Virus record (IMG/VR): IMGVR_UViG_3300048836_000035
Length of the DNA: 44,940 bases
Strand: one strand, 5' to 3'
DNA from: a virus
The notes below the pieces were generated by a model. The model saw only the letters and a list, made by a program, of their open reading frames with translations, did no database searches and was not told the origin of the DNA. Below, in pieces: positions 1 to 44,940 of this stretch. How positions within the stretch are numbered: the first letter of the stretch is position 1; every line of letters starts with the position of its first letter. The position numbers and the translations under genes are program-made.

Positions 1-127
1 TTCCCCTTTTTCCTTTGGAGACCTCATGTCCGTCGAACGACGATATTCGCTGATCCGGCATGAGCACACGATTCAGGACTTTGAAGACTGGGGCCTATTA
101 GGCACCACAGCCGATTGGTGGGGCAAG
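1..127. repeat. Terminal duplication: bases 1-127 are identical to 44814-44940 (unit genome 44,813 bp)
   Basis: Direct read-off: ttcccctttttcctttggagacctcatgtccgtcgaacg... recurs from 44814 to the window end. This fits a circular, circularly permuted or terminally redundant assembly. Confidence 0.95.
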
Positions 128-1336
128 CTCACTCGCGTCCTCGACAACGGCGTAATGGAGATCGGGAAGTACATCGACTTCCACGAGACCGACGACGACG
201 CCGGCGACTACGACTACCGCCTCACGGTGACTTCCGGGAGTCTGTACACTAGCGGCGACATTCAGACTGGCCGCGTTATTGCGCAGGGTGCGACTGGCGC
301 ACTTCCTTCGCTTGGATACGCCAACGAATCTACCAGCCTAGTCCTCAGCTACAGCGGAGACTTCGCCTACGGCCTGCTGGCCGGAGTCCTCAATTCTGGC
401 AACGCCTGGATTCAGGTGGGCCGCTTTGACGGCACGGCCACGGCGTACAACTTATCCCTACAGCCCCTCGGGGGCTCAGTACACGTAGGCAACATGGGTG
501 GCGGCGTCACTAACATCTACGGCACGAACGGCAACATCGTTGACTTCGTGACGAACCACGCGACCACGGCGTACCTGCGCCTATTCACCAACAGAGGAGC
601 TACGCTCAACTCCTACTGGTACACCGACGCTTCAGGGCACGGCCTTCTTGGCAGCAATGGCGCTTGGGATCTAGTGATTGATCAGGCCAGCAACGCCGTT
701 ACGATGTACGGCAACGTCGTTATTCCTAGTGGCAGCGGCTACTTCTTCGACGGCGGCGGTACAAACTACATCGGCAACAACACCACGTCCTCCTACTCCA
801 CGCTGCTCATCTCTAGCTCAAGGGGCGGATACAGCGGCTTTTACTGCGCGCACTCAGGCGTGTCGATGATGTGGGATAGCTCCGGTAACGGCGGCCCGTA
901 CCGCGAATCCAACAGCAGGTGGTTTCACTACTACAACGTCAGTACCGACTGCACCGGTTTCGGTGGCACGAGTACCTCGGGCTCCTACCGCATATACGTT
1001 ACCGGATCAGCCTACGCGACCGGCACTTGGACGGCCTCGGACGGACGCAAGAAGGAGAACATCCGCACGCTTAAGGGCGCGCTGGATGTCGTCTCCATGA
1101 TGCGCGGAGTCGAGTATACGTGGAAGGCAGACGCCAATGTTGGCCAAGACCCGGACGTTGCGCACATCGGCGTGATCGCTCAGGAAGTGCAGGAAGTCGT
1201 GCCGTCAGCGGTCCACTACGCAGCGGACTCTGACTCGTACGCAGTCGACTACAACGGCCTCGTCGGCCTGTTGATTCAGGCAGTCAAGGAGTTGAAGGAG
1301 GAAGTCTATGAGCTTAAGACAGAACGCCGTCGCTAA
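26..1336 (+). CDS. Tail fibre/spike protein with C-terminal intramolecular-chaperone (peptidase S74-type) domain
   Basis: 436-aa ORF with ggag SD upstream. The C-terminus (SDGRKKENIRTLKGALDVVSMMRGVEYTWK...HIGVIAQEVQEVVPSAV...YAVDYNGLVGLLIQAVKELKEEV) fits the S74 autoproteolytic chaperone-domain pattern of endosialidase and T5-pb1-type fibres. Confidence 0.85.
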   Translation: MSVERRYSLIRHEHTIQDFEDWGLLGTTADWWGKLTRVLDNGVMEIGKYIDFHETDDDAGDYDYRLTVTSGSLYTSGDIQTGRVIAQGATGALPSLGYANESTSLVLSYSGDFAYGLLAGVLNSGNAWIQVGRFDGTATAYNLSLQPLGGSVHVGNMGGGVTNIYGTNGNIVDFVTNHATTAYLRLFTNRGATLNSYWYTDASGHGLLGSNGAWDLVIDQASNAVTMYGNVVIPSGSGYFFDGGGTNYIGNNTTSSYSTLLISSSRGGYSGFYCAHSGVSMMWDSSGNGGPYRESNSRWFHYYNVSTDCTGFGGTSTSGSYRIYVTGSAYATGTWTASDGRKKENIRTLKGALDVVSMMRGVEYTWKADANVGQDPDVAHIGVIAQEVQEVVPSAVHYAADSDSYAVDYNGLVGLLIQAVKELKEEVYELKTERRR

Positions 1337-1571
1337 CTACATGAGCGTGCTGGTCTCGCAGTACCGCGTCTTGGAGGAAGAGAAGCAGCAGCTACTCAAC
1401 CCGAAGGGCCGGCTAGCCGAGATCGCCGCACAGCAGGAGGAGTTGGTTGAGGATGCACAGGCTGCCCTAGTCCGCTACAACGCGGCCCACGGAACGGACT
1501 ACACCCTCGCCCAGATCCGCAACAAGTTCAAACCAGCCACCCCCGCGCCTACTGGCCCGGTCGTACCGTAA
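1308..1571 (+). CDS. Hypothetical helical protein (87 aa)
   Basis: ATG is preceded by aaggaggaag. The protein is Q/E/A-rich. It overlaps the fibre gene 3' end by 29 nt. Confidence 0.6.
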   Translation: MSLRQNAVANYMSVLVSQYRVLEEEKQQLLNPKGRLAEIAAQQEELVEDAQAALVRYNAAHGTDYTLAQIRNKFKPATPAPTGPVVP

Positions 1572-1580
1572 GGAACCAAC

Positions 1581-1724
1581 ATGGAAACAGCACTCGTTGT
1601 ACTAGCCGTCGTAGCCTTTGCAGCTGGCGTATACTTCTTCGTCCACAAGACGGATAAGGCCAAGCCCGCGCGTCCTGCCGGTGGCCGACCGAAGGACCCC
1701 AACATCAAGACTGAGGAACGATAA
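1581..1724 (+). CDS. Small membrane protein (47 aa, below track cutoff)
   Basis: ATG 1581 follows aggaa. METALVVLAVVAFAAGVYFFV is a hydrophobic helix followed by a basic tail. The ORF fills the gap between flanking genes. Confidence 0.5.
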   Translation: METALVVLAVVAFAAGVYFFVHKTDKAKPARPAGGRPKDPNIKTEER

Positions 1725-1726
1725 GC

Positions 1727-2032
1727 ATGGCAACTAATCTGACGTGGACCGGCACTACCCAGTACACGGACGGTCGCCCGTACACGCAGGCAGACCACGG
1801 CGGCTACGAGGTCGAGGTCAACGGAGTAGTTGGCATCGCTGTCCCTGTTGCTTGGGACGTCGACAACCAGTACACGTTCCCGCTGGCTGACCTTCCGGGT
1901 GTCGTGCAGGGCGAGAACACGGTGCGGATGCGCACAGTTTCGGCAGCCGGTGTAGCCTCGGAGTACACCCCGCTGGTGTCTTTCGAGTACCGGTCGGTCC
2001 CTCAGGTGCCGACAAACCTCGCAGCAGAGTGA
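1727..2032 (+). CDS. Virion-associated protein with Ig/FN3-like sequence pattern
   Basis: 101 aa. TWTGTTQYTDGRPYT...YEVEVNG...VRMRTVSAAGVASEYT resembles a beta-sandwich decoration domain. Confidence 0.45.
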   Translation: MATNLTWTGTTQYTDGRPYTQADHGGYEVEVNGVVGIAVPVAWDVDNQYTFPLADLPGVVQGENTVRMRTVSAAGVASEYTPLVSFEYRSVPQVPTNLAAE

Positions 2033-2090
2033 CACTCTGGCTTGTCGGCGCGGCTGCTGTGGCCCTACTGATCTTCTTAGGAACTAGACT

Positions 2091-2801
2091 GTGACCCTTC
2101 TACAGATTGTCAACCGAGTCTTGCGCCGCCTCCGTGAGGATGCGGTGGCTGATTTCTCAGAAGACTACACGGCCCTCATCGTGGACTTCGTTGCTGATAT
2201 CCACGCCGAGATGCTCGACGCGCACGATTGGTCGGTCTTCGATACGGAGGTTACGGTTACGACCGTAGCCTCCCAGACCGAGTACGACCTGTACACGGCA
2301 GCGTCTACCCCTGTCACCCGCGAGTCCTTCCTGCGGTACGAGGGTCCTAATCCCTCAGTGTTCTACCGCAAGCCGACCTCGGACAACCAAGGTCATCAGC
2401 TGCGGCAGATCTCATGGCAGACCTACGTGGCCCTCAAGAACGAGGACCAGACGGATACGGCGGAACACCCCGAGTACTTCGCCATCATCCAGAACGACGA
2501 CGGGTGGCGCTTGGCTGTGTGGCCCACGCCGGATAACTCCGACACCGAGATCAACATGCAGTGGTGGATCCCGGAGGCTGCGATAGCTGGTGAGACGGCC
2601 ACGACCACGGACACCGTGAAGGTCCCGTCCCGTCCCCTCGTCTTAGGTGCCCTGATGATGGCGCTCAACGAGCGCGGTGAGGAACTCGGTGAACCGGGGA
2701 ATATGGCGGAGCAGCGATACTACGCCGCTCTGGGCGTCGCCAAAGAGACTGACATTCAGAATGCAGGCCGGGTCAACCGGTACGAGTTCTATAGAGAGTA
2801 A
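2091..2801 (+). CDS. Virion structural protein (possible adaptor / tail-tubular-A-like, by position only)
   Basis: 236-aa ORF with GTG start, in the same operon as the fibre and tail genes. No diagnostic motif recognised. Confidence 0.5.
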   Translation: MTLLQIVNRVLRRLREDAVADFSEDYTALIVDFVADIHAEMLDAHDWSVFDTEVTVTTVASQTEYDLYTAASTPVTRESFLRYEGPNPSVFYRKPTSDNQGHQLRQISWQTYVALKNEDQTDTAEHPEYFAIIQNDDGWRLAVWPTPDNSDTEINMQWWIPEAAIAGETATTTDTVKVPSRPLVLGALMMALNERGEELGEPGNMAEQRYYAALGVAKETDIQNAGRVNRYEFYRE

Positions 2802-2803
2802 CG

Positions 2804-4360
2804 ATGCCGCAACCGCGACGACATGGTGGAGCCGAGCTACTGCACATCCCGCTGGTTGTCCCCGGATTCAAGGGGCTGAACAAGCAGCAGGCAGGCTCGA
2901 CCCTCGGCCCGGAGTGGGCGACGGTACTGCTCAACGCCGCCATTGACGACTCTGGACGCGTCGCAGCCCGCAAGGGTTGGGGCGCTGTCACCACGTCTGC
3001 CCTCGGCTCGGCCATCGTGCAGGCCATCGAGTACATCAAGTCTGACGCCACTACTGCCCTGATCGTCAGCACAGCTACCACGCTGCACTCCAGCGTCAAC
3101 GACGGTGCGTCCTTCTCGGACATCACCGGTACTGCCTCCTTCACGGACGGCAACTGGCAGTTCCACAACTTCAACAACCAGATCATCGGCGTGCAGGCGG
3201 GCAAGGCCCCGATCCGGTACACCGGTACGGGCAGCTTCGCCCACCTCACGGACGTCAACGCCCCCAAGGGCGGAGTCAGTCTGTCGGCCTTTGGCCGCAT
3301 GTGGATCAGCGGTGCGGACGGCCACACCCTGTACTACTCGGCGCTGCTGGACGCTACGGACTGGACTAGCTCGGACTCAGGCACTCTTGACCTGTGGAAC
3401 GTGTGGCCCGGTAACGACCAGATCACGGCCCTTGCTTCTTTCAACGGCACCCTGATCGTCTTCGGCAAGAACAGCATCGTGTTCTACACCGACGGCGCAG
3501 GCTCCGCCCTTGGCTTCGACCCCATCCAAGCATACGTGTCCGACGTCGTTCGTGGCACGGGGTGCATTGCCCGTGACTCCATTCAGGAGGTCGACGGCGA
3601 CCTGTGGTTCCTGTCTGAGAACGGACTCCAGTCCCTCGGACGTCTCGTCACCCAGAAGTCCAACCCCCTTGACAATCTGTCCAAGCCGGTACAGGACTTC
3701 CTCAGCGCGTACGTGTCGGCAGCCGACCTTACGCTCCTCCGCTCCGCGTACTCACCGAGGGACAGGGTTTTCCTCCTTTCCCTACCTTCGGTGGGTACGA
3801 CGGAATCAGGCGTCGCCTTCGGGTTCGACACGCGCGGCAGGCTTGAGGATGGGTCCGCACGGTGTATCGGGACGTGGACGCTAGTCCCTACCGCTATGAT
3901 CGTGCGCCGAAACGGCAAGTTCCTCATGGCCCGCAAGGGTAGTGTGGGCAAGCTGGGGCAGTACATCACCGGTCTGGACGACGCTAGCAGCTACTCCTTC
4001 GAGTACAACTCGGGATGGATCGACCTCACTCAGCAGGGTCTCCTGCTCATGCCCAAGCGGTACGAGGGCGTGTTCTTCTCCGACTCCACCATCGACGTCA
4101 ACTTCAAGTGGGCGTTCGACTTCTCCAGTTCCTTCCTCTCCAAGACCAAGGCCTTCACGGGCACGGCGTCAGGCGGTGAGTGGGGAGCGGACGAGTGGGG
4201 GGAGGCAGAGTTCGGCGGAGGCGTCCTACTCCGCGAGGGCCAAGTCCCGGCCAGAGGAACGGGCCAGTACATCCAGCTGGGCATCTCAGCGATCATCTCT
4301 AACACCACGTTGGCTGTCCAGAAGCTAACCCTATTCGCCAAGGTTGGAAGGCTCTCCTAA
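2804..4360 (+). CDS. Virion structural protein (possible tail-tubular-B/nozzle-like, by position only)
   Basis: 518-aa ORF starting 2 nt after the previous stop. Beta-rich composition. Confidence 0.5.
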   Translation: MPQPRRHGGAELLHIPLVVPGFKGLNKQQAGSTLGPEWATVLLNAAIDDSGRVAARKGWGAVTTSALGSAIVQAIEYIKSDATTALIVSTATTLHSSVNDGASFSDITGTASFTDGNWQFHNFNNQIIGVQAGKAPIRYTGTGSFAHLTDVNAPKGGVSLSAFGRMWISGADGHTLYYSALLDATDWTSSDSGTLDLWNVWPGNDQITALASFNGTLIVFGKNSIVFYTDGAGSALGFDPIQAYVSDVVRGTGCIARDSIQEVDGDLWFLSENGLQSLGRLVTQKSNPLDNLSKPVQDFLSAYVSAADLTLLRSAYSPRDRVFLLSLPSVGTTESGVAFGFDTRGRLEDGSARCIGTWTLVPTAMIVRRNGKFLMARKGSVGKLGQYITGLDDASSYSFEYNSGWIDLTQQGLLLMPKRYEGVFFSDSTIDVNFKWAFDFSSSFLSKTKAFTGTASGGEWGADEWGEAEFGGGVLLREGQVPARGTGQYIQLGISAIISNTTLAVQKLTLFAKVGRLS

Positions 4361-5127
4361 TGTCGAACTACACCCAGAACGTCAGCTACGGTCCGAAGGA
4401 CGCCCTCACCACGGGCGACGCTGCGAAGCGTATCAAGGGCGTCGAGATCGACGCGGAGTTTGCGGAGATTGCTACGGCGATCTCCTCGAAGGAAGATACG
4501 GCGAACAAGGGCGCAGCCAACGGGTACTGCGGACTCGACGCAGGCGGCCTTGTGGTCAAGGCGGACCTCCCTGCTAGCGTCGTCTATAACGATGCGGCTG
4601 CGGCTCTGGGATCTACGCTCAGCGTGGCGGGGGCTACTACGCTGGCGGCCATGTCGGCTACGACTGGGGCGTTCTCCTCGAACACCACGGTAGGTGGGAC
4701 CCTCAACGTAACGGGCACGCTGACTGGTGCAGCCGGTGCGTTTACGTCCATGACCATCAGCGGCGTGTCGGTCCTTACGACCTCCTCGGGCCTAAATGCC
4801 AGCAACATCAATGCAGGCAGCATAAGCGCAGCCTACGTCCCGGTCGGCGCTGTCACGCAGCATCAGGCCAGCCTGAGCATTGCCGAGTCTCAGATTGCTG
4901 ACGGGGCCGTGTTTGGTCGCCTAGGCTCCACCGAGACGGTTACTGGCGCGTGGTCGTTCTCGGCTATGGGGGCCTCGACAATCACTGGCGCACTGACCCG
5001 CTCGACCATGGGCTCGCACCCGTACTTCGGGTCGTCCACCCAGAACAGCGGAAAGATCACCCTGTCCACCTCAGCAGCTTCCGGTACTCCGGGCGCTGGT
5101 GACATCTGGATCCAGTACACGGCGTAA
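4360..5127 (+). CDS. Tail fibre protein
   Basis: TAATG start/stop overlap. The N-terminus (KRIKGVEIDAEFAEIATAISSKEDTANKGAANGYCGLDAGGLVVKADLP) matches the common N-terminal pattern of phage tail fibres. The shaft is A/G/S/T-rich. Confidence 0.6.
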   Translation: MSNYTQNVSYGPKDALTTGDAAKRIKGVEIDAEFAEIATAISSKEDTANKGAANGYCGLDAGGLVVKADLPASVVYNDAAAALGSTLSVAGATTLAAMSATTGAFSSNTTVGGTLNVTGTLTGAAGAFTSMTISGVSVLTTSSGLNASNINAGSISAAYVPVGAVTQHQASLSIAESQIADGAVFGRLGSTETVTGAWSFSAMGASTITGALTRSTMGSHPYFGSSTQNSGKITLSTSAASGTPGAGDIWIQYTA

Positions 5128-5132
5128 GTATC

Positions 5133-5651
5133 ATGGGACTCAGTGTAGGCGTAAGCGGTGCGTGGAAGACCATGGCCAACCTGTCGGTTGGAGTTGGCGG
5201 CGCGTGGAAGCAGGTGCAGAAGGTCTCCGTCGGAGTAGGCGGAGTATGGAAGGATGCGTGGACGTACCTGACGGTAGCCGTTACGGCGACGATCCCCGAG
5301 CTTGTCTCAGAGATCTCGCCTACCGACGCTCAGTGCACTCTCACGGTTGCAAACACCGGTGCGCTCACTACGTCTCTCGGCACAGGCAACCAGACGTGGC
5401 TTACCGCAGGCAGCGCCTCTCAGGTCGATGTGAGGCTTACTCAGGTCAGCCTTACCGGGGCCGGTTCCATGTCGGGATCAGCCTTGGCGACGTGGCTCAA
5501 CTGCGGCACTACCCGCTCGTGGACGAACACCAACACCACGAACGGAGTCAACGCCAGCAAGTTCACGGGCACCCTTGAGTTCCGTGACGCGACGACCTTG
5601 GCCGTGCTTGACACGGCTACCGTCACTCTTGACGCGAACACGGAGACCTAA
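5133..5651 (+). CDS. Hypothetical virion protein with N-terminal triple VGVGGxWK repeat
   Basis: 172 aa. GVSGAWKTMANLSVGVGGAWKQVQKVSVGVGGVWKDAW contains three short repeats. Confidence 0.55.
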   Translation: MGLSVGVSGAWKTMANLSVGVGGAWKQVQKVSVGVGGVWKDAWTYLTVAVTATIPELVSEISPTDAQCTLTVANTGALTTSLGTGNQTWLTAGSASQVDVRLTQVSLTGAGSMSGSALATWLNCGTTRSWTNTNTTNGVNASKFTGTLEFRDATTLAVLDTATVTLDANTET

Positions 5652-5653
5652 CC

Positions 5654-5932
5654 ATGTTCGACGCCCTCAAATCACTGCTGGAGCTTATACCAGCTGTCGC
5701 TATCGTCCTATCTATAGGAATTGCATACGGAGTCTTAAAGGTGAAGAGTGCGACTACGGCCACACGCCTCGACCAGTTGGAAGCAGAAGCACTTAACCTT
5801 GACAGCGCGATGCGCGCGAGAGTGGACGGCATAGCTAGCGAGTTGTCGCAGCACAAGCACGACACGACGGACCGACTGGCCCGCATTGAAACAAAGTTGG
5901 ACATCCTGCTCCAACAGAACATCATCAAGTAA
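5654..5932 (+). CDS. Membrane-anchored coiled-coil protein (92 aa)
   Basis: N-terminal TM helix LIPAVAIVLSIGIAYGVL, then a heptad-like region. Confidence 0.55.
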   Translation: MFDALKSLLELIPAVAIVLSIGIAYGVLKVKSATTATRLDQLEAEALNLDSAMRARVDGIASELSQHKHDTTDRLARIETKLDILLQQNIIK

Positions 5933-5943
5933 GGTACAGACAC

Positions 5944-7254
5944 ATGCCCTTAATGGCAGCCGGTATCGGCGCAGTCGGTAGTATCGCGGGCGGCCTCATC
6001 GGAGGCAAGCCGTCGACTCCGAAGTACCGCCCCTTCGACGTGACGTCAGGCCTCGGTCTGGTGGACTACGACAAGAAGGGCCGGACCATCGACGCCACGC
6101 TCTCCCCGGAGCAGCAGGCGTTTGCGGACCAGTACAACCAGATTGCGCAGGGCTACCTCGGTGGTGGCTACGGCGGCCAGCAGGCGCAGGAGTGGATGCA
6201 GCAGGCAGGCGGGATGATCCCCGGCCTGTTCCAAGGCTCGCTGGATGCTTCGGCCATGGATCCGTACTCGCTTGCTGCGTACCAGCAGCAGTTGGGAGGG
6301 TTGCAGGGGCAGCTGGGCGGGATGTTTGGGGGTGCGGCTAACTACGGTGCGGGCATACTCGGAGGCCCGGCCCCCGGCGCGGCCCAGTCGAACCAGATGT
6401 TCGGCCTCGGCCAGCAGCTTGCGGGCAACAACTACAACGACGTGTACCAGCAGAGGCTCGGCCTTCTGCGCCAGCAGGCACAGCCGTACGAGCAGCGCGC
6501 TCAGGACTCGTTCCTTGGGCGGCAGTACGCAATGGGCCGCATGGGCACCACGGGTGGCCAGCGCGATATCGAGGCGTTCTCGACCGGCCTGAGTCAGGGT
6601 GACACGACCCGGCAGCTGGACGCGATGGGCTTGGCTGAGTCCCTGTACGGCAGGGATCAGGGTCTTGCTCAGGGCTACATGGGTCAGGGCTTGCAGGGCA
6701 TTCTGGGTGGCTTCGGTGCCCAGCAGCAGGCCGGTCAGGGCATGTTCGGCTTGGCTGGCCAGCTTGGACAGCAGCTTGGCGGTCTCTACGGGCAGGGCTT
6801 CGGCGCTGCGCAGGGCTTCAACGAGCTCACCAACCAGCGCGCACAGCAGCGGATGGCCAATGCCACGAACCTGTTTGGGTTTGGCTCGAACGTCAACACG
6901 CAGAACCTCCAGACCGGTACCGGTATGCAGGGGAACGCGGTCAACCTGTACCAGCAGTTGCTCGGCAACGCAGGCTACGGGCACACGGCTGGCGCTGGCG
7001 CTATGGCCGGTCAGGCCTACGCGGCTCAGTCCTTCCAGCCCAACGCGCTCGGCGCAGGCATTCAGGCGTTCAGCAACGGTATGCTCGCCAATCCGGCAGC
7101 CTTCGGCAGCCAGATCAAGGGCCTGTTCGGCGGAGGTGGTGCCCCGGCTCCGACCGTGGGCAGCTACGCCATGCAGCCGTTCAACGTGCCTAGTGGTGTG
7201 CAGAACATCCAGATGCCCAACTTCAACATCCTCCCCGGTGGAGGGAGCTTCTAA
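5944..7254 (+). CDS. Gly/Gln-rich internal virion (ejection) protein candidate
   Basis: 436 aa of low-complexity G/Q/A/M sequence, lying upstream of the SLT-containing protein. Confidence 0.5.
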   Translation: MPLMAAGIGAVGSIAGGLIGGKPSTPKYRPFDVTSGLGLVDYDKKGRTIDATLSPEQQAFADQYNQIAQGYLGGGYGGQQAQEWMQQAGGMIPGLFQGSLDASAMDPYSLAAYQQQLGGLQGQLGGMFGGAANYGAGILGGPAPGAAQSNQMFGLGQQLAGNNYNDVYQQRLGLLRQQAQPYEQRAQDSFLGRQYAMGRMGTTGGQRDIEAFSTGLSQGDTTRQLDAMGLAESLYGRDQGLAQGYMGQGLQGILGGFGAQQQAGQGMFGLAGQLGQQLGGLYGQGFGAAQGFNELTNQRAQQRMANATNLFGFGSNVNTQNLQTGTGMQGNAVNLYQQLLGNAGYGHTAGAGAMAGQAYAAQSFQPNALGAGIQAFSNGMLANPAAFGSQIKGLFGGGGAPAPTVGSYAMQPFNVPSGVQNIQMPNFNILPGGGSF

Positions 7255-8750
7255 TGGCGAATCCTCAGATGTATCCGGGCCTGCTCTCGCAGTTCGGCTT
7301 GGATCTCGACCCGGCCAAGATGAAGGAGCAAGACCTTCTCCTGAACCAGCAGCGCAACCTTGAGTTGGCTGGTGGGCTGGGCTACCGTGGCTCGGCAGCG
7401 GGTGCCGCTCAGGGCGGTGCCCTGTTCGCGGCTGCCCTTGCGAATCGGGGGTACAAGACCCCTGATCAAGACCAGCGGAAGATCGACACGGCCAAGCAGG
7501 CGACGCAGTTGATGGACGCGTGGAGGGCCAAGAACCCGGACGCCAAGGCTACCGACGCCTCCCTCCAGTACCAGAAGTTCCTTGCCGACTCTGCCTTCCG
7601 TAACGGGCTGGCCGACGTCGGTGCTTCGGTCATGGAACAGTACGAGACCAAGCGGATGCAGCGCGAGGCGCAGCAGCTTGAACTCAAGAACCTCGGCTTC
7701 GACTCGCGTATCAAGGAAGTGCAGGCCGACATGGCACCAGAGGAGGCCGAGCATCAGAAGTGGCTGTGGGGCCAAGAGGAGTGGCAGGATGTGTTCCCGG
7801 TCGGGGCCAACAACCCGAACACCGGCAAGCGCCTCAAGATCGACTCCGAAGGCAACATGACGGACAACCAAGGGAACGTCATCTATCAGGCTGGGGAGTA
7901 CACCTCAATCCGTCCGCAGGAGCTCACGTCGACCAACGGGGAAGGCGTCGAGCTAATGATGACCGACTCCGAGGCTGGCAAGAAGCGAGAGATCCAGACG
8001 GCCTTCGTGGAGATGATCGACGGTGTTACGGACGTTGCGAACATCATCGACAACGCGACTGCGCGGGATGGGAGCACTGACGTCCTAGGCTTCGGCGGAG
8101 CGGTCGCCGCTAAGTCTGTCGAGATCGCAGACAACATGACCTCGACGATGAACAACATCGGCAAGATGTTCGGCATCGCTCCGGGCGCAGTCGAGATCGA
8201 GATTCCCGGTGAGGTCGGCAAGAAGGGCCAGAAGAAGTACGCAGACCTGCGTGGTAGCGGGCAGAAGATCCTGCTTGAGAAGTACGGCAGACAGGTGGAC
8301 GGCGTGCTTCACGCCTACATCCCTGACGCCCTGCGGCTCACAGGTCAGGACGCCATCCGCATTCGACAGAACCTCATGAACGTGGCCTACGCGATCATGC
8401 GGTCGAAGGAGCCGGGCAACAACCGGTACTCGGACGCGGACTTCAAGAACGCTCTGGAACTTGCCGGTCAGGGATTGGCGGATCCCGAGAAGCTCAAGGC
8501 TACGTTGTACGACAACGTGAACCGGGCGGCTCGATCCTACGATCTGGCACTGGCTCAGACGGCTGGTATGCACGACCGGATCTGGTCGGCAGAGAGCAGA
8601 GAACTCACGGCTCGGAAGCGGGCCGAGTTCGACAAGCGGTTTGGCGGGTATGCGATTCCCACTGCACGTGGGGTAGCCCCGGTCAATAGCGGTCGTCCGG
8701 TCACGGTGACTGACGACGAGGGTGAGTGGCAGTTGTCCATCGCCCCATAA
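7254..8750 (+). CDS. Internal virion protein candidate
   Basis: 498-aa ORF with a start/stop overlap to the previous gene. Assigned by position within the internal-protein set. Confidence 0.5.
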   Translation: MANPQMYPGLLSQFGLDLDPAKMKEQDLLLNQQRNLELAGGLGYRGSAAGAAQGGALFAAALANRGYKTPDQDQRKIDTAKQATQLMDAWRAKNPDAKATDASLQYQKFLADSAFRNGLADVGASVMEQYETKRMQREAQQLELKNLGFDSRIKEVQADMAPEEAEHQKWLWGQEEWQDVFPVGANNPNTGKRLKIDSEGNMTDNQGNVIYQAGEYTSIRPQELTSTNGEGVELMMTDSEAGKKREIQTAFVEMIDGVTDVANIIDNATARDGSTDVLGFGGAVAAKSVEIADNMTSTMNNIGKMFGIAPGAVEIEIPGEVGKKGQKKYADLRGSGQKILLEKYGRQVDGVLHAYIPDALRLTGQDAIRIRQNLMNVAYAIMRSKEPGNNRYSDADFKNALELAGQGLADPEKLKATLYDNVNRAARSYDLALAQTAGMHDRIWSAESRELTARKRAEFDKRFGGYAIPTARGVAPVNSGRPVTVTDDEGEWQLSIAP

Positions 8751-8762
8751 CAAGGTGGATTG

Positions 8763-11294
8763 ATGCAAACGTACGTAGTCAAGGCTCCCGACGGTACTGA
8801 ACTCCGGCTCCAAGGGCCGGAGGGTGCCGACCAAGCTACCATCATGGCGAAGGCCAAGGCCCTGTGGGCCAAGGCTAAGGCAGCCAATCCTGAGGACGCG
8901 GGCATCCGGGCACAGCCCCGGCGTGCTGGCGGCCCTAAGACTGCCGCAGAGAATCGCCCCGTTACTGGGGCGGGGCTGATCCAGTTCAACGAAACCGAAG
9001 ACGCGATCATCCGTGAGAAGGCTGGTGGTAACAAGCAGAAGGAACACTTCCTGCGCTTGATCCCCACGATTGAGTGGCGCGGCAACGCAGAGCGTATGCG
9101 CTCTAACCAGCTGTCTCCTAAGAACGCGGCGGGGGCCTACCAATTCATCCCGAGTACAGCTAAGCTGTTCGGGTTGAAGAACCGCTTTGACTTCGGTGAG
9201 TCAGCGGAGGCTGCCAGCAAGTACTACGACTACCTTGAGAAGCAGTACAAGGGCAACTGGGACGCCATGCTGGCGGACTACAACGGCGGTCCTGAGCAGG
9301 CTAAGAAGGTGCTGGCTGGCCAGCGCCCGGTCGACGAGACTGCCGAGTACCTTGAACTAGCCAACCACTACGGTCCTCGTTTCATCGAGGACACGAGTCG
9401 TCGTGCCTACACCACGCAGACTATGCCGGAGCCGGGTCAGGTCGACTACGAGAACGTGCCGGAAGGCCCGATCAAGTTCGACCCCATCAGCCGCAAGGGC
9501 AAGGTTGCGGTCGGCGCTCTTGACGTAGCTACCACCGCCGTCTCAGGACTGGCGGGAATGGCGGCAGGCGGCCTCTTGGGCCTAGCAGCTATCCCGTTCG
9601 TCGGGATGGAGGGCGCGGATAAGGTCGTCAAGACCGTGCAGGACACAATGACGTGGAGTCCGAAGTCGGACTATGGCAAGGCGTTCTTCAACGCCCTCTC
9701 TCCCGTGGCGGAGACCGTCGATGAGAAGGTGAAGGACACCTCCATGTACCTAGGCCGGGGAAACCCGGTCGCTGCTACTGCCATCGAGACCGGCGCTAAC
9801 GCGGTCCTGATGCTGGTGGGTCCGGGTTCCGTCAAGGCAGGCATCAAGGCGGGCCTAGCTACGTCTGCCGCCAAGGGTGGCGGTGTGAAGGGCGCAGCGG
9901 CGGGCCTCGTGCAGGGCGCTAAGACCACAGCTGCCGAATCTACGCTAGGCAAGATCCACGCGAATCAGGCGGAACGTGCAGCGCAGCAGGCCAAGATCAA
10001 CAAGATAGCCGCAGAGTTGCAGGAGAACGCCAAGGCCCTAGGTATCGAACTCCGCAGGGACAAGATCCACGAGTCCGTCCGCCGCTTGGCGGAGGGCCAG
10101 TCCTCGCCTGTGCGCGGTGCTGGCTTTGAGATGATCTCGAAGGAAGCCAACGCGGCCCGCCTACGTGAGAAGTCTCTGGTCAATCGCCTGTGGGACAAGT
10201 TCCGTGCCCAGCCGCACTACACCGACGTGTCGTGGGCAGGCGGAACTGCGGACCTGTTGGCCAAGGAACTGTCTGCTGACGGCTTCCGGGTCTTCGAGTC
10301 CCAGCCCATCATGGCGGCGCTGGAGGATCTGCGTGGTCTGAACACCCGCATTACCACCCAGCTGAACAAGAAGGGCACGGGCTATCGCACGGCTCCGAAG
10401 AACATCCCGATCAAGCGCCAGCAGCTTAACGAGTTGCAGGCGATCCGGGAGCGGCTGATCAAGGCAGCCAAGGCCAACCGGGATAATCCGGATGGCGCGG
10501 CTATCTCCCGTATCGGCACGAAGCTGGACGAGATGCTGGACCAGCAGTTCAAGGCTGACGCGGCTCAGGGGTTGGATGCCCCGTGGCAGGCATGGAAGGA
10601 AGCGCAGGACGCGTACTCCTCGTACAAGAACAACTGGAACGAGTTTAAGGCTGTCCGCGATATCATCGCTGACCCTGACATGACTCCGCAGAAGTTGGCC
10701 GATACGATCCTTGGCACTAGCTCGTTGCTTGGAGGCAAGCAGGCTAGTCGGTTGTACGACCATCTGATGCAGCTTACCGGCAACACCCCGAACATGAAGA
10801 TCGCGGTGCAGGGCTCGGTAATGTACGACCTGATGAAGCCGTTGCTTGACAACCCGAACCCAACGCGGGGCAACTATCGGGCTGTGGCGAACAACATCCG
10901 GCGCTTCCGCAAGGAGAACCCGGAGTTGATCAAGGCCATGGGGATCAAGGACAAGGACCTCGTGTCCATCCAGCACGCGGCTCGGGCGGCCGAGCACACC
11001 AAGCTGGGCGATCCTATCGGCCTCATCGACACGGCGCTTGCTGGCATCAACCGGCATCTGGTCGGCCACGAGATCGCACAGGCAGGCTTCCGGGTCAAGC
11101 TGGCTGAGAAGGTCCTGAACAAGGTCCTCAAGAGGGACGCTACGTCTCACAGGGAAATGCTCCGGGAGTTCGCGGGCATCACCGAGGAGCCCATCACGTC
11201 GGCTATCTCTAAGCAAGCTCTAGCGGAAGCGATGATCCGGGGCGAGCTTGCTAACCAGTACCAGAACTTAGCCGAATGGGGCGACGACTACTAA
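8763..11294 (+). CDS. Internal virion protein with N-terminal lytic transglycosylase (SLT) domain
   Basis: ATG 8763 follows aaggtgga. IEWRGN...AAGAYQFIPSTAKLFG...YYDYLEKQYKGNWDAMLADYNGG fits the SLT pattern. At 843 aa, its size and position resemble T7 gp16-type proteins. Confidence 0.7.
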   Translation: MQTYVVKAPDGTELRLQGPEGADQATIMAKAKALWAKAKAANPEDAGIRAQPRRAGGPKTAAENRPVTGAGLIQFNETEDAIIREKAGGNKQKEHFLRLIPTIEWRGNAERMRSNQLSPKNAAGAYQFIPSTAKLFGLKNRFDFGESAEAASKYYDYLEKQYKGNWDAMLADYNGGPEQAKKVLAGQRPVDETAEYLELANHYGPRFIEDTSRRAYTTQTMPEPGQVDYENVPEGPIKFDPISRKGKVAVGALDVATTAVSGLAGMAAGGLLGLAAIPFVGMEGADKVVKTVQDTMTWSPKSDYGKAFFNALSPVAETVDEKVKDTSMYLGRGNPVAATAIETGANAVLMLVGPGSVKAGIKAGLATSAAKGGGVKGAAAGLVQGAKTTAAESTLGKIHANQAERAAQQAKINKIAAELQENAKALGIELRRDKIHESVRRLAEGQSSPVRGAGFEMISKEANAARLREKSLVNRLWDKFRAQPHYTDVSWAGGTADLLAKELSADGFRVFESQPIMAALEDLRGLNTRITTQLNKKGTGYRTAPKNIPIKRQQLNELQAIRERLIKAAKANRDNPDGAAISRIGTKLDEMLDQQFKADAAQGLDAPWQAWKEAQDAYSSYKNNWNEFKAVRDIIADPDMTPQKLADTILGTSSLLGGKQASRLYDHLMQLTGNTPNMKIAVQGSVMYDLMKPLLDNPNPTRGNYRAVANNIRRFRKENPELIKAMGIKDKDLVSIQHAARAAEHTKLGDPIGLIDTALAGINRHLVGHEIAQAGFRVKLAEKVLNKVLKRDATSHREMLREFAGITEEPITSAISKQALAEAMIRGELANQYQNLAEWGDDY

Positions 11295-11296
11295 TC

Positions 11297-11638
11297 ATGA
11301 GTCTCAGAAAGAAGCAGAGTGAGTTCGCCAAGCTGGTCGCGCGCCTGATCGACAAGGCGCACGAACTGGGGTACGAGATCACGTTGGGCGACGCCTACCG
11401 GGATCCTCGGGCACACGGGGCGTTGGGGGTACGCAAATCGTACTCCCACCCCAACTCGGCGCACAAGGTCCGTCTGGCCATAGACCTCAACCTGTTCAAG
11501 GACGGGGAGTTCTTGGAGCAGACGTCGGACCACCAGCCCCTCGGGGAGTGGTGGGAGAAGCAGCACGAACTGGCACGGTGGGGCGGTCGCTTCAACGACG
11601 GCAACCACTACAGCTTTGAACACAACGGGGTGAAGTGA
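11297..11638 (+). CDS. Endolysin, peptidase M15 (VanY / L-Ala-D-Glu peptidase-like)
   Basis: ITLGDAYRDP...SYSHPNSAHKVRLAIDLNLF...WGGRFNDGNHYSFEH carries the H-x6-D...H zinc-peptidase pattern. Confidence 0.8.
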   Translation: MSLRKKQSEFAKLVARLIDKAHELGYEITLGDAYRDPRAHGALGVRKSYSHPNSAHKVRLAIDLNLFKDGEFLEQTSDHQPLGEWWEKQHELARWGGRFNDGNHYSFEHNGVK

Positions 11639-12060
11639 TGAACGTCCTAGACGTGATGAAGGCCCTGTTGGGCAAGGGGATTGCGGAGCCGGTGGCCACG
11701 TACTTCACCCGCAAGGCGGAGCTTAGCGCGGCTAAGCACGAGGCCAAGCTGAAGTTCGAGACGGCTAAGGGGGAGAGGCAGGCGGACTTGATCAAGGCCG
11801 GCCTTGCGGCGGACGCCACGTGGGAGATCGAGCAGATCAAGAATAGCGGATGGAAAGACGAGTACGTACTTATCATCCTGAGCATCCCGTCCATCCTCAG
11901 CTTTGTACGTACAAAGTGGTTCGACGGTGCGGAGATAGTGGCCAACGGCTTTGCGTCGTTGACGGCCACGCCCCAGTGGTACCAGTGGTTGATCCTGCTG
12001 GTCTTTACAGCAACGTACGGCATCCGCGTGTGGCGACGTCAACAGTTCGACACGGAGTAA
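11638..12060 (+). CDS. Holin-like membrane protein
   Basis: TGATG overlap with the endolysin gene. Two C-terminal hydrophobic segments (YVLIILSIPSILSF, WYQWLILLVFTATYGI). Confidence 0.45.
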   Translation: MNVLDVMKALLGKGIAEPVATYFTRKAELSAAKHEAKLKFETAKGERQADLIKAGLAADATWEIEQIKNSGWKDEYVLIILSIPSILSFVRTKWFDGAEIVANGFASLTATPQWYQWLILLVFTATYGIRVWRRQQFDTE

Positions 12061-12063
12061 CCT

Positions 12064-13077
12064 GTGGCACTTCCAACAACCAACTTAGTCTACCATCTGT
12101 CTGCGGCGAGTTACGCCACTAAGATGTTCACGGGCCTCGGGTCCGGTGCGGTGTCTGTGGGCAGTGAAGTTCGGCGCTGGGTAAACGAGCTTGATGCTCG
12201 TTATGTTCAGGCCCCCGCTGACGCGCAGCGGCCCCAGCTTGTCGACGGATTCGGTGGACGGCCAGTAGTCGAGTTTACTCCTGCGAACAGCGACGGCTTC
12301 GATTTAAGCGCCAACTATAGTGACTTAACGTCGGCTAGTAAAGCCTTCACTATGTTCTTAGTGGTACAGCTAGCTGCCCTTCCTACGGCGGAAGGCTACG
12401 AATTGATGATCCACCCGTCCGGGTTATTCGACTGGAGAATAGCTCAGAACGGTAATATGACCGCGTTTGTGTACGACGGATCTCCGAAGACATCCGGAGC
12501 TAAGGCCGTCACCGCGGCCACGCCTCACGTCTTGTCGATGCGATGCTCGGGCGACGGAGGCACTGTTAAGGTCGGAGTAGATGGTGTCGAGGGTACGGCG
12601 AGCCCCGCTATCGGGTCCATGTGGTGGGACACGTCTACTCCCGCTCCCATAATGCGCTCTAACTACGCCAAGTTCAACGGCCAGATGGCCGCGCTTGCTG
12701 TGTACAACGTCGCACTGAACGACACGGACTTTGCCGCCACGGTGGCGGCCCTTACGGAGGACTATGTCACTCCGGCCATCACGATCCCGGATGTAGCGAG
12801 TACGTTTCGCGTTGCCAAGCAGGTGTACGCTCTCTCGTCTGTGTCCGGCCTGCGCAAGTGGGTGGACTATATTCCTGTAGCTGTACCAGAAGGGGAAGTT
12901 GCAGCATCGGACGTGGGGTCCTACAACGACTCTGGATGCTTACATACTACCGGCCTGAGCAGCGTGTCTGGGCTGCGGGCGTGGGTAGACTACACCCCGG
13001 TGTACGTGGTCACGGCCACGGCTGGCAAGCAGTGGCGCACGGACGACGACGGCTGGATCCCGGTCTCGGACGTGTAA
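12064..13077 (+). CDS. LamG/concanavalin-like domain protein with duplicated C-terminal SSVSGLR-x-WVDY-x-PV motif
   Basis: GTG start. FNGQMAALAVYNVALNDTDF is typical of LamG_3 C-termini. The motif occurs as LSSVSGLRKWVDYIPVAV and LSSVSGLRAWVDYTPVYV. Confidence 0.5.
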   Translation: MALPTTNLVYHLSAASYATKMFTGLGSGAVSVGSEVRRWVNELDARYVQAPADAQRPQLVDGFGGRPVVEFTPANSDGFDLSANYSDLTSASKAFTMFLVVQLAALPTAEGYELMIHPSGLFDWRIAQNGNMTAFVYDGSPKTSGAKAVTAATPHVLSMRCSGDGGTVKVGVDGVEGTASPAIGSMWWDTSTPAPIMRSNYAKFNGQMAALAVYNVALNDTDFAATVAALTEDYVTPAITIPDVASTFRVAKQVYALSSVSGLRKWVDYIPVAVPEGEVAASDVGSYNDSGCLHTTGLSSVSGLRAWVDYTPVYVVTATAGKQWRTDDDGWIPVSDV

Positions 13078-13403
13078 TGCGGCGGGTCTCCGCCCTGTGG
13101 GAGATCTGGCACGAGTGCAACGATAGGTGGTTCGGGGGTAAGCTACGGCCCCCGACCGCCATCCGGATCACCCGCGCCAAGAAGTACGACGGTACCCTGC
13201 TCGTCACCGTCTCGGAGAACGACGAGATCATCCGCAACAAGATCATGATATCTGCCCACGTCAAGGACGTGCTAGGTGTCATGCTCCACGAGATGATCCA
13301 CCAGTACCAAGTGTTCGTCTTGAACGAGGACCCTGACCACGACGGAGCCTTCCGCTGCTACGCCAAGTACCTTGAGCGCCAGACAGGCGCGACCGTCAGA
13401 TAA
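13077..13403 (+). CDS. SprT-like zinc metalloprotease-domain protein
   Basis: TAATG overlap with the previous gene. Has an N-terminal WFGGKL pattern and an HEMIH (HExxH) motif. Last gene of the rightward block. Confidence 0.6.
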   Translation: MRRVSALWEIWHECNDRWFGGKLRPPTAIRITRAKKYDGTLLVTVSENDEIIRNKIMISAHVKDVLGVMLHEMIHQYQVFVLNEDPDHDGAFRCYAKYLERQTGATVR

Positions 13404-13410
13404 AGATATG

Positions 13411-13453
13411 CCCCGCCACGTCATACGTATGACATGGCGGGGCTTTTTCTTTG
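13411..13453. terminator. Hairpin terminator at the convergence point of both blocks, with the palindrome inside the stem
   Basis: ccccgccaCGTCATACGTATGACAtggcgggg followed by ctttttcttt on the + strand. An A-run precedes it and tatctttatc follows it on the - strand. Confidence 0.8.
13419..13434. promoter_or_regulatory. Palindrome copy (cGTCATACGTATGACa), inside the terminator stem
   Basis: 14-bp core GTCATACGTATGAC is exact. Confidence 0.9.
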
Positions 13454-13628
13454 CCGCTATTTCTTAGTGCCGTTGAACCCGACAGGCAGGGCGGCTCGGA
13501 TCTGAGCCGCATCCTCCTGCCTCAGGTTCGGGAACCGGGTTGCCAACCACTGAGCTAGGCCGTCGGGTTTCACCCCTCTGCGCCACTTCATGATGTGCAG
13601 GTGCGTTGCAATCTTCTGCGCGAACCTC

Positions 13629-14126
13629 TCATGCATCTATCCACGTCGTGTATCGGTCCCACGCCTCCCGTGTATAGAGCCCGTACGGGTGCTCGATGTG
13701 CAGCTGCCTCGCGTTCTCGGCCCAGATGTAATCGTACTCACAGTTCATGTGGTGGCACAGACTCTCTAGGCTGGATCGCAACGGATGGAAGATATCCTCG
13801 TACCAGAACACGGGCAGGTTGTTACCCGTGGCGAAGTCGTACAGCTTCCTGTCCCACTCCCCCACGTCCTCCATAGTGACTGAGTGGTTCAGCTTGACCA
13901 GAGAGCGCCACGCCGAGGTCGGGTCCCGTAGCAGCACGCAAGCTGGTCCCTCCCCATACTTGCGCCACGCCTTCTCAGGATTGTACGCAGCCCCGGTGTC
14001 TACCACCCCGGCGTTAGGCCCCCACAGGAACGGATCCCGGTGCAGGATCGGATCGTGCAGGTACCCGAGATACGACGCTAGCCACGCGCTTCCGCTTCGT
14101 GGGAGCGCCAGTACTACCGGACGCAC
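13629..14126 (-). CDS. Sulfotransferase-like P-loop protein (tentative)
   Basis: GTG start. The N-terminal LALPRSGSAWL resembles the 5'-PSB loop of sulfotransferases. 165 aa. Confidence 0.35.
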   Translation of the reverse strand: MRPVVLALPRSGSAWLASYLGYLHDPILHRDPFLWGPNAGVVDTGAAYNPEKAWRKYGEGPACVLLRDPTSAWRSLVKLNHSVTMEDVGEWDRKLYDFATGNNLPVFWYEDIFHPLRSSLESLCHHMNCEYDYIWAENARQLHIEHPYGLYTREAWDRYTTWIDA

Positions 14127-14613
14127 CTACTGCCCCTCGGAGGTTAGTGAGGTACTCGGCGGTGTCTCGGAGCTTCTGTCGTTCCACGTGAAGTTGCTCG
14201 ACTCGTCTGCGATGATCAGCGAGTTGTTCCTCGATTGCTTCCAGCTGTCTACCCACTGCAACGAGCGAGGATTCGATCCCTGCTTCCATAGCCGCTTTAA
14301 CGCCTTCGACACCCTCCGTAACTGGTACTCCGCTTCCCCCGGACTGTTGGCTACTGGTACCTGCCCCGTCAGGTTCGCTACGAACAACTGGCGTCGGGCG
14401 AGGCGGCGGATTCTCTTTGCGGTCTTCCCTCTCACGATAGGAACTCCTTACTGCATTACACCATGTGATGATCTGGCCACGATCCAGCTTGCCGTCGATC
14501 TTCCCTCGAAGGGGACTTCCGTCCCCGAAGTCGAAGGTGAGGACGCCACCGCGTACGGTGGTGTGCCCCATTATCCGCTGGTCGCTGTCAACGATGTCAC
14601 TTACGTCGACCAT
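14014..14613 (-). CDS. Hypothetical coiled-coil protein (frame uncertain at 3' end)
   Basis: ATG 14613 follows gagg. Contains LEAIEEQLADHRRRVEQLHVERQKLRDTAEYL. Overlaps the next gene by 113 nt and competes with ORF 14127..14435. Confidence 0.4.
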   Translation of the reverse strand: MVDVSDIVDSDQRIMGHTTVRGGVLTFDFGDGSPLRGKIDGKLDRGQIITWCNAVRSSYREREDRKENPPPRPTPVVRSEPDGAGTSSQQSGGSGVPVTEGVEGVKAAMEAGIESSLVAVGRQLEAIEEQLADHRRRVEQLHVERQKLRDTAEYLTNLRGAVGASGSTGAPTKRKRVASVVSRVPARSDPAPGSVPVGA

Positions 14614-15352
14614 ACTCGCGCCTCAAGTAGCCCACATCCAGAGGCATAACAGCGTAGTCGCCGCTGCACACCCCGTTAAGAACCACAATGCCACGCCAGT
14701 GATCATTGCCTTGGAGACCCTTGTACTTCTCGTCGTGGAGATAGAAGGAACCAGCCACCAGACCGTGCCTCGTCCTTCCGGTAGGATAAACCCGATTGCC
14801 GTAGAGGAACCCTTGCTGGTGTCCCTGCACGAAGCTATCACCGATACGGTTGAGTCTGTTGTCAATGGAACCTCCGATTGAGTACGAGGAGTTCTGCTGC
14901 TGGAAGTAGTGCGAGTACACGATGCCGTGAATCCACACGCGCTCCAGAAACGGGTGGCACTCCCAATCCAGAGTGTCCAGATGGTCCATGCTCAAGGCCC
15001 CATCCAGCTTGGCGTCCGACTCGATAGCACGCTCAATCCGATTCTCGTGGTTCCCTCTCAGGATGACCTTACGGGGGCGGTACCGTGCCGTAGTGATACG
15101 GTGGTTGAGTCGTTCAAACGCTTCGTTGCCAACCTCAACGTCCCTGAGGTAACGCTTGCCCTCCATGCTCTTTGACCCGGCCCGGTCGTAGGACGACAGG
15201 CTGGCCATGTCCCAGTGGTCCCCCAGATGCACGATGACGTCCGGCTTGTACTGCAAGATGGCAGCACGCGCCCAGTCCAGATGATGAACCGGCTCGCCCG
15301 GACGGATCTGCGTATCGGGGATGATCAGATGGCGGTGGTGCCGCTTACTCAT
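14597..15352 (-). CDS. Calcineurin-like metallophosphoesterase
   Basis: Motifs IIPDTQ, HLGDHWD and LRGNHENR match metallophosphoesterase motifs I-III. Confidence 0.8.
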   Translation of the reverse strand: MSKRHHRHLIIPDTQIRPGEPVHHLDWARAAILQYKPDVIVHLGDHWDMASLSSYDRAGSKSMEGKRYLRDVEVGNEAFERLNHRITTARYRPRKVILRGNHENRIERAIESDAKLDGALSMDHLDTLDWECHPFLERVWIHGIVYSHYFQQQNSSYSIGGSIDNRLNRIGDSFVQGHQQGFLYGNRVYPTGRTRHGLVAGSFYLHDEKYKGLQGNDHWRGIVVLNGVCSGDYAVMPLDVGYLRREYGRRK

Positions 15353-15509
15353 TCGGCACCTTCGACGCCTGCTCGGCCTCCCGGTTCTCGACGTACTTGT
15401 TGAACTGGTGGATCACCTCGGCAATCTGCATCAGGTCTGCACCCTTAGCGTCGAACCGGGCACCGGCCAGCAGGGACAGTACAGCCTTCAACAACTGAGA
15501 CTCATTCAT
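15345..15509 (-). CDS. Hypothetical protein (54 aa)
   Basis: Start MNESQLL lies close to the upstream stop. Helical. Confidence 0.45.
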   Translation of the reverse strand: MNESQLLKAVLSLLAGARFDAKGADLMQIAEVIHQFNKYVENREAEQASKVPNE

Positions 15510-15855
15510 CGCGGAACTCCTTGGGGCGGTCATCGCCCTCTTGATACTTGGTCTCAAAGTGCACCAGCATCATGACGTTGCAGATGATGTGGGCTAGGTG
15601 CGACTTACCACTCTCTGGGTCGTTGCGCTCCCCCATCCAGTACCACCGGAACAGGTGGCGGAGTATGCACTCGTACGGAACAGACCACGGCATACCCTTG
15701 GCCCAATTCCACGCAGCGTACTTCACCGCCCCGTATTCCCACACGTCCACGACCTCCTTAAGAAGGTACAGTGGCATGAGACTCCACTTCGTCTTGTTGC
15801 TGTTGAAGCGGGCACCGCTGCCGCGCTCCTGACTGGCCACATCGCCTATGCTCAT
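15502..15855 (-). CDS. DUF5664-like protein (dATP/dGTP diphosphohydrolase N-terminal-like)
   Basis: ATGA coupling. EYGAVKYAAWNWAKGMPW...ILRHLFRW resembles that family, recalled from memory. Confidence 0.45.
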   Translation of the reverse strand: MSIGDVASQERGSGARFNSNKTKWSLMPLYLLKEVVDVWEYGAVKYAAWNWAKGMPWSVPYECILRHLFRWYWMGERNDPESGKSHLAHIICNVMMLVHFETKYQEGDDRPKEFRDE

Positions 15856-16088
15856 AGCTTCACCCTCTTGATCCTCGTGATAGCTACCTTGGGGATGGTA
15901 ATGATCTGGCACCACTGGCTTGTGGCCCGAGACCCGGCGAGCGTCAGCTCCCCCTCGGTGTCAGCAACCACGTACCCTAGACTCTCGCACGGCTCGGAGA
16001 CGAAGCTCTCGCCGTCGCTCCTCCAGCCCCGGAACACGGCCGAGTCCAGCCAGTTCACCAGCACCGCTGATCCTACTCGTCTAGCCAT
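15852..16088 (-). CDS. Hypothetical protein (78 aa)
   Basis: Start MARRVGS. Coupled to flanking genes. Confidence 0.45.
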   Translation of the reverse strand: MARRVGSAVLVNWLDSAVFRGWRSDGESFVSEPCESLGYVVADTEGELTLAGSRATSQWCQIITIPKVAITRIKRVKL

Positions 16089-16495
16089 TCTTTCGGCACC
16101 CCTTTGTCGGCCCACTTGAACCCATTCTTCTCGGCCCACTCCCAATACCGGGTCTTGGACCGGGCCGTGAGCTTGTTGTTCGGGTACATGAAGACCAGCC
16201 TCAGGTCGATCTCAGGATGCTGCTCCTTCACCAGAAGCAGCTTCTTCCTGTCGTCGGCTGTCAGCCTGCCCTTGCACTCGATGCGTATGTCTCCCACCTT
16301 GAAGTCGGGGGTGTACTTCCGAGTGTCGTGGACCTCGTACTTGAACACCTCAGACTCGTACTCGTAGGCTACGCCTTCTGCATCGAGAGCCGCCGCGACT
16401 CGCTGCTCGAACGCGGACCGGAAGCCTTCTGCTTGGGCTGCTCGTCGGACTGCGGTTCGGGCGTTGCTGCCACGGCGGGAACGATGTTTATGCAC
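16073..16495 (-). CDS. T7 endonuclease I-like Holliday-junction resolvase
   Basis: GFRSAFEQRVAAALDAEGVAYEYE...YTPDF...IECKGRLTADDRKKLLLVKEQHPEIDLRLVF...WAEKNGFKWADK parallels T7 gp3 almost motif for motif. Confidence 0.85.
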   Translation of the reverse strand: MHKHRSRRGSNARTAVRRAAQAEGFRSAFEQRVAAALDAEGVAYEYESEVFKYEVHDTRKYTPDFKVGDIRIECKGRLTADDRKKLLLVKEQHPEIDLRLVFMYPNNKLTARSKTRYWEWAEKNGFKWADKGVPKEWLDE

Positions 16496-16707
16496 TCGAT
16501 GGTCTCCAGATCAGCGGGGAGGATGAACTTGCCCTGACTCACGTAGATGGCGGCCAGCACTCGCTGGACCACAGCATCTAGCTCGGACAGCTTCGCAAGC
16601 TTGGCTGCCAGAGCGTCAGACAGTTCCGCCTGCCGCGTGTAGAAGTCATACTTACCCAGCGTGTAGCGGGTGCTGGTGACGTCATCCAGCGTGATAGCGA
16701 TCTGCAT
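16369..16707 (-). CDS. Hypothetical protein (112 aa)
   Basis: ORF with a low-complexity C-terminal tail. Overlaps the endonuclease start by 127 nt. Confidence 0.45.
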   Translation of the reverse strand: MQIAITLDDVTSTRYTLGKYDFYTRQAELSDALAAKLAKLSELDAVVQRVLAAIYVSQGKFILPADLETIECINIVPAVAATPEPQSDEQPKQKASGPRSSSESRRLSMQKA

Positions 16708-16850
16708 TACTTGAGTACTCCGATTGATGCAATGTCCACAAGGACGAAGGTTACGAACAGGAAGCCACCGGGCACGTCCCCTTTGACGAACGACGACCCG
16801 GCAACGGCAGCGTCAAGCAACGCCTTGACGAGCAACACCGCTGTTGTCAT
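16707..16850 (-). CDS. Small hydrophobic protein (47 aa, below track cutoff)
   Basis: ATG 16850 follows ggagggagg. TAATG coupling to the next gene. Sequence MTTAVLLVKALLDAAVAG...FLFVTFVLVDIASIGVLK. Confidence 0.4.
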   Translation of the reverse strand: MTTAVLLVKALLDAAVAGSSFVKGDVPGGFLFVTFVLVDIASIGVLK

Positions 16851-17448
16851 AGCCTCCCTCCTCTGCCAGTTCCAGCCAGCTACCGAGGAAGGCAGACCGC
16901 GCTGTGCTAGGCGTCATGTAGTACAGGTTGCCACGTCCCTCCTCGATGAGCCTCATGGCTCGGGGACGGAAGTCACCCGGATCAAGGAAGCACTCGCCGC
17001 CGTCGGGCAGCAGGTGGTACGCCTCGATGAACAGGGCCAGCCAGTCCGCGTCCTTCACCAGACCAGTCTTGTCAGACGGCAGGCCCGCCCACTCCCGCAG
17101 CTTCGCGTCCAGCTTGGCGTCAATGGCTTTCCAGTCAGGAAGGAACTGCTTGAACGGGGCAGGGACGTCACTAAGGTACGCCTCGGTCGCGTCGTGCAGG
17201 AGCGCCTCCAAGCACTGCTGCTGGTTCCCGCCCATGTGGTAGACCAGCGCGCTGACAAGCAGGCTGTGTTCCGCCACCGAGTAGAACTGTTTGACGTGGC
17301 CGTTGAAGCGGCAGTTCATGCTTAGCGCATGGGCGATATCCTCAGGCCGGAAGTCCGGCTCGTCCAGATTGAAGTGGGCTCCGCTTGAGGTTTCGACAAA
17401 CCCCACGCCCATCTTCTTGTAGAACTCCTGTGATTCAGGTGCTTGCAT
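16813..17448 (-). CDS. HD-domain phosphohydrolase (YfbR-type 5'-deoxynucleotidase-like)
   Basis: SVAEHS...ALLHDATEAYLSDVP matches the HD motif arrangement. Confidence 0.75.
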   Translation of the reverse strand: MQAPESQEFYKKMGVGFVETSSGAHFNLDEPDFRPEDIAHALSMNCRFNGHVKQFYSVAEHSLLVSALVYHMGGNQQQCLEALLHDATEAYLSDVPAPFKQFLPDWKAIDAKLDAKLREWAGLPSDKTGLVKDADWLALFIEAYHLLPDGGECFLDPGDFRPRAMRLIEEGRGNLYYMTPSTARSAFLGSWLELAEEGGYDNSGVARQGVA

Positions 17449-18295
17449 TCGGATCCCTCGGTGGACTCCACCATTCGTTCGGCTCCAGCCGCATCCAGAG
17501 CAGGTGTGCGTTCTCTAGCAGTACCTCGTCAGCCTCGGCATCCCCGAAGGCTCGACGGTACAGGTCGCGCACGGTTGTGTACATTCCCCACTCGTCCTTG
17601 ACGTCAGCTAGCGCCTTGGCCGCCTTGGCTGGCCCCATCCCCTTGATGCCGGGGATGTTGTCAGTCGGGTCGCCCTTGATCAGCTGCTCGTAGAACTTGC
17701 GGGTGCATTCCTCTGGTTCCATGTAGTACCGCTCGTCCTTCACGAAGTTGTAGTGAAGGCCCGGTACCATGTCTAGGTCCTTGTCGATGGTGCAGATCAC
17801 GCTGCTCATCGGGTCGCGCAGCCACATGGCGTAGTGGGCCGTAGCGATATCGTCGTCAGCCTCTTGGCCGTCGGACGTCACCACGTTGTACTCTCTACGC
17901 ATCATGGCCTTGATTGCCGCAGCGTGGACAGGCTTGTGGGCCTCGTCCCTGTTGCCCTTGTACGGCATCAGGGTGGCCCGGCCTAGCCGGAAGTTCGTAG
18001 GGCCGGAGAGATAGAGGACGAGATCATCCGCCTCCATCTTCTCCCCGACCGTCCGAATGATCGACCGCGCATTGAACAGCGCGTGCTCGACCGGCTCCGC
18101 CACACGACGGGACGAGATCAGGACATTCAGGTGACTCAACCCTTCCTGCTCCATGAACGCGTCCAAGTCCTTGCGAGATTCAAACTCCCGCATCAACTCC
18201 GTGCCATCGACAGTCCACACCAGATCCCAGTACGTATGCTCAGCGGCGAATCCCGCCCTGTAAACGATCACGTCTGCGTCTAGGTGTGCGCGCAT
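17435..18295 (-). CDS. 5'-3' exonuclease / flap endonuclease
   Basis: PIN-like N-terminal domain (DADVIVYRAG, YKGNR, DGQEADDDIA, IDKDL) and an H3TH region (GDPTDNIPGIKGMGPAKAAK). Confidence 0.85.
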   Translation of the reverse strand: MRAHLDADVIVYRAGFAAEHTYWDLVWTVDGTELMREFESRKDLDAFMEQEGLSHLNVLISSRRVAEPVEHALFNARSIIRTVGEKMEADDLVLYLSGPTNFRLGRATLMPYKGNRDEAHKPVHAAAIKAMMRREYNVVTSDGQEADDDIATAHYAMWLRDPMSSVICTIDKDLDMVPGLHYNFVKDERYYMEPEECTRKFYEQLIKGDPTDNIPGIKGMGPAKAAKALADVKDEWGMYTTVRDLYRRAFGDAEADEVLLENAHLLWMRLEPNEWWSPPRDPNAST

Positions 18296-18296
18296 A

Positions 18297-18614
18297 TCAG
18301 TTCAGCACGCTGTCCGCTGCTGCCTTCGGCGCTGGCGTCTTGCCCTCGTCGTCACGCCACTCCCACGGCTTCGTCTTCATGGCGTGAGCAAGGTTCACCG
18401 CAGAGAAGATGGCCTCCGGCAGAGCCGTAGTCATGTACTCCGTGATGCCCGTCTCGATGTTGATGACCTCATAGCCACCGAGGTACGTATTGCCCTGATA
18501 GGTCAACTCGATCTCGTCGCTGATGGCGACCACGTAGTTGTCCTTCTGGAACACGCACGGCATACCGAGGGACTCGCCGTCGGCGTCAACCACTTCTGTC
18601 ACAGTATCGGTCAT
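18297..18614 (-). CDS. Hypothetical protein (105 aa)
   Basis: ORF in an operon context. Confidence 0.55.
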   Translation of the reverse strand: MTDTVTEVVDADGESLGMPCVFQKDNYVVAISDEIELTYQGNTYLGGYEVINIETGITEYMTTALPEAIFSAVNLAHAMKTKPWEWRDDEGKTPAPKAAADSVLN

Positions 18615-18619
18615 TCTTC

Positions 18620-18718
18620 TTACACTCCAAACGCATTCAGGAACAGGACGCTCAAGAGCGCCACGAGGATGATGACGGTCAGGACCGCCACGAACAGGGG
18701 GCTCAGGATCTCACGCAT
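18620..18718 (-). CDS. Micro-ORF encoding a 32-aa TM peptide
   Basis: TGATG coupling to the SSB-like gene. Sequence MREILSPLFVAVLTVIILVALLSVLFLNAFGV. Confidence 0.35.
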   Translation of the reverse strand: MREILSPLFVAVLTVIILVALLSVLFLNAFGV

Positions 18719-19305
18719 CATTCGTCTCCAAAGGGAATCTCGTCATTGAAGTCCTCGGACTCCGCCACCGGCTCAGCCTCAACCTTGCCGACACCCTTCA
18801 TGCTCTGCTCATAGTAACGAGCAGTGACTTCATCAATGGCGTCGAGGATGATCCCCAACCTAGCGCCCTTGCTAGCATTGCCAAAGACGATGGCCTCGTT
18901 AGCCAGCGCAAGACCAATGACTTGAATCGCTGCTGTACGTGACGCAGAAAGCGTGATACGAGGTTCGACAACTTCGATCTCGCGCTTCTCTTTGTCATCC
19001 CAGTACTTCGCTCTCGCATCCCAGTTCTCCTGCACCTTGCCCGACGTCTTGACTGCCGGGGCACGCGCAGCCGGGGCGGCTGCCACCTTTGTCACCGACC
19101 CTGCGACCAGAGTGCGGTTGCCGTTCTGCTCCTCGTACTCGAACTGAATCGAGTCACCCATGGAGAACGGCGGCTTGTCGGTACCGCAACGGTACCAGCC
19201 CTTGTCGCCCTCAATCTGGAACGAGTAGAGCGTGACGTTGCCGTTACGACCCTTCCAGTCCTTCGCGCTCGTGTTGCTGACAACACCCTTAGTCTGCTGA
19301 CTCAT
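18718..19305 (-). CDS. Single-stranded DNA-binding protein-like
   Basis: Start MSQQTKG follows ggaggaagc, with ATGA overlap to the polymerase stop. Has an acidic C-terminal tip (EDFNDEIPFGDE), typical of SSB tails. Lies in the replication module. Confidence 0.6.
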   Translation of the reverse strand: MSQQTKGVVSNTSAKDWKGRNGNVTLYSFQIEGDKGWYRCGTDKPPFSMGDSIQFEYEEQNGNRTLVAGSVTKVAAAPAARAPAVKTSGKVQENWDARAKYWDDKEKREIEVVEPRITLSASRTAAIQVIGLALANEAIVFGNASKGARLGIILDAIDEVTARYYEQSMKGVGKVEAEPVAESEDFNDEIPFGDE

Positions 19306-21137
19306 GCTGCTTCCTCCATTCTTTCGTACTTGTGTTCTTCGCCTTGGCCCCATCGGTCCCCGACCTTCACGCCGCACCCAAGCGGGCACACAAGGTCAAT
19401 CCCGTACAGCCTATCAATCATCATCCGAGCATCGTCGATCAACGCCTGCCGTGCTAGCGTGTGGAATTCCTCCACCTTTTCGGGGTGCACTTCGGCAATG
19501 ATCGAATCGTGGATCGTGTTCACCAGCGCAATGCCGGGTCGCTCGACCATCTTCAAGCGGTGCCACATACACACCAGAGCCAGAGGTATGATCTCTGCCG
19601 TGGCGAATGCCTGCACCGGGTAGTTGCAGATCGACGTGGTGTTCGTGATGTATCCGCTCCGGTCCATCTTCGTGTCCGGCCAGTAGTAGACCAGACCCCA
19701 CTCCGTCTCCAACTTCTTCTCCATCAGCACCGTGTTGATCCACGTGCCCTGCACCGCCGCCACTCCCTTGTACCTGTCCTTGAAGGCCCGGTAGTAGGTC
19801 TGCTCCGCATCCGTGCCTGAGGACCCACCGTACAGCGGCTTGAAGGTGTGTTCCTTCGCGCCCTGCCGGTCAGTCGGCTGGCCCGCATCCGTCAGTGTCT
19901 TGGACGTAAAGGCGTGGACGTCAACCTTGGCCTGTATGTCCTCGATAGCTTGGTCATCCCGGCCCAAGTGGGCCGCAACCCGGAACTCCAGCTGCGCTCC
20001 GTCTACCTCGCCCATCAGCCAGCCATCACGCTTGGCCTTGAACATCCGCTTGTAGGAGCGGGGTAGGTTCTGGAACTGCGTCTTGTACCTAAGGCCGCTC
20101 GACGACAGGCGGTGCGTTCGGCTCTGCATCTGGTTGAACTGTGCCAGCAGTACACCATCGGCCTCGTCACAGCAGTCCTTGAACTTCCTCATGTACTTGG
20201 TCAGCTGGTTGTGTACGTCCCTGTGCTCAAGGTACAGGTCCATGAACCGCTGCTGATCCTTTGTCGTTACCTTGAGGGACGATATCTCGTCCGCTCCTGT
20301 CATCCTCCGGTTGGTTGCGGTGCGCTTCGGCCCCCACTTCCCGCCCTTCTTGACCCGGTGTTCCTCAAACCCCAGCTTGTCGTACAGGAACTCTGCTAGT
20401 TGTATCGGGGACGCAAGGTTGATACCTCCTGTCATTCGATTAAGTTCGATCACTAGCTCGTCAGCCTTCGTCGATAGCTCGTCTAGTGTCATACGTATGA
20501 CATCTGGATCTAGCTTAAGGCCCTCGCTTTCCAAGTCTGCGAGTACGGGAGTCAGCAAACAACGTGAGTAGACGACTGGCAAAAGACGTGTACCCACCAT
20601 GTCCGTAAGCTGAGCCTTCATCAATTCCGTGAGGGCGGATACGTCCCGCTGGCAGTACTTCTCCAGCCAGCTCGACGGTATGTCCCGCGTGTCTACCCCC
20701 GCCTTGATCATCTTGCTGACCAGCGATACCTTCCCGCCCAGCCCCCGGCGCTGGAGACAGGACTCCAAGGACAACTGTCCGGTCTGCCATCTGTTACCTC
20801 CTATCACGTACTCGGCTAGCATGGTGTCGTACACGAGGACCTCCGACAGGTCCACCCCGCACCGGGCCAGCCATTGTAGTTCAAACTTGGAGTTGTGTGC
20901 CACGATGAAGTCGCACATCTCTACGTCACGAACCAGATCGACCAGATCGAACTCGCTGCCCCACTCCGTCTCCATCTGGCCGTCCCACCCGAACTGCCAG
21001 CAGGCCAGCACGATGCTGTTCTCCTTGTAGATCGCTAGCCCCTTCTCATGGGTGGTAGTCTCGAAGTCAAGGAACAGAGGGATGCCCAGCCGGTACACAG
21101 AGGGATCTGGGTGGGCTACGAAGTCAGGTAGGCTCAC
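19302..21137 (-). CDS. Family A DNA polymerase with 3'-5' exonuclease domain
   Basis: Exo motifs FLDFETT, NSKFELQWL and YCQRDV. Pol motifs DGAQLEFRVAAHL, RQGAKEHTFKPLYG and NTIHDSI. A GTG start at 21137 (gaggtgg SD, GTGA overlap) is preferred over the track's 21329. Confidence 0.9.
   Translation of the reverse strand: MSLPDFVAHPDPSVYRLGIPLFLDFETTTHEKGLAIYKENSIVLACWQFGWDGQMETEWGSEFDLVDLVRDVEMCDFIVAHNSKFELQWLARCGVDLSEVLVYDTMLAEYVIGGNRWQTGQLSLESCLQRRGLGGKVSLVSKMIKAGVDTRDIPSSWLEKYCQRDVSALTELMKAQLTDMVGTRLLPVVYSRCLLTPVLADLESEGLKLDPDVIRMTLDELSTKADELVIELNRMTGGINLASPIQLAEFLYDKLGFEEHRVKKGGKWGPKRTATNRRMTGADEISSLKVTTKDQQRFMDLYLEHRDVHNQLTKYMRKFKDCCDEADGVLLAQFNQMQSRTHRLSSSGLRYKTQFQNLPRSYKRMFKAKRDGWLMGEVDGAQLEFRVAAHLGRDDQAIEDIQAKVDVHAFTSKTLTDAGQPTDRQGAKEHTFKPLYGGSSGTDAEQTYYRAFKDRYKGVAAVQGTWINTVLMEKKLETEWGLVYYWPDTKMDRSGYITNTTSICNYPVQAFATAEIIPLALVCMWHRLKMVERPGIALVNTIHDSIIAEVHPEKVEEFHTLARQALIDDARMMIDRLYGIDLVCPLGCGVKVGDRWGQGEEHKYERMEEAA
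20487..20502. promoter_or_regulatory. Palindrome copy, 16/16, inside the DNA polymerase gene
   Basis: TGTCATACGTATGACA, read in frame as D-V-I-R-M-T-L. Confidence 0.9.
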
Positions 21138-21364
21138 CCCACCTCTACGTCGTTCTTCCAGATGGACGCCTCCTCCCAATCCGAGTGATTGCCACACCGT
21201 CTCAGGTACGCAGGGCCACCGTCCGCTGCAATGAATACCTCGTTCGACCCGTTGTACGCAGCCTTCATCTTGTCGCACGTGTGGGCACGGAAGTCGTGGC
21301 GGAACGCCGACACTACCTCTGCCCCGCAATGCTTGCAGATGATCCTGTTCAGTTCAATCGACAT
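21134..21364 (-). CDS. Small Cys/His zinc-binding protein (76 aa)
   Basis: CKHCG...H..H.C pattern. Coupled to the polymerase gene. Confidence 0.55.
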   Translation of the reverse strand: MSIELNRIICKHCGAEVVSAFRHDFRAHTCDKMKAAYNGSNEVFIAADGGPAYLRRCGNHSDWEEASIWKNDVEVG

Positions 21365-21366
21365 TG

Positions 21367-22578
21367 TTACTCGCTCCTCATTTTCGACTTGGTTGGATCC
21401 ACCAGCACGGGGAACGCAGAGTGATTGCCACCCGGCTTGTTCTTCGGCAGGCTGATCATCCTGCGCCCGAACGCCTCATCCTCGTGGCTCATCCCAATGC
21501 CCACCAGTACGTCCGCCTGAGCAGGAATGCCAGTATTGCTACTGTCAACGTCGCCCATATCAAGCACCGCTTTACCACTCGCGCTGTCTCCTGCCTGCGT
21601 CACGCTGATCATCACAGCCTTGTGCCGCTGCCCGAGGGCACGCACCTGTTGCGCTGCGATCTCCAGCTTGCGGGTGAAGTTGTCCTCCTTGCCCACCCCT
21701 AGGTTGCGCAGCTGATCGACGATCACGACGTGTGGCTTGTACTCGATCATCAGAGCCTCGATCTCTCGGGCGCTACCCGGTGCCATGCCAGCGAAGATCA
21801 CGTTGTCGTAGGCCCTCTGCCGTGCGGCCTCCGCCGCTTGGGCCGGGTTGTCCATAACCTCGTGGCGTGTCATGTCCGCCAGCCTACTCACCGTGCGCAT
21901 CACAACGTCGCCAATCGGGTCCTCATTCCCCACGTACAGGGTAGTGAGCCCCTGCTGGCAGAAGCCCGCGACTGCGTTGATTACGAACAGGGACTTCCCC
22001 ACCTCGGGTCGGGCGAACACGATCATGTGATGCCCCGGCAACAAGCCCCCGTCCAACCGCTCGTTCAACGCTCGTGGTAGCACCTTGACTAGGCCACCGG
22101 CCCTCGTACGGGCTGCTACTAAATCCGCTACCGACTGCCCCTTGCGTACGTCCCGCTCCTTCTCCTCGACTGTCTCTGCTCTTGCCCATGTGTCGTACTC
22201 CTCCAGTACTGGTCTGACTTCCTCCACCGGCTTGCCTGCTGCGAGCAGGGAGGCCAGCTTGCTGCCGGTCGCTGACCGGCGCACGGCAATGAAGTCCGTC
22301 ACCACGTTAGCAGGGCTGACGTCCGCAGCGGACAGGTCAGACACTAGCTCCGTGAACATTGCCTGATGCTTCGGGTTCGATAGCGTCCGACAGATCGCAC
22401 CCTTCAACAACTCGGGGTCTACGTGGGACGCGCCAGCGTCTCTGTCGTAGTACTCCCGCACGTGCTGCACTATGACCTTCGCCTGCTCAGTCAGGTCCGC
22501 ATCGGTCAAGTGGTTTGCTACCCGGTCGAACGCCTCTCTGCTTTTGATAAGGCTCCCTATGAGTTGGCGTTCACCCAT
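21367..22578 (-). CDS. DnaB-like replicative helicase
   Basis: DnaB N-terminal-like start, Walker A (FARPEVGKS), Walker B-like (VIVDQLRNL). 403 aa. Confidence 0.85.
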   Translation of the reverse strand: MGERQLIGSLIKSREAFDRVANHLTDADLTEQAKVIVQHVREYYDRDAGASHVDPELLKGAICRTLSNPKHQAMFTELVSDLSAADVSPANVVTDFIAVRRSATGSKLASLLAAGKPVEEVRPVLEEYDTWARAETVEEKERDVRKGQSVADLVAARTRAGGLVKVLPRALNERLDGGLLPGHHMIVFARPEVGKSLFVINAVAGFCQQGLTTLYVGNEDPIGDVVMRTVSRLADMTRHEVMDNPAQAAEAARQRAYDNVIFAGMAPGSAREIEALMIEYKPHVVIVDQLRNLGVGKEDNFTRKLEIAAQQVRALGQRHKAVMISVTQAGDSASGKAVLDMGDVDSSNTGIPAQADVLVGIGMSHEDEAFGRRMISLPKNKPGGNHSAFPVLVDPTKSKMRSE

Positions 22579-23339
22579 TCACTTACCTCAACGTCGGTCA
22601 TGTCTTTGATATCCTTCGGCAACACCAGCACACGGGAGCTACCCCTCATGCCGTACTGCCTCTGGAGCCTAAGCGCCTGCTGCGTGGCATCCGCATCAAG
22701 GGCAATCGCTAGCTCGCACCCACCCCTACGTCGGGCCTCCGTGGCTATCTCGCTCAGAGCCTCGTCGCTTGGGGTACACCCGAGCAGGGCCACAGCCTGA
22801 CGCCCGAGGTACCGCAGTCTCTCTGCCGAGGGGATATCCTCCACCACGTAGATCCGCCCGGGTTGGTATAGATGGGACTCCCTCCGGGTCCACGACTGGA
22901 ACGGCACGTCGTTGCGCAGGCGGGCCGATAGGGTCTTGGGCCTACGGTTGTCCACCGCCCGTAGCACGTAGCCTCTGAGGTCCTCCATAGGCCCGTATAC
23001 GGGAAGCGCCAACCGGTGCGTATCGTCGTCCCACAAGATACCAGACGTCGCAACAGACAGACGCCACTCGTTCACCTTGTCCATCCCGTATTCGGGGATG
23101 TACGCGTTGAACCCGCTGCAATCCCATGGCTGCCACGTCGACGGGGCGGGGCGTGTCATACGTATGACATTGCCCGTGTTGCCGATCACCCCGGCAGCGG
23201 GACAGTTGGCACGGAAGCAATGGTACAACAGCAGTCCGTTCTCCTCGGACAGCTTGATGCTCATGCTCCGCTCGCCGCTCGCCCCGCCGCCGCAGAAGGG
23301 ACAGACCATCCGTATGCTCTGCCCCGGCTCCAGCGTCAT
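22557..23339 (-). CDS. DNA primase (Zn-ribbon + TOPRIM)
   Basis: Start MTLEPGQ. Zn ribbon CPFCGGG...HCFRANC. TOPRIM motifs YVVEDIPSA and AIALDADATQ. The upstream part of the track ORF overlaps another gene. Confidence 0.8.
   Translation of the reverse strand: MTLEPGQSIRMVCPFCGGGASGERSMSIKLSEENGLLLYHCFRANCPAAGVIGNTGNVIRMTRPAPSTWQPWDCSGFNAYIPEYGMDKVNEWRLSVATSGILWDDDTHRLALPVYGPMEDLRGYVLRAVDNRRPKTLSARLRNDVPFQSWTRRESHLYQPGRIYVVEDIPSAERLRYLGRQAVALLGCTPSDEALSEIATEARRRGGCELAIALDADATQQALRLQRQYGMRGSSRVLVLPKDIKDMTDVEVSEWVNANS
23154..23169. promoter_or_regulatory. Palindrome copy, 16/16, inside the primase gene just after the Zn ribbon
   Basis: Read in frame as N-V-I-R-M-T-R. Confidence 0.9.
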
Positions 23340-23343
23340 GCCC

Positions 23344-23541
23344 TCAGCTGCTATTGCGGCTCTGCTCACGCGCTCTCTCCTTCGCTTCCAGCTTTTCCCA
23401 GCAGTCGAAGCATTCCCACCGGTCTCCTTCTTCGACAACCATCTTGTCCGACCCGAACGTGCGGTGGCAGCAGTCACACTCCACCGGCCACGGCTCGATC
23501 GGACTGCACAGATGGTCGTCCAGCCAGTCACCTGCGCTCAC
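23344..23541 (-). CDS. Small Cys-rich zinc-ribbon protein (65 aa)
   Basis: CDCCH...CFDC pattern. GTG start with GTGA coupling. Confidence 0.5.
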   Translation of the reverse strand: MSAGDWLDDHLCSPIEPWPVECDCCHRTFGSDKMVVEEGDRWECFDCWEKLEAKERAREQSRNSS

Positions 23542-23687
23542 CGCAGAATGTCCCGCATCATGGCTCCAATGGCGAACATACTGACCACGATGCTTGCCAG
23601 CGCCAGCCCGGTCGAGTCAAGGATCTGACTGGTGAGGTACATGGCCACCCCTATGAACGACGCTGTTAAGGGCCACGGTAGGCGCAT
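23538..23687 (-). CDS. Small membrane protein (49 aa, below track cutoff)
   Basis: TGATG coupling upstream and GTGA coupling downstream. Two hydrophobic segments. Confidence 0.4.
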   Translation of the reverse strand: MRLPWPLTASFIGVAMYLTSQILDSTGLALASIVVSMFAIGAMMRDILR

Positions 23688-23908
23688 CACGAGAACGTCT
23701 GGCGAGACTTGCGACCACGTGGGTCACGCGGCTTGGTCGCCGCCGTCATCGGGTCCAGCCCCTTCTTGATGCGACCGAGGAACGCGTGGTACGTGATCTG
23801 CGGGTTCAGGTCACGGTACATCTCAGCGATGCTACCCCACTTGTCCGACTGGATGTTGGCGTTCGGCTTACGCTGCGTCAACTTGATGTTGCTGTAGTCA
23901 TCGCTCAT
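23687..23908 (-). CDS. Small HTH DNA-binding protein (NUMOD1-like pattern)
   Basis: KWGSIAEMYRDLNPQITYHAFLGRIKKG resembles a NUMOD1-type helix-turn-helix. Basic C-terminal tail. Confidence 0.45.
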   Translation of the reverse strand: MSDDYSNIKLTQRKPNANIQSDKWGSIAEMYRDLNPQITYHAFLGRIKKGLDPMTAATKPRDPRGRKSRQTFS

Positions 23909-24132
23909 AGCTTACCTTCCCGGAGCATCTGGCTCCACTCTGCTTCGTCGTTGGCCTGAGCTTCGGGGGTCAGGTATCCCCATCCATCGTCCGTGTCTGG
24001 GCTGTCCGAGTCTGACGCGCAGTAGTCTGCGTACGCGAGTAGACCCTCAACCTTTCTTCCAGCTTCCGAAAGTCCTTCCCCTTCCGCGTAGTCCATCGGA
24101 CGTAGCCCCTTACAGAATTCTTCATAAGTCAT
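23905..24132 (-). CDS. Small highly acidic protein (75 aa)
   Basis: SD aggaga 6 nt upstream. D/E-rich (DSDSPDTDDGWGYLTPEAQANDEAEW). Confidence 0.6.
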   Translation of the reverse strand: MTYEEFCKGLRPMDYAEGEGLSEAGRKVEGLLAYADYCASDSDSPDTDDGWGYLTPEAQANDEAEWSQMLREGKL

Positions 24133-24144
24133 CCAGTTCTCCTA

Positions 24145-24160
24145 TGTCATACGTATGACG
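24145..24160. promoter_or_regulatory. Palindrome copy, 15/16, 12 nt upstream of ATG 24132
   Basis: The - strand reads CGTCATACGTATGACA-taggagaactgg-ATG. Confidence 0.9.
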
Positions 24161-24270
24161 TATGGTCCGGCACGCCACCGTGCCATGACCCGCCGTCCGC
24201 CCCGGCCTGCCCAACAGGTCCGGGGCTACCGGGTTGAGGGACTCGGGTACGTTCACCCTCGTCCCCCGTA

Positions 24271-24309
24271 CTATACTTAGTATAGACCATTTTTCCCGGA
24301 TTTTATGCA
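24271..24309 (-). promoter_or_regulatory. 39-bp bipartite promoter-like element, copy A
   Basis: The - strand reads TGCATAA-N14-GGTCTATACTAAGTATAG. Lies between the sigma-like gene stop (24330) and the replication module. Confidence 0.6.
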
Positions 24310-24329
24310 CGGTGTTAAAAAGAAAGTTA

Positions 24330-25112
24330 CTACGCGCCCTTTACAAGGGCCTCGCGTAGGGCCAGTCCCACGTCACGCACCTTGCGGGACACCGTGGACT
24401 GGTCCATATCGTGCGTCTCGGCAATCTCTGCCTGCGTTTTCTCCTGTACCACAACAGCGTGGTAGATGCTCCACGCTTCCTGTCCGCAGGCCTCGACTGC
24501 CACTCTCTCCAAGAACTCTCGCAGATTCTCTGACACTACATCACTCTCCGGTGTTGCCAATGTTACCGACGTCAGGTACGCGTGAGGCACGTACCCGTTC
24601 CCCATCATCGCAGCCTCAAGCTGCACCAACGGCTCCTCGATTTCCTCCTCGTCACCTGAGTACGGGTCCTCCCCCGGCAGGTCCAAGTTCGCCTCCATGA
24701 TCTCGGGCAGGTGTCCCCGCCCGTCCTTCACCCGCTGCACGTGCATCCACAGACTCCGGTTGAACATGGCCATGAGCGAGGCCACCTGCTCAGGCACCCG
24801 CGTCACGTAGTCCTGCACGTACATCAGGGCGTCCGTTGCCACGTTCGCTGCTTCCTCGTAGTCCATGCCACCCCGTGATGCGCGGGCAACCATGACCTTC
24901 CAGACCAGCGCCCAGACGATGTGCCGAGCCGCGTCATCCCCGGCTACGAACCGGTCCTGATAGGCCCGTACCTTCTTCTCCAGAGCGGACACCCCCTCGT
25001 CGTCCGTGTGCTGCACCCCCGTGGCTCGTAGCTCCATCATGCCCGCCACCCACGTCTTGTGGATCTCGGCACTCTTGGCCTTGTAGTAGTTCTCGTACGT
25101 TCGCTCACTCAT
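24330..25112 (-). CDS. Sigma-70-family (ECF-like) sigma factor candidate
   Basis: Region-2-like IVWALVWKVMVARASRGGMDYEEAANVATDALMYVQDY. Region-4.2-like HTH EKTQAEIAETHDMDQSTVSRKVRDVGLALREAL. Confidence 0.6.
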   Translation of the reverse strand: MSERTYENYYKAKSAEIHKTWVAGMMELRATGVQHTDDEGVSALEKKVRAYQDRFVAGDDAARHIVWALVWKVMVARASRGGMDYEEAANVATDALMYVQDYVTRVPEQVASLMAMFNRSLWMHVQRVKDGRGHLPEIMEANLDLPGEDPYSGDEEEIEEPLVQLEAAMMGNGYVPHAYLTSVTLATPESDVVSENLREFLERVAVEACGQEAWSIYHAVVVQEKTQAEIAETHDMDQSTVSRKVRDVGLALREALVKGA

Positions 25113-25459
25113 CCTGTGATCTCCTGTCTCAGCTTAAGGCACAAGTCCCGCGCCCTCGTGGCGTCACCGTCCGAGATAGCGTGCAGGATCTCCGAGTTCA
25201 GAAGAAGCAGATCCCCGTACAGTGTGGCCCGCAAGTGCCGGAGCGCCGACTCTCTAACCTGAGCCTGCCCCTCCACCGTGGCCCCGTGCGTCACGCGGTA
25301 AGTTACCGTGACTCGCAGCTGCATCGTGTGCTCGTCCATGTACGAACTAGGCACCGACCGTACGTCGTCAAGCCGCTCAACCGTAAGGGGCTGACGCTCG
25401 AAGCCGTTGCGCACACGCACCCCGGTAGCTCCCTCAATCAAGTTGTCGAAGATGCTCAT
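25109..25459 (-). CDS. Hypothetical protein (116 aa)
   Basis: ATGA coupling on both sides. Confidence 0.55.
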   Translation of the reverse strand: MSIFDNLIEGATGVRVRNGFERQPLTVERLDDVRSVPSSYMDEHTMQLRVTVTYRVTHGATVEGQAQVRESALRHLRATLYGDLLLLNSEILHAISDGDATRARDLCLKLRQEITG

Positions 25460-25719
25460 TCCCCGTCCCCCATCTGGTGGAACCCCTCGTAGCACGGCTT
25501 GAGCGGGGGCTTAGGCGGGATCTTCGGGGCCAAGTCCGCCCGCTCCAACACCCAGTCCGCCAAGTCCACGGCTGCCTTGATCTCCGCCACCGTTCGGTCG
25601 AATTCCTTAGCCACCACGTGCAGGGGCTTCTCGTCCACCTTCACACACAACCAGATGGCCCGGAGCCTGCTGCCAAGCACGGTATCCAGCGCCTCGTTCA
25701 CCTTCTGCCACTCGTTCAT
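25456..25719 (-). CDS. Small HTH protein (sigma region-4/LuxR-like pattern)
   Basis: RLRAIWLCVKVDEKPLHVVAKEFDRTVAEIKAAVDLA. First gene of the sigma operon. Confidence 0.45.
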   Translation of the reverse strand: MNEWQKVNEALDTVLGSRLRAIWLCVKVDEKPLHVVAKEFDRTVAEIKAAVDLADWVLERADLAPKIPPKPPLKPCYEGFHQMGDGE

Positions 25720-25859
25720 TCTGCGTACCTCTTTAGCGTCCTGTCATTCTTGAGTACAAATACATGGCGTTGAGTGCCACGTTCCAGTACGAGTAGCTGG
25801 CTACTGAGTACCTCGTCAATCGTGCTGACACTTGCAACACTTCATGTGGTGAAGTGTTA

Positions 25860-26072
25860 TTAGCACGGATCTTCCAATCCATTATCATGCCCATCGTCCT
25901 CATGTATTAGCTTCCATTGGCGATCATACAGCGCCCCGCAATCTCCACAAAGATAGTTGTCGTTGGAGGCATAGAACCAAGTAGACCGGCACTGACATTG
26001 CGCCAAGCACTTGATCCCGTTGACATAGACGAACTCAACCGCATCACCACGTTCCCAGTCCTCCCTGCTCAT
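25860..26072 (-). CDS. Zinc-ribbon protein (70 aa)
   Basis: CLAQCQC...CGDCG pattern. Confidence 0.5.
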   Translation of the reverse strand: MSREDWERGDAVEFVYVNGIKCLAQCQCRSTWFYASNDNYLCGDCGALYDRQWKLIHEDDGHDNGLEDPC

Positions 26073-26212
26073 GACGTTCTCCTTCTGTCGAAGTAGTCGG
26101 ATGCGACTCCGCGCAGGACAACCGCGCTGCGGTACGTGCTGTCCCGTATGTGCTCCAACGTGGACTCTGCTTCGGCCAGCCGCGCCACGAGTGCGTCATA
26201 GTCGGACGCCAT
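26069..26212 (-). CDS. Short RLAEA-motif paralogue (47 aa)
   Basis: MASDYDALVARLAEAESTLEHIRD shares the motif with the two upstream genes. No clear SD. Confidence 0.3.
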   Translation of the reverse strand: MASDYDALVARLAEAESTLEHIRDSTYRSAVVLRGVASDYFDRRRTS

Positions 26213-26288
26213 CACGACGATATAGCAGGATGATTTGAGGCAATGCGATTCGTAGTCATGGATATTTGATCGACTCACGCCGTAGTAA

Positions 26289-26666
26289 TCAACCACGCCT
26301 TTCCTCCCGCCCAAGGTGGGCGTCGATGCGGGCGAGGAATTCGCTCCGCTCCTCCTGAAATCCGGCAATCGGCCTAGACCAGCAAGGCGCGTCGATTTCC
26401 TCCCGCGTCTCCCGCAGCAGCGCGTCCGCCTCGGCCAGCCGCGAGCGCAGGCGCTCGTTGTCTCCGAGTAGCTGCTTATAGTCGTCTGACAACAGCACAT
26501 AGTCCGTGCGCAGGGACTCGATCTCGGCGTCACGCCAGTCCTTGAGCGGATACGACGCTGGTGCATTGTTGGGGTATGGAACTCCGCATAAGTGAACGGT
26601 CGCCGTGTCTGACGGATAGAGATACAGCCCGCACGACGGGCAGCGCGGAACGTCACCGGCACTCAT
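26289..26666 (-). CDS. RLAEA-motif paralogue with N-terminal CxxC (125 aa)
   Basis: Start MSAGDVPRCPSCG follows gggag. Contains AEIESLRT...LRSRLAEADALL...FLARIDAHL. Confidence 0.5.
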   Translation of the reverse strand: MSAGDVPRCPSCGLYLYPSDTATVHLCGVPYPNNAPASYPLKDWRDAEIESLRTDYVLLSDDYKQLLGDNERLRSRLAEADALLRETREEIDAPCWSRPIAGFQEERSEFLARIDAHLGREERRG

Positions 26667-26976
26667 GGCTCTGCTCCCGCGCAAGGAAGGCGTCGATGTT
26701 GGAAATCGCACGCATTACTGCACACGACTCTGCGTGTGGCCTGTAGTCTCTTACGTGACAGCACGATCTAACTCCGAACTCCGCGCCTTCTTCAAAGTCA
26801 CTATGCTCAGCGACTTCGATGAGCGTCACCCTTGTGCTGTGCAGGCACACATCGGCCTCGGCCAGCCGCGAGCGCAGACTCTCGATCTCAGCCTCGCGTG
26901 CCTCGTAGACCAGCGAGCACACGTCCCACTGGTGGGCGTCCAGCCCCAGTTCCTTGAACAGTTCGTGCTTGCTCAT
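26653..26976 (-). CDS. RLAEA-motif paralogue (107 aa)
   Basis: Contains AEIESLRSRLAEADVCL...NIDAFLARE. Shares a 22-bp identical DNA stretch with 26429-26450. Confidence 0.55.
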   Translation of the reverse strand: MSKHELFKELGLDAHQWDVCSLVYEAREAEIESLRSRLAEADVCLHSTRVTLIEVAEHSDFEEGAEFGVRSCCHVRDYRPHAESCAVMRAISNIDAFLAREQSHECR

Positions 26977-27755
26977 ACCGCCACCCCCAGCTTCTCACGG
27001 AAGCGTTCCACGTAGAAGTCCAGCGTAGACCCCTCGATGCCCGGTGCCGTGTTGACCTCCAGAACCCGAGCCTCCCCTGCGTTGTTGCACATGAGATCCA
27101 CCGCAGCGAAGTCCAATCCGAGCGCAGCTACCGCAGAGCAAGCCGTTGAAGTCACAGAATTGGGAGCCTCAATCTCCCGTGTGCAGTACACGTAGCCGTT
27201 GCGGTGGTTACGCACAGCGTTAGGCTCCGCTCCGTTGCGCCGCCGCTTCTTCTGCGCCAGATGGTACGGGCCGAACACGTGGACCCGGTACTCATGCTCG
27301 GCACGGAACCGCTTGGTGTACAGCGGGGCATCCGGCATATCGTCCTCCCCGATGGGCACGGCAGACTCGGGATCTACGATCTCGATTCCGCTGCCTCCCT
27401 GCCCCGTGGTAGAGTGGCGAGCGAACACCGTGTGTCCGCCCTGCGCCCACGCAAAGGCGAGCGCCCTGTCGGTCGTCCACTCCACCGTCGGCACCCGTGC
27501 CTCGGTCAGCGCCTTGAAGCAGGCCAGCTTGTCACGGGCCACAGCCACCCGGTCGAAACCGTTGAGCACGTTCACGAACCCACGCAGGGGCCTGCCCATC
27601 CCGTTGTGCCTGCCCCAGTTGATGAGCACGTCCCCGTCCCGTGACAGGAAGCGGCTGGTCCCATCCAGCTTGATGCGCTTGACGCGCAGGGCACGGGACA
27701 GCAGCTTGGCCGAGTTGCTCGGGCCGTAAGGAATGATTCTGATACGTCTACGCAT
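26973..27755 (-). CDS. ATP-grasp ligase (RimK-like)
   Basis: Start MRRRIRI follows aggagagg. C-terminus EYRVHVFG...NHRNGYVY...LGLDFAAVDLM...RVLEVNTAPGIEGST fits the ATP-grasp fold pattern. Confidence 0.75.
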   Translation of the reverse strand: MRRRIRIIPYGPSNSAKLLSRALRVKRIKLDGTSRFLSRDGDVLINWGRHNGMGRPLRGFVNVLNGFDRVAVARDKLACFKALTEARVPTVEWTTDRALAFAWAQGGHTVFARHSTTGQGGSGIEIVDPESAVPIGEDDMPDAPLYTKRFRAEHEYRVHVFGPYHLAQKKRRRNGAEPNAVRNHRNGYVYCTREIEAPNSVTSTACSAVAALGLDFAAVDLMCNNAGEARVLEVNTAPGIEGSTLDFYVERFREKLGVAV

Positions 27756-27767
27756 AGTCCTCTCCTG

Positions 27768-27783
27768 TGTCATACGTATGACA
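27768..27783. promoter_or_regulatory. Palindrome copy, 16/16, between the GATase stop and the ATP-grasp SD
   Basis: Stop at 27786-88. The - strand reads motif-caggagaggact-ATG (27755). Confidence 0.9.
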
Positions 27784-27785
27784 GG

Positions 27786-29198
27786 TTAGTGCAGGCCAAC
27801 GGCCAACTTCTGGTTGTCGTCAAAGCATCCGGGGCAGATGCACCGGCTGCCGTTGTTCACCCACCCGCAGATCTCTGCCTCGTCCGCCATCAGGCGGTCG
27901 CCGCATTGGTAGCACCCGTCAGCCGTGGCCTTGATCCACTCGTCGACCGGCACCCACTCCCCGTGTGCGGCAGGCACGTACTCTCCGCCCTTCAACCCGC
28001 CCCTGCGGTCAAGGGACGACACGTTCGCAGTACCAGAGTAATACGTCCGGTTCACCAGACGAGCCACGATCATCGGGTCCGCCCCCTTGTCCAGCCCACG
28101 CACGGCCACGGGCCGCACCGTCCACCGCTCCGCGTTGTCCTTGCAGTTCTCGACCGCCGAGTACAGGCAGTGCATCACCACAGCAGGGAGCAGCATACCG
28201 CCGTCCGGGTGGATGATGTTGCCCGACACGAGGGCTGTCGGCAGGCCAGCCACCGGGGTGACGAGGGACGGTACGAACAGGCAGTCCGTCTCGGCGTCAA
28301 GGTCATGCTCCAGCAGCATCAACTCACTTTCTTCGGGGACCTTTGTAGGGGCGGCGCTGCCCGACCACGGCGGCAGCGGGTTGCTTCTCCGGGGTGCGCT
28401 CCCCTGAGAGCCACCGCCGTACCATCCCGCCGAGCGACGGCTGCTGTAGGACGGCACGTACAAAGGGACCGACTGTACCTCGGGGACGGTACTACCGGGG
28501 CGGAAGGTCAGCAACTCTCCCGGCTTGGGGTACGCAATGGTCCCGCCGTGGAAGTTGTTGCGCTTAGCCAGCCAATGCAGCATCTCCGCCTCGCTCGCCA
28601 GTAGCACCGTGTCCTCGCACTCGGCGAAGTACATATGCAGGGGGCGCTTGTCATTGCGGATCACACGCACAGCGTTGTCCCGAGCGTCATGCCAGATCAG
28701 GGTGAACGCCCCGTCCAGCAGCTTGATGACCTCGGCAGGGTCGGTAGCCTCGGCCAGATTGTGCGCGATGGCGTGGCTGTCCACTTCCACCCCCTCGCCC
28801 TTCAACTCCCACAGGGACTTGCCCAAGTCGTAGGTGCTGTTGAGCGTGCCGTTGTGGACCAGCGTGATCGGCCCCTCTTGGAACGGGTGCGCGTTGTCCA
28901 CGCTGACTGTGCCCACCGTGGCCGAGCGGTTGTGCCCGATGACAGCCCGCAGGTCGCACGTGTTGGAGTATGTCATGCGGTCCTGATACTCCTTGCTGGC
29001 GACTAGCTCGTAGCCGTCGGCTGCGACCTTGAACCAGTCGGCAGCCTGACCGTCCTCCATCTTGTGCCCCACGGTGAAGATGCCCGTGCTGTCGTCACCG
29101 CGCACGGTGCCAGCAATGAGCGCGTTCTCCATGAACTTGCGGCGATCACCTGCGCCGCGCGCCTTCTCGTTGGTGATGAATCCTACTATTCCACACAT
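27786..29198 (-). CDS. Class-II (Ntn) glutamine amidotransferase-domain protein with C-terminal Cys-rich Zn-ribbon
   Basis: N-terminal MCGIVG nucleophile Cys2. HNRSATVG...NAHPF...LVHNGTL. C-terminal CYQCGD...CICPGC. Confidence 0.75.
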   Translation of the reverse strand: MCGIVGFITNEKARGAGDRRKFMENALIAGTVRGDDSTGIFTVGHKMEDGQAADWFKVAADGYELVASKEYQDRMTYSNTCDLRAVIGHNRSATVGTVSVDNAHPFQEGPITLVHNGTLNSTYDLGKSLWELKGEGVEVDSHAIAHNLAEATDPAEVIKLLDGAFTLIWHDARDNAVRVIRNDKRPLHMYFAECEDTVLLASEAEMLHWLAKRNNFHGGTIAYPKPGELLTFRPGSTVPEVQSVPLYVPSYSSRRSAGWYGGGSQGSAPRRSNPLPPWSGSAAPTKVPEESELMLLEHDLDAETDCLFVPSLVTPVAGLPTALVSGNIIHPDGGMLLPAVVMHCLYSAVENCKDNAERWTVRPVAVRGLDKGADPMIVARLVNRTYYSGTANVSSLDRRGGLKGGEYVPAAHGEWVPVDEWIKATADGCYQCGDRLMADEAEICGWVNNGSRCICPGCFDDNQKLAVGLH

Positions 29199-30205
29199 CA
29201 GACTTCTCCTTCCTCGTCAGAGGCTTCGGGTTCTGGTTCGTCGTAAATCTCGTCGTCTTCGTCGTATTCCGGCAGTTCGTCCTCGTCCCCATCCTCGTTG
29301 TCCAGAGTGGCGAACCTCTGAGTGGGCAGCCACGATCCAAGGTCAGGGCCGGGCTCGACCCCCTCGCCCACATCGAACGCACACGGCACTCCCCACCCTG
29401 ACTGTGCGTAGGTCACGGGCTGGAACAGCAGGGCTGTCTCGACCGCACCTAGATCGTGGAGCAGCGCCTCAAGTGCAGAGTCAGGCATATTGATCTGCTC
29501 GTACAGTTCCCCGAACAGCAGCTTGACTACTGCCGCAACCCCTTCCTGTGCGTACAGTTCGATGGGGTCGGGCAGCGTGTAGGCGTTAGCTGTCATACGT
29601 ATGACACGGACCCACGCTTCCAACTGCTCCGGGGTGTCGAACGTCCGAGCGTGCCGGAACTCCAGCGTACCGAACGTGCGCAGCGGACCAGCGAACAGTC
29701 CGCTGTACTTGCACGACTGGCGCAACGAGAACATGTCCCCAGAACGTAGCGCCCTGCTCACCAGCGCCGCCTCGTCGGGTGCCCTGTACCACGGCACGCA
29801 GAAGATGTTTTCCTCGCGCTCCGTGCCAGCCCACAGGAACACCAGCGGCTCGACCATAGCGTAGTACGTACAGATCCGCGCCACTTCATCGAAGGTACGC
29901 CCGAGCATATTGGCGTGGACGTGGATGCCCGTCCGTTCCGACGGCTCCCAATGCTTGCGCGTCTTGCCGTACAGGTAGTGAACGGCAGTCGCCACGTCGT
30001 CGGGTGGCAGGAACTTAGACACGAACTCAGCGCCAGAGTTCCGCAACGAGCCGTCGTCCTTGATGTGCCAGTACTTGGTCATCTTGTTCGCCAGTTCCAG
30101 TCTGGTACCCAAGTCGAACCTCTCGACCTCGACCTCGATGCCGTAGCCCTCGGTCGTGGGCGAGTTGAACTCGTTGGCCGAGTAGTCAGCGACGATAGGG
30201 GTCAT
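29198..30205 (-). CDS. Amidoligase (glutamine-synthetase-like, Amidoligase_2 pattern) with polyacidic C-terminal tail
   Basis: Motifs GIEVEVE, DGSLRNSGAEFVS, TGIHVHAN and GTLEFRHARTFD. ATGA coupling upstream and TGATG downstream. Confidence 0.8.
   Translation of the reverse strand: MTPIVADYSANEFNSPTTEGYGIEVEVERFDLGTRLELANKMTKYWHIKDDGSLRNSGAEFVSKFLPPDDVATAVHYLYGKTRKHWEPSERTGIHVHANMLGRTFDEVARICTYYAMVEPLVFLWAGTEREENIFCVPWYRAPDEAALVSRALRSGDMFSLRQSCKYSGLFAGPLRTFGTLEFRHARTFDTPEQLEAWVRVIRMTANAYTLPDPIELYAQEGVAAVVKLLFGELYEQINMPDSALEALLHDLGAVETALLFQPVTYAQSGWGVPCAFDVGEGVEPGPDLGSWLPTQRFATLDNEDGDEDELPEYDEDDEIYDEPEPEASDEEGEV
29591..29606. promoter_or_regulatory. Palindrome copy, 16/16, inside the amidoligase gene
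   Basis: Read in frame as R-V-I-R-M-T-A. Confidence 0.9.
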
Positions 30206-30867
30206 AGTTCCACCGTCCATTGCACTCTCCCATTCAGCGCCCGGTTGATGAGGCGACACGTCGTCGTGTCAGCGATAGGCTCCAGCAGCCCGCCGCTTTG
30301 AGTGGCAGCGACCTGCCCTCGGTAGTAGATCATGCGCTTACCCACTTGGTCCTGCGCCACGATGATGCGCCGATTGATGGCGATACTGAGCCATCCCTCA
30401 GCGAGCAGAGCAAGCGCCTCGTCCACGTTCGGCGGGTACCACGGAGCCCACAGATGGGGCACGGTATGCGCCGACAGGTTCTTGACCTGAGCGTACGCCA
30501 GAGAGCCACGCACCTTCCGCACCTCCCACCCACGAGGCACGACCACCTTCACCTGACGCCCGTTCAGCGTGCGCCGGTACTGCCGAGCCGGGATGCGCTC
30601 GACGCTGATCGCTACCTTGTGAGTCGGGATGTTGATGCTCCCGCAGATGGGCCACCACCCTGCGATCCGGGAGACAGGGCAAGTCGTCCGTTCCTCAAAG
30701 CGACTGCTCGCCTTGCGGATACGAGCGTATCGCTCGCTCCCGTCGTCGTCCACGAGGCGGTCGTAGATGGCAGGCTCGTAGCCCCCGCCTGTATCCACGA
30801 TGCAATAGCCCCCGCCTAACCATTGGGCTAGGTCGTCAGCCGATATGCCTTCCGGCAACTCAATCAT
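30202..30867 (-). CDS. Hypothetical protein (221 aa) inside the ligase cassette
   Basis: SD ggaggg. No motif recognised. Confidence 0.6.
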   Translation of the reverse strand: MIELPEGISADDLAQWLGGGYCIVDTGGGYEPAIYDRLVDDDGSERYARIRKASSRFEERTTCPVSRIAGWWPICGSINIPTHKVAISVERIPARQYRRTLNGRQVKVVVPRGWEVRKVRGSLAYAQVKNLSAHTVPHLWAPWYPPNVDEALALLAEGWLSIAINRRIIVAQDQVGKRMIYYRGQVAATQSGGLLEPIADTTTCRLINRALNGRVQWTVEL

Positions 30868-31223
30868 TTTGCACCCTCCATTTGTTGTACGTATGACACG
30901 GACGCGACGTTGACGGGCACCAGTACGAACGCAGCAAGGGCACGCGCCTCTGCTGGCGTCACCTTGCGCTTGGGCGGCTCCGGTGTGGGAGGCGGGATCG
31001 CCGTGCCACTCTCCGGGTACTTCATCTGCACGTGAACGGACTCGACCGGATCACCTTCCAGCGCCACCATCTGCAACGCACGCCGCTCCGCTTCCTCCGC
31101 ACTCAGGCACAGGAACTCGCACATGTACGTGCTGGCGTTCTCGCCTGAGGTAGTCACCTTCACGGTGTACCACTTCAGGCCGAGTTGGTTAGGCGTTTGC
31201 ACGGACGAACTCCCGCTCGTCAT
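30864..31223 (-). CDS. Hypothetical protein (start uncertain)
   Basis: ORF between the GGCT gene and the 221-aa gene. Several candidate starts. Confidence 0.35.
   Translation of the reverse strand: MTSGSSSVQTPNQLGLKWYTVKVTTSGENASTYMCEFLCLSAEEAERRALQMVALEGDPVESVHVQMKYPESGTAIPPPTPEPPKRKVTPAEARALAAFVLVPVNVASVSYVQQMEGAK
30883..30898. promoter_or_regulatory. Degenerate palindrome copy (14/16), 15 nt upstream of ATG 30867
   Basis: tgtTGtacgtatgaca. The right half and flank (atgacacggac) are identical to the copy at 29591. Confidence 0.6.
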
Positions 31224-31623
31224 CGGTCGGCAGCCACACCTGCGTGCCATGCACGTAGTCGACGGACGGCTTGACCGCGAGGTACGAGTGCGGCAGGAAG
31301 TACGCCCACGCTCCCTTCCACGGGGTCTGCACCTTGTGCCGACAGTAGTAGTCGGGGTGGCCCTCGATCATGTCCAGCATATCCAGCTGGCCCTTGCTGA
31401 TCCGATAGACCTCACCGAGGATCAGCGTCTCGGTCTTGTCGGTCGGAGTGTGCACCAGTCCGGGGTAGTAGTGCAGGTCCAGCATCCTGTACTGCCCGCG
31501 CAGCACGCACCGCCCGAGCAGGTCTGCACCTGACAGCGCGGAGTGATTGCCGCGCCCCTGCTTGAGCGATCCGTACACGAACACACGGATGCCCTGCGAA
31601 TCAACCTTCGTTTCATCAGCCAT
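31189..31623 (-). CDS. Gamma-glutamyl cyclotransferase (AIG2/GGACT-like)
   Basis: Motifs VFVYGSLKQGRGNH, YPGLV, LGEVYRI and LDMIEGHPDYY. Confidence 0.8.
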   Translation of the reverse strand: MADETKVDSQGIRVFVYGSLKQGRGNHSALSGADLLGRCVLRGQYRMLDLHYYPGLVHTPTDKTETLILGEVYRISKGQLDMLDMIEGHPDYYCRHKVQTPWKGAWAYFLPHSYLAVKPSVDYVHGTQVWLPTDDEREFVRANA

Positions 31624-32465
31624 TAGAGAATCTCCAGTCCAAAGTCAGACACATACTCCCGCAACTGGTACGCAAGCGTACCGTCTGCGGTCCCAATCGC
31701 ACGTCGCACGTCAGCCCACGGCATCTCGTTGTAGATGCGCCGCACTTCCTGCTCTCCACGCGCCAGCACGCCCATCGCACCGAACGCCATGCTCCCCACG
31801 TGCAGCGCCGAGCGCGTCGTCATGGTCCACGAGTTGCCGAGTGTGCGGTACTCGATCCCGTAGCGGGTAGGTCGGTAGCGTCCGGGGCTGCCGTAGAACT
31901 GCCGACGCTTGCCCTGATTGTCCATGTTGTGGACCAGAGCAGGCAGCCCGATCATCAGGTCGCAGATTGTGGCAGCCACGAAGTCGGGGCACTCCCACCC
32001 GAGGTATTCGCGGTAGCCCAAGTGGACGTGCCCACCTGCGAAGCGCCACGCTCCGCCCGGTTCCGTCAACTCGGACGGCTGGATGCGGGGCAGCGGAGCG
32101 CCCTGCTCGTAGGCGTTGAAGTCCGGGCTGCACCCGAACATCTGCGCCTGAGGGTTGGCGAGGGCCGCCTCGTTGAAGAACACCGAGCAGTCCGGCCACG
32201 CCTGCACCCCCGGCACCGTCTGCCGCAGCTTGGCAAGCGCCAACTGCCTGCCTCGCACCACCACGTCCGCGAAAGAGTGCGGGTCGGACACGGGCGGCAC
32301 GTTGTACTCCGCCATCACGTTGTCCTCTTGCACCGCGAACCCACTTCCGGCCCCGCCAACGGGGATCGGTTTGTCCTTCGTCCCACCGAGCAGCCCAACA
32401 ATGGGCAGCACGCTGTTCCCATCACGAGTGATGAAGAACTCAGGATCAGCGCCTATCGTGAACAT
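31623..32465 (-). CDS. phiEco32-type COOH-NH2 ligase (type 2 amidoligase)
   Basis: MFTIGADPEFF...VQEDNVMAEYNVPP...GCSPDFNAY...FAGGHVHLG...RYGIEYRTLGNSW matches the family pattern, recalled from memory. Confidence 0.8.
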   Translation of the reverse strand: MFTIGADPEFFITRDGNSVLPIVGLLGGTKDKPIPVGGAGSGFAVQEDNVMAEYNVPPVSDPHSFADVVVRGRQLALAKLRQTVPGVQAWPDCSVFFNEAALANPQAQMFGCSPDFNAYEQGAPLPRIQPSELTEPGGAWRFAGGHVHLGYREYLGWECPDFVAATICDLMIGLPALVHNMDNQGKRRQFYGSPGRYRPTRYGIEYRTLGNSWTMTTRSALHVGSMAFGAMGVLARGEQEVRRIYNEMPWADVRRAIGTADGTLAYQLREYVSDFGLEIL

Positions 32466-32478
32466 CTGCCTTCTCCTT

Positions 32479-32494
32479 TGTCATACGTATGACA
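32479..32494. promoter_or_regulatory. Palindrome copy, 16/16, between stop 32496 and the SD/ATG at 32465
   Basis: The - strand reads motif-aaggagaaggcag-ATG. Confidence 0.9.
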
Positions 32495-32495
32495 T

Positions 32496-33485
32496 TTAAC
32501 CGTTGTTCCACAGACCGACGGGCTGCTGCGCCAGATACGCAGGGGTACGCGCCGCCAGCCGCCAATAGTCGGGAATCGTCAAGTCAGACGCCTTCTCGAT
32601 AGGGCGCGTGACATACTCCTCCAGTTCCTCGTCCCATATCTCGTCCATGGCCTCGTCGTCGTGGTCCCCGTCCAACGAGAAGGACAGGTTGATTGCCCCG
32701 ACCATGCTGCCCGAGTTGGAGTTCAGGTACTCCGGTGCCTCGTGTACGTTCACGGCCACGGCCCGAGTGTAGCGGTAGTGGTCGTCGCCGAGGACCGTCG
32801 CGCCCAACAGTTCCTCGGTCACGGTCTGGTCCTGAGACTTGTCGATGCGAGTCTCCCGATTGGCGTACTCAGCGTCGTAGACCGGGCCACACGTGAAGTT
32901 CGGCACGGCTTGCAGCTTGGCTGCCGTGCGCATCACGTTGCGCATCTTTGACCGATTGTTAGCCGCCCTGTCGAACGCGAAGATGCCCCGCTTCCCGACC
33001 TCAATCATACGGGCCAGCGCCCAGTACATAAGGCTCCGGTCCATGATCTCCGCCACTTCGCGCCGACTCAGCGACCGCTCAGCACGCAGCGCGTCGTGGA
33101 TGGACGGCACGTTCGCCCGTTCTGCGTGTGACACCCTGAGGTGACTCGCCCCGAGCGTCCCGAGGCGTGGCGCAGACCACTGGTTTTCCTGCTCGTGGGT
33201 GAAGATGGTCCCACCCGACGACGCCAGCACTCCGCCGCAGAAGTCGTGGATGTGCTGCCCGAGCAGCATCCGAGTCTCGGCCATACACCAGCGGTCCGAG
33301 TCCTCGGAGTTGCGGAAGCGGTACAGCCCCCACACCCACCACCACGCGGCCCGCTGGTCCGGACCCTCTGCCGGATTGAACGGACGCCACGTGCTGTAGC
33401 CCACCAGCTGGTTACGCGGGAAGCTCCCCACGAACAAGGGCACAAACGCAGTAGCGAGCGGCTGATTGGTGAAAGTCACAGTCAT
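32496..33485 (-). CDS. Hypothetical protein (329 aa)
   Basis: SD ggagaa. Trp-rich N-terminal region and an acidic patch DGDHDDEAMDEIWDEELEE. Confidence 0.65.
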   Translation of the reverse strand: MTVTFTNQPLATAFVPLFVGSFPRNQLVGYSTWRPFNPAEGPDQRAAWWWVWGLYRFRNSEDSDRWCMAETRMLLGQHIHDFCGGVLASSGGTIFTHEQENQWSAPRLGTLGASHLRVSHAERANVPSIHDALRAERSLSRREVAEIMDRSLMYWALARMIEVGKRGIFAFDRAANNRSKMRNVMRTAAKLQAVPNFTCGPVYDAEYANRETRIDKSQDQTVTEELLGATVLGDDHYRYTRAVAVNVHEAPEYLNSNSGSMVGAINLSFSLDGDHDDEAMDEIWDEELEEYVTRPIEKASDLTIPDYWRLAARTPAYLAQQPVGLWNNG

Positions 33486-33496
33486 TTCGATTCTCC

Positions 33497-33512
33497 AGTC
33501 ATACGTATGACA
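33497..33512. promoter_or_regulatory. Palindrome copy, 15/16, overlapping a stop codon and preceding the SD/ATG at 33485
   Basis: The - strand reads TGTCATACGTATGACT-ggagaatcgaa-ATG. The TGA of the 58-aa gene lies within the motif. Confidence 0.9.
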
Positions 33513-33675
33513 TTTCCGACGTTGTGGACTCGACTTCCCGACGCAGTTCAGCCGTGAGGCGCGCTCTCATATCTGCGAAGCGCCCGTGCTTGGACAGGTT
33601 CGGGTAATCGTGCTTGGCCCTACGCTTCGCCTGCCTGTGCCTGCGAACGTAGGGATTGCGAGATTTGCGGCTCAT
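33499..33675 (-). CDS. Arginine-rich basic protein (58 aa)
   Basis: MSRKSRNPYVRRHRQAKRRAKH... ATGA coupling upstream. Its stop codon lies inside palindrome copy 33497-33512. Confidence 0.5.
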   Translation of the reverse strand: MSRKSRNPYVRRHRQAKRRAKHDYPNLSKHGRFADMRARLTAELRREVESTTSEMSYV

Positions 33676-33848
33676 CCCCGCAGCACTCGCGTAACAATGT
33701 ACACCGCAAGCAAGGGAAAGCCAAGCAGCGGCATGGTGAAGCACAGGACAATCGCCACGATGAGTGCCAGCAACGGCAACGCAAGGCAGGCAACTATCCA
33801 TGACACCACGATGAGCAGCAGCATGGCTCCCAACATTTCGGCAATCAT
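33672..33848 (-). CDS. Small two-TM membrane protein (58 aa, below track cutoff)
   Basis: SD ggaggg. MIAEMLGAMLLLIVVSWIVACLALPLLALIVAIVLCFTMPLLGFPLLAVYIV. Confidence 0.5.
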   Translation of the reverse strand: MIAEMLGAMLLLIVVSWIVACLALPLLALIVAIVLCFTMPLLGFPLLAVYIVTRVLRG

Positions 33849-34048
33849 TTCTCAGCCCTCCAAAAGTGTTTGAACCGAGCGGCTATATCGTCATACGTAT
33901 GACACCTGCCGCTCGCAGGTAGCAATACGGGACATACCAGCAGAATCCACGTGCCGGGGTATGTCCAATCCCACGGCATGGCCCACAATTCCGCCATCTC
34001 GTGCGCCCATACCGCGAGTGCAGTCAGGCACACAAGCAAGCGGTTCAC
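33845..34048 (-). CDS. Small membrane protein (67 aa)
   Basis: GTG start 1 nt after the previous TAA. Hydrophobic segments. The palindrome lies in its 3' part, read as C-H-T-Y-D. Confidence 0.4.
   Translation of the reverse strand: MNRLLVCLTALAVWAHEMAELWAMPWDWTYPGTWILLVCPVLLPASGRCHTYDDIAARFKHFWRAEK
33889..33904. promoter_or_regulatory. Palindrome copy, 15/16, 40 nt upstream of ATG 33848
   Basis: cGTCATACGTATGACa. Lies in the 3' end of gene 33845..34048. Confidence 0.9.
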
Positions 34049-34049
34049 G

Positions 34050-34271
34050 TTAGCCCCTATGCGGCTTGTAGTGGGTGTTGCGGGTCCAGAACTCGCCACT
34101 CAGCACGTCCACGGCTCCCACGGGCGACGTGTACGCGGTCGGATGGGCGTCGTGAGGGTGTCCGGGCGGAATGCGCGGGTCGTCGACCACGACCACGATA
34201 GCAGGCAGTCCGATCTGGATGCGATGAGGCAGGTCGTCCCGGTATAGGACGATGGGCTTTGCGTCTGTCAT
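34050..34271 (-). CDS. Hypothetical protein (73 aa)
   Basis: ATGA coupling. Confidence 0.5.
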   Translation of the reverse strand: MTDAKPIVLYRDDLPHRIQIGLPAIVVVVDDPRIPPGHPHDAHPTAYTSPVGAVDVLSGEFWTRNTHYKPHRG

Positions 34272-34450
34272 TTCCCTTCCCCCGTTAGTGACTCTCGGTA
34301 GAGTCGGTTAACGAATTGCTTGATCCGTGCGTGCCGTCCCGCCGCCACACGTGTCATGTTGGGCGTCGTCCGGTCCTGCACCAGCAGGTAGTCGTAAAGC
34401 TGCAAGAGTTCCTTGCGGCTCAACGGCTTTTCACCTAACGGGCGGATCAT
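34268..34450 (-). CDS. Hypothetical protein (60 aa)
   Basis: Start MIRPLGEK. ATGA coupling on both sides. Confidence 0.5.
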   Translation of the reverse strand: MIRPLGEKPLSRKELLQLYDYLLVQDRTTPNMTRVAAGRHARIKQFVNRLYRESLTGEGK

Positions 34451-34659
34451 GCCCCGTCCGCCAGTCTGCCGTACTCGTCGCACTCGGCGTCTGCCTTGCG
34501 TACCGCATCCCCGAATGCCTTGCCGTCGTGATAGACGATGTGGCGGGATGCCTCGCGGGTAGCGAGCCACACTAGCGCGTCAAAGCGGCGGGCTGCCAGC
34601 GTTGCCAGCGTGTCATACGACACGGGCAATTTGGCGGATGGTTTGAGTCTGACGATCAT
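34447..34659 (-). CDS. Hypothetical protein (70 aa)
   Basis: SD aaggtga. The palindrome ends 10 nt upstream of the ATG. Confidence 0.55.
   Translation of the reverse strand: MIVRLKPSAKLPVSYDTLATLAARRFDALVWLATREASRHIVYHDGKAFGDAVRKADAECDEYGRLADGA
34611..34619. promoter_or_regulatory. Half-site TGTCATACG followed by acacgg (looks like a copy lacking TATG)
   Basis: gcgTGTCATACGacacgg, compared with TGTCATACGTATGACacgg at 29591. Confidence 0.4.
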
Positions 34660-34669
34660 GTTGTCACCT

Positions 34670-34685
34670 TGTCATACGTATGACG
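34670..34685. promoter_or_regulatory. Palindrome copy, 15/16, between stop 34686 and the SD/ATG at 34659
   Basis: The - strand reads CGTCATACGTATGACA-aggtgacaac-ATG. Confidence 0.9.
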
Positions 34686-35048
34686 TTAGGCCCGGACCAA
34701 CTGGACGGGTATGCCCCGCAACGTCGCTGCACGGGTCCAAGCAAGTGCGTACAGCGCATCCTCATGTGAGTACACGTTGCCGTCAACGTGGACTTCCCAC
34801 TCCGCCCCACGTGGGCGCAAGTCGCGACCTCGCAGGAATGAATCAATGGACCAATCCGCCATTGCGACCGCAGCGCCCCAATGCGAGCGCGTAGTCTCGC
34901 AGCCCGGATTGAGCGGGGTACGTACAAGCATCTGCGGCAGCACAGCTAGGTGCAGCGGCAGCGGCTTGATGCCACGCGGCTTGCCGACTGTCTTAGTCCG
35001 TGTGGCCCTGCCTTGCGGCTTGGCCCGGAACTTGGTGGAACGTGTCAT
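34686..35048 (-). CDS. Hypothetical basic-N-terminus protein (start uncertain: 35048 or 35081)
   Basis: The ATG at 35048 is the ATG inside the palindrome (MTRSTKFRAKPQGR...). The alternative ATG at 35081 lies ~10 nt from the predicted TSS. Confidence 0.4.
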   Translation of the reverse strand: MTRSTKFRAKPQGRATRTKTVGKPRGIKPLPLHLAVLPQMLVRTPLNPGCETTRSHWGAAVAMADWSIDSFLRGRDLRPRGAEWEVHVDGNVYSHEDALYALAWTRAATLRGIPVQLVRA

Positions 35049-35058
35049 ACGTATGACC
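35043..35058. promoter_or_regulatory. Palindrome copy, 15/16, ~35-50 nt downstream of the predicted sigma-70 promoter
   Basis: TGTCATACGTATGACc. Its ATG (35048) is in frame with ORF 34686..35126. Confidence 0.9.
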
Positions 35059-35097
35059 TTTTGGCCCTTTTCATCAAACATTACTACCAGAGTGCAC

Positions 35098-35126
35098 ATT
35101 ATGACACATTGGGCGCAAAAAGTCAA
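35098..35126 (-). promoter_or_regulatory. Sigma-70-type promoter with extended -10
   Basis: The - strand reads TTGACT (35126-35121), a 17-nt spacer ending in TGt, then CATAAT (35103-35098). Confidence 0.65.
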
Positions 35127-35177
35127 TAGATGGGCGTATTCGGTTTTGGGCGCATCTTGGGCGCAGTCTTGGGCGCA
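35109..35177. repeat. Array of five TTGGGCGCA 9-mers (one variant ATGGGCGTA) around that promoter
   Basis: Copies at 35109-17, 35130-38 (variant), 35146-54, 35157-65 and 35169-77. The last three are 11-12 bp apart. Confidence 0.85.
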
Positions 35178-35230
35178 TCCCTATTCCCGCGCCTTACGCG
35201 AGCGGCTAGCGCGGGTACAAATCGCGGACC

Positions 35231-35264
35231 AAAAAAAAGCCCCCGATCCTTTCGGACCGGGGGC
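35231..35264 (-). terminator. Rho-independent terminator after the first leftward gene
   Basis: The - strand reads gcccccggtccgaaaggatcgggggc followed by tttttttt. Sits 17 nt after the stop at 35281. Confidence 0.85.
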
Positions 35265-35280
35265 AATTGGTGCGCGTGAG

Positions 35281-35976
35281 TTACGCGGCTTTCTTTGTCT
35301 CGCCAGCTTCGCCCGTTGCGATTGCCAGCACGTGCGCGAGAATCTTTTGAGTCTCAACGCAGTCGGCCACGGTCAGGGCCGGCGCGGCTTTCGCAATCTG
35401 CTCGCACAGCAGAACCACGGACGCGCGAGCCTTGTCCGCCTCGGACATGGTAGCGGCCGCAGTCTTGGCAGCCTCCGCCGCCTCCGCCTTGCCTTTCGCA
35501 TCGCGAATCTTGCCGAACGTGAGCGGCTTGCCGTCCTTGTCCGTCAACTTGACGCCGAGCTTATACGCGCCCGTCATCATGCTGACCGCCGTTGACAGTC
35601 CCCGCGGCACGTTGTAGGTCACGGTCCCGTCCTTGCGCGGCTTGGATGCCGAGCAATTGCACGCGACCGCTATCCCGTCCTTATTGCTGGAAATGTCAGC
35701 CTTCCAGCCTTCCCACGCCGTCGCGAAAGTCTCGGCATTGCCAGCTTCGACCGCGATCAGAACCGCTGCGTCGTAGTTGCCGGTCCGGTCCTTATTCAAG
35801 GCGGCCTGTCCAATCTCCACGTTACGCGCGGAGACTGTCGCAGCCTTGAGCATATCCCGCAAATGCGCGAGCTTGCCGGCAACACTTTCTTCCGTGGTCG
35901 GCACTACTCGCGACGTTGCGACGTTGCTGGAAACGACCACGGGCGAACCCTTGCGGCTTGTCTTAGCTTTGCTCAT
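35281..35976 (-). CDS. Early protein of unknown function (231 aa)
   Basis: First ORF of the leftward block. A/K/T-rich. Followed by its own terminator. Confidence 0.65.
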   Translation of the reverse strand: MSKAKTSRKGSPVVVSSNVATSRVVPTTEESVAGKLAHLRDMLKAATVSARNVEIGQAALNKDRTGNYDAAVLIAVEAGNAETFATAWEGWKADISSNKDGIAVACNCSASKPRKDGTVTYNVPRGLSTAVSMMTGAYKLGVKLTDKDGKPLTFGKIRDAKGKAEAAEAAKTAAATMSEADKARASVVLLCEQIAKAAPALTVADCVETQKILAHVLAIATGEAGETKKAA

Positions 35977-36318
35977 TTTCCATTTCCTTTCATTGGTGGA
36001 TTGTGGCTTGCCTTTCCTGTGCTCGCGTAGCAGGCAGCAAGCCCGTAGTCGCTACGCAAGCCGCAAGGATTCCGCGCGTAGCCTTTCCGCTACGTCCGGT
36101 CCTTGCGCTAGTTGTTAAAGAGCATCCGACGATGCTGTACCGTTGCCGACCTAGCGCCCCATCAATCCGCGCGGCATCCCGCGCCCCATGTCCGGGCCTA
36201 TCAGTCAGCTAGGGTTTTAAAGAGCATCAACGTAGCGTGAAGCTACAGTTGCCGTTATACGCGCATCCGGCACGCAATGCAATACCCGAGTGCAAAAAAA
36301 TTCCGGGCCGTTCTACCT

Positions 36319-36334
36319 TGTCATACGTATAACA
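36319..36334. promoter_or_regulatory. Palindrome copy, 15/16 (core G to A), at the head of the leftward block
   Basis: TGTCATACGTATaACA, 343 nt upstream of ATG 35976. Confidence 0.8.
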
Positions 36335-36351
36335 TGGCCCGAATCTTGCAC

Positions 36352-36367
36352 GGCACGAACCATGCCA
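36352..36367 (-). promoter_or_regulatory. Weaker -24/-12-like site just upstream of palindrome 36319-36334
   Basis: The - strand reads TGGCATGGTTCGTGCC. Confidence 0.3.
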
Positions 36368-36523
36368 ACCCGCAGGTAGATTATGTTAAATGACCCGGAT
36401 AGCACCATATATGTATGAGAGCCGCGTCCCCATGCTGTGACCGCATTAGAAGCCCGTAGCAAGGCGCAAGGCTCTACCCTGTACCCTTGCCTACCCTTGA
36501 CCGCGATCGTGCAGCCTTGCGAG

Positions 36524-36544
36524 TTATCCACAGAATTATCCACA
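36524..36544 (+). promoter_or_regulatory. Two tandem perfect DnaA boxes
   Basis: TTATCCACA at 36524-32 and 36536-44, 12 bp start to start. Confidence 0.75.
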
Positions 36545-36566
36545 GGCTAACCCATTGATTTGTAAG

Positions 36567-36582
36567 GTTGCTATTTAGCAAC
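36567..36582. repeat. Inverted repeat GTTGCTA-tt-TAGCAAC
   Basis: Perfect 7-bp arms, 23 bp from the DnaA boxes. Confidence 0.8.
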
Positions 36583-36615
36583 ACTTCCCATGCTGGCGCA
36601 CGGGGTAACGTGTCT

Positions 36616-36631
36616 TGGCATGATAGTTGCA
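36616..36631 (+). promoter_or_regulatory. Sigma-54-type -24/-12-like site or iteron
   Basis: TGGCATGATAGTTGCA. GG and GC are at the consensus spacing (TGGCACG-N4-TTGCA). Confidence 0.5.
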
Positions 36632-36662
36632 TAGCGTGCTACGGTCGCAGCTTCGCTGCTCT

Positions 36663-36678
36663 TGGCATGATCCTTGCA
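36663..36678 (+). promoter_or_regulatory. Sigma-54-type -24/-12-like site or iteron
   Basis: TGGCATGATCCTTGCA. The 20-bp context cTTGGCATGAT..TTGCATA is shared with the site at 36616. Confidence 0.5.
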
Positions 36679-36701
36679 TACCTTGACCCCATGCCATGCC
36701 A

Positions 36702-36717
36702 TGCAATAACCATGCCA
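36702..36717 (-). promoter_or_regulatory. Sigma-54-type -24/-12-like site or iteron
   Basis: The - strand reads TGGCATGGTTATTGCA. Confidence 0.5.
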
Positions 36718-36734
36718 CTCCGACCGCATCAGGT

Positions 36735-36750
36735 TGGCATACATCTTGCA
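36735..36750 (+). promoter_or_regulatory. Sigma-54-type -24/-12-like site or iteron
   Basis: TGGCATACATCTTGCA. Confidence 0.45.
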
Positions 36751-36795
36751 TATCCCCCCCGGATGGGGGTAGGTTACATAATGCACAGATGACCA

Positions 36796-36811
36796 TGCAC
36801 AATCCGCGCCA
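36796..36811 (-). promoter_or_regulatory. Weaker -24/-12-like site
   Basis: The - strand reads TGGCGCGGATTGTGCA. Confidence 0.3.
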
Positions 36812-36864
36812 CTTGACATAAGCTCTTGGTGGTGGTGGTGGTTTAACAATAAACATGGACCACA

Positions 36865-36880
36865 TGCATCTTTCATGCCA
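36865..36880 (-). promoter_or_regulatory. Sigma-54-type -24/-12-like site or iteron
   Basis: The - strand reads TGGCATGAAAGATGCA. Confidence 0.4.
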
Positions 36881-36900
36881 CATTACATAACGCAGCACCA

Positions 36901-36916
36901 TGCAAGAATCGTGCCA
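36901..36916 (-). promoter_or_regulatory. Sigma-54-type -24/-12-like site, perfect consensus
   Basis: The - strand reads TGGCACGATTCTTGCA. Confidence 0.55.
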
Positions 36917-36917
36917 T

Positions 36918-36947
36918 GTGACATAATCACGGCCATGTTGACATAAT
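36918..36947 (+). promoter_or_regulatory. Rightward sigma-70-type promoter with extended -10, plus an overlapping second TGaCATAAT at 36919-36927
   Basis: GTGACA (36918-23), 18-nt spacer, TGaCATAAT (-10 at 36942-47). A tandem gtgacataatc motif lies 20 bp upstream. Confidence 0.55.
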
Positions 36948-37223
36948 CTTGGGCCGGGGGCACCCCCCTGCCGTGCAGGCAGGAAAGCGAATGCACCCAA
37001 AGACGCTGATGAGGGGAGGAATAGCTGATTTAACAGCAGTAGGCCCAGAGGCGGGGCATGGAGAGCCCCGAGACCCGGAAGGTCGGCCCGCTGGGCCTCT
37101 GGCGCGACTGACTAAAAACAGGGGTGCAAAGGTCGATCGGTCCACGAGAGACCGACCTCAAGGGCAGAATAGTGCAAGGTAATTCAACACCTAATACACA
37201 ACTAAACAATCTCATCAACAGAA

Positions 37224-37262
37224 TGCATAATTTTGACGTTTTTCGGTCTATACTAGGTATAG
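37224..37262 (+). promoter_or_regulatory. 39-bp bipartite promoter-like element, copy B
   Basis: The + strand reads TGCATAA-N14-GGTCTATACTAGGTATAG, 160 nt upstream of the first late gene. Same spacing as copy A, and 24/25 specified positions are identical. Confidence 0.6.
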
Positions 37263-37421
37263 AGGACGGGGAGGACGTACAACTAGACGACCCGTACGAT
37301 ACCGCCGTTGGGCGGCGGGTATCGAGGGAGCAAGGTACGGACGTGCCATGCGACCGTGCCCGTCGCCTCGGCGGAATAAGAACAGAGGCGCACCAGCGCC
37401 GATTTCTAGGATCATCCTACT

Positions 37422-38189
37422 ATGTCTCCAGAGATGAAGAAGAAGCTGGTCGAGCTCCAAGCGAGAGCCAGCCTTGCTTCTATTGCAATACCGTCTCCCT
37501 TCGGGGACGCCGTCGGTCTAGCAGCCGATGGGCTGGGTTACGCAGTAGACCCGTCCCAGCGCACGCCCTTGAACTTTGGGTTGACTGCGGCAGGTCTCTT
37601 GCCCTTCGTTCCGGCTAGCTCCGTCCTCAGACGTGCCACGGACGCCACCCAGAAGGCTCGTCCCGAGCTTTTCGACGACGAGGCGGCAGAGGTAGCCAAG
37701 AGGGCTCTGGACCGCCCCACGAGCTCCGTAGGCCGTGCAGTAGCCGCTACGATCAGCCCTGAGGAACAGTTCGCGCTTGCTCGCGCTGTCAACAAGGGCA
37801 ATCCCCGTGCCATGCAGGTACCAGATAAGGACGGCCCGGAAGTCGACGCGGTAATCAAAGCTCTTGACGCCCGTAGAGGCAAGGCAGCTGCTCCGGCAGC
37901 TACACCTACTAAGTTCGTCCCAGACTACGGCGGCAGATTCTTCAAGGAGACGCCGCGAGGACCGGGCCAACTGACGTTCAAGAGCTCGGTACACTTAAAG
38001 GACGGTTCCCGTCTGTCTGGGTTCAACGACCGAGACCAGACCGTGCTCTATGGGTACACTAAGAACGGAGATCTATTTACGCTTCGCCGTGAGTTCCTTG
38101 ATCCAACCAAGATCGTAGGCTCTAGGGACAGCGGAAAGACGGCTGAAATGCTACGAACAGTCATGGGATCTGCTAAGAATGTCAAGTAA
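37422..38189 (+). CDS. Hypothetical protein, first gene of the rightward block (255 aa)
   Basis: Long ORF with no recognisable motif. Confidence 0.65.
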   Translation: MSPEMKKKLVELQARASLASIAIPSPFGDAVGLAADGLGYAVDPSQRTPLNFGLTAAGLLPFVPASSVLRRATDATQKARPELFDDEAAEVAKRALDRPTSSVGRAVAATISPEEQFALARAVNKGNPRAMQVPDKDGPEVDAVIKALDARRGKAAAPAATPTKFVPDYGGRFFKETPRGPGQLTFKSSVHLKDGSRLSGFNDRDQTVLYGYTKNGDLFTLRREFLDPTKIVGSRDSGKTAEMLRTVMGSAKNVK

Positions 38190-38532
38190 GGACACCCAAT
38201 TCCCGGCAGGTACCTCAGGGAACCCGTCGGGTCGACCTAAGGGGTCGAAGAACAAGATCACGCTCCAGAAGATGATGCTGGAGGAGCAGCTTCGGGATGC
38301 CTCGATGGCGAGGATGCCCGAGGTTCTCGATAAGGCGTTCGAGTTGGCCCTCCAAGGCGACCGGACCATGCTCAAACTGCTCCTTGAACTGCATATGTCC
38401 AAGGGTATCTCGGAAGAGAAGCAGGCCCAAGAGAAGGTTTCCATCCAAATTACCACCAATACCCCGGCTGAGAAGCGGAAGGAAGAGGTGGCACTAGAGA
38501 CAGCGCAAGAGGTTATCGAAAATGGCAAGTAA
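38179..38532 (+). CDS. Small-terminase-like protein (DUF5681 pattern)
   Basis: FPAGTSGNPSGRPKGSKNK is characteristic of that family. Lies upstream of TerL. Confidence 0.55.
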   Translation: MSSKDTQFPAGTSGNPSGRPKGSKNKITLQKMMLEEQLRDASMARMPEVLDKAFELALQGDRTMLKLLLELHMSKGISEEKQAQEKVSIQITTNTPAEKRKEEVALETAQEVIENGK

Positions 38533-38668
38533 CAAGGAATGCATCCCGGCTTCCACCGGTCCCGGATTCAAGCCCCCGGCTGCTCCGACCCAGAAGAAGG
38601 CCCCTCCGTCGGGTGCCCAGTCCCTCAAGACGTCCCCGAACTCGCACTCGCGCGGTAAGGGCGACTGA
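38522..38668 (+). CDS. Possible 48-aa Pro/Lys-rich protein (below track cutoff)
   Basis: ATG follows gagg. MASNKECIPASTGPGFKPPAAPTQKK... Confidence 0.25.
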   Translation: MASNKECIPASTGPGFKPPAAPTQKKAPPSGAQSLKTSPNSHSRGKGD

Positions 38669-38669
38669 T

Positions 38670-38906
38670 ATGCCGATCCCCAAGGTTCGAGTTAAGGGCG
38701 GCATTGCAGGGCAGGTCAAGGAGACTGCCATGGACGTTGCCTATGCAGCGGCCAAGGGGGTCGAGAAGGCTAAGGCGGTTGCCCGTGAGGGCATTGCTCA
38801 GGTAGCCCGAGACGGTGCTCTTGCTAACGCCATGGCCGACGTAAAGCGTCGTACGAACGACGTCGAGAACCCGGCTAGCGGGGACCCGTACAAAAAGAGG
38901 AAGTAA
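38670..38906 (+). CDS. Hypothetical protein (78 aa)
   Basis: Start MPIPKVRVKGG is preferred over the track's 38613. Confidence 0.45.
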   Translation: MPIPKVRVKGGIAGQVKETAMDVAYAAAKGVEKAKAVAREGIAQVARDGALANAMADVKRRTNDVENPASGDPYKKRK

Positions 38907-40180
38907 TGCGCGTAAGTTTGCACGACAAACAGGCTGAGATCTTCTATGATCCGACCCGGTTCAAGGTCGTGGCAGCTGGACGACGCTTCGGCAAGTCCTA
39001 TCTCGCAGCAGTTACTCTCTTCGTAGAGGCCTCCAAGACCTCCAAGGTCCGGTCAGATGGTGTTACCGTCGATCTGGCCTTGGAGGAAGTATACTACGTA
39101 GCCCCCACGTTCGACCAAGGCAAGAAGATCCTGTGGCCCCTCCTCAAGGAACTCGGCCACGAGTTGATCGCCAACAAGTGGGAGAACACCGGGGAGCTAC
39201 TGCTCATCAACGGGCGTCGTATCTCGATCAAGGGATCGGATAGGCCCGACTCTCTCCGTGGCGTAGGCTTGTCCTACGTCGTCATGGACGAATATGCGTT
39301 CATGAAGGAAGAGGTGTGGGAACTGATCATCAGCCCAGCCCTCACGCGCACTGAGGGCGGTGCCTTGTTCATCGGTACCCCCGATGGCAAGAACCACTTT
39401 TACACGCTGTACCGGCGTGGCCTGTCCGGTGATCCGGACTGGAAGTCGTGGCACTTCGCCTCAGAGACCAACCCCTTCCTGCCTAGGAAGGAGATCGAAA
39501 TGGCTCGGGGCCGCATGGCCCTTGACCGGTACAAGCAGGAGTACGAGGCGTCGTTCGAGGGTGGCGCTGGTATCGTCCTCACTCGGGACATGTTCCCGAT
39601 TGTCGACACGATCCCGTCCCCCGGCGATTACTACGTCGCGTGCGACTTGGCAGGGTTCGAGGCCACAGAGGGTGGCCGGAAGCTTGCTCGACTGGACGAC
39701 CACGCTATCGCGGTTGTCCTGAATCACCAAGGTGGGTGGTGCATCACGGACATCATCCACGGCCAGTGGGACACCAGAGAGACGGCTCTCCGCATCGTTA
39801 AGGCATATCGGGACAACCGTCCCAACCTGCTAGGGATCGAGAAGGGCATGAGCCGCAACGCGGTGATGCCGTACTTGGCCGACGAGATGAACCGGTTGGG
39901 GATCTTCTTCACCCCGCAGGACGTTACCCACGGCAACAACAAGAAGACGGACCGCATCGCTTGGGCGCTGCAAGGTCGTGCCGAGAAGGGCCGGATCCAA
40001 CTGCTGAGAGGCAAGTGGAACGCCGCCTTCCTTGAGCAGGCGGAGGACTTCCCGTCCCCGCAGGCGCACGACGACTTGCTAGACGCAGTTGCGTACATCG
40101 ACCAGCTTTCTGAGCCGTGGTTCGATGGCCCCGACTATGTGGACAACTGGAAACCCATGGACGCTTACGCGGGCTATTAA
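38906..40180 (+). CDS. terL: Terminase large subunit
   Basis: Walker A (AAGRRFGKSY) and Walker B (YVVMDEYAF). Nuclease motifs CDLAGFE...DDHAIAVV and HDDLLDAVAY. Confidence 0.9.
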   Translation: MRVSLHDKQAEIFYDPTRFKVVAAGRRFGKSYLAAVTLFVEASKTSKVRSDGVTVDLALEEVYYVAPTFDQGKKILWPLLKELGHELIANKWENTGELLLINGRRISIKGSDRPDSLRGVGLSYVVMDEYAFMKEEVWELIISPALTRTEGGALFIGTPDGKNHFYTLYRRGLSGDPDWKSWHFASETNPFLPRKEIEMARGRMALDRYKQEYEASFEGGAGIVLTRDMFPIVDTIPSPGDYYVACDLAGFEATEGGRKLARLDDHAIAVVLNHQGGWCITDIIHGQWDTRETALRIVKAYRDNRPNLLGIEKGMSRNAVMPYLADEMNRLGIFFTPQDVTHGNNKKTDRIAWALQGRAEKGRIQLLRGKWNAAFLEQAEDFPSPQAHDDLLDAVAYIDQLSEPWFDGPDYVDNWKPMDAYAGY

Positions 40181-42111
40181 TGAACCAATTTGGCGATAAC
40201 GACAGTCAAGATCGCGGCCCGGACTCGGCAGTAGTCTCGCCAAAGCAGGCTCTACTTGGGTACGTCGTATCCAAGGTGAAGCGTGCAAGGGACGTCCGCG
40301 ACCAGAAGTACGGTACACGATGGGCCGAATACACCCGCCTGTGGCGGGGGTTTTGGGGTTCGGAGGATGCCAGCAACGGATCGGAAAGGTCTAAGCTGAT
40401 TGCTCCTGCCCTCCAGCAGGCCATCGAAATGTCGGTCGCTGAGATCGAAGAGGCTGTCTTCTCGAAGACGGCGTGGTTCGACGTCGACGACGACATCCGG
40501 GATGAGCAGAAGGACGATGCTATCGCCCTCCGGGACCAGCTGCTTGAGGACTTCGAGATCTCGGCAGTGCCAGATTCGATCTCGCAGGTCTTCCTGCTCG
40601 GCTCGCTGTACGGCACCGGCATCGCCAAGATCAACGTCAAGCTTGAAGATGTCAAGCAGATGGGGGAAGACGGCAAGCCCATCATCGACGACAAGGTGGC
40701 TGTCGAGATCAGCCCGGTTCGTCCGGATGAGTTCGTCATTGACCCGTCGGCTACTACGGTGGACGAGGCGCTGTTCTGCGCCCACGAGTTCATCAAGCCG
40801 ATGCACACCATCAAGGAAAAGCAGAAGGCTGGGTTCTACGCCAAGGGCGAGATCACTGCCTACAACGGTCGGAAGACCGGCGACTCTACTGGGACCGGCA
40901 CCACGTCAGGCGTTGATTCGCAAGATGGTGGCGTTCTCATCACTGAGTTCTACGGCAAGGTCCCGGCCAAGTGGGTCGACGGCGCAGAGGAAAAGGACGG
41001 CGAGACGCTCGTCGAGTCCATCGTCACTGTCGCCAACGAGGGCCTTGTGCTTCGGGCTGTTGCCTCGCCCTTCGTCATGAAGGACAGGCCGATTGTTGCC
41101 TACCAGCACGACACGGTGCCCGGAGAGTTCTGGGGTCGTGGCGTAGCCGAGAAGGGTTACAACCCCCAGAAGGCGCTCGACTCGGAGCTTCGTGCCCGTA
41201 TCGACGCTCTTGCGCTCATGACTGCTCCCATGCTGGGAGCCGATATGGGCCGTATGCCGCGCAATCCAGACATGCGCATCCGTCCGGGTAAGGTGTTCTT
41301 CACCCGTGGTCGGCCCTCGGAAGTCATCGAGCCCATCGGATTCAACTCCGCTGGCCTTGCCCTGACGTTCCAGCAGTCGGGCGACCTTGAGCGAATGGTC
41401 CAGATGGGCACAGGCTCCATGGACTCCGCTACTCCGGTCGGCATCAACAGCCGCAACGAGACGGCTGGCGGCATGTCGATGATGCAGAGCGGTATGCTCA
41501 AGCGCAACAAGCGCACGATGCAGAACATCGAGCGCAAGTTCCTTGCCCCGCTGATCCGCCGCAGCTTGTGGCGCTACCAGCAGTTCGATCCTGAGCGGTA
41601 TCCGAAGGACTACAAGTTCGTCGTTCGTGCCAGCATGGGCATCATGGCGAAGGAAGTGGAGCTTTCGCAGCTGACTCAGCTGTTGGGCTACACGCCCCCG
41701 GAGTCCCCGGCCCACTCGATCATCATCAAGGCGATCTTCGAGAACACCTCCTCGTCCGAGAAGGCAGAGCTCAAGCAGGCCATCGAGGCCATGTCGGCTC
41801 CCCCGTCCCCGGAACAGCAGGCCATGCAGCAGAAGCAACAGCAGTTGCAGATTGCTATGCTGGAAGCTGAGCTTGCTGAGAAGCAGGCGAAGGCTCAGGA
41901 GGCTCAGGCTTCCGCCCAGCTGTCGCTGGCTAAGGCGAATCGTGAGGCTGTCCTTGCGGATCTGGAAGACGACAAGGTGGATATCGCGGCAGCCAACGCC
42001 GCAATCGGTGCGCAGAAGGCCCGAATGGCCGACACTCAGAACCAGATCGCGGCTCGCCGCGTAGAGGTCGAGAGGATCAAGGCCCAGAAGGCTACATCAA
42101 GCAGCAAGTAA
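40180..42111 (+). CDS. Portal protein
   Basis: TAATG coupling to terL. 643 aa with a long C-terminal Q/A/E coiled coil. Confidence 0.8.
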   Translation: MNQFGDNDSQDRGPDSAVVSPKQALLGYVVSKVKRARDVRDQKYGTRWAEYTRLWRGFWGSEDASNGSERSKLIAPALQQAIEMSVAEIEEAVFSKTAWFDVDDDIRDEQKDDAIALRDQLLEDFEISAVPDSISQVFLLGSLYGTGIAKINVKLEDVKQMGEDGKPIIDDKVAVEISPVRPDEFVIDPSATTVDEALFCAHEFIKPMHTIKEKQKAGFYAKGEITAYNGRKTGDSTGTGTTSGVDSQDGGVLITEFYGKVPAKWVDGAEEKDGETLVESIVTVANEGLVLRAVASPFVMKDRPIVAYQHDTVPGEFWGRGVAEKGYNPQKALDSELRARIDALALMTAPMLGADMGRMPRNPDMRIRPGKVFFTRGRPSEVIEPIGFNSAGLALTFQQSGDLERMVQMGTGSMDSATPVGINSRNETAGGMSMMQSGMLKRNKRTMQNIERKFLAPLIRRSLWRYQQFDPERYPKDYKFVVRASMGIMAKEVELSQLTQLLGYTPPESPAHSIIIKAIFENTSSSEKAELKQAIEAMSAPPSPEQQAMQQKQQQLQIAMLEAELAEKQAKAQEAQASAQLSLAKANREAVLADLEDDKVDIAAANAAIGAQKARMADTQNQIAARRVEVERIKAQKATSSSK

Positions 42112-42132
42112 CGGTGCAAGTAAGGAGGCCCG

Positions 42133-42378
42133 ATGCTTACACAGGAAGACATCAAGTACTACGACGATTTGGCTTACATGTTCGGCACCGCCGGATGGCG
42201 CAACCTCGTTGACGAGGCGCGCAAGCAGATCTACCACTTCCAAGCGCAGGCCCTTGAGGCCAAGAGTTGGGAAGAGGTCTGCTACCTCCGGGGACAGGCT
42301 GAGCAGTTGGTTCGACTCATCAACTTGCAGGACATGACTACCACCCTGCGAGCGTCGGCTGAGGAAGAGGACGAGTAA
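42133..42378 (+). CDS. Hypothetical protein (81 aa)
   Basis: SD aaggagg. Lies between the portal and scaffold genes. Confidence 0.6.
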   Translation: MLTQEDIKYYDDLAYMFGTAGWRNLVDEARKQIYHFQAQALEAKSWEEVCYLRGQAEQLVRLINLQDMTTTLRASAEEEDE

Positions 42379-42599
42379 TGCCGCTGTACACGTACGCGTG
42401 TGCCAGTGAGCATACAACGGACCTCATCCGCAAGGTCGACGAAAGACACGACCCAGTAGTGTGCGAGGAGTGCGGGAAAACAATGACGCTGGAAGTCCAG
42501 ACGTCGGTGTTCGACCCTCGCATGGGACTGGATCCAAGTTTCCCTTCCGCTTACGACAAGTGGGCTAAGACCCGCACGAAGGCAGGCAAGGGCAGGTAG
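42378..42599 (+). CDS. FmdB-like zinc-ribbon protein
   Basis: MPLYTYACASEH...VVCEECG resembles the CxxC_CxxC_SSSS family, with a degenerate first knuckle. Confidence 0.4.
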   Translation: MPLYTYACASEHTTDLIRKVDERHDPVVCEECGKTMTLEVQTSVFDPRMGLDPSFPSAYDKWAKTRTKAGKGR

Positions 42600-42687
42600 C
42601 CCCCGGAGAATACGCCATCCGGTACCGGGGTTCAATCGGGACAATACACCATTGTGGTGTACCCATGTTTAGGAGCAGTTGTTGACA

Positions 42688-43479
42688 ATGGCTAAGTACG
42701 AAGACTACGTGAAGAGTGACCTTGACGACGAGATCGAGGACGCAGCTGGAAACTCGGAAGAGCGGAAGGAAGCGGTAATCCCCGAACGATTTGTAGGCAA
42801 GACGGCAGAGGAAATCGCCCAGAGCTACGTCGAGCTTGAAAAGCTCAACAGCCGACAGGCACAGGACCTTGGTGCGTTGCGCCGCAGCGTTGACGAGTTG
42901 CTCGCTCTGAAATCACAGGAGTCGAGTGCAGGGGCAGAGGCCACAAGTAAGAAGCCCCTGTCGCTGGACGAGATCTACGAAGACCCGGATGCCAGCATCC
43001 GTAAAGTCGCTCGGGAAGAGTCAAGCGACCGCATCGAGAAGCTCGAACGAGAGCTGTATCAGACGAAGGCAGAGAAGGCCCTTGAGGCATTCACTAAGCA
43101 GTACCCGACTTGGCAGGAAGATGTCAAGGACCCGGCGATGCTGAACTGGATCCGAGAGCGTCCCTACCGCCTCCGCCTTGCCGCAGCTGCCGATCAGGGT
43201 GATCTTGGTGCAGCCGACGAATTGTTCGGCACATACTACGACACTCAGAAGAAGGCCGAGAAGGAAGAGAAGAAGCGTGAGCGAAAGCAGAAAGTTCAGG
43301 CCGCAGGGCTTGAGTCTGCGGGCGCTGGCGTTCCGGAGACCGTCGAACGCTACTCACGTAGCGCGTTGATGGAGAAGCGCATTGCCGCCAAGCGCGGTGA
43401 TGGTGCAGCGGAACGATGGTTAAACGCACATGCAGCTTCCATCCAGCAGGCCTATGCTGAGGGTCGTGTTAATGACTAA
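42688..43479 (+). CDS. Scaffolding protein
   Basis: ATG 42688 follows aggag. Acidic, helical, E/K/A-rich. Lies immediately upstream of the capsid gene. Confidence 0.7.
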   Translation: MAKYEDYVKSDLDDEIEDAAGNSEERKEAVIPERFVGKTAEEIAQSYVELEKLNSRQAQDLGALRRSVDELLALKSQESSAGAEATSKKPLSLDEIYEDPDASIRKVAREESSDRIEKLERELYQTKAEKALEAFTKQYPTWQEDVKDPAMLNWIRERPYRLRLAAAADQGDLGAADELFGTYYDTQKKAEKEEKKRERKQKVQAAGLESAGAGVPETVERYSRSALMEKRIAAKRGDGAAERWLNAHAASIQQAYAEGRVND

Positions 43480-43503
43480 CACACTCTACATAGGTAACAC
43501 ACA

Positions 43504-44496
43504 ATGGCAGGTTTGGGCGGCTCTACGAGCCATGTAACTCTCACGGAAGTCACTGCGGCTTCGCGTACCCGTAGCAACAGCGCATTCGTTCCGGAACTCT
43601 GGAGCGACGAGATCATCGCCACGTACAAGGCGAACCTCGTGATGCCGCAGCTTGTGAACACGATGAACTTCGTGGGCAAGAAGGGCGACACGATCCACAT
43701 CCCGAAGCCGGTTCGCGGTGACGCGTCGGCCAAGGCTGCGGAGACGATGGTCACGCTGATCGCCAATCAGGAGAGCACTAAGCCCTTCTACATCGACCAG
43801 CATTGGGAGTATTCCCGTCTGATCGAGGATATCGTTTCGGTGCAGGCTTCGGACGCTCTCCGTCGCTTCTACACGGACGACGCTGGCTATGCGCTGGCGA
43901 AGAAGGTCGACAGCTTGCTGCACGCTGAGGGTGCGAAGTTTGCCGGTGCCGACGCGGCCCCGACGGTCGAGGGCACGGCGTACTCGAAGGCGGTGATCGG
44001 CACCCCGACGAGCGGTGCTCTGGTTGCGTGGAACCCGGGCGCTAACGCCAACGCGGGTAACGCTGCGACCATTACGGACGAGGGCCTGCGCCTCCTGATC
44101 CAGCAGCTTGACGATAACGACGTCAACTCGATGGGTCGGGTGCTCGTGGTTCCCCCGGTCGAGAAGGCGAAGCTCCTCGGCATCAGCCGGTTCACTGAGC
44201 AGGCGTTTGTCGGCTCGGGCGAGGCGATCAAGAACGGTCGCATCGGCAACCTGTACGGGGTCGAGATCTACGTCTCGACGAACTGCCCGACGGTTGCGGA
44301 CACGGGCACTGCGGTTGACCAGCGCGCTGCGCTGTTCTTCCAGAAGGATGCCCTCGTGCTGATCGAGCAGATGCGCCCCCGTAGTCAGAGCCAGTACAAG
44401 CAGGAGTACCTCGCGGACCTGTTCACGGCTGACCTGATCCTCGGCAAGGGCGTTCTGCGTCCGGAAGCTGGCATCGCCATCGTCGTCCCGGCGTAA
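43504..44496 (+). CDS. Major capsid protein
   Basis: 330 aa. Position after the scaffold gene. Composition typical of HK97-fold capsid proteins. Confidence 0.8.
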   Translation: MAGLGGSTSHVTLTEVTAASRTRSNSAFVPELWSDEIIATYKANLVMPQLVNTMNFVGKKGDTIHIPKPVRGDASAKAAETMVTLIANQESTKPFYIDQHWEYSRLIEDIVSVQASDALRRFYTDDAGYALAKKVDSLLHAEGAKFAGADAAPTVEGTAYSKAVIGTPTSGALVAWNPGANANAGNAATITDEGLRLLIQQLDDNDVNSMGRVLVVPPVEKAKLLGISRFTEQAFVGSGEAIKNGRIGNLYGVEIYVSTNCPTVADTGTAVDQRAALFFQKDALVLIEQMRPRSQSQYKQEYLADLFTADLILGKGVLRPEAGIAIVVPA

Positions 44497-44578
44497 CGAA
44501 CTGGGGGAGCCTGCTTGGCTAGGGCCTAGTGCCCGTTCAATGCAGGTTCCCCCTCTACCCTTACACTAGGAGAACACG

Positions 44579-44788
44579 ATGAGTCGAGTTTCTGAGAACC
44601 TCTACAACGCAGCGATTGCGGATGTAGTCGACGCGCTGGACGGCGTGGCCCTCGGAGCGTCTAGCACGCTCACCACGAGCGCTACCCCGACGGTCGACCA
44701 GCTTGAGGCCAATGACGGCGTGCTGGGCGGCAAGATCAATGCCATCCTCGCGGCCCTCCGCGCAGCTGGCGTCATCAAGGCGTCGTAA
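44579..44788 (+). CDS. Small head-associated protein (69 aa)
   Basis: SD aggaga. Followed by a terminator. Confidence 0.55.
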   Translation: MSRVSENLYNAAIADVVDALDGVALGASSTLTTSATPTVDQLEANDGVLGGKINAILAALRAAGVIKAS

Positions 44789-44794
44789 CGGATA

Positions 44795-44830
44795 GCCCCC
44801 CTTCGGGGGGGCCTTCCCCTTTTTCCTTTG
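44795..44830 (+). terminator. Rho-independent terminator after the capsid module
   Basis: gcccccc-ttcg-ggggggc followed by cttcccctttttcctttg. Confidence 0.8.
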
Positions 44831-44940
44831 GAGACCTCATGTCCGTCGAACGACGATATTCGCTGATCCGGCATGAGCACACGATTCAGGACTTTGAAGA
44901 CTGGGGCCTATTAGGCACCACAGCCGATTGGTGGGGCAAG
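44814..44940. repeat. Second copy of the 127-bp terminal duplication (includes a duplicated start of the fibre gene at 44839)
   Basis: Identical to 1-127. Confidence 0.95.

Follow-up and report, generated by a model that had tools for sequence, protein, structure and literature searches.

A repeated palindrome in the early/middle arm

The stretch of DNA analysed here (the window, 44,940 nucleotides) is the 45-kb genome of a lytic-type phage. Its late arm contains the terminase, portal, major capsid and tail genes, and its leftward early/middle arm, transcribed by the host RNAP, holds 13 copies of one 16-bp palindrome. A search of the whole window with GTCATACGTATGAC recovered 11 exact copies and two imperfect ones, at 36320 (1 mismatch) and 30884 (2 mismatches). 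In 100 dinucleotide shuffles a mean of 0.06 matches was obtained, with a maximum of 1, so that the over-representation described in the initial annotation was upheld by the recount. The leftward arm (13.4-36.4 kb) makes up 51% of the window and contains 13/13 copies (P = 0.512^13 = 1.7e-4); their absence from the rightward structural block was likewise confirmed, with 0 copies in the late arm. The copies are spaced 0.4-7 kb apart along the arm and are densest at its head. Their homogeneity within the genome is extreme. The copies and the early promoter are as follows.

13420..13433, exact copy, forming the apex of a longer G+C-rich stem (GCCCCGCCA..TGGCGGGGC) where the two arms converge
20488..20501, exact copy, in the PolA coding sequence, codons ~213-217 (VIRMT)
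23155..23168, exact copy, in the primase coding sequence
24146..24159, exact copy, between a conserved non-coding leader 3' of the sigma gene and the Shine-Dalgarno of a 75-aa gene (ATG 24132)
27769..27782, exact copy, after the stop codon of the glutamine amidotransferase gene and before the ATP-grasp Shine-Dalgarno
29592..29605, exact copy, in the amidoligase coding sequence at about aa 219, also present in lineage L061
30884..30897, hybrid GTCATAC/GTACAAC, at the 3' end of a 128-aa ORF, 16 nt before ATG 30867
32480..32493, exact copy, after the stop codon of a 329-aa gene and ahead of the COOH-NH2 ligase Shine-Dalgarno
33498..33511, exact copy, overlapping the stop codon of an Arg-rich 58-aa gene, 12 nt before ATG 33485
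33890..33903, exact copy, intergenic, 41 nt before ATG 33848, kept in L061
34671..34684, exact copy, between the stop codon of a basic-protein gene and ATG 34659, kept in L061
35044..35057, exact copy, starting 41 nt past the -10 box of the early promoter and containing the probable ATG of the basic-protein gene
35098..35126, minus strand, strong sigma-70-type early promoter TTGACT-17-tgCATAAT, preceded by a terminator at 35239-35264
36320..36333, copy with 1 mismatch (GTTATACGTATGAC on the minus strand), at the arm head, upstream of a 231-aa gene

The earlier list of copies was correct for the 11 exact sites and for the single change at 36320; the site given as 30883 starts at 30884, and the half-site proposed at 34611 is at chance level, isolated GTCATAC being seen 2 times against 3.6 expected. 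Nor is the 30884 copy degenerate, as had been thought. It shows no decay and combines one window-type half-site with one GTTGTAC-type half-site, a hybrid kept as such in L061. Placement between genes held in part: with curated gene calls, 9 of the 13 copies are not wholly within an ORF in an arm where non-coding DNA amounts to 7.9% (P = 7e-8), but those at 20488, 23155 and 29592 lie within coding sequences. At the six junctions singled out previously, close spacing to the start codon was found again, at 11-16 nt rather than the 10-15 nt first given. The copies reported in the convergent-junction stem (13420), downstream of a good sigma-70 promoter (35044) and at the head of the leftward block (36320) were all recovered. 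The last of these lies within a CGGGCC/GGCCCG stem followed by a T run, and its counterpart in L061 is exact.

Orthologous sites and lineage-specific sequences

A palindrome of its own, 12-17 bp long and present in 4-18 copies in the same arm as in the window, was found in each of at least 18 related lineages of uncultured phages and in the cultured Stenotrophomonas phage StenR_269; 0/40 shuffled loci reached 3 copies. The scan of relatives at syntenic junctions, suggested as a check on the motif, found sites at orthologous positions with a sequence that differs between lineages. Coincident site pairs across lineages numbered 21, against 1.5 expected. Most copies in the relatives are intragenic. 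Within PolA, a palindrome proper to L066 shares the alignment column and frame of the window site at 20488, column 320 carries a site in 2 lineages, and codons 3-4 carry one in three, with a fourth nearby in L189. Primase columns 132-134 hold a site in five lineages with 4-5 different motif sequences, all in frame 0; other shared positions are COOH-NH2 ligase column 117 (4 lineages), amidoligase column 401 (3 lineages) and the C-terminus of the 5'-3' exonuclease (2 lineages).

Junctions between genes behaved similarly. Own palindromes were found in L065 at the junction equivalent to 13420, in L066 and L211 at that of 27769, and in L064 at that of 30884, near which L065 and L066 also have sites; L386 and L388 have no palindrome at the spot of 24146. 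On either side of the 329-aa gene, the counterpart of GTCATACGTATGAC in L062 and L063 is GTTGTACGTACAAC, within conserved flanks, exactly at the position of 32480 and also at that of 33498. Among close relatives, the change from GTCATAC to GTTGTAC is symmetric and occurs at the same junctions. At the level of sequence comparison, it is shown that the position of a site is inherited and that the half-site sequence switches in concert over all sites of a genome.

The promoter arrangement at the head of the window arm is conserved in the relatives. Across 8 lineages, which use 6 different motifs, the -10 box of a near-consensus sigma-70 head promoter is followed by a site at 37-49 nt, and in L098 seven sites are packed into the non-coding head region. 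The 231-aa head gene is flanked by sites in several lineages, in either orientation of the gene. Some sites, at 2580 and 2726 in L098 and at 36320 in the window, lie upstream of the mapped early promoter.

Between the window and L061 the motif differs at 1 position in 112 nt while the flanks are 13.2% divergent (P = 2e-6). From this alignment, the palindrome is shown to be under purifying selection for its exact sequence. Together with the lineage-own versions at orthologous positions, this supports the earlier preference for sequence-specific recognition over a generic hairpin. Even-length motifs are all palindromic through the centre (ACGT, TATA, CTAG, CATG, ATAT), and in odd-spaced motifs the central bases are free. 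Relative to transcription, asymmetric copies point either way in nearly all lineages; in L194 the asymmetric centre has a 10:1 orientation bias. Isolated half-sites are not enriched, and no directional flank element was found around the sites, conservation being limited to the palindrome. This symmetry argues for double-stranded DNA as the form that would be recognised.

Candidate binding proteins

No recognisable dimeric DNA-binding domain was found in any protein of the arm. Its sole clear HTH protein is the sigma factor, which does not co-vary with the motif. Genes considered as the source of a binder include the following.

24330..25112, minus strand, divergent phage sigma factor (ECF-like)
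34686..35054, minus strand, first gene after the early promoter, encoding a basic 122-aa protein with a very basic N-terminus (MTRSTKFRAKPQGRATRTK...), candidate binder
35281..35976, minus strand, 231-aa head gene in its own transcription unit, candidate binder

The sigma factor was rejected, since its region-4 helix shows no co-variation with the motif. The 231-aa protein has no family or PDB match. For both head proteins the structure models were too poor for use, and neither gene was detected in every motif-bearing lineage. As for the small proteins put forward in the initial annotation, the 73-aa protein (23687-23908) does have an HTH-like look but is found in just 7 lineages, no supporting evidence was obtained for the 25456-25719 protein, and the Arg-rich 58-aa protein is nearly unchanged between lineages with different motifs.

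Operator and alternative interpretations

Three roles had been proposed for the palindrome, and that of operators for a dimeric DNA-binding protein fits best, because the centre is palindromic, copies occur in both orientations, the hybrid is conserved, half-sites are not enriched and the distance to the promoter is conserved. Our tentative interpretation, plausible but with slightly less than even confidence, is that the palindrome serves as operator for a dimeric DNA-binding protein of two-fold symmetry, lineage-specific and most likely phage-encoded, which controls or roadblocks the early arm. Several points speak against it. In a lytic phage with apparently one main early promoter, a dozen roadblocks are not obviously needed, and an operator centred near +40 is unusual. 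The six window sites that adjoin a Shine-Dalgarno look also as expected of an RNA-level element, and the presence of the 16-mer as a repeat core in one bacterial MAG makes a host factor possible.

An action of the palindrome as a short hairpin in the long early/middle transcript is unlikely, though not negligibly so. Such an element might serve in RNA processing or stability, as RNase III sites do between the early genes of T7, or be bound by the small Arg-rich protein (33499-33675), as boxB of lambdoid phages is by the N protein, and might control decay, antitermination or translation of the downstream gene. The Shine-Dalgarno alone separates six window copies from the start codon, a placement also seen in L062, L063, L066 and StenR_269. 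In 8 lineages the early transcript has its first site about 35-45 nt from its start, within the 5' leader, a position that we take to be comparable to that of nutL. Changes between lineages are compensatory by construction, small Arg-rich ORFs lie upstream of the 329-aa gene in several lineages, and UACGUA (central loop plus closing pair) is common to the window and L062, the two having near-identical Arg-rich proteins. The orientation bias in L194 also favours RNA, and sites in StenR_269 adjoin tRNA genes (one copy lies 7 nt before such a gene) and precede terminators, as would fit processing boundaries. Yet the hairpins, at -4.1 kcal/mol in the window and between -2 and -3.5 in several lineages, are weak as well as too short for RNase III, the conserved hybrid cannot fold into one, and Rfam gave no family match. 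A loop needs no self-complementarity, whereas every even-length motif is palindromic through its centre, and asymmetric variants found in both orientations would give a wobble pair one way and a mismatch the other. With the mostly intragenic copies of the relatives, the tRNA-adjacent copy and the sites 5' of the mapped early promoter, the earlier idea of an RNA hairpin abutting each RBS is weakened.

Recognition by a host protein, each lineage carrying the site type of its own host or a mimic of a host repeat, is improbable. The GTTGTACGTACAAC type is common to the mutually distant lineages L098, L112, L062, L063 and L386, while L064, to which the window is nearer than to several of these, has another motif. 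In one Blastochloridaceae MAG, a 34-bp palindromic repeat with at least 18 occurrences has the exact 16-mer as its core, and the 16-mer also occurs in promoter-like contexts in Paracoccus and DPANN archaea. Against this, the 50 genome matches in 596 Gb are at or below chance, and with just 65,536 possible 16-bp palindromes a coincidence with some repeat family is not unlikely. The MAG-repeat and other matching contigs have no genes in common with the window, the phage carries the 16-bp core alone and not the 34-bp element, and a specificity change in a host global regulator is rare between hosts whose phages are 78% identical in a neighbouring protein. Somewhat more improbable still are N4-like promoters, in which an extruded DNA hairpin, formed by the palindrome, would be read by a phage single-subunit RNA polymerase starting 13-15 nt past its centre, just at the Shine-Dalgarno. 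In LUZ7, hairpins act as the early and middle promoters, and transcription starts 13-15 nt from their centre (PMC9163698). The nearly fixed spacing to the start codon agrees with this, as does StenR_269, which has the same amidoligase-primase-helicase-PolA arm, a putative virion RNA polymerase, and TTTAACGTTAAA ahead of a tRNA as well as of genes. However, scanning all large ORFs of the window revealed no RNA polymerase gene of any kind, the phage encoding instead a sigma factor for the host RNAP; directional information is lacking at the sites, asymmetric copies occur in both orientations, many sites lie deep within genes, and the late arm has none.

The least probable explanation is a selfish or recombinational element that spreads or homogenises by gene conversion and marks cassette-exchange boundaries, with no regulatory role. 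Recombination between repeats gave deletions in Cluster O mycobacteriophages (PMC4351075), 16 nt at the 24146 site seem to have been gained recently by comparison with L386 and L388, and the extreme homogeneity of the copies within the genome also agrees with this explanation. The cassette-boundary role proposed at the outset nevertheless finds little support, as many sites occupy conserved positions within conserved genes and are kept over deep divergence, essential genes included. Indels relative to a 99% identical relative of the window are not motif-flanked, the window contains neither target-site duplications nor associated nuclease or transposase genes, and purifying selection extends to the hybrid, non-palindromic copy.

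The operator interpretation has its closest precedent in Cluster O mycobacteriophages, whose unexplained 17-bp palindromes are interpreted in the same way by the authors of that work (PMC4351075); stoperators (PMC6550527) and KorB operators (PMC11790492) are further precedents. The analogy drawn earlier with the stoperators of mycobacteriophage L5 holds as a functional likeness and not as family membership. A binder acting at such operators would be made early, the candidates being the two conserved head genes (231 aa and basic 122 aa), which are flanked or overlapped by sites, as expected for autoregulation. Its co-evolution with the palindromes of each lineage would fit the data. Where spacers allow, further copies are intergenic; the others occupy conserved positions within genes, and we infer that Shine-Dalgarno adjacency results largely from fitting a 16-bp element into tiny intergenic spacers. 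By occupying its sites, the protein would block or modulate transcription through the arm, with a roadblock just past the early promoter that is repeated along the operon, and these roadblocks may bring about the early-to-late switch. It would probably also exclude superinfecting phages of the same type, and competition among related phages may have driven the specificity switches observed.

A palindrome of the leftward arm

A search of the window with GTCATACGTATGAC, allowing up to 2 mismatches, returned 13 sites. Eleven are exact (13420, 20488, 23155, 24146, 27769, 29592, 32480, 33498, 33890, 34671 and 35044), and the two others carry 1 mismatch (36320) or 2 mismatches (30884). In most copies a flanking T and A widen the motif to the 16-bp palindrome TGTCATACGTATGACA. 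Dinucleotide shuffles of the window gave a mean of 0.06 copies, and all 13 copies were found at 13.4-36.4 kb, within a leftward block whose share of the window is 51% (P = 1.7e-4). The over-representation and the confinement to one arm, both proposed in the initial annotation from the sequence alone, are thereby confirmed, as is its exclusion of a CRISPR array, the spacing being irregular (0.4-7 kb) and the copies lying within and between genes. At the six gene junctions that it singled out, a start codon does closely follow the motif, at a spacing of 11-16 nt instead of the 10-15 nt first given. According to curated gene calls, 9 of the 13 sites are not wholly intra-ORF, though the non-coding share of the arm is just 7.9% (P = 7e-8). 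A mobile palindrome of the REP/MITE kind was considered and discarded, conservation being limited to 16 bp and positions being kept inside genes. A restriction or methylation site was dismissed by reasoning: the sites are enriched, not avoided, and any palindrome has a 6-bp palindromic core.

Rightward genes (terminase, portal, major capsid, tail fibre, internal virion proteins) leave the right end of the window and resume at its left end, which makes the window probably a closed genome whose two arms converge. The leftward arm carries genes for replication proteins (PolA, a DnaB-like helicase, primase, 5'-3' exonuclease, endonuclease I and a dNTP pyrophosphohydrolase) together with a phiEco32-like amidoligase / glutamine amidotransferase / ATP-grasp / GGACT cluster, which is kept throughout the clade and in the cultured Stenotrophomonas phage StenR_269. 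It also encodes a sigma factor resembling phiEco32 gp36; at this position L191, a related uncultured lineage, has a sigma-70/ECF family match (12733-13500, E = 4e-23). The presence of a phage sigma factor implies late transcription by the host RNA polymerase carrying it. No RNA polymerase, integrase, repressor, partition gene or ParB was found among the window ORFs scanned. The features of the arm discussed here are as follows.

24330-25112, minus strand: divergent ECF-like sigma factor; at the same position relatives have clear sigma-70/ECF family proteins
26973-32465, minus strand: phiEco32-like peptide-modification or amidoligase cluster (ATP-grasp protein, glutamine amidotransferase, amidoligase, GGACT protein, COOH-NH2 ligase)
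35126-35098: strong promoter TTGACT-17-tgCATAAT; a site begins 41 nt past the -10 box
35264-35239: terminator upstream of this early promoter

The mechanical PolA ORF (19302-21329, minus strand, 675 aa from a TTG) is too long, homologues having about 611 aa, and ATG 21137 is the probable start. A distinct small ORF at 21134-21364 has its match in a DUF7695-type gene of a relative.

INPHARED contained no near-identical phage, and none of the deposited phages is a close relative. Among cultured phages, the PolA proteins nearest to that of the window belong to StenR_269 (43.5% identity), Xanthomonas phage DES1 and Vibrio phage VpV262, and thousands of metagenomic PolA homologues lie on contigs of about 43-46 kb with a gene order matching that of the window. 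A metagenome scan using the 329-aa protein family found nothing. The sole close IMG/VR relative, IMGVR_UViG_3300048590_000038 (L024, L013), is 99% identical and for that reason uninformative. It has an extra ~172 bp at ~33675 (window 33672-33681) and a ~240-bp difference at ~26.2-26.4 kb (26184-26425); neither indel is flanked by a palindrome. In another relative, L061, an extra 61-aa gene separates the membrane-protein gene from the Arg-rich gene.

Palindromes of related phages at inherited positions

Close relatives were reached via the 329-aa protein, whose gene is flanked by two sites, and distant loci were gathered by anchoring on PolA and the amidotransferase, with an inverted-repeat census for each locus. 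At least 18 relatives each carry one over-represented palindrome in 4-18 copies, and none of 40 shuffled loci had as many as three copies. L061 (72% identity) retains GTCATACGTATGAC at syntenic junctions. Purifying selection on the motif is seen in the comparison of the window with L061, with 1 difference in 112 motif positions versus 13.2% in the 60-nt flanks (P = 2e-6). In L062 (78%) and L063 (52%), the same two junctions flanking the 329-aa gene carry GTTGTACGTACAAC instead, with flanks nearly unchanged; the two motifs differ by four symmetric substitutions, a concerted switch of both half-sites. The 2-mismatch copy of the window reads GTCATAC followed by GTACAAC, one half-site of each type, and is kept as a hybrid in L061. 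The palindromes of the other lineages are listed below.

Table. Over-represented palindromes in loci related to the window
TCG(C/T)TTGTATACAA(G/A)CGA: L064, L311
CGTTAAC-N-GTTAACG: L065, L190, L211
CTT(T/G)TACGTA(A/C)AAG (C(T/G)-type): L066
GTTGTACGTACAAC: L098/L191, L112, L386
CTTGTA-NN-TACAAG: L193, L194, L195 (up to 18 copies)
CCTTAACATGTTAAGG: L189
TGTTGTCTAGACAACA: L212
GTTAAC-N3-GTTAAC: L198, L344
TTCACACGTGTGAA: L196, L313
GATTATATATAATC: L188
GTAGTTTAAACTAC: L328
TTTAACGTTAAA, 9 exact copies: StenR_269 (L389, OR838459.1), at 1565, 2480, 3931, 5084, 6708, 11834, 14673, 19966 and 22574

In StenR_269, all nine copies are in the early/middle arm and 7 or 8 are intergenic. Several abut Shine-Dalgarno sequences, one precedes a tRNA gene by 7 nt and two separate a stop codon from a terminator. 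The repeat is not mentioned in the StenR_269 genome paper, and VpV262 has no comparable repeat. In L098 (IMGVR_UViG_3300032087_003052, 1661-3131) the motif was observed inside a longer 26-bp palindrome, AATCRC-GTTGTACGTACAAC-GYGATT; the head region of this locus is mostly non-coding and also rich in short ACGT-containing repeats.

The intragenic sites were placed on protein alignments and were found at orthologous positions. Five lineages have their primase site within the same three columns, all in frame 0, with four or five different motif sequences. One column of the COOH-NH2 ligase is common to four lineages and one of the amidoligase to three. In PolA, the sites of the window (VIRMT) and of L066 (LVRKR) coincide in column and frame, and codons 3-4 hold the own palindromes of three lineages, with the L189 site nearby; a site at the C-terminus of the 5'-3' exonuclease is common to L188 and L065/L190. 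Over nine proteins, 21 coincident cross-lineage pairs were counted versus 1.5 expected (P < 5e-5). Such coincident columns across lineages indicate that the sites are old and that their location matters, and we conclude that coding sequences accommodate the palindrome in use in each lineage. Relatedness alone does not account for motif type, and GTTGTAC-like half-sites are widespread. The GTCATAC half-site of the window looks derived from these, and the hybrid copy looks like a remnant of the switch.

The head of the arm and what may recognise the sites

The site that follows the early promoter of the window has counterparts in other lineages: a near-consensus sigma-70 promoter with a site 37-49 nt later was found in 8 lineages with 6 different motifs, which couples the element to the early promoter whatever its sequence. 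L098 has a perfect TTGACA-17-TATAAT with downstream sites and packs seven sites into a 1.5 kb head region. Site density declines from the head of the arm to its end. The conserved 231-aa head gene stands as a separate unit flanked by sites; in L098 the gene of this family is inverted relative to the arm, yet a site still precedes its ATG by ~40 nt and a terminator follows it. Directly behind the early promoter comes a gene for a protein whose N-terminus is very basic; in the window the palindrome contains the probable ATG of this gene, and in L190 the motif ends 5 nt upstream of the start. The 231-aa gene and the basic-protein gene bear the hallmarks of autoregulated regulator genes.

Neither head gene was detected in all lineages, and neither protein has detectable homology. 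Searches of the window proteins against Pfam, PHROGs, NCBIfam and PDB sequences returned no dimeric DNA-binding protein as binder, PDB profile searches with the 231-aa, basic and 73-aa families returned nothing, and single-sequence AF2 models of the 231-aa and basic proteins (pLDDT 43-48) were unusable. Two small proteins put forward in the initial annotation gained no support as binders, the 73-aa HTH-like protein (23687-23908) having been detected in just 7 lineages and the Arg-rich 58-aa protein (33499-33675) being nearly identical between lineages of different motif. The sigma-like protein was also rejected: sigma factors bind asymmetric promoters, the proteins encoded at the homologous positions of L191 and L193 are bona fide sigma factors, and the region-4 helix differs between two lineages both using GTTGTACGTACAAC. 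Two further phage elements were set aside. Single-element promoters of the phiEco32 type (AATGTA) do not account for sites with no directional flank and no late-arm copies. Nick sites of the tf/LUZ24 type (TACT/RTGMC) have just TATGAC in common with the motif and, by reasoning, a palindrome would give double-strand breaks.

Other repeats were observed around the arm head. Two copies of GATGCTCTTTAA(A/C)AAC(C/T)TAGC, ~100 nt apart, lie in the long leader of the 231-aa gene (~36115-36235, minus strand), and a plausible promoter, TTGCAT-17-TATAAC, is found ~45 nt downstream of the 36320 palindrome. The non-coding region between the arm heads (36300-37400) has dense short repeats when read on the minus strand, including five copies of TTATGT(C/A)A, often followed by ATGGC (36776-36941, minus strand), CATGCCAAG twice (36614 and 36661) and GCATGGCATGGCATGG; TATGTA in this region resembles the phiEco32 gp36 element AATGTA. 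The terminal repeats of VpV262 sit between its two arm heads and, by analogy, the region may hold the physical genome ends, an origin or promoters of the phage sigma factor. A non-coding element of ~110-170 nt, located downstream of the sigma gene (window 24160-24329, minus strand; L386 987-1167; L388 1661-1934), is highly conserved, whereas the sigma proteins of the same lineages are just 40-61% identical. The element includes a hairpin, GCCCCGGACCTGTTGGGCAGGCCGGGGC, and has TTTCTTTTNAACA...TAAAAT ahead of it. It had no Rfam match and weak covariation support in an alignment of three close sequences; it may be a structured leader or a small RNA with its promoter.

Double-stranded DNA is more likely than RNA to be the level of action. 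Motifs of even length are all palindromic through the centre, with five different centres, and odd-spaced motifs have free central bases; a self-complementary centre argues for a dimer on double-stranded DNA, since an RNA loop would have no need of it. In nearly all lineages, asymmetric copies point both ways relative to transcription, L194 (10:1) being the exception, and some sites are upstream of the mapped early promoter. Conservation in the flanks is limited to symmetric extensions of the palindrome. Half-sites on their own show no enrichment, and the one at 34611 that the initial annotation listed is at chance level. An element acting in the transcript would fit the sites that abut Shine-Dalgarno sequences, the first site in the early-transcript leader, the orientation bias of L194 and the small Arg-rich ORF nearby, but a perfect copy folds weakly (-4.1 kcal/mol, 6-bp stem), the conserved hybrid copy remains unfolded and no Rfam family matches the palindrome. 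The RNase III sites of T7 early genes and the lambdoid boxB/N elements likewise lie, in a long early transcript, after a stop codon and ahead of the following ribosome-binding site, and they keep their positions among relatives as their sequences diverge, boxB co-evolving with an Arg-rich peptide. RNase III sites are double-stranded RNA of at least ~20 bp, and a genome has two copies of boxB, whereas here the stems measure 5-7 bp, the copies number 13, many sites are intragenic and the motifs are palindromic through the loop; neither the perfect nor the hybrid copy gives a stable extended double-stranded stem.

Hairpin promoters of the N4 type are a serious analogy because StenR_269, which has the same replication/amidoligase arm and a dispersed palindrome, has a putative virion RNA polymerase. 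Such promoters need a phage RNA polymerase, and their orientation is set by loop and stem sequence, but the sites described here carry no direction, and no RNA polymerase family match was found in the window, whose largest ORFs encode tail/internal virion proteins, the portal and PolA. With N4-type geometry (start 13-15 nt past the hairpin centre), the start would fall at the Shine-Dalgarno sequence. In N4-like phages (N4, LUZ7) the hairpin promoters are short inverted repeats upstream of early/middle genes, and none of the published ones examined is described at conserved intragenic positions (PMC9163698).

Recognition of the sites by a factor of the host has a low probability. The exact 16-mer was found in 50 stretches in 596 Gb of bacterial and archaeal genomes, at or below chance. 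The uncultured Blastochloridaceae MAG CAYTLD01 (L268-L305; GC 53-59%) speaks for a host factor in that it repeats the 16-mer at least 18 times, as the exact core of a REP-like 34-bp perfect palindrome, CATCTTGAAT-GTCATACGTATGAC-ATTCAAGATG, but its contigs have no gene similarity to the window, and this repeat may be a coincidence or a hint to the host. In several DPANN and other archaeal MAGs (L264, L274, L290, L303 and related loci) the 16-mer was seen a few nt downstream of a TATA-like box, and in L264, L274 and L290 the next downstream gene codes for a small Cas2-like protein (MxxLxFDIxR...VQxSVW). In Paracoccus, three species (L258, L287, L297) have the 16-mer at one conserved intergenic site. 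In these archaea and in Paracoccus it looks like an operator of unrelated regulators. Two unrelated phages have what look like classical operator arrays of the same palindrome: three tandem copies of CACCA(T/A)AC(G/A)GTCATACGTATGAC with 28-bp spacing upstream of a gene in the 44.7-kb IMGVR_UViG_3300027881_001057 (L008, 12612-12681), and two copies adjoining an excisionase/AlpA-like HTH gene in L055 (12313 and 12530). No protein in common with the window was found among the neighbours of the foreign 14-mer copies in unrelated phages, bacteria and archaea. The 16-bp palindromes number only 65,536, few enough for coincidences of this kind to be expected; the foreign copies show that the sequence is usable as a protein-binding site.

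Known dispersed repeats and a possible arm-wide switch

The element is real and richer than could be seen in the initial annotation, and it is of a kind that is known but poorly understood. The CIRs of the Streptomyces phage phiC31 are a 17-bp inverted repeat with many copies in the early region, often intergenic and away from promoters, and bound by the repressor; unlike the window, phiC31 is temperate and its repressor gene is known. KorB operators (OB) of the IncP plasmid RK2 are a dozen palindromic copies spread over a mobile element, some located at promoters and others at a distance from any. The window sites resemble this KorB network, but KorB is a ParB-family CTPase (PMC11790492) and the scanned window proteins gave no ParB-like domain or ParBc match.

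Stoperators of Cluster A mycobacteriophages (L5 gp71 and relatives) are copies of one short site, numerous throughout transcribed regions, at which a phage repressor stops elongation, with a lineage-specific consensus that co-evolves with the repressor and is tied to competition among related phages (PMC6550527, PMC9283540). They are asymmetric 13-bp sites, mostly in one orientation and in both arms, bound by the monomeric repressor of a temperate phage (PMC6550527, PMC9283540). A lineage-specific consensus tracking phage relatedness was also found here, and to that extent, and in its functional resemblance, the early comparison with L5 stands. It fails on asymmetry, orientation and a repressor or lysogeny gene: the window sites are perfect 14-16-bp palindromes with no consistent orientation, in one arm, and neither type of gene was found in the window.

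The closest description of the window element is the palindrome of Cluster O mycobacteriophages, a 17-bp sequence, TGTTCGGNNNCCGAACA, present in >30 copies (PMC4351075). Both are short inverted repeats that are invariant within a genome and dispersed in many copies with no consistent orientation. Cluster O genomes have tens of copies, concentrated in short intergenic regions of one leftward arm, some of them intragenic and few near promoters (PMC4351075). The authors regarded them as binding sites of a dimeric protein whose role is unclear (PMC4351075). The phages (siphoviruses of Actinobacteria) and the sequence are, however, unrelated to those described here. Cluster O repeats are genome-wide and one motif is common to five genomes, whereas here the sites are restricted to the early/middle arm, the motif differs by lineage at orthologous positions and the early promoter has a site coupled to it.

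Taken together, we infer that an early protein encoded by the phage binds the palindromes as a dimer. The bound protein would repress, blocking or modulating transcription by the host RNA polymerase just past the early promoter and along the arm. Expression would switch to the late arm, for which the phage sigma factor is presumably responsible, and same-type genomes entering the cell would be silenced. Escape from this exclusion would select concerted half-site switches, and competition between phages would in this way drive the divergence of the motifs. It is possible, if rather doubtful as a whole, that a large clade of ~45-kb podophages, out to StenR_269, carries a genome-wide 'address code' of a dozen symmetric sites at inherited positions, some written into the primase, polymerase and amidoligase coding sequences. 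The code would be rewritten in concert when a DNA-binding protein of novel type changes specificity. It would do two things: switch transcription across the whole arm, and let competing lytic phages exclude one another in an immunity-like manner.

Until now, operator-like repeats of the dispersed kind have been known from a few actinophage groups, among them the still unexplained Cluster O. The present case extends the phenomenon to a large clade of podophages that are of proteobacterial type and apparently lytic, and adds the retention of positions over deep divergence, even in essential genes, with concerted replacement of the recognised sequence. This decoupling of position and sequence lets nature supply a clean experiment on how a protein and its DNA sites co-evolve, and StenR_269, with its nine sites, is a cultured and tractable member of the clade. 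Should one of the conserved head proteins, which have no detectable homology, prove to be the binder, it would represent a new DNA-binding family and give a set of orthogonal protein-operator pairs. If the sites mediate exclusion among related lytic phages, the logic of immunity groups would reach past temperate phages.

What the first reader, a model, noticed from the sequence alone, without database searches (positions are those of the whole stretch)
24271..24309. A 39-bp bipartite element occurs twice, once at the head of the replication module and once ahead of the structural operon, each oriented with its operon
The - strand at 24309-24271 reads TGCATAA-N14-GGTCTATACTAAGTATAG. The + strand at 37224-37262 reads TGCATAA-N14-GGTCTATACTAGGTATAG. 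The spacing is identical, and 24 of the 25 specified positions match.

Copy A lies in the 170-bp gap between the sigma-like gene's stop (24330) and palindrome/ATG 24132. Copy B lies 160 nt upstream of the first late gene (37422). The downstream half contains a good -10 hexamer (TATACT) embedded in an inverted repeat (CTATAC-TAn-GTATAG). The element 18 bp upstream (GCATAA) is not a sigma-70 -35 box.

The inference is that these are middle/late promoters read by the phage-encoded sigma-like protein (24330..25112), with the inverted repeat as a possible operator.
Basis: partly seen in the sequence, partly recalled or inferred. Interest (0 to 1): 0.62.

Follow-up and report, generated by a model that had tools for sequence, protein, structure and literature searches.

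The report
Phage sigma-factor promoters with shared leader
The two look-alike 39-base stretches are most likely the switches that turn on this uncultivated phage's replication genes and its virion genes. They appear to be read by a sigma factor the phage makes itself, and each is followed by a folded RNA leader; this is a known viral strategy seen here in a new phage group.

Summary
TGCATAA-N14-GGTCTATACTARGTATAG occurs exactly twice (24309-24271 on the minus strand, 37224-37262 on the plus strand), with 0 copies expected by chance. Each copy points into its operon.

The neighbouring 260-aa protein is a very divergent two-domain sigma factor of the ECF type. This rests on profile, fold and family evidence.

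Eight further uncultivated relatives of the sigma gene carry an element of the same build directly after it. Its 7-mer, spaced like a -35 box, changes together with the DNA-reading helix of the sigma's fourth domain. Helix type xVSR goes with T[G/T]CATA[A/C], and type RVSQ with C[T/C]A[G/A]TA[A/G]. This holds in three independent sister pairs.

That is the best available evidence that the phage sigma reads the element.

The -10 assignment is unsettled: the CTATAC arm and the GTATAR arm are each kept in some relatives and lost in others. The operator idea is likewise unproven.

Both copies run into structured leaders that share a hairpin with an invariant UUGG loop, supported by compensatory changes and absent from Rfam.

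This is a known kind of system (phiEco32, phage 7-11). The scan has reported analogous sigma-promoter pairs in other phages.

The parts
24330..25112 (-). Gene for the phage sigma-like protein (P0001, 260 aa). It has an N-terminal helix, a sigma-2-like domain (about residues 43-129), an acidic disordered linker and a sigma-4 helix-turn-helix (188-259). The recognition helix reads DQSTVSRKV.
   Evidence: - TIGR02937 sigma70-ECF, E 9e-6.
- Among family members, 3 hit Pfam Sigma70_r2 and 9 hit Sigma70_r4.
- The family profile hits ECF sigma structures 5uxx (E 5e-4) and SigL (E 5e-3).
- The profile also reaches true ECF sigmas in the protein database and phage 7-11 gp47 (E 9e-4).
- AF2 model pLDDT 80. 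Foldseek hits are almost all sigma factors.
24310..24331 (-). AT-rich tract upstream of copy A (CTTTCTTTTTAACA). It may act as an UP-like element. The YAACA block is shared with copy B and with L004, L006 and L109.
   Evidence: Ungapped comparison anchored on the 7-mer.
24303..24309 (-). Copy A 7-mer TGCATAA, the proposed -35 element read by the sigma-4 helix.
   Evidence: It co-varies with the recognition-helix type across relatives.
24271..24286 (-). Copy A core TCTATACT-AA-GTATAG. It holds the proposed -10 (CTATAC/TATACT) and the start-site region (GTATAG), which together form the inverted repeat.
   Evidence: CTATAC lies 17 nt after the 7-mer. The start site is expected 6-9 nt downstream, by analogy with phage 7-11 (PMC8948821).
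24133..24270 (-). Leader A, made of four parts:
- HP1 at 24236-24267: outer stem, tandem GA/GA internal loop, inner stem.
- HP2 at 24199-24226, with a UUGG loop.
- HP3 at 24164-24190.
- A copy of the genome's 14-bp palindrome at 24146-24159, just before the Shine-Dalgarno sequence.
   Evidence: - Fold energy -76.6 kcal/mol, z -5.2.
- Covariance model R1 finds homologous leaders in L006, L108 and L106, E 6e-11 to 6e-7.
- 18 pairs are 100% paired, 5 of them with compensatory changes.
37202..37223 (+). AT-rich tract upstream of copy B, containing TCAACA.
37224..37230 (+). Copy B 7-mer TGCATAA, the proposed -35 element.
37247..37262 (+). Copy B core TCTATACT-AG-GTATAG, the proposed -10 and start-site region.
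37263..37421 (+). Leader B. It holds an HP1-like stem with GA/GA loops (37266-37295), HP2 with the same GUUGGGC loop (37298-37323), and further hairpins before the ATG at 37422.
   Evidence: - Fold energy -69.9 kcal/mol, z -5.1.
- The HP2 alignment that includes this copy is 87.9% paired, and 8 of 11 pairs show changes on both sides.
- The match to model R2 is weak: 12.1 bits, E 0.01 within 301 nt.
- A related late-operon leader in L025:377-462 scores E 3e-3.

Best explanation
Each copy is a promoter used by the host core RNA polymerase carrying the phage's own ECF-like sigma factor (gene 24330-25112).

Proposed sequence of events:
1. Early genes, including the sigma gene, are transcribed leftward from host sigma-70 promoters, for example TTGACT-17-TGtCATAAT at 35126-35098.
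2. The new sigma's C-terminal helix-turn-helix reads the 7-mer TGCATAA as a -35 element.
3. Its sigma-2 domain opens the AT-rich core 17 nt further on (CTATAC/TATACT).
4. Transcription starts inside or just after the GTATAG arm.

Copy A then drives the primase-helicase-polymerase block. Copy B drives the terminase-portal-virion block.

Both transcripts begin with a structured leader: a stem with tandem G.A loops, then a GC-rich hairpin with an invariant UUGG loop. This leader probably acts in cis on the RNA, in stability, processing or read-through.

Shown: the repeat, its placement, the sigma-like nature of the protein, the joint conservation of gene and element, the helix/7-mer co-variation, and the conserved RNA pairing. 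Inferred: the start site, dependence on the sigma, which arm is the -10, and the leader's role.
For: - Exact two-copy motif with 0 expected by chance.
- The genome layout has no phage RNA polymerase; the largest ORFs are an 844-aa virion protein, PolA and the portal.
- A strong sigma-70 promoter sits in the early region only. At A and B the sigma-70 scan finds only different registers that relatives do not keep.
- The protein is sigma-like.
- In L004/L005, L006, L019, L106, L107, L108, L109 and the near-identical L003, an element of the same build lies directly after the sigma gene. In this set and L021, L022, L104 and L105 (125 kb) it occurs nowhere else, on either strand.
- On a tree built without the recognition helix, three sister pairs switch helix and 7-mer together:
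  - P0001 (DQSTVSRKV, TGCATAA) against P0003 (SQQRVSQLV, CTAGTAA), support 95/93.
  - P0008 (SQATVSRMI, TGCATAA) against P0006 (SQQRISQLI, CTAGTAA), support 97/90.
  - P0014 and P0018 (xVSR, TTCATA[A/C]) against P0019 (GRISQ, CTAATAA), support 100/99.
- P0001 and P0003 differ at 5 of the 9 helix residues but at only 1 of the roughly 40 residues before the helix.
- A published precedent has similar letters: phage 7-11 gp47 promoters GTAAtg-(16)-aCTA, with starts 6-9 nt downstream (PMC8948821).
- Leader conservation.
Against:
- There are only two copies in the genome, so the motif cannot be defined statistically within it.
- CTATAC is not kept in L106 (TATTAGAA) or L107 (TACTAACT). In L006 it lies 4 nt further from the 7-mer, and the leader lies 8 nt closer.
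- TATACT matches the sigma-70 -10 at 5 of 6 positions, including A-11 and T-7.
- The helix-turn-helix also resembles the KorA repressor (E 1e-5). The helix/7-mer co-variation therefore shows binding, not that the protein acts as a sigma.
- The sigma-2 assignment rests on remote homology; P0001 alone has no Pfam hit at default thresholds.
- The 7-mer assignment in L104 and L105 is less certain, because there are two candidate 7-mers.
Confidence: 0.65

Rival explanations
1. These are host sigma-70 promoters with a good -10 (TATACT) and a poor -35. The phage protein works as a DNA-binding activator or repressor at the 7-mer (KorA-like), or is not involved at all.
For: - TATACT matches the sigma-70 -10 at 5 of 6 positions.
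- The region is AT-rich and UP-like.
- The helix-turn-helix of the family profile matches KorA/TrfB repressors best (E 1e-5; 9 members hit Pfam KORA).
- Co-variation of helix and 7-mer is equally expected for an activator or a repressor.
Against: - The 7-mer matches TTGACA at only 1 of 6 positions (GCATAA, spacer 18) or 3 of 6 (TGCATA, spacer 19), and there is no TG extension.
- The sigma-70 scan picks other registers that differ between A and B and are absent in relatives.
- The N-terminal domain matches ECF sigma region 2 in profile, family and fold searches.
- TATACT itself is not conserved in L106, L107 or L006.
Confidence: 0.17
2. The conserved thing is mainly an RNA or DNA structural element, and the 39-bp similarity is a by-product of duplicating that unit. 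Candidate roles are a leader acting as a processing site, a stabiliser, an antiterminator of the put/nut kind, or an origin-associated structure. Transcription would enter from upstream early promoters.
For: - The leader hairpins are better conserved than parts of the promoter-like core and show compensatory changes.
- No terminator was detected between the sigma gene and copy A, so read-through is possible.
- Copy A heads the replication genes.
Against: - Copy B faces away from the early genes, across a divergent region. Nothing upstream on its strand could supply transcripts except weak sigma-70-like sites.
- The AT-rich block with a fixed 7-mer-to-core spacing is typical of a promoter.
- The helix/7-mer co-variation concerns the DNA upstream of the leader.
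Confidence: 0.1
3. The inverted repeat CTATAC-TAR-GTATAG is an operator for a separate dimeric phage regulator, for instance one of the small early proteins. It would time or shut off the two promoters, on top of sigma recognition.
For: - The window has perfect 6-bp arms in both copies.
- A similar inverted repeat is present in L109, L108, L019, L025 and L105.
Against: - The repeat is absent in L004, L006, L106 and L107.
- The arm spacing varies (2, 3 or 6 nt), which does not suit one conserved dimer.
- TATA-rich -10 and start regions easily look palindromic.
- No candidate DNA-binding domain was found in the small early ORFs.
Confidence: 0.2
4. The two inverted copies are crossover sites for a site-specific recombinase that inverts the 12.9-kb early segment between them.
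For: The two copies are in inverted orientation and flank one block (24310-37223). Each has a palindromic core.
Against: - No recombinase was found among the ORFs scanned.
- The extra similarity lies outside the segment, in the leaders, not inside it.
- In relatives one copy always follows the sigma gene in the same orientation.
- Inversion would make no regulatory sense here.
Confidence: 0.02

Closest known systems
Late promoters of Salmonella phage 7-11, read by its sigma SaPh711_gp47 (PMC8948821)
   Same: - A podophage without its own RNA polymerase.
- An ECF-like two-domain phage sigma with a region-4 helix-turn-helix.
- A bipartite promoter with similar letters: GTAAtg-(16)-aCTA there, against [C/T]nnRTAA-N17-CTAtac here.
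- Promoters oriented with the late operons.
- Early genes transcribed by host sigma-70 and in the opposite direction to the late genes.
- A shared amidoligase-cassette and PolA gene background.
   Different: - The spacing from GTAA to CTA is 17 nt here against 19 nt there.
- There are two promoters here against eight.
- The sigma is only generically related: hhalign probability 27%, and a profile hit to the region-2 part only, E 9e-4.
- A long conserved structured leader is present here.
- Nothing has been tested experimentally here.
Middle and late promoters of coliphage phiEco32, read by gp36 with cofactor gp79 (PMC12276001, PMC8948821)
   Same: A phage sigma made from early or middle transcripts redirects host core polymerase to middle (replication) and late (virion) genes. 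The motif has an AT-rich GTATA-type core (tAATGTAtA) close to the start site.
   Different: - phiEco32 promoters have a single element with no -35, and gp36 lacks region-4 homology.
- Here there is a clear upstream 7-mer that co-varies with a region-4 helix.
- No gp79-like protein was recognised.
Canonical bacterial ECF (group 4) sigma promoters, e.g. E. coli sigma-E or M. tuberculosis SigL/SigH (general knowledge; structures 6dv9 and 6jbq were hit)
   Same: Two-domain sigma architecture (sigma-2 plus sigma-4), a bipartite promoter, and strong specificity that leaves few sites per genome.
   Different: The motif lacks the usual AAC in the -35 and CGT in the -10. The -10 is AT-rich. No anti-sigma gene is evident. 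The protein has a long acidic linker and, in this phage only, a 40-residue N-terminal helix.
Paired cis-acting leader RNAs of lambdoid phages: nutL/nutR boxB hairpins and HK022 putL/putR (general knowledge, not tested here)
   Same: Two related structured RNA elements, one just downstream of each of two diverging promoters, each with a hairpin whose loop is conserved.
   Different: There is no sequence or Rfam similarity, no N-like protein was recognised, and no function has been shown. This is an analogy only.

Membership tests
Sigma-70 family, ECF-like two-domain sigma (the protein P0001) | A sigma-2 domain (regions 2.1-2.4) homologous to known sigmas | tested here: met
   - Family profile against PDB: 5uxx E 4.8e-4 and SigL 6dv9 E 5e-3, both over the N-terminal domain.
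- 3 members hit Pfam Sigma70_r2, best E 2.3e-5.
- The profile reaches ECF sigmas carrying PF04542 and PF07638.
- It also hits 7-11 gp47.
The homology is remote; P0001 alone has no Pfam hit.
Sigma-70 family, ECF-like two-domain sigma (the protein P0001) | A C-terminal sigma-4 helix-turn-helix | tested here: met
   TIGR02937 E 9e-6 over residues 142-248. Sigma70_r4 is hit in 9 of 16 members. The same stretch also resembles the KorA helix-turn-helix.
Sigma-70 family, ECF-like two-domain sigma (the protein P0001) | An overall fold like solved sigma factors | tested here: met
   AF2 pLDDT 80. Foldseek PDB hits are almost all sigma factors: AlgU, sigma-E, SigB, SigL, SigH, SigW. BFVD hits are phage sigma factors, including the GAP52 ECF sigma. 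TM-scores are low (0.2-0.3) because the placement of the two domains relative to each other is free.
Sigma-70 family, ECF-like two-domain sigma (the protein P0001) | Binds core RNA polymerase and directs initiation | not testable with these tools
   Needs biochemistry.
Phage-sigma-dependent middle/late promoters (the phiEco32 / 7-11 kind) | The motif heads middle or late operons, is oriented with them, and is absent elsewhere | tested here: met
Phage-sigma-dependent middle/late promoters (the phiEco32 / 7-11 kind) | The motif occurs together with the phage sigma gene in relatives, and its specificity tracks the sigma | tested here: met
   An element follows the sigma gene in 8 further lineages. 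Helix and 7-mer co-vary in 3 sister pairs. Terminase relatives without this sigma lack the element.
Phage-sigma-dependent middle/late promoters (the phiEco32 / 7-11 kind) | Transcripts start 6-9 nt downstream and appear after the sigma is made | not testable with these tools
Phage-sigma-dependent middle/late promoters (the phiEco32 / 7-11 kind) | Sequence match to the published consensus (7-11 GTAAtg-16-aCTA; phiEco32 tAATGTAtA) | tested here: not met
   RTAA and CTA are present, but 17 nt apart instead of 19. There is no AATGTATA. The element has the same grammar but is not the same motif.
Host sigma-70 promoter | A -35 hexamer with at least 4 of 6 matches to TTGACA, 16-18 nt upstream of a TATAAT-like -10, in a conserved register | tested here: not met
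   The scan found TTAACA-18-AAAAAT at A and TAAACA-17-CATAAT at B. These are different registers, and neither is kept in relatives. With TATACT as the -10, the -35 matches at only 1-3 of 6 positions.
Canonical ECF promoter (AAC-containing -35, CGT-containing -10) | AAC in the -35 and CGT in the -10, with a 16-17 nt spacer | tested here: not met
   Neither block fits.
Symmetric operator for a dimeric regulator | The inverted repeat is kept, with fixed spacing, in relatives | tested here: inconclusive
   It is kept in about 6 of 11 lineages, with spacers of 2, 3 or 6 nt.
Any described RNA family (Rfam 15) for the leader | A covariance-model match | tested here: not met
   No match at E up to 1 over the whole window.

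The most novel reading that the evidence does not exclude
The shared leader is a new cis-acting RNA module that works together with the phage sigma. It consists of a stem with tandem G.A loops plus a GC hairpin with an invariant UUGG loop, placed right after both sigma-dependent promoters and after the late promoter of a relative. It might act by binding the transcribing polymerase or a phage protein, making middle and late transcription resistant to termination or to RNA decay. That would be a put/nut-like system in a virulent podophage that uses its own sigma.
Probability: 0.15. Interest if true: 0.75.

Novelty: new member of a known kind. Interest (0 to 1): 0.48.

Why it matters
The finding gives a complete, testable transcription circuit for an uncultivated group of phages that lack their own polymerase: host sigma-70 early promoter, then phage sigma, then two cognate promoters.

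The natural helix/7-mer switches (xVSR with TGCATAA, RVSQ with CTAGTAA) amount to a ready-made specificity-swap experiment. They could supply pairs of sigma factors and promoters that do not cross-react, for synthetic biology.

The sigma family is missed by Pfam and PHROGs at default thresholds, so similar circuits are probably under-annotated in viral metagenomes.

The conserved leader adds an RNA motif that no database holds.

Tried and rejected
- Nucleotide and protein searches of cultured phages with the element's surroundings and the sigma found nothing.
- The closest cultured phages by PolA are StenR_269 and VpV262 (38-43% identity). Neither has this sigma.
- Eighty terminase relatives from IMG/VR lack the element and the first late gene. 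Ten long or complete contigs among them lack the sigma. Only L025 carries the late leader.
- Metagenome scans with a protein alignment and with a 28-mer from the leader returned nothing. A 20-mer of the L106-type leader returned nothing in viral contigs. The 16-mer GACCTGTTGGGCAGGC gave only chance hits apart from G001.
- MAFFT misaligned the leaders, so a covariance model was seeded from two sequences and extended.
- A relaxed search for more promoters in the window gave one 3-mismatch site at 13702 (-), inside a coding region. This is within chance expectation: 3-10 hits at the search's 4-mismatch cut-off in random sequence.
- Other hairpins with a TTGG loop in the window are weaker, lie in coding sequence and are only loosely enriched (10 found against 1-8, mean 4.4, in 20 random sequences).
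- The inversion-site idea was rejected (see rival explanations).

Full report
**Observation.** The minus strand at 24309-24271 and the plus strand at 37224-37262 carry TGCATAA-N14-GGTCTATACTARGTATAG. The spacing is identical and the copies differ at one specified base. A search allowing three mismatches finds only these two sites, and 100 dinucleotide-preserving shuffles gave none. The core GGTCTATACTA has no further convincing copy.

**Setting.** The window looks like a whole podophage genome of 60% GC.
- Plus-strand genes from 37422 run through the terminase (38906-40180) and an SU10/P22-type portal (40117-42111). They continue at the window start with tail fibre, internal virion and lysis-type proteins.
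- Minus-strand genes run leftward from about 37145. In order: small unknown ORFs, an amidoligase cassette, the sigma-like gene (25112-24330), copy A, two small ORFs, then primase, DnaB-like helicase, PolA, exonuclease and nucleotide enzymes.
- No ORF resembles an RNA polymerase, and none of the scanned ORFs is a recombinase.
- A near-consensus sigma-70 promoter (TTGACT-17-CATAAT with TG) lies in the early region at 35126-35098.

Copy A therefore separates the early block, which ends with the sigma gene, from the replication block. Copy B heads the virion block, in the divergent control region.

**The protein.** P0001 has no Pfam or PHROG hit at default thresholds, but several lines agree that it is a sigma factor.
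- It matches TIGR02937 (sigma70-ECF) at 9e-6.
- An exhaustive HMMER search found 14 relatives.
- In the 16-sequence family alignment A1, three members hit Sigma70_r2 (best E 2.3e-5) and nine hit Sigma70_r4.
- The family profile hits ECF sigma structures over the N-terminal domain: 5uxx at 4.8e-4 and SigL at 5e-3.
- The profile reaches true ECF sigmas in the protein database and finds the sigma gp47 in the phage 7-11 genome, which serves as a positive control (E 9e-4).
- The AlphaFold model (pLDDT 80) has two helical domains joined by a disordered acidic linker.
- Its Foldseek neighbours are almost exclusively sigma factors, in PDB (AlgU, sigma-E, SigB, SigL, SigH, SigW) and among viral models (RpoE-like phage proteins, the GAP52 ECF sigma).

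The C-terminal helix-turn-helix also resembles KorA repressors (1e-5). I keep this as a caveat.

**Relatives.** The lineage is rare. One near-identical 27-kb IMG/VR contig exists (G001/L003). Short or medium contigs carry sigma homologues of 20-62% identity: L004/L005, L006, L019/L020, L021, L022, L104, L105, L106, L107, L108 and L109. L019 and L106 show the same gene order: amidoligase cassette, sigma, helicase, PolA.

In L004, L006, L106, L107, L108, L109 and L019 the DNA right after the sigma stop codon has the same build as copies A and B. There is an AT-rich tract, then a 7-mer, then 16-17 nt, then a TATA-rich core. The whole region is 26-33% GC against about 60% for the genome. A combined pattern (7-mer, spacer, then CTATA or GTATAR) occurs only at these places and at copy B. 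It occurs nowhere else in 125 kb of window and relatives on either strand.

**Ungapped register, counted from the end of the 7-mer.**
- Columns 17-24 read TCTATACT in copies A and B, TCTATACA in L108, ACTATACT in L109 and ACTATACC in L004. L019 has CTATAA one base later. L107 has TACTAACT and L106 has TATTAGAA. In L006, CTATAT lies four bases later.
- Columns 27-32 read GTATAG or GTATAA in A, B, L106, L107 and L108, and ATATAG in L109. L004 and L006 do not keep this block.

If the 7-mer is a -35 element, only the left arm (spacer 17-18) fits sigma-70-family geometry. The right arm would then be the start-site region. The assignment remains open.

The inverted repeat as such is kept in the window, L109, L108, L019, L025 and L105, with spacers of 2, 3 or 6 nt. 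It is absent in L004, L006, L106 and L107. This neither supports nor excludes an operator.

**The key new evidence.** The 7-mer comes in two types, and so does the recognition helix of the sigma's helix-turn-helix.

| 7-mer | Recognition helix | Where |
|---|---|---|
| TGCATAA | Q-[S/A]-T-V-S-R | window, L106 |
| TTCATA[A/C] | Q-S-[M/A]-V-S-R | L104, L105 |
| CTAGTAA, CTAGTAG, CCAGTAA, CTAATAA | Q-[Q/G]-R-[V/I]-S-[Q/E] | L004, L006, L108, L107, L109, L019 |

I built a maximum-likelihood tree of the proteins with the nine helix residues removed.
- P0001 is sister to P0003 (support 95/93).
- P0008 is sister to P0006 (97/90).
- P0014 and P0018 group with P0019 (100/99).
- The well-supported branches force at least four helix-type changes.

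In each of the three sister contrasts the 7-mer follows the helix, not the phylogeny. P0001 and P0003 are 62% identical overall and differ at one of the roughly 40 residues before the helix, but at five of the nine helix residues. With three independent contrasts this is suggestive rather than decisive. It is nevertheless what direct reading of the 7-mer by this protein predicts.

**Sigma-70 alternative.** With TATACT as the -10, the -35 candidates match TTGACA at 1-3 of 6 positions, and there is no TG extension. The consensus scan instead reports TTAACA-18-AAAAAT at A and TAAACA-17-CATAAT at B. These are two different registers that relatives do not keep.

**Published precedents.** phiEco32 gp36 promoters have the single element tAATGTAtA. 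Phage 7-11 gp47 promoters are bipartite, GTAAtg-(16)-aCTA, with starts 6-9 nt downstream (PMC8948821; PMC12276001). The present element, [C/T]nnRTAA-N17-CTAtac, has the same grammar and similar letters as the 7-11 motif, with a spacer 2 nt shorter. The sigmas are only generically related (hhalign probability 27%).

**Leader.** The similarity between A and B continues downstream. Both leaders fold far better than shuffled sequence (z about -5).

In A-type leaders the first hairpin is an outer stem (GGAC/GUCC or GAAC/GUUC), then a symmetric GA/GA internal loop, then an inner stem. The second is a GC-rich hairpin with a one-base bulge and a UUGG loop, followed by GGACG.

A covariance model seeded from window A and L004 finds L006 (E 5.6e-11), L108 (6e-7) and L106 (6.5e-7). 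In that structural alignment all 18 pairs are paired in every sequence, and five pairs carry compensatory changes. Slid controls pair at 35-48%. The alignment was fitted to the model, which favours this result.

An ungapped 35-nt alignment of the second hairpin, which includes copy B and L107, is 87.9% paired. Changes on both sides occur in 8 of 11 pairs, and TTGG is invariant in the loop. Slid controls pair at 36-58%.

The rebuilt model finds one more instance, L025:377-462 (E 3e-3). It lies 1.2 kb upstream of a terminase 85% identical to the window's, and is preceded by AATATAC-TA-GTATAAG. This is a late-operon head in a relative. Copy B itself matches the model only weakly: 12 bits, though it is the best hit on the right strand at the right place.

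Rfam has nothing in the window. The leader's function is unknown. Its position suggests an RNA-level role in stability, processing or read-through.

**Limits.** Start sites, sigma dependence, the -10 assignment and the operator idea therefore remain inferences.

**Verdict.** The operator part is open. The unit is larger than reported, since it includes a conserved leader. It is a new member of a known kind of system. The scan has already reported similar phage sigma-promoter pairs on other DNA.

Noticed in passing
window 24146-24159 (-); L104, L105, L021, L022: One copy of the genome's 14-bp palindrome GTCATACGTATGAC sits in leader A, just before the Shine-Dalgarno sequence. The distant sigma relatives instead carry runs of AACGTT(AACGTT) palindromes at the same kind of place, before gene starts. 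Palindromes ahead of genes therefore seem to be a habit of the whole phage group, with a lineage-specific sequence.
   Followed up: partly
window 35109-35177 (+), compared with 24212-24217 (-) and 37308-37313 (+): The loop of the second leader hairpin reads GUUGGGC in both copies. TTGGGC is also the start of the TTGGGCGCA repeats that surround the early sigma-70 promoter. This may be coincidence, or one protein may recognise both.
   Followed up: no
L025:270-345: Upstream of the late-operon core in this relative there are four TTACGA repeats and a perfect 8-bp hairpin (GTGCCCTT-GTGGA-AAGGGCAC) where the window has its 7-mer. The upstream promoter half is therefore lineage-specific.
   Followed up: no
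window 24993-25112 (-), residues 1-40 of P0001: The window's sigma has a 40-residue N-terminal helix that every relative lacks. The relatives start at about its residue 35-42.
   Followed up: no
window 7377-7474 (+): ARAGORN calls a 98-nt tRNA-Leu(CAG) inside the 498-aa ORF 7254-8750. Given its length and position it is probably a false call.
   Followed up: no
L024 (IMGVR_UViG_3300049477_000009) and other terminase relatives: Contigs whose terminase is up to 87% identical to the window's have different genes upstream of it, and no sigma of this family. The packaging module is exchanged between otherwise different phages.
   Followed up: partly
window 13660-13702 (-): The weakly similar site TGCACAT-N17-TCTATACA lies inside a coding region near the convergent end of the two gene blocks. 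It is at chance level.
   Followed up: yes

Follow-up and report, generated by a model that had tools for sequence, protein, structure and literature searches.

Background

The closest described counterparts of the gene cluster reported here have been found in podophages. A "seven-gene peptidoglycan modification cassette" has been described as conserved in phages RIO-1, phiEco32, 7-11, PA11, tf, LUZ24, PaP3 and CW02 (PMC5498523, PMC11945000), and the same kind of pathway has been proposed in these two reports and in PMC10580990, all of which cite Iyer 2009 and Hardies 2013. For LUZ24 and the Kuraviruses, the amidoligase cassette is a prediction of Iyer et al. 2009. The name "peptidoglycan modification", as applied to the RIO-1/CW02-type cassette of the Zobellviridae (Hardies 2013; Duhaime 2017, PMC5498523), denotes a hypothesis rather than a demonstrated activity. 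In a Bruynoghevirus subjected to directed evolution on biofilm, missense mutations were reported in both the amidoligase and the glutamine amidotransferase (GATase) gene (PMC11450229). Our searches of the literature and the PDB turned up neither a biochemical study of the cassette nor a solved structure, be it for either of its two GS-like ligases, and the literature yielded no substrate, product or phenotype for any cassette member and no experimental support for the peptidoglycan modification that the name implies. The initial annotation of the locus had stated that the combination was known only from comparative genomics and had no defined substrate; the lack of biochemistry is borne out, but the cassette is more widely documented, in ~312 phage records and several genome papers, than that statement implied.

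Enzymes of similar kinds cooperate in several other systems. In butirosin biosynthesis an ATP-grasp enzyme and a GGCT-fold enzyme (BtrJ/BtrG) carry out gamma-glutamyl protection and deprotection, peptidoglycan is amidated by a ligase and glutamine amidotransferase pair (MurT/GatD), and the AsnB/LtsA-type proteins are class-II amidotransferases that pair ligase and amidotransferase to amidate a carboxylate. Like the cassette, these systems unite an ATP-dependent carboxylate-amine ligase with a glutamine amidotransferase, or an ATP-grasp enzyme with a gamma-glutamyl cyclotransferase, in one pathway. The ligase fold of MurT is Mur-ligase-like, whereas that of the cassette is GS-like, and the cassette has neither sequence-level membership in any of the three systems nor an identified carrier protein.

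Organization and relatives of the gene cluster

The window examined here is a stretch of 44,940 nucleotides from a viral genome (IMG/VR record IMGVR_UViG_3300048836_000035). The eight leftward genes that had been annotated between 26973 and 33485 were all found on the minus strand at the coordinates claimed (Table 1). Their order is the same in the relatives L007 and L022, in L013 up to the end of its contig, and in L006, where the GATase gene is split and the ATP-grasp gene fragmented. This recurrence, together with dN/dS values of 0.05-0.45 for the six cassette genes compared with L013, indicates that the eight genes are real. All six are under purifying selection, with values of 0.05 for GGACT, 0.13 for unk221, 0.15 for the COOH-NH2 ligase and 0.33 for unk119. 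As had been annotated, most junctions are overlaps (five of the seven internal ones, one of them 35 nt long); the remaining two are 30-nt spacers, both of which contain a palindrome along with a Shine-Dalgarno (SD) site. The cassette is probably read as a single polycistronic mRNA with translational coupling.

Table 1. Features of the amidoligase gene cluster and its surroundings in the window
Feature	Coordinates	Strand	Family, basis or remarks
unk329 (329 aa), first gene of the cassette block	32496..33485	minus	invariant HDFCGG motif
phiEco32-type COOH-NH2 ligase (GCS2/GS-like carboxylate-amine ligase)	31623..32465	minus	PF14395, phrog_3815
AIG2/GGACT-type gamma-glutamyl(amine) cyclotransferase	31189..31623	minus	PF06094
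unk119 (119 aa), small lineage-specific protein	30864..31223	minus	
unk221 (221 aa), conserved, probably non-catalytic cassette protein	30202..30867	minus	predicted SH3/Tudor/KOW-like beta-barrels
GS-like amidoligase (Amidoligase_2 by orthology)	29198..30205	minus	phrog_7469, orthologues
Class-II (Ntn) GATase	27786..29198	minus	GATase_6; domain residues 1-265, then uncharacterised C-terminal domain
RimK-like ATP-grasp ligase	26973..27755	minus	phrog_2599
Junction COOH-NH2 ligase/GGACT			TAATG overlap
Junction GGACT/unk119			35 nt overlap
Junction unk119/unk221			ATGA overlap
Junction unk221/amidoligase			ATGA overlap
Junction amidoligase/GATase			TGATG overlap
Candidate sigma-70-type promoter of the leftward unit	35098..35126	minus	consensus scan only
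Strong terminator	35239-35264		candidate promoter lies just downstream
Palindrome, exact	33498..33511		followed by SD and unk329 start
Palindrome, exact	32480..32493		30-nt spacer unk329/COOH-NH2 ligase; L007 and L013 have their own versions at this junction
Palindrome, degenerate (2 mismatches)	30884..30897		inside unk119 3' end, 4 nt ahead of unk221 SD
Palindrome, exact	29592..29605		inside amidoligase coding sequence, encodes RVIRMT; kept in L013
Palindrome, exact	27769..27782		30-nt spacer GATase/ATP-grasp; L007 has its own version at this junction

Judged by sequence, the cluster is the window's intact copy of the known podophage amidoligase cassette (phiEco32-, LUZ24-, PA11-, RIO-1- and CW02-type), which is present in some 312 phage records of GenBank. 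In the window as elsewhere, its place is always the early/middle region, upstream of the genes for replication. Tblastn searches of GenBank retrieved the ATP-grasp protein from 312 and the COOH-NH2 ligase from 314 phage records, with equal genus counts; these near-identical distributions indicate that the two co-occur. When loci from different phage groups were compared, the order COOH-NH2 ligase, unk221-family gene, amidoligase, GATase, ATP-grasp was kept in 10 of 12, the GGACT gene being the only one that moves across the loci. The exceptions to the order are CW02, where the enzyme set is that of the window but, unlike in the window, the GATase genes are found upstream of those for the ligases, and the contigs of L013 and L004, which stop before the ATP-grasp position. 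The amidoligase and GATase genes adjoin each other in every compared locus except CW02 and L013.

The LUZ24 (gp16-gp22) and Kuravirus (Bas89_0083-0073) cassettes contain the same five enzyme families as the window, including a GATase with a Cys-rich C-terminus, at BLASTP identities of 26-42%, and share with it the core order and the site upstream of primase and helicase, with an undetectably divergent gene filling the unk221 slot in LUZ24 and Bas89. Their GGACT gene follows that for ATP-grasp, whereas in the window it lies between those for the COOH-NH2 ligase and unk221; its place within the cassette varies among phage groups. Unlike these cassettes, that of the window has an additional small gene for unk119, the lineage-specific upstream gene for unk329 and an acidic tail on the amidoligase.

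The five enzymes

The five family assignments made in the initial annotation proved right. The ones for COOH-NH2 ligase, GGACT and GATase pass Pfam cut-offs; those of the amidoligase and the ATP-grasp protein rest on PHROG profiles and orthologues because their Pfam scores fall below cut-off. The COOH-NH2 ligase scores 29.3 bits against PF14395 (cut-off 25) and matches phrog_3815 (E 2.3e-48); it is 33-36% identical to LUZ24 gp16 and QDWS535 gp43 by BLASTP. The amidoligase matches phrog_7469 (E 2.5e-29) and reaches just 13.2 bits against PF12224 (cut-off 22), where its orthologues score 25.9-39.2 bits; that of L006, which is 47% identical to the window protein, passes at 25.9 bits. BLASTP aligns it with the amidoligases of QDWS535, LUZ24 and Bas89 (3e-26 to 2e-8), and it also matches those of Lyrsu01 and CW02. 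It ends in an acidic tail of 35 aa, with 21 D/E among the final 45 residues.

The ATP-grasp protein matches phrog_2599 (E 5.8e-73) and, by BLASTP, the ATP-grasp proteins of LUZ24, Bas89 and QDWS535 (1e-21 to 1e-53); its identity to those of LUZ24, Bas89, QDWS535 and Lyrsu01 is 32-43%. Every Pfam ATP-grasp model and NCBIfam model stayed below cut-off. The start at 27755 is preferred because the alternative at 27773 falls within a palindrome. Among PDB entries, the top matches to the protein are alpha-L-glutamate ligases of the RimK type (7qys, 7qyr, 5zct, 4iwx; E only 4e-4), with which its EVNxxPG Mg/ATP motif aligns. The PHROG annotation as a RimK orthologue was rejected (20.3 bits for NF007764, whose cut-off is 331), and the protein also lies outside the RimK family model (TIGR00768 26.6 bits versus 143.4). 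It has the ATP-grasp fold and EVNxxPG in common with RimK, the ribosomal protein S6:L-glutamate ligase, without being its orthologue, and nothing suggests S6 as its substrate.

The GATase begins with MCGIVG, and its Cys2 nucleophile and HNR/HNG motifs align with PurF; GATase_6 (55.6 bits) covers residues 1-265 only, and phrog_4736 matches at E 1e-61. Its N-terminal Cys and the position of its gene next to that for the amidoligase, the stop of which overlaps its start, are as expected of the cassette. The protein ends in a CxxC...CxCxxC zinc-ribbon-like tail, the Cys pairs of which are kept in LUZ24 gp19, Bas89_0080 and L007; in L006 the C-terminal 110 residues form a separate ORF. Identification as GlmS, PurF or AsnB was rejected (28-58 bits versus cut-offs of 267-418). 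For GlmS, the PHROG annotation, only residues 1-208 match (TIGR01135 42.8 bits versus 418), and the C-terminal half, where a full-length match to GlmS would include the SIS isomerase domains, has no family match. The GGACT protein, with YGSL and LDxxEG motifs, matches PF06094 (69.4 bits) and phrog_2520 (E 8e-19).

The proteins without family assignment

The initial annotation regarded all three remaining proteins as candidate substrates or specificity factors. The three are not alike, as unk329 and unk119 are lineage-specific and unk221 is a conserved core component across several phage groups. The gene for unk221 is the conserved one that, in at least four phage groups, separates the amidoligase gene from that for the COOH-NH2 ligase. 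Among 1.84 billion cluster representatives searched, 255 clusters (50% identity) matched it at E<=1e-3, and its HMM matches the protein in the same slot in QDWS535 (7e-11), Lyrsu01 (4e-6), CW02 (2e-4) and also L004, L005, L022 and L023. The CW02 member, gp8, improved from E 2e-4 to 3e-17 after one iteration; the LUZ24 and Bas89 genes in the slot (~190-205 aa) gave no detectable homology (E 0.027 and 1). Its AF2 model is confident (pLDDT 89.5, pTM 0.83), and comparison with the PDB gave local barrel matches only, predicting SH3/Tudor-like barrels and no enzyme fold. Against BFVD there were 10 matches (TM 0.44-0.72), among them CW02 H9D1D2 (TM 0.54-0.61), a protein of 190 aa that was equated with gp8 from its length. 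For unk221, the role of a fixed, non-catalytic subunit or of an adaptor is more likely than that of a substrate specific to the lineage.

Both unk329 and unk119 are confined to the lineage of the window. For unk329, no Pfam, PHROG, NCBIfam or PADLOC match was found, and only 6 homologues turned up in 5.8 billion clusters; it has counterparts at the matching position in L006, L007, L013 and L022, with a weak one in L023. Compared with L013 it shows 73% amino acid identity (dS 0.445) between neighboring genes that are 97-99% identical, and by this comparison it is a divergence hot spot. AF2 gave only a poor model of it (pLDDT 52), for which a fold search found no significant match. At its start, unk119 shares 35 nt with the GGACT gene, and an alternative start lies at 31250; the protein has no Pfam, PHROG or NCBIfam match, and homologues at the matching position only in L006, L007, L013 and L022. 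Since both are missing from most cassette-bearing phages, neither can be a general substrate.

Transcription context and palindromes

The cassette is part of an early/middle leftward transcription unit and lies upstream of the gene for a sigma-like factor and of the replication genes, which are immediately downstream of it on the same strand and encode primase, DnaB-like helicase, DNA polymerase and exonuclease; the terminase is on the other arm. A relative carries an SU10-type portal. Within 26973-33485, a consensus scan found no promoter-like or terminator-like site.

The 14-mer palindrome core GTCATACGTATGAC occurs in 13 copies in the window, versus 0.06 expected by chance. The five copies annotated near 33497, 32479, 30883, 29591 and 27768 are all present, four exact and one with two mismatches. 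At the junctions of related phages the TACGTA core of the palindrome is kept while the arms vary in complementary fashion.

A possible pathway and its alternatives

From the observed gene content, homology, conservation and synteny we infer a chemistry in which the products of the cassette would, on balance probably, form one pathway for building, amidating and trimming a peptide of the gamma-glutamyl type, with all of them acting in the cytoplasm on one acceptor. This agrees with the cautious reading of the initial annotation, in which an amide-linked tag or small molecule is made and trimmed during early or middle infection. The GS-like amidoligase would activate a carboxylate with ATP, and the adjacent Ntn amidotransferase would supply glutamine-derived ammonia to give a carboxamide. 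Amino acids, probably glutamate or gamma-glutamyl units, might be attached through further ATP-dependent amide bonds, one by the GCS2-like COOH-NH2 ligase and one by the RimK-like ATP-grasp enzyme, and the GGACT cyclotransferase might remove a gamma-glutamyl group as 5-oxoproline in a deprotection or editing step. The barrel protein unk221 would hold the acceptor or the enzymes together as a non-catalytic subunit, with unk329 and unk119 as lineage-specific accessories. Against a role as ammonia donor, the Ntn domain could instead be a hydrolase, acting on gamma-glutamyl groups like EgtC. A peptidoglycan stem-peptide precursor, as proposed in the literature, is only tentatively and narrowly preferred as the acceptor to a protein C-terminus or a free metabolite, and nothing within the window ties the cassette specifically to cell-wall precursors. 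The full pathway is perhaps dispensable, since in L006 the GATase gene is split and that for the ATP-grasp enzyme fragmented, unless these reflect an assembly error.

RimK and LysX act on C-terminal carboxylates, and the action of RimK on ribosomal protein S6, of LysX on LysW and of PafA on Pup offers parallels for an alternative that we consider unlikely, namely that a short glutamyl or gamma-glutamyl peptide is built on a protein, for instance one of the host or the phage that is modified at its C-terminal carboxylate or at one in a side chain, with unk221 as substrate adaptor and the fast-evolving unk329 as target or specificity factor. The ATP-grasp enzyme is indeed nearest to the RimK-type ligases that act on protein C-termini, the predicted barrels of unk221 would be modules of a kind that typically binds proteins or peptides, the divergence of unk329 far outpaces that of its neighbors, as expected of a component facing a host target, and the acidic tail of the amidoligase in this lineage could itself be glutamylated. 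However, the RimK equivalog model gives 20 bits versus 331, unk329 and unk119 are missing from most cassette phages, and among the products of the cluster there is no small protein resembling Pup, LysW or ubiquitin whose C-terminus bears a conserved acceptor motif. A carrier of the Pup/PafA or LysW/LysX type was rejected, as unk119, unk221 and unk329 do not end in acidic acceptors (Glu/Gln, EDWGE-like) that are conserved across homologues, and the seemingly invariant C-terminal Gly of unk329 is absent from the more distant homologue P0163.

Somewhat less likely still is the synthesis or remodeling of a soluble gamma-glutamyl compound (glutathione-, polyamine- or dipeptide-antibiotic-like) that would reprogram host metabolism or neutralize host defence or competing phages. 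The enzyme set (a GCS2-like ligase, a glutathione-synthetase-type ATP-grasp enzyme, a cyclotransferase, and an amidotransferase paired with an ATP-grasp) resembles those of the gamma-glutamyl cycle and of small-peptide antibiotic pathways; the Bruynoghevirus biofilm mutations (PMC11450229) suggest a host-condition-dependent role in fitness. On the other hand, a widely conserved non-catalytic barrel protein is not obviously needed for a soluble-metabolite pathway, the cassette contains no transporter or self-resistance gene, and none of its proteins matched a PADLOC defence model or a known anti-defence family. Finally, the addition of an amino-acid-derived group to phage DNA or nucleotide precursors, as a hypermodification against restriction, is highly improbable even though the cassette always adjoins replication and nucleotide-metabolism genes, as no thymidylate-synthase-like hydroxymethylase, base-modifying kinase or transferase was found among the leftward-block ORFs scanned, the literature found on LUZ24- and phiEco32-type phages reports no modified bases, and to our knowledge the known DNA-hypermodification enzymes include none of the five families of the cassette.

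Significance

The novelty of the locus is lowered by the ~312 records and the genome papers that already name the cassette, and the copy described here, though real, is ordinary for its phage group, since hundreds of short-tailed phages carry the cluster. What is new is the unk221 family with its predicted barrel model, the lineage-specific proteins unk329 and unk119, and the pattern of conserved core and varying arms in the palindromes.

A further copy of a widespread cassette

The eight consecutive minus-strand ORFs between positions 26973 and 33485 of the window are confirmed at the coordinates given in the initial annotation, and all five of the enzyme families assigned to them there were backed by family searches, with caveats for the ATP-grasp protein and the amidoligase, whose Pfam scores lie below cut-off (see the table). 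The ATP-grasp protein falls under the cut-off in every Pfam model, but its closest solved relatives are RimK-type ligases, with which its EVNxxPG motif aligns. For the amidoligase, the Amidoligase_2 model is passed by the orthologue in the related contig L006 and by the homologues in Alcaligenes phage QDWS535, LUZ24, the Kuravirus-like Bas89 and Salinivibrio phage CW02. No relative of either the amidoligase or the COOH-NH2 ligase, both of which are GS-like, was detected in a PDB search. In the class-II glutamine amidotransferase (GATase), the N-terminal Cys (MCGIVG) and the HNR/HNG motifs of the domain could be aligned, the C-terminal 200 residues of the 470-aa protein matched no family, and the C-terminus ends in CxxC...CxCxxC. 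The amidoligase carries a strongly acidic C-terminal tail of 35 aa (29198-29305; 21 D/E among the last 45 residues) that is also found in the relatives L006 and L007 and is missing from the amidoligases of LUZ24, Bas89 and QDWS535.

Features of the cassette in the window, with dN/dS values from the comparison of six window genes with contig L013
Feature	Position	Strand	Evidence	dN/dS
unk329	32496-33485	-	six homologues only	0.45
COOH-NH2 ligase	31623-32465	-	PF14395 29.3 bits (cut-off 25); phrog_3815 2e-48	0.15
GGACT/AIG2 protein	31189-31623	-	69.4 bits	0.05
unk119	30864-31223	-	kept in the window's lineage only	0.33
unk221	30202-30867	-	255-cluster family by profile search	0.13
Amidoligase	29198-30205	-	phrog_7469 2.5e-29; Amidoligase_2 13.2 bits (cut-off 22)	0.17
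Class-II GATase, 470 aa	27786-29198	-	domain = residues 1-265 only
RimK-like ATP-grasp	26973-27755	-	phrog_2599 6e-73
16-bp palindrome TGTCATACGTATGACA	e.g. 24146, 27769, 32480, 33498, 34671

The same five enzymes are encoded upstream of primase/helicase and DNA polymerase genes in LUZ24, Bas89 (Kuravirus-like), QDWS535, Pseudomonas phage Lyrsu01 and CW02, and the window is arranged in the same manner. Searches by tblastn detected the ATP-grasp gene in 312 GenBank phage records and the COOH-NH2 ligase gene in 314, with near-equal breakdowns by host genus (Pseudomonas ~120, Escherichia 94 and Vibrio 22, followed by Aeromonas, Proteus, Salmonella and Cronobacter). When 12 loci were scanned locally with HMMs, the order COOH-NH2 ligase, a ~200-aa gene, amidoligase, GATase and ATP-grasp was kept in 10; the exceptions noted were CW02, in which the GATase gene lies upstream, and the contigs L013 and L004, which stop before the ATP-grasp position. 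The gamma-glutamyl cyclotransferase (GGACT) gene is the only one that changes position among these loci.

Genome papers already catalogue the cassette, in one instance under the name "putative peptidoglycan modification module" (PMC11945000), and the roles proposed for it are superinfection exclusion or the readying of the wall for lysis (PMC11945000, PMC10580990, both citing Iyer et al. 2009 and Hardies et al. 2013). Full-text literature searches returned no biochemical or structural study of the cassette, so the earlier statement that such systems are known only from prediction still stands; the novelty attached to it was overstated, the underlying observation is sound, and the interpretation offered was reasonable and is as yet unproven. 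The cassette in the window is a further copy of a known and widespread one, from which it differs in that its gene order and accessories are particular to the lineage. The sole hint about function comes from a Bruynoghevirus evolved on biofilm, which acquired missense mutations in the amidoligase and GATase genes (PMC11450229).

Conservation and divergence among close relatives

The genes are real and conserved: the eight-gene order is shared with the metagenomic relatives L007 and L022, and with L013 as far as that contig reaches; an additional IMG/VR contig, L003, is identical to the window. The order is also kept in L006, but with a split GATase gene and a fragmented ATP-grasp gene. In that segment (L006:11640-13865) two ORFs, one of 342 aa and a Cys-rich one of 110 aa, correspond to the GATase, and the ATP-grasp protein is present as two pieces of ~110 aa. 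Either the cassette is decaying in this relative or the assembly contains frameshift errors. An HNH homing endonuclease gene inserted in L013 (8416-8817) separates the amidoligase gene of this close relative from its GATase gene; UFV-P2 has one at the same junction, and the HNH genes in the Bas89 cassette are at other junctions.

The dN/dS values are those of components under purifying selection. The protein unk329, of 329 aa, stands apart from its neighbors: it shares 73% amino acid identity with its counterpart at L013:4135-5124 (dS 0.445), as compared to 97-99% for the adjacent genes (dS 0.06-0.15). Judged from these alignments, unk329 is a divergence hot spot, through recombination or an arms race, and can be regarded as a quickly diverging, lineage-specific partner of the cassette. 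An HDFCGG motif is invariant among its homologues. The structural model of unk329 is poor (pLDDT 52) and yielded no significant fold match; the best Foldseek matches were to SpeG-type GNATs at E values of at least 0.14, which makes a GNAT-like ligase a lead only. We also considered the C-terminal Gly of unk329, present in six of six close homologues, as an activated carboxylate, and dropped the idea because the distant homologue P0163 ends in ...VFTH.

A conserved sixth component

The initial annotation had grouped three proteins as partners of the enzymes without family assignments. This grouping holds in part, in that the 221-aa protein unk221 belongs to the conserved core, whereas unk329 and the 119-aa unk119 are specific to the lineage. 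A word-index search recovered 8 homologues of unk221; when 1.84 billion cluster representatives were searched in full with a profile, 255 clusters were recovered at E<=1e-3, and almost all of these are stand-alone proteins of ~200-240 aa. The family HMM matches the gene between the COOH-NH2 ligase and amidoligase genes in several phages, namely QDWS535 (gp42, 7e-11), Lyrsu01 (4e-6) and CW02 (gp8, 2e-4), as well as the contigs L004 and L005. The relationship to the QDWS535 and Lyrsu01 genes is recovered only by this broad HMM; pairwise BLASTP of unk221 and unk329 against the genes in the same positions of these two phages gave nothing significant. In Lyrsu01 (PP179323) the family member is an ORF at 7001-7615 (+) that is unannotated in GenBank; the hypothetical gene overlapping it on the minus strand, Lyrsu01_00054, is probably a mis-call. 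Two other candidates, LUZ24 gp17 and Bas89_0082, both occupy this slot and were set aside: gp17 was the top new match after one HMM iteration but only at E 0.027, and Bas89_0082 gave E 1. A pattern scan of 185,579 species genomes found no cellular homologues of unk221.

The AlphaFold model of unk221 is confident (pLDDT 89.5, pTM 0.83). It has no global match in the PDB, where only local matches of ~50 residues to SH3-like barrels were found (Tudor, the KOW domain of the ribosomal protein eS4, and WYL), and it matches ten uncharacterised viral proteins in BFVD with TM scores of up to 0.72, one of them a 190-aa CW02 protein that we equate with gp8 by its length. From the family HMM, the conserved slot, the predicted model and its fold matches, unk221 is a sixth conserved component of the cassette and probably a non-catalytic one, and its family provides a clear handle for finding partners of the cassette.

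Transcription unit and palindromes

A strong intrinsic terminator on the minus strand (35264-35239; an 11-bp stem followed by T8) is succeeded directly by a sigma-70-like promoter (35126-35098; TTGACT, a 17-nt spacer, TG and CATAAT), and it is here that the transcription unit serving the cassette likely has its boundary. No promoter-like or terminator-like site was seen inside the cassette itself. As the initial annotation had reported, overlapping junctions predominate: five of the seven internal ones are overlaps of TAATG, 35 nt, ATGA, ATGA and TGATG, and each of the remaining two is a spacer of 30 nt in which a palindrome occurs together with a Shine-Dalgarno (SD) sequence. The same strand continues after the cassette with genes for a sigma-70/ECF-like factor, primase, DnaB-like helicase, DNA polymerase and exonuclease. 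The sigma-like factor (24330-25112, minus strand) scores 25.4 bits against TIGR02937, under the cut-off of 42.9, and recalls the own-sigma strategy of phages phiEco32, 7-11 and CW02. Three tandem small ORFs lie 3' of the ATP-grasp gene (26653-26976, 26289-26711 and ~26069-26215); they look like paralogues with a common RLAEAD/E helix motif, and none matched a family.

The 14-mer GTCATACGTATGAC occurs in the window in 11 exact and 2 near copies, against 0.06 expected, and the five palindromes that had been pointed out within the cassette were all found again (33498, 32480, 30884 with 2 mismatches, 29592, which is within the gene for the amidoligase, and 27769). The 16-bp form has 13 copies, confined to the leftward early/middle block (13420-36333); in seven of these, read in the orientation of the gene, 0-4 nt separate the end of the copy from an SD and start codon, and the rest are in coding sequence. 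Within IMG/VR, multiple copies of the exact 16-mer were found only in a contig identical to the window. The copy at 13420 is located at the tip of a hairpin rich in GC (GCCCCGCCA...TGGCGGGGC). A T-rich run follows this hairpin, which stands where the two convergent gene blocks meet (13400-13450) and is probably a bidirectional terminator.

At the same junctions, the window has TGTCA-TACGTA-TGACA, L007 has GATTA-TACGTA-TAATC, and both L006 and L005 have CTTG-TACGTA-CAAG, so that the TACGTA core is constant and the arms change complementarily. These sequences may act solely as stable RNA hairpins, but the hairpins are predicted to be weak (-1.5 to -5.3 kcal/mol), and an RNA structure is for this reason no more likely than a site recognised by a dimeric DNA-binding protein that co-evolves with it. 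The palindrome is unlikely to be a phage-sigma or ECF-type promoter, as there is no conserved -35-like element upstream and a transcript beginning 6-8 nt downstream would lack the SD. The half-site TACGTATGAC is similar to TACT/RTGMC, the nick consensus of phages tf and LUZ24 (PMC3517423); like the palindrome copy at 13420, one LUZ24 nick motif (L010:1918) is part of a hairpin, where it lies in the loop of GGGGCG/CGCCCC. The palindrome is a candidate operator, processing site or nick site.

A possible pathway and its acceptor

Three families of ATP-dependent carboxylate-amine ligases, an Ntn amidotransferase, a gamma-glutamyl cyclotransferase and a barrel protein are co-inherited with little change in their order, and they probably form one pathway. 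The start/stop overlap and near-universal adjacency of the amidoligase and GATase genes suggest that these two would use glutamine to amidate a carboxylate activated by ATP. Amino acids (Glu or gamma-Glu, by family resemblance) would be added by the COOH-NH2 ligase and the ATP-grasp protein, and the GGACT cyclotransferase would take off a gamma-glutamyl group.

With regard to the acceptor, we tentatively put a peptidoglycan precursor first. A protein acceptor seems unlikely, and a free metabolite somewhat more so. Modification of DNA is highly improbable, as the scanned part of the replication arm contains no hydroxymethylase or other base-modification gene. No support for a role in defence or anti-defence came from the PADLOC defence models, which none of the cassette proteins matched.

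A more elaborate scheme, which we consider improbable, would make the cassette a phage machine for tagging proteins or peptides, rather than a modifier of the cell wall, with a regulator bound to the palindromes. The universally conserved SH3/Tudor-like protein of the unk221 family would offer a protein of the host or phage to three amide ligases in succession; these would build an amidated gamma-glutamyl peptide on it, and the GGACT enzyme would reverse or edit the mark. Fast-evolving, lineage-specific partners such as unk329 would redirect this machinery during an arms race against the defences of the host. The covarying palindromes with their TACGTA core, which directly precede ribosome-binding sites, would be the sites of a co-evolving phage regulator that times the expression of sub-blocks of the cassette.

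Implications

The window adds an uncultured lineage of 60% GC, with a different gene order, to the phages that carry the cassette. Because this phage is uncultured, LUZ24, phiEco32 or CW02 would be better suited to the question of what the cassette does. The cassette is among the most widespread multi-enzyme modules in lytic podophages whose product is not yet identified, and it is carried by therapeutic phages of Pseudomonas (Bruynoghevirus) and E. coli (Kuravirus). Identification of the product would reveal a new route by which these phages rewire their hosts, whether the target is the cell wall, a protein or a metabolite.

Follow-up and report, generated by a model that had tools for sequence, protein, structure and literature searches.

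Organization of the Divergent Control Region

The window considered here is the whole 44,940-nucleotide stretch of viral DNA catalogued as IMG/VR record IMGVR_UViG_3300048836_000035, in which two genome arms meet at a divergent junction. The junction is occupied by an array of sites resembling the -24/-12 promoters of sigma-54 (RpoN), six strong and three weak, that extends over 36335-36916. The features of the region are listed below in order of position, with site scores in bits on the two weight matrices described in the next section (Salmonella first, phage-array second).

35281..35976, minus strand: 231-aa gene that opens the leftward (early/replication) arm; unmatched in Pfam and PHROG
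36335-36350, plus strand, and 36352-36367, minus strand: face-to-face weak pair, TGGCCCGAATCTTGCA and TGGCATGGTTCGTGCC; 13.3 and 9.4 bits on the Salmonella matrix, 18.0 and 13.9 bits on the phage-array matrix
36524..36544, plus strand: pair of perfect DnaA boxes (TTATCCACA) whose starts are 12 bp apart
36548..36560, minus strand: IHF consensus site AATCAATGGGTTA (WATCAANNNNTTR), the sole match in the 44.9-kb window
36616..36631, plus strand: RpoN-type site TGGCATGATAGTTGCA, rightward; 22.8 and 27.0 bits
36663..36678, plus strand: RpoN-type site TGGCATGATCCTTGCA, rightward; 20.7 and 23.5 bits; repeat family D2
36702..36717, minus strand: RpoN-type site TGGCATGGTTATTGCA, leftward to the early arm; 22.0 and 23.5 bits
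36735..36750, plus strand: RpoN-type site TGGCATACATCTTGCA, rightward; 21.5 and 25.6 bits; repeat family D2
36796..36811, minus strand: weak RpoN-like site TGGCGCGGATTGTGCA, leftward; 13.1 and 12.1 bits; repeat family D1
36865..36880, minus strand: RpoN-type site TGGCATGAAAGATGCA, leftward; 20.0 and 20.2 bits; repeat family D1
36901..36916, minus strand: RpoN site TGGCACGATTCTTGCA, leftward; 22.6 and 26.3 bits; repeat family D1
36918..36947, plus strand: candidate sigma-70-type promoter GTGACA-18-CATAAT with TG, rightward; 10/12 matches
36951..36972, plus strand: G5-CA-C6-TG hairpin, bordering the array on its right
37422..40180, plus strand: start of the rightward (packaging/structural) arm, from Pfam and PHROG scans; in order, a 255-aa gene, DUF5681 (38179-38532), a 97-aa gene and TerL (38906-40180)

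All eight sites that the original prediction had reported lie exactly where it placed them, and a ninth that it did not list begins at 36335 on the plus strand. The nine keep GG at -24/-25 and GC at -12/-13 with exactly the spacing of TGGCAC-N5-TTGCW, as had been claimed for the eight. The minus-strand site at 36901-36916, described as a perfect match, agrees with the consensus at 12/12 positions and is the outermost early-directed site, and the two copies called weaker, 36796(-) and 36352(-), are indeed weak on the Salmonella matrix, the former falling under the weakest genuine Salmonella site (14.4 bits). Two longer repeats underlie part of the array: a 30-nt family (D1) unites the sites at 36796, 36865 and 36901, and the extended plus-strand repeat TTGGCATnAT..TTGCATA is present as a 19-nt family (D2). 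The ORFs that overlap the array, most of which had looked like artefacts to the original prediction, match no PHROG family, and an Rfam search of the array region gave no match.

The six near-consensus sites are packed within 300 bp on both strands, and neighbor spacings in the array are 33-72 bp. The plus- and minus-strand sites are interleaved, with predicted leaders of 500-900 nt, and transcripts of each set would therefore have to cross the other set, which weighs against a promoter battery. The weak pair at 36335(+) and 36352(-) has 1 bp between its -12 ends and 17 bp start to start, a distance that fits the 17-21 bp mode of convergent pairs in other phages (83/111 such pairs). Site 36616(+) has its predicted transcription start at ~36642, and the 18-mer TTGGCATGATAGTTGCAT found there has identical copies in L003 and L033. 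In L003 and L009 a homologue of the 231-aa gene stands at this position, which is not the case in L030, L050 or L033.

Scoring of the Sites Against Genuine Sigma-54 Promoters and Shuffled Sequence

TerL protein searches with three different queries gave no close cultured relative from which a host might be named. Nucleotide searches with the array region and with 20 kb of the genome showed no similarity to cultured phages, relatives sought via the 231-aa early protein were not found, and a lookup of identical proteins gave no match. A scan of bacterial genomes yielded a single phage contig, grouped in the bin of a Myxococcota MAG; its junction is without RpoN sites. The scoring matrix was that of Salmonella, a position weight matrix built from 29 ChIP-supported sigma-54 sites (table in PMC3844500). 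In leave-one-out scoring on this matrix, the genuine Salmonella sites have a median of 18.6 bits and a minimum of 14.4 bits, and the six strong sites of the window, at 20.0-22.8 bits, all exceed that median, which counts in favor of promoters.

Comparison of the matrix against shuffled sequence, which the original prediction had proposed as a check, bore it out: 40 Markov-1 genomes contained 0.12 sites per genome at ≥17.2 bits. Of the bare motif TGGC-N8-TGC the window has 22 copies, as against 9.3 ± 2.9 in shuffles, and 9/22 copies fall in 36335-36916. On a second matrix, trained solely on the arrays of other phages, the nine best matches in the window (12.1-27.0 bits) all lie within that same interval, and the next in rank, wherever in the window, reaches 9.4 bits. 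A chance origin of the cluster is thus rejected by the shuffles together with a reversed-motif control.

Recurrence of the Motif in Unrelated Phages

The motif recurs at the positionally homologous region of relatives with a GC content of 40-61%, relatives being where the original prediction had proposed to look for the repeat. Its strict form is found 19 times in 733 kb of relatives (~1.4 expected), and the first downstream gene varies among the relatives that bear it. Moreover, tandem pairs were detected in at least 119 IMG/VR contigs, as against 0 for the reversed-motif control, and the phages with the motif include three unrelated TerS/TerL families and range from 33 to 64% in GC. A host factor whose consensus is universal explains such recurrence across unrelated phages, and a phage-specific binder does not. 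Within the clade itself, an array is present in only 6/41 members that were retrieved by TerL and have enough upstream DNA, which counts against a promoter battery. L001, with a TerL 87% identical, was dropped as an array-free comparator: its genes are ordered differently upstream of TerL, and the L001 DNA compared did not include its junction.

The identity of the motif can be judged at positions that played no part in its selection. A profile of 546 clustered sites from 120+ phage loci, chosen by TGGC-N8-TGC alone, favors -31 A, -30 R, -28 R, -27 Y, -19 R and -10 W outside the selected positions, with frequencies of 0.71 for -30 R, 0.68 for -28 R, 0.84 for -27 Y and 0.79 for -19 R, and of 0.95 for A/T at -11. 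The extended RpoN consensus of Barrios and colleagues from 1999 reportedly reads mrNrYTGGCACGrNNNTTGCWNNw; the profile agrees with it, which supports the RpoN reading beyond the selected positions. The reader of the motif is consequently most likely host sigma-54 and not a phage protein, as judged from sequence comparison.

Placement and Orientation of the Sites

The array lies at the divergent junction between the two genome arms in relatives as it does in the window, and all recurrent flanking gene families point away from the arrays. Across 59 distinct clade loci, 213/300 sites face the early arm and 87/300 the late arm, and simple arrays of 2-5 sites are nearly all early-directed, with a predicted leader to the first ORF of median 141 nt for the clade. 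The window departs from this pattern in one respect that counts against a promoter battery: ~715 nt separate the innermost strong leftward site from the first gene, far above the clade median. DUF5681, a family without an assigned function, is the commonest array neighbor in relatives; over 56 loci its gene, upstream of TerL, has a median distance of 279 bp from the array. The distance from array to DUF5681/TerL is 1.3-5 kb in the window, L009 and L030, and in L305 and L246 the array abuts a terS gene.

The right edge of the array carries further elements. At the sigma-70 candidate (36918..36947), TGACATAAT elements and the leftward RpoN sites are arranged back to back, and most clade members have at the equivalent position a promoter of the form G-run + TTGAC(A/T) + TATAAT-like, facing DUF5681/TerL. 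A sigma-70-like leftward promoter was sought in the region and not found, whereas the rightward arm has a candidate, which speaks for the RpoN sites as leftward promoters. The hairpin recurs in L003/L292, L009/L011 and L068, where 35-55 bp separate it from the outermost site; as a universal enhancer, a G5-N2-C6-TG hairpin was rejected, being present in only 3/57 clade loci.

A Proposed Battery of Host Sigma-54 Sites

The explanation we favor, at a probability of roughly 0.58, is that the cluster at 36335-36916 is a battery of sites for the host sigma-54 holoenzyme (E-sigma54) at the divergent junction of a virulent-type phage. The minus-strand sites ending at 36916, 36880 and 36717, together with the weak ones at 36811 and 36367, would recruit E-sigma54 for the leftward early/replication arm, and the plus-strand sites at 36616, 36663 and 36735, with the weak one at 36335, would drive rightward transcription. 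The multiple near-consensus copies may improve the odds of catching a scarce holoenzyme. This reading assumes that the host possesses rpoN.

Alone among bacterial polymerases, the sigma-54 holoenzyme needs an ATP-driven activator to initiate. The original prediction had seen no gene for an AAA+ enhancer-binding protein, and none was recovered from the window with a validated probe and Pfam/PHROG scans, nor from 2.8 Mb of related loci in a search for such bacterial enhancer-binding protein (bEBP) genes with the same probe. Given that the phage has no gene for such a protein, open-complex formation would have to rely on a host activator, acting from solution or via the adjacent IHF-bent upstream region, or on an unrecognized phage factor. 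It is difficult to see why the early arm of a lytic phage should depend on an activator absent from its own genome, and this weighs against the battery.

Classical sigma-54 promoters (nifH, glnAp2, Pu), with their order of upstream activating sequence, IHF site and -24/-12 element, offer one point of reference. The window resembles them in its core and extended consensus, in the IHF consensus site upstream and in having sites for a DNA-bound AAA+ protein at about -100 of 36616(+). Specifically, the DnaA-DnaA-IHF block occupies -118 to -88 of that site, an enhancer-like geometry, and the block is conserved in L031. Similar IHF sites lie just upstream of -24/-12 sites in L030, L050 and L022; a shared enhancer in L030 and L050 was considered and rejected, as their alignment keeps the IHF site and the core motif only. 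The window differs from the classical arrangement in that its upstream sites are DnaA boxes and not a known bEBP enhancer, that it has several sites, interleaved between the two strands, and that no activator gene is linked to them. Lytic phages may also have tandem clusters of early promoters, as with A1, A2 and A3 of T7, which are read by the sigma-70 holoenzyme. The stacking of several strong host-polymerase promoters at the entry to the early region would be common to such phages and the present one, whereas here the sigma factor would be enhancer-dependent and the spacing in many arrays is far tighter.

Among phages, the only known precedent for sigma-54 promoters is the cited exception, YuA, which requires host sigma-54 (Ceyssens et al., 2008, cited in PMC5053324 and bioRxiv 10.1101/2023.10.13.562163). 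YuA is like the phage studied here in lacking an RNA polymerase of its own and in having -24/-12 promoters read by host RpoN, though for the present phage such reading is proposed, and the 50 kb of its GenBank record that were examined carry no annotation of an enhancer-binding protein. However, the three annotated -24/-12 fragments of YuA are single and dispersed in the late structural region, and in our own scan its matches are weak (8-9/12 core positions), whereas the window has six near-consensus sites in 300 bp, on both strands, at a divergent early/late junction, and the majority of this clade's sites face the early arm. The view that use of sigma-54 would be very unusual for a phage thus needs qualification: YuA is a precedent, and the arrangement itself is widespread in uncultivated phages.

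Possible Occupancy Without Transcription

The sites may instead bind sigma-54 or E-sigma54 with occupancy as their main job, as silent closed complexes that serve as a sink or landing pad, a reading that we regard as unlikely, though it is the chief competitor of the battery. The array could titrate sigma-54 off host regulons. It could also block the adjacent rightward sigma-70 promoter until replicated arrays outnumber the sigma-54 pool, and so act as an early-to-late timer; the -35 zone of the extended -10 element TGTGACATAAT, which points rightward, is overlapped by the site at 36901-36916. The want of an activator gene fits such a role, as does the existence of stable, silent E-sigma54 closed complexes (PMC3844500). 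Non-productive and intragenic sigma-54 sites are documented in E. coli and Salmonella (PMC4591121, PMC3844500), where stable E-sigma54 binding takes place without transcription, so that binding sites need not be promoters. Those sites, however, are single, scattered and mostly weaker, whereas the phage sites are intergenic, arrayed and near-consensus.

The packing of arrays elsewhere counts for the sink and against the battery. In many arrays of other phages, same-strand neighbors are 25-29 bp apart (a 27-bp period), and opposite-strand pairs are spaced at 17-21 bp when convergent and 24-26 bp when divergent. Arrays of 8-12 sites exist, and L230 has 40 sites in a 6.5-kb stretch with few ORFs. 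RNA polymerase cannot occupy such close neighbors at once, and therefore not all sites can be independent promoters. Array sites also have a median of 20.0 bits as against 17.6 bits for genuine promoters on the same matrix, a comparison that thresholding biases upward. On the other hand, a sink needs neither the one-arm orientation bias of simple arrays nor sensible leader lengths, the window array is sparser than these extremes, and the gain to a lytic phage from titrating sigma-54 is conjecture.

It is similarly doubtful that dense RpoN arrays in general are a widespread phage device for trapping sigma-54 or E-sigma54 in silent closed complexes and not ordinary promoters. Were they so, a trapping array as a DNA sponge would silence sigma-54 regulons of the host (for example stress, RNA repair, envelope), and as a replication-coupled timer it would free the late sigma-70 promoter, which it abuts, once genome copies exceed the sigma-54 pool; in a sub-variant, a new phage factor or DnaA at the enhancer position would bring about activation, with no bEBP involved. 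The original prediction had left open whether sigma-54 would find promoters or a decoy here. Its reading of sigma-54 as the binder, one of the two that it offered, is supported by the RpoN-matrix scores, the extended consensus and conservation in unrelated phages; on the choice that it posed, orientation bias and leader lengths favor promoters, and dense packing in other arrays favors a binding array.

DnaA Boxes, IHF and a Probable Replication Origin

The two DnaA boxes that had been noted are present, at 36524 and 36536, and are the sole perfect ones in the window, where ~0.34 would be expected. With the IHF site they form a block of ~50 nt inside the cluster that is nearly identical in L031, though the flanks do not align, and the cumulative GC-skew minimum falls at the array region. 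Among the proteins of the phage are a primase, a DnaB-like helicase and PolA, but no recognizable initiator. From this clustering of consensus boxes, the adjacent IHF site and the conservation in L031, the DnaA-box pair and IHF site probably constitute a replication origin adjoining the array, and transcription from the array may help to activate it.

That the region is mainly an origin, in which DnaA boxes and IHF nucleate opening and the flanking -24/-12 promoters, facing both ways, activate or prime bidirectional replication, is a good deal harder to sustain, and we deem it improbable. The origins of T7 and lambda likewise use promoters, and in the 500 bp next to an array perfect DnaA boxes reach ~12-fold their density elsewhere, with tandem boxes also flanking sites in L068, L022 and L079. 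Nevertheless, a DnaA box is nearby in only 9/126 array loci, viral contigs that lack any sigma-54 sites commonly have tandem DnaA boxes, and GC skew follows gene orientation and is hence not independent evidence. A general pairing of DnaA box and RpoN site was rejected: 120 contigs chosen for their tandem DnaA boxes had sigma-54-like sites at 0.031/kb near the boxes and at 0.045/kb far from them. Regardless, an origin is compatible with the promoter battery and does not exclude it.

The alternative reading of the repeats as the iterons of an origin has fared worse. Iteron origins such as P1 oriR/incA, RK2 oriV, pSC101 and R6K gamma combine their repeats with DnaA boxes and an IHF site. The window has a comparable layout, with arrays of ~17-22 bp repeats adjoining the DnaA-box pair and the single IHF consensus site, and additional arrays can titrate, as incA does. 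It differs in that no Rep gene was found here and that the repeat is the universal RpoN motif, common to unrelated phages, and not replicon-specific. No recognizable initiator or Rep-like family was detected in the early-arm ORFs scanned, among which unclassified proteins remain, and no clear AT-rich unwinding element was identified beside the repeats. The iteron reading of the repeats is therefore unsupported, as the 16-nt motif spans unrelated terminases and neighbor genes and the scans brought up no initiator gene; an origin module beside the array, made up of the DnaA pair and IHF site, is plausible even so.

To our knowledge, iterons and pac sites are lineage-specific. It is accordingly very improbable that the sites belong to a phage protein, whether an unrecognized initiator or a small terminase acting at a pac site, and resemble RpoN sites by coincidence: the 16-20 bp repeats are arrayed in both orientations beside DnaA boxes and an IHF site, and repeats adjacent to TerS or close to DUF5681 are common, but the motif equals the RpoN consensus down to its flanking positions, is shared by phages with three unrelated TerS families, differing first early genes and disparate GC, stands kilobases from DUF5681/TerL in the window, L009 and L030, and is accompanied by no Rep-like protein in our scans.

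Implications for Phage Biology

Phages have been thought to use the sigma-54 holoenzyme rarely. Here, a complete phage genome has its main control region built of RpoN-type sites without an activator gene, and the same design, often strikingly regular, appears in more than 100 uncultivated viral contigs from several unrelated lineages, which suggests that many phages use or trap the sigma-54 polymerase of their hosts. If the sites are promoters, lytic phages must fire enhancer-dependent promoters by some unrecognized route, and rpoN would be a determinant of host range and resistance for a large uncultured group. If they are sinks, they would represent a new DNA-based form of host takeover. 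In either case the elements are short and portable, and may furnish synthetic biology with compact, strong sigma-54 parts.

Genome Setting

The window behaves like a complete genome of ~45 kb (~60% GC) from a virulent-type tailed phage. No DNA-level similarity to any cultured phage was found, and its large terminase subunit (TerL) is less than 45% identical to the closest cultured one. A 1.4-kb non-coding region (35977-37421) marks the point where the two arms diverge:

37422 across the window end to ~17000, + strand: rightward arm, with DUF5681, TerL (38906-40180), SU10-like portal and structural genes
35976 down to 17435, - strand: leftward arm, with early genes without assigned role, primase, DnaB-like helicase, PolA and exonuclease
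26973-32465, - strand: cassette of the leftward arm, with RimK-like glutaminyl transferase, class II glutamine amidotransferase, amidoligase, gamma-glutamyl cyclotransferase and phiEco32-type COOH-NH2 ligase

The cassette sits in the arm faced by the RpoN-type sites described below, and a possible tie between its glutamine metabolism and NtrC-type activation is offered only as a thought. ARAGORN calls a 98-nt tRNA-Leu(CAG) at 7377-7474, within a 498-aa ORF (7254-8750), which is probably a false positive or a tRNA-like element in coding sequence.

A Cluster of RpoN-Type Sites

The original prediction had read eight sigma-54 (RpoN) -24/-12 sites in the non-coding region, and all eight are there. 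The pattern TGGC-N8-TGC occurs 22 times in the window against 9.3 +/- 2.9 in shuffles, with nine of the 22 falling within 36335-36916. As proposed, the window was scored with a position weight matrix, here built from 29 ChIP-supported Salmonella sigma-54 sites (table in PMC3844500): six sites (coordinate and strand: 36616+, 36663+, 36702-, 36735+, 36865- and 36901-) reach 20.0-22.8 bits. Scored leave-one-out, genuine Salmonella sites range upward from 14.4 bits, with a median of 18.6, and shuffled sequence is nearly empty (0.12 sites per genome at 17.2 bits or more in 40 Markov-shuffled genomes). The remaining two are weak on the Salmonella matrix (36796-, 13.1 bits; 36352-, 9.4 bits), and the latter lies face to face with a ninth, previously unlisted site, 36335+ (13.3 bits). 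With a second matrix, trained on other phages' arrays only, the nine best matches in the window all fall inside the cluster. None of the ORFs that overlap the cluster has a match among phage protein families, in keeping with the suspicion that they are artefacts.

Several smaller features accompany these sites. A further RpoN-like sequence, TGGCACGGGGATTGCC (37797-37812, - strand), lies antisense within a 255-aa gene; its score, 11.7 bits, is lower than those of genuine sites. Two leftward sites are separated by a short (TGG)5 microsatellite (36827-36843). The element (T)TRACATAA(T) has five copies in 36774-36949; on the + strand, those at 36919 and 36939 have the form of extended -10 sigma-70 elements (TGnCATAAT), and three are separated by 2 bp from the -26 ends of leftward RpoN sites, giving a 30-nt repeat family, D1.

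Conservation and Spread

The repeat recurs in relatives. Among 80 retrieved from IMG/VR through TerL (40-61% GC), the strict form TGGCAY-N5-TTGCW occurs 19 times in 733 kb against ~1.4 expected, nearly always in the intergenic stretch from which the arms diverge, upstream of the packaging genes. Since both flanking genes are shared with the window in the fetched contigs L003 and L009/L011, these regions are positionally homologous to the window's, and one L003 copy is identical to window 36615-36632. The gene that opens the leftward arm in L030, L050 and L033 bears no relation to the window's gene for the 231-aa protein, and the neighboring gene product is therefore a poor candidate binder.

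Searching IMG/VR for pairs of strict sites separated by 20-50 bp gave at least 119 contigs; with the motif spelled in reverse and the gap rule unchanged, no contig was found. Among the matches listed, array contigs span 33-64% GC and 1-223 kb, clusters of 5-12 sites per 800 bp are common, and 59 of the 119, about half, have TerL or portal in common with the window phage; unrelated terminases stand beside other arrays (phrog_51/phrog_2 in L305; phrog_309/phrog_4758 in L246 and L285). The extremes are L225, with 19 sites over 3 kb (1421-4451), nearly all on the same strand, and L230 (147,530 bp), where 40 RpoN-like sites occupy 6.5 kb that hold few convincing ORFs. Most striking in L230 is 5746-6445, and its sites include nine minus-strand copies that repeat every 27 bp, with blocks of plus-strand sites on either side. 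When clade members were sampled without bias through TerL, only 6 of the 41 having 2.5 kb or more of upstream DNA carried the array, which therefore appears as a sporadic, exchangeable module. L081 (JASJCT010000065.1, 43,977 bp), which is probably a complete phage genome, is binned in a Myxococcota MAG and has a TerL 69% identical to the window's; its divergent junction has no RpoN-like sites. No earlier description of such arrays was found in the searchable literature.

The Predicted Binder and Its Activation

We collected 546 clustered phage sites, chosen on TGGC-N8-TGC alone, and tallied the remaining positions:

-31 A 0.50; -30 R 0.71; -28 R 0.68; -27 Y 0.84
-22 A 0.97; -21 C 0.56 / T 0.43; -20 G 0.78
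-19 R 0.79; -15 T 0.92; -11 A 0.77 / T 0.18

Positions -22, -21, -20, -15 and -11 are biased, because they formed part of the pattern that fetched many of the loci; the others are not. The profile matches the extended RpoN consensus, reportedly set out by Barrios and colleagues in 1999. Given this profile, the scores on the independent Salmonella matrix and the occurrence of the motif in unrelated phages, the predicted binder is very probably sigma-54, a host factor whose recognition sequence is universal; these three observations are not what a co-evolving phage protein would produce.

The absence of an AAA+ enhancer-binding protein (bEBP) gene, already suspected, was borne out. Neither the window nor 2.8 Mb of fetched loci gave a tblastn match to E. 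coli PspF, although the probe recovers PspF at E ~1e-184 and NifA, ZraR, NtrC1, FleQ, FlrC, LuxO and VpsR at E <=1e-40, and Pfam and PHROG scans of the early-arm ORFs returned no AAA+ activator, sigma factor, RNA polymerase or Rep protein. Consequently, if the sites are promoters, a host bEBP or an unrecognized phage factor must activate them. According to PMC3844500, there are bEBPs that work from solution and accept any closed complex.

Promoters or Occupancy Arrays

Our favored reading, at a probability of roughly 0.58, is that the sites form a candidate battery of RpoN-type promoters for the host polymerase where the two arms diverge, with a probable DnaA/IHF origin module alongside. Several findings were counted for promoters: recurrent flanking gene families all read away from the arrays; across 59 distinct clade loci, 213 sites point toward the early arm and 87 toward the late arm, arrays of two to five sites being almost uniformly early-directed; the leader predicted ahead of the first ORF is 141 nt long at the median (interquartile range 99-192); and no leftward sigma-70-like promoter was found in the window region. 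The rightward arm has its own candidate:

36918-36947, + strand: sigma-70-like promoter candidate serving the rightward arm

In most relatives, too, a conserved promoter of G-run + TTGACA + TATAAT-like form points toward DUF5681/TerL; the RpoN-type sites of L305 and L246 face terS/terL instead.

Counted against simple promoters were the sharp peaks of same-strand neighbors at 25-29 and 36-38 bp, of convergent pairs at 17-21 bp and of divergent pairs at 24-26 bp, as well as the interleaved + and - sites and long leaders of the window. A holoenzyme covers an estimated ~30 bp or more, which would keep neighboring sites from all being occupied or from firing independently. The main rival, considerably less probable, is an E-sigma54 occupancy array acting as a sponge or timer. 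The window array is less dense, with neighbors 33-72 bp apart, and "convergent" pairs would yield divergent starts ~20 bp apart and may be compact bidirectional units used by one polymerase at a time.

The early-arm leader (35977-36345, - strand) has an unusually stable predicted RNA fold (-147.9 kcal/mol, z = -4.3) and a ~100-nt tandem duplication marked by TTAAAGAGCATC at 36115 and 36217, with no Rfam family match. A G5-N2-C6-TG hairpin (36951-36972) lies near the predicted start of the rightward sigma-70-type promoter. In the window as in L003 (~1063-1080), L009 (~6892-6908) and L068 (~533-548), it stands 35-55 bp rightward of the outermost leftward site. Of 57 clade loci, only 3 have it.

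The DnaA/IHF Module

The two DnaA boxes noted beside the sites are perfect, lie inside the cluster at 36524 and 36536, and are the only perfect ones in the window. They are joined by:

36548-36560, - strand: IHF consensus, the only match in the window, inside the cluster with the DnaA boxes

A ~50-nt block (CGATCG..GCGAGTTATCCACAGAMTTATCCACAGGCTAACCCATTGATT) comprising both boxes and the IHF site is nearly identical in the window (36505-36565) and L031 (2226-2285), whose TerL is only 51% identical to the window's and whose flanking DNA does not align; in both, a + strand RpoN site follows 55-70 bp downstream. Relative to the predicted 36616(+) start, the IHF center falls near -88 and the DnaA boxes at about -118 to -98, a spacing that corresponds to the geometry of an enhancer-IHF-promoter unit.

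The module is a probable origin, possibly coupled to transcription from the array. Origin activation as the primary role seems rather improbable, and would be compatible with the promoter battery. Near arrays, perfect DnaA boxes reach ~12 times their density elsewhere, but they are found at only 9 of the 126 array loci, and tandem boxes are common in very diverse viral contigs without RpoN sites. The extended unit GTTATCCACAGrNTTATCCACAGG occurs in at least 120 very diverse viral contigs (L082-L201, 28-70% GC), often in runs of three or more and generally without sigma-54-like sites alongside. The IHF-consensus sequence AATCAATGACTTA lies 6-7 bp upstream of a leftward-site TGGC in L030 (4634-4646) and L050 (1953-1965), and is repeated four times among the DnaA boxes of L022 (2608-2874).

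Relation to Known Systems

A binding site for a phage protein is very unlikely: iteron origins, the other reading originally proposed, share the outward look of repeats, DnaA boxes and IHF, but this reading fails on two defining points, as no Rep gene was found among the early-arm ORFs scanned and the repeat is not replicon-specific, and a pac site fails because three unrelated TerS families accompany the same motif.

Pseudomonas phage YuA is, according to PMC5053324 and bioRxiv 10.1101/2023.10.13.562163, the accepted precedent for sigma-54 use by a phage. Its GenBank record annotates three -24/-12 promoter fragments, which in our scan are single, dispersed, located in the late region and in agreement with the consensus at only 8-9 of 12 core positions. 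What sets the present arrays apart is their strength, number, packing, position and, for the most part, direction; the sites facing terS/terL in L305 and L246 recall YuA, whose sigma-54 promoters serve late genes. The sigma-54-type cluster first seen in this phage is a real observation, and a more general one than could be seen from the single genome.
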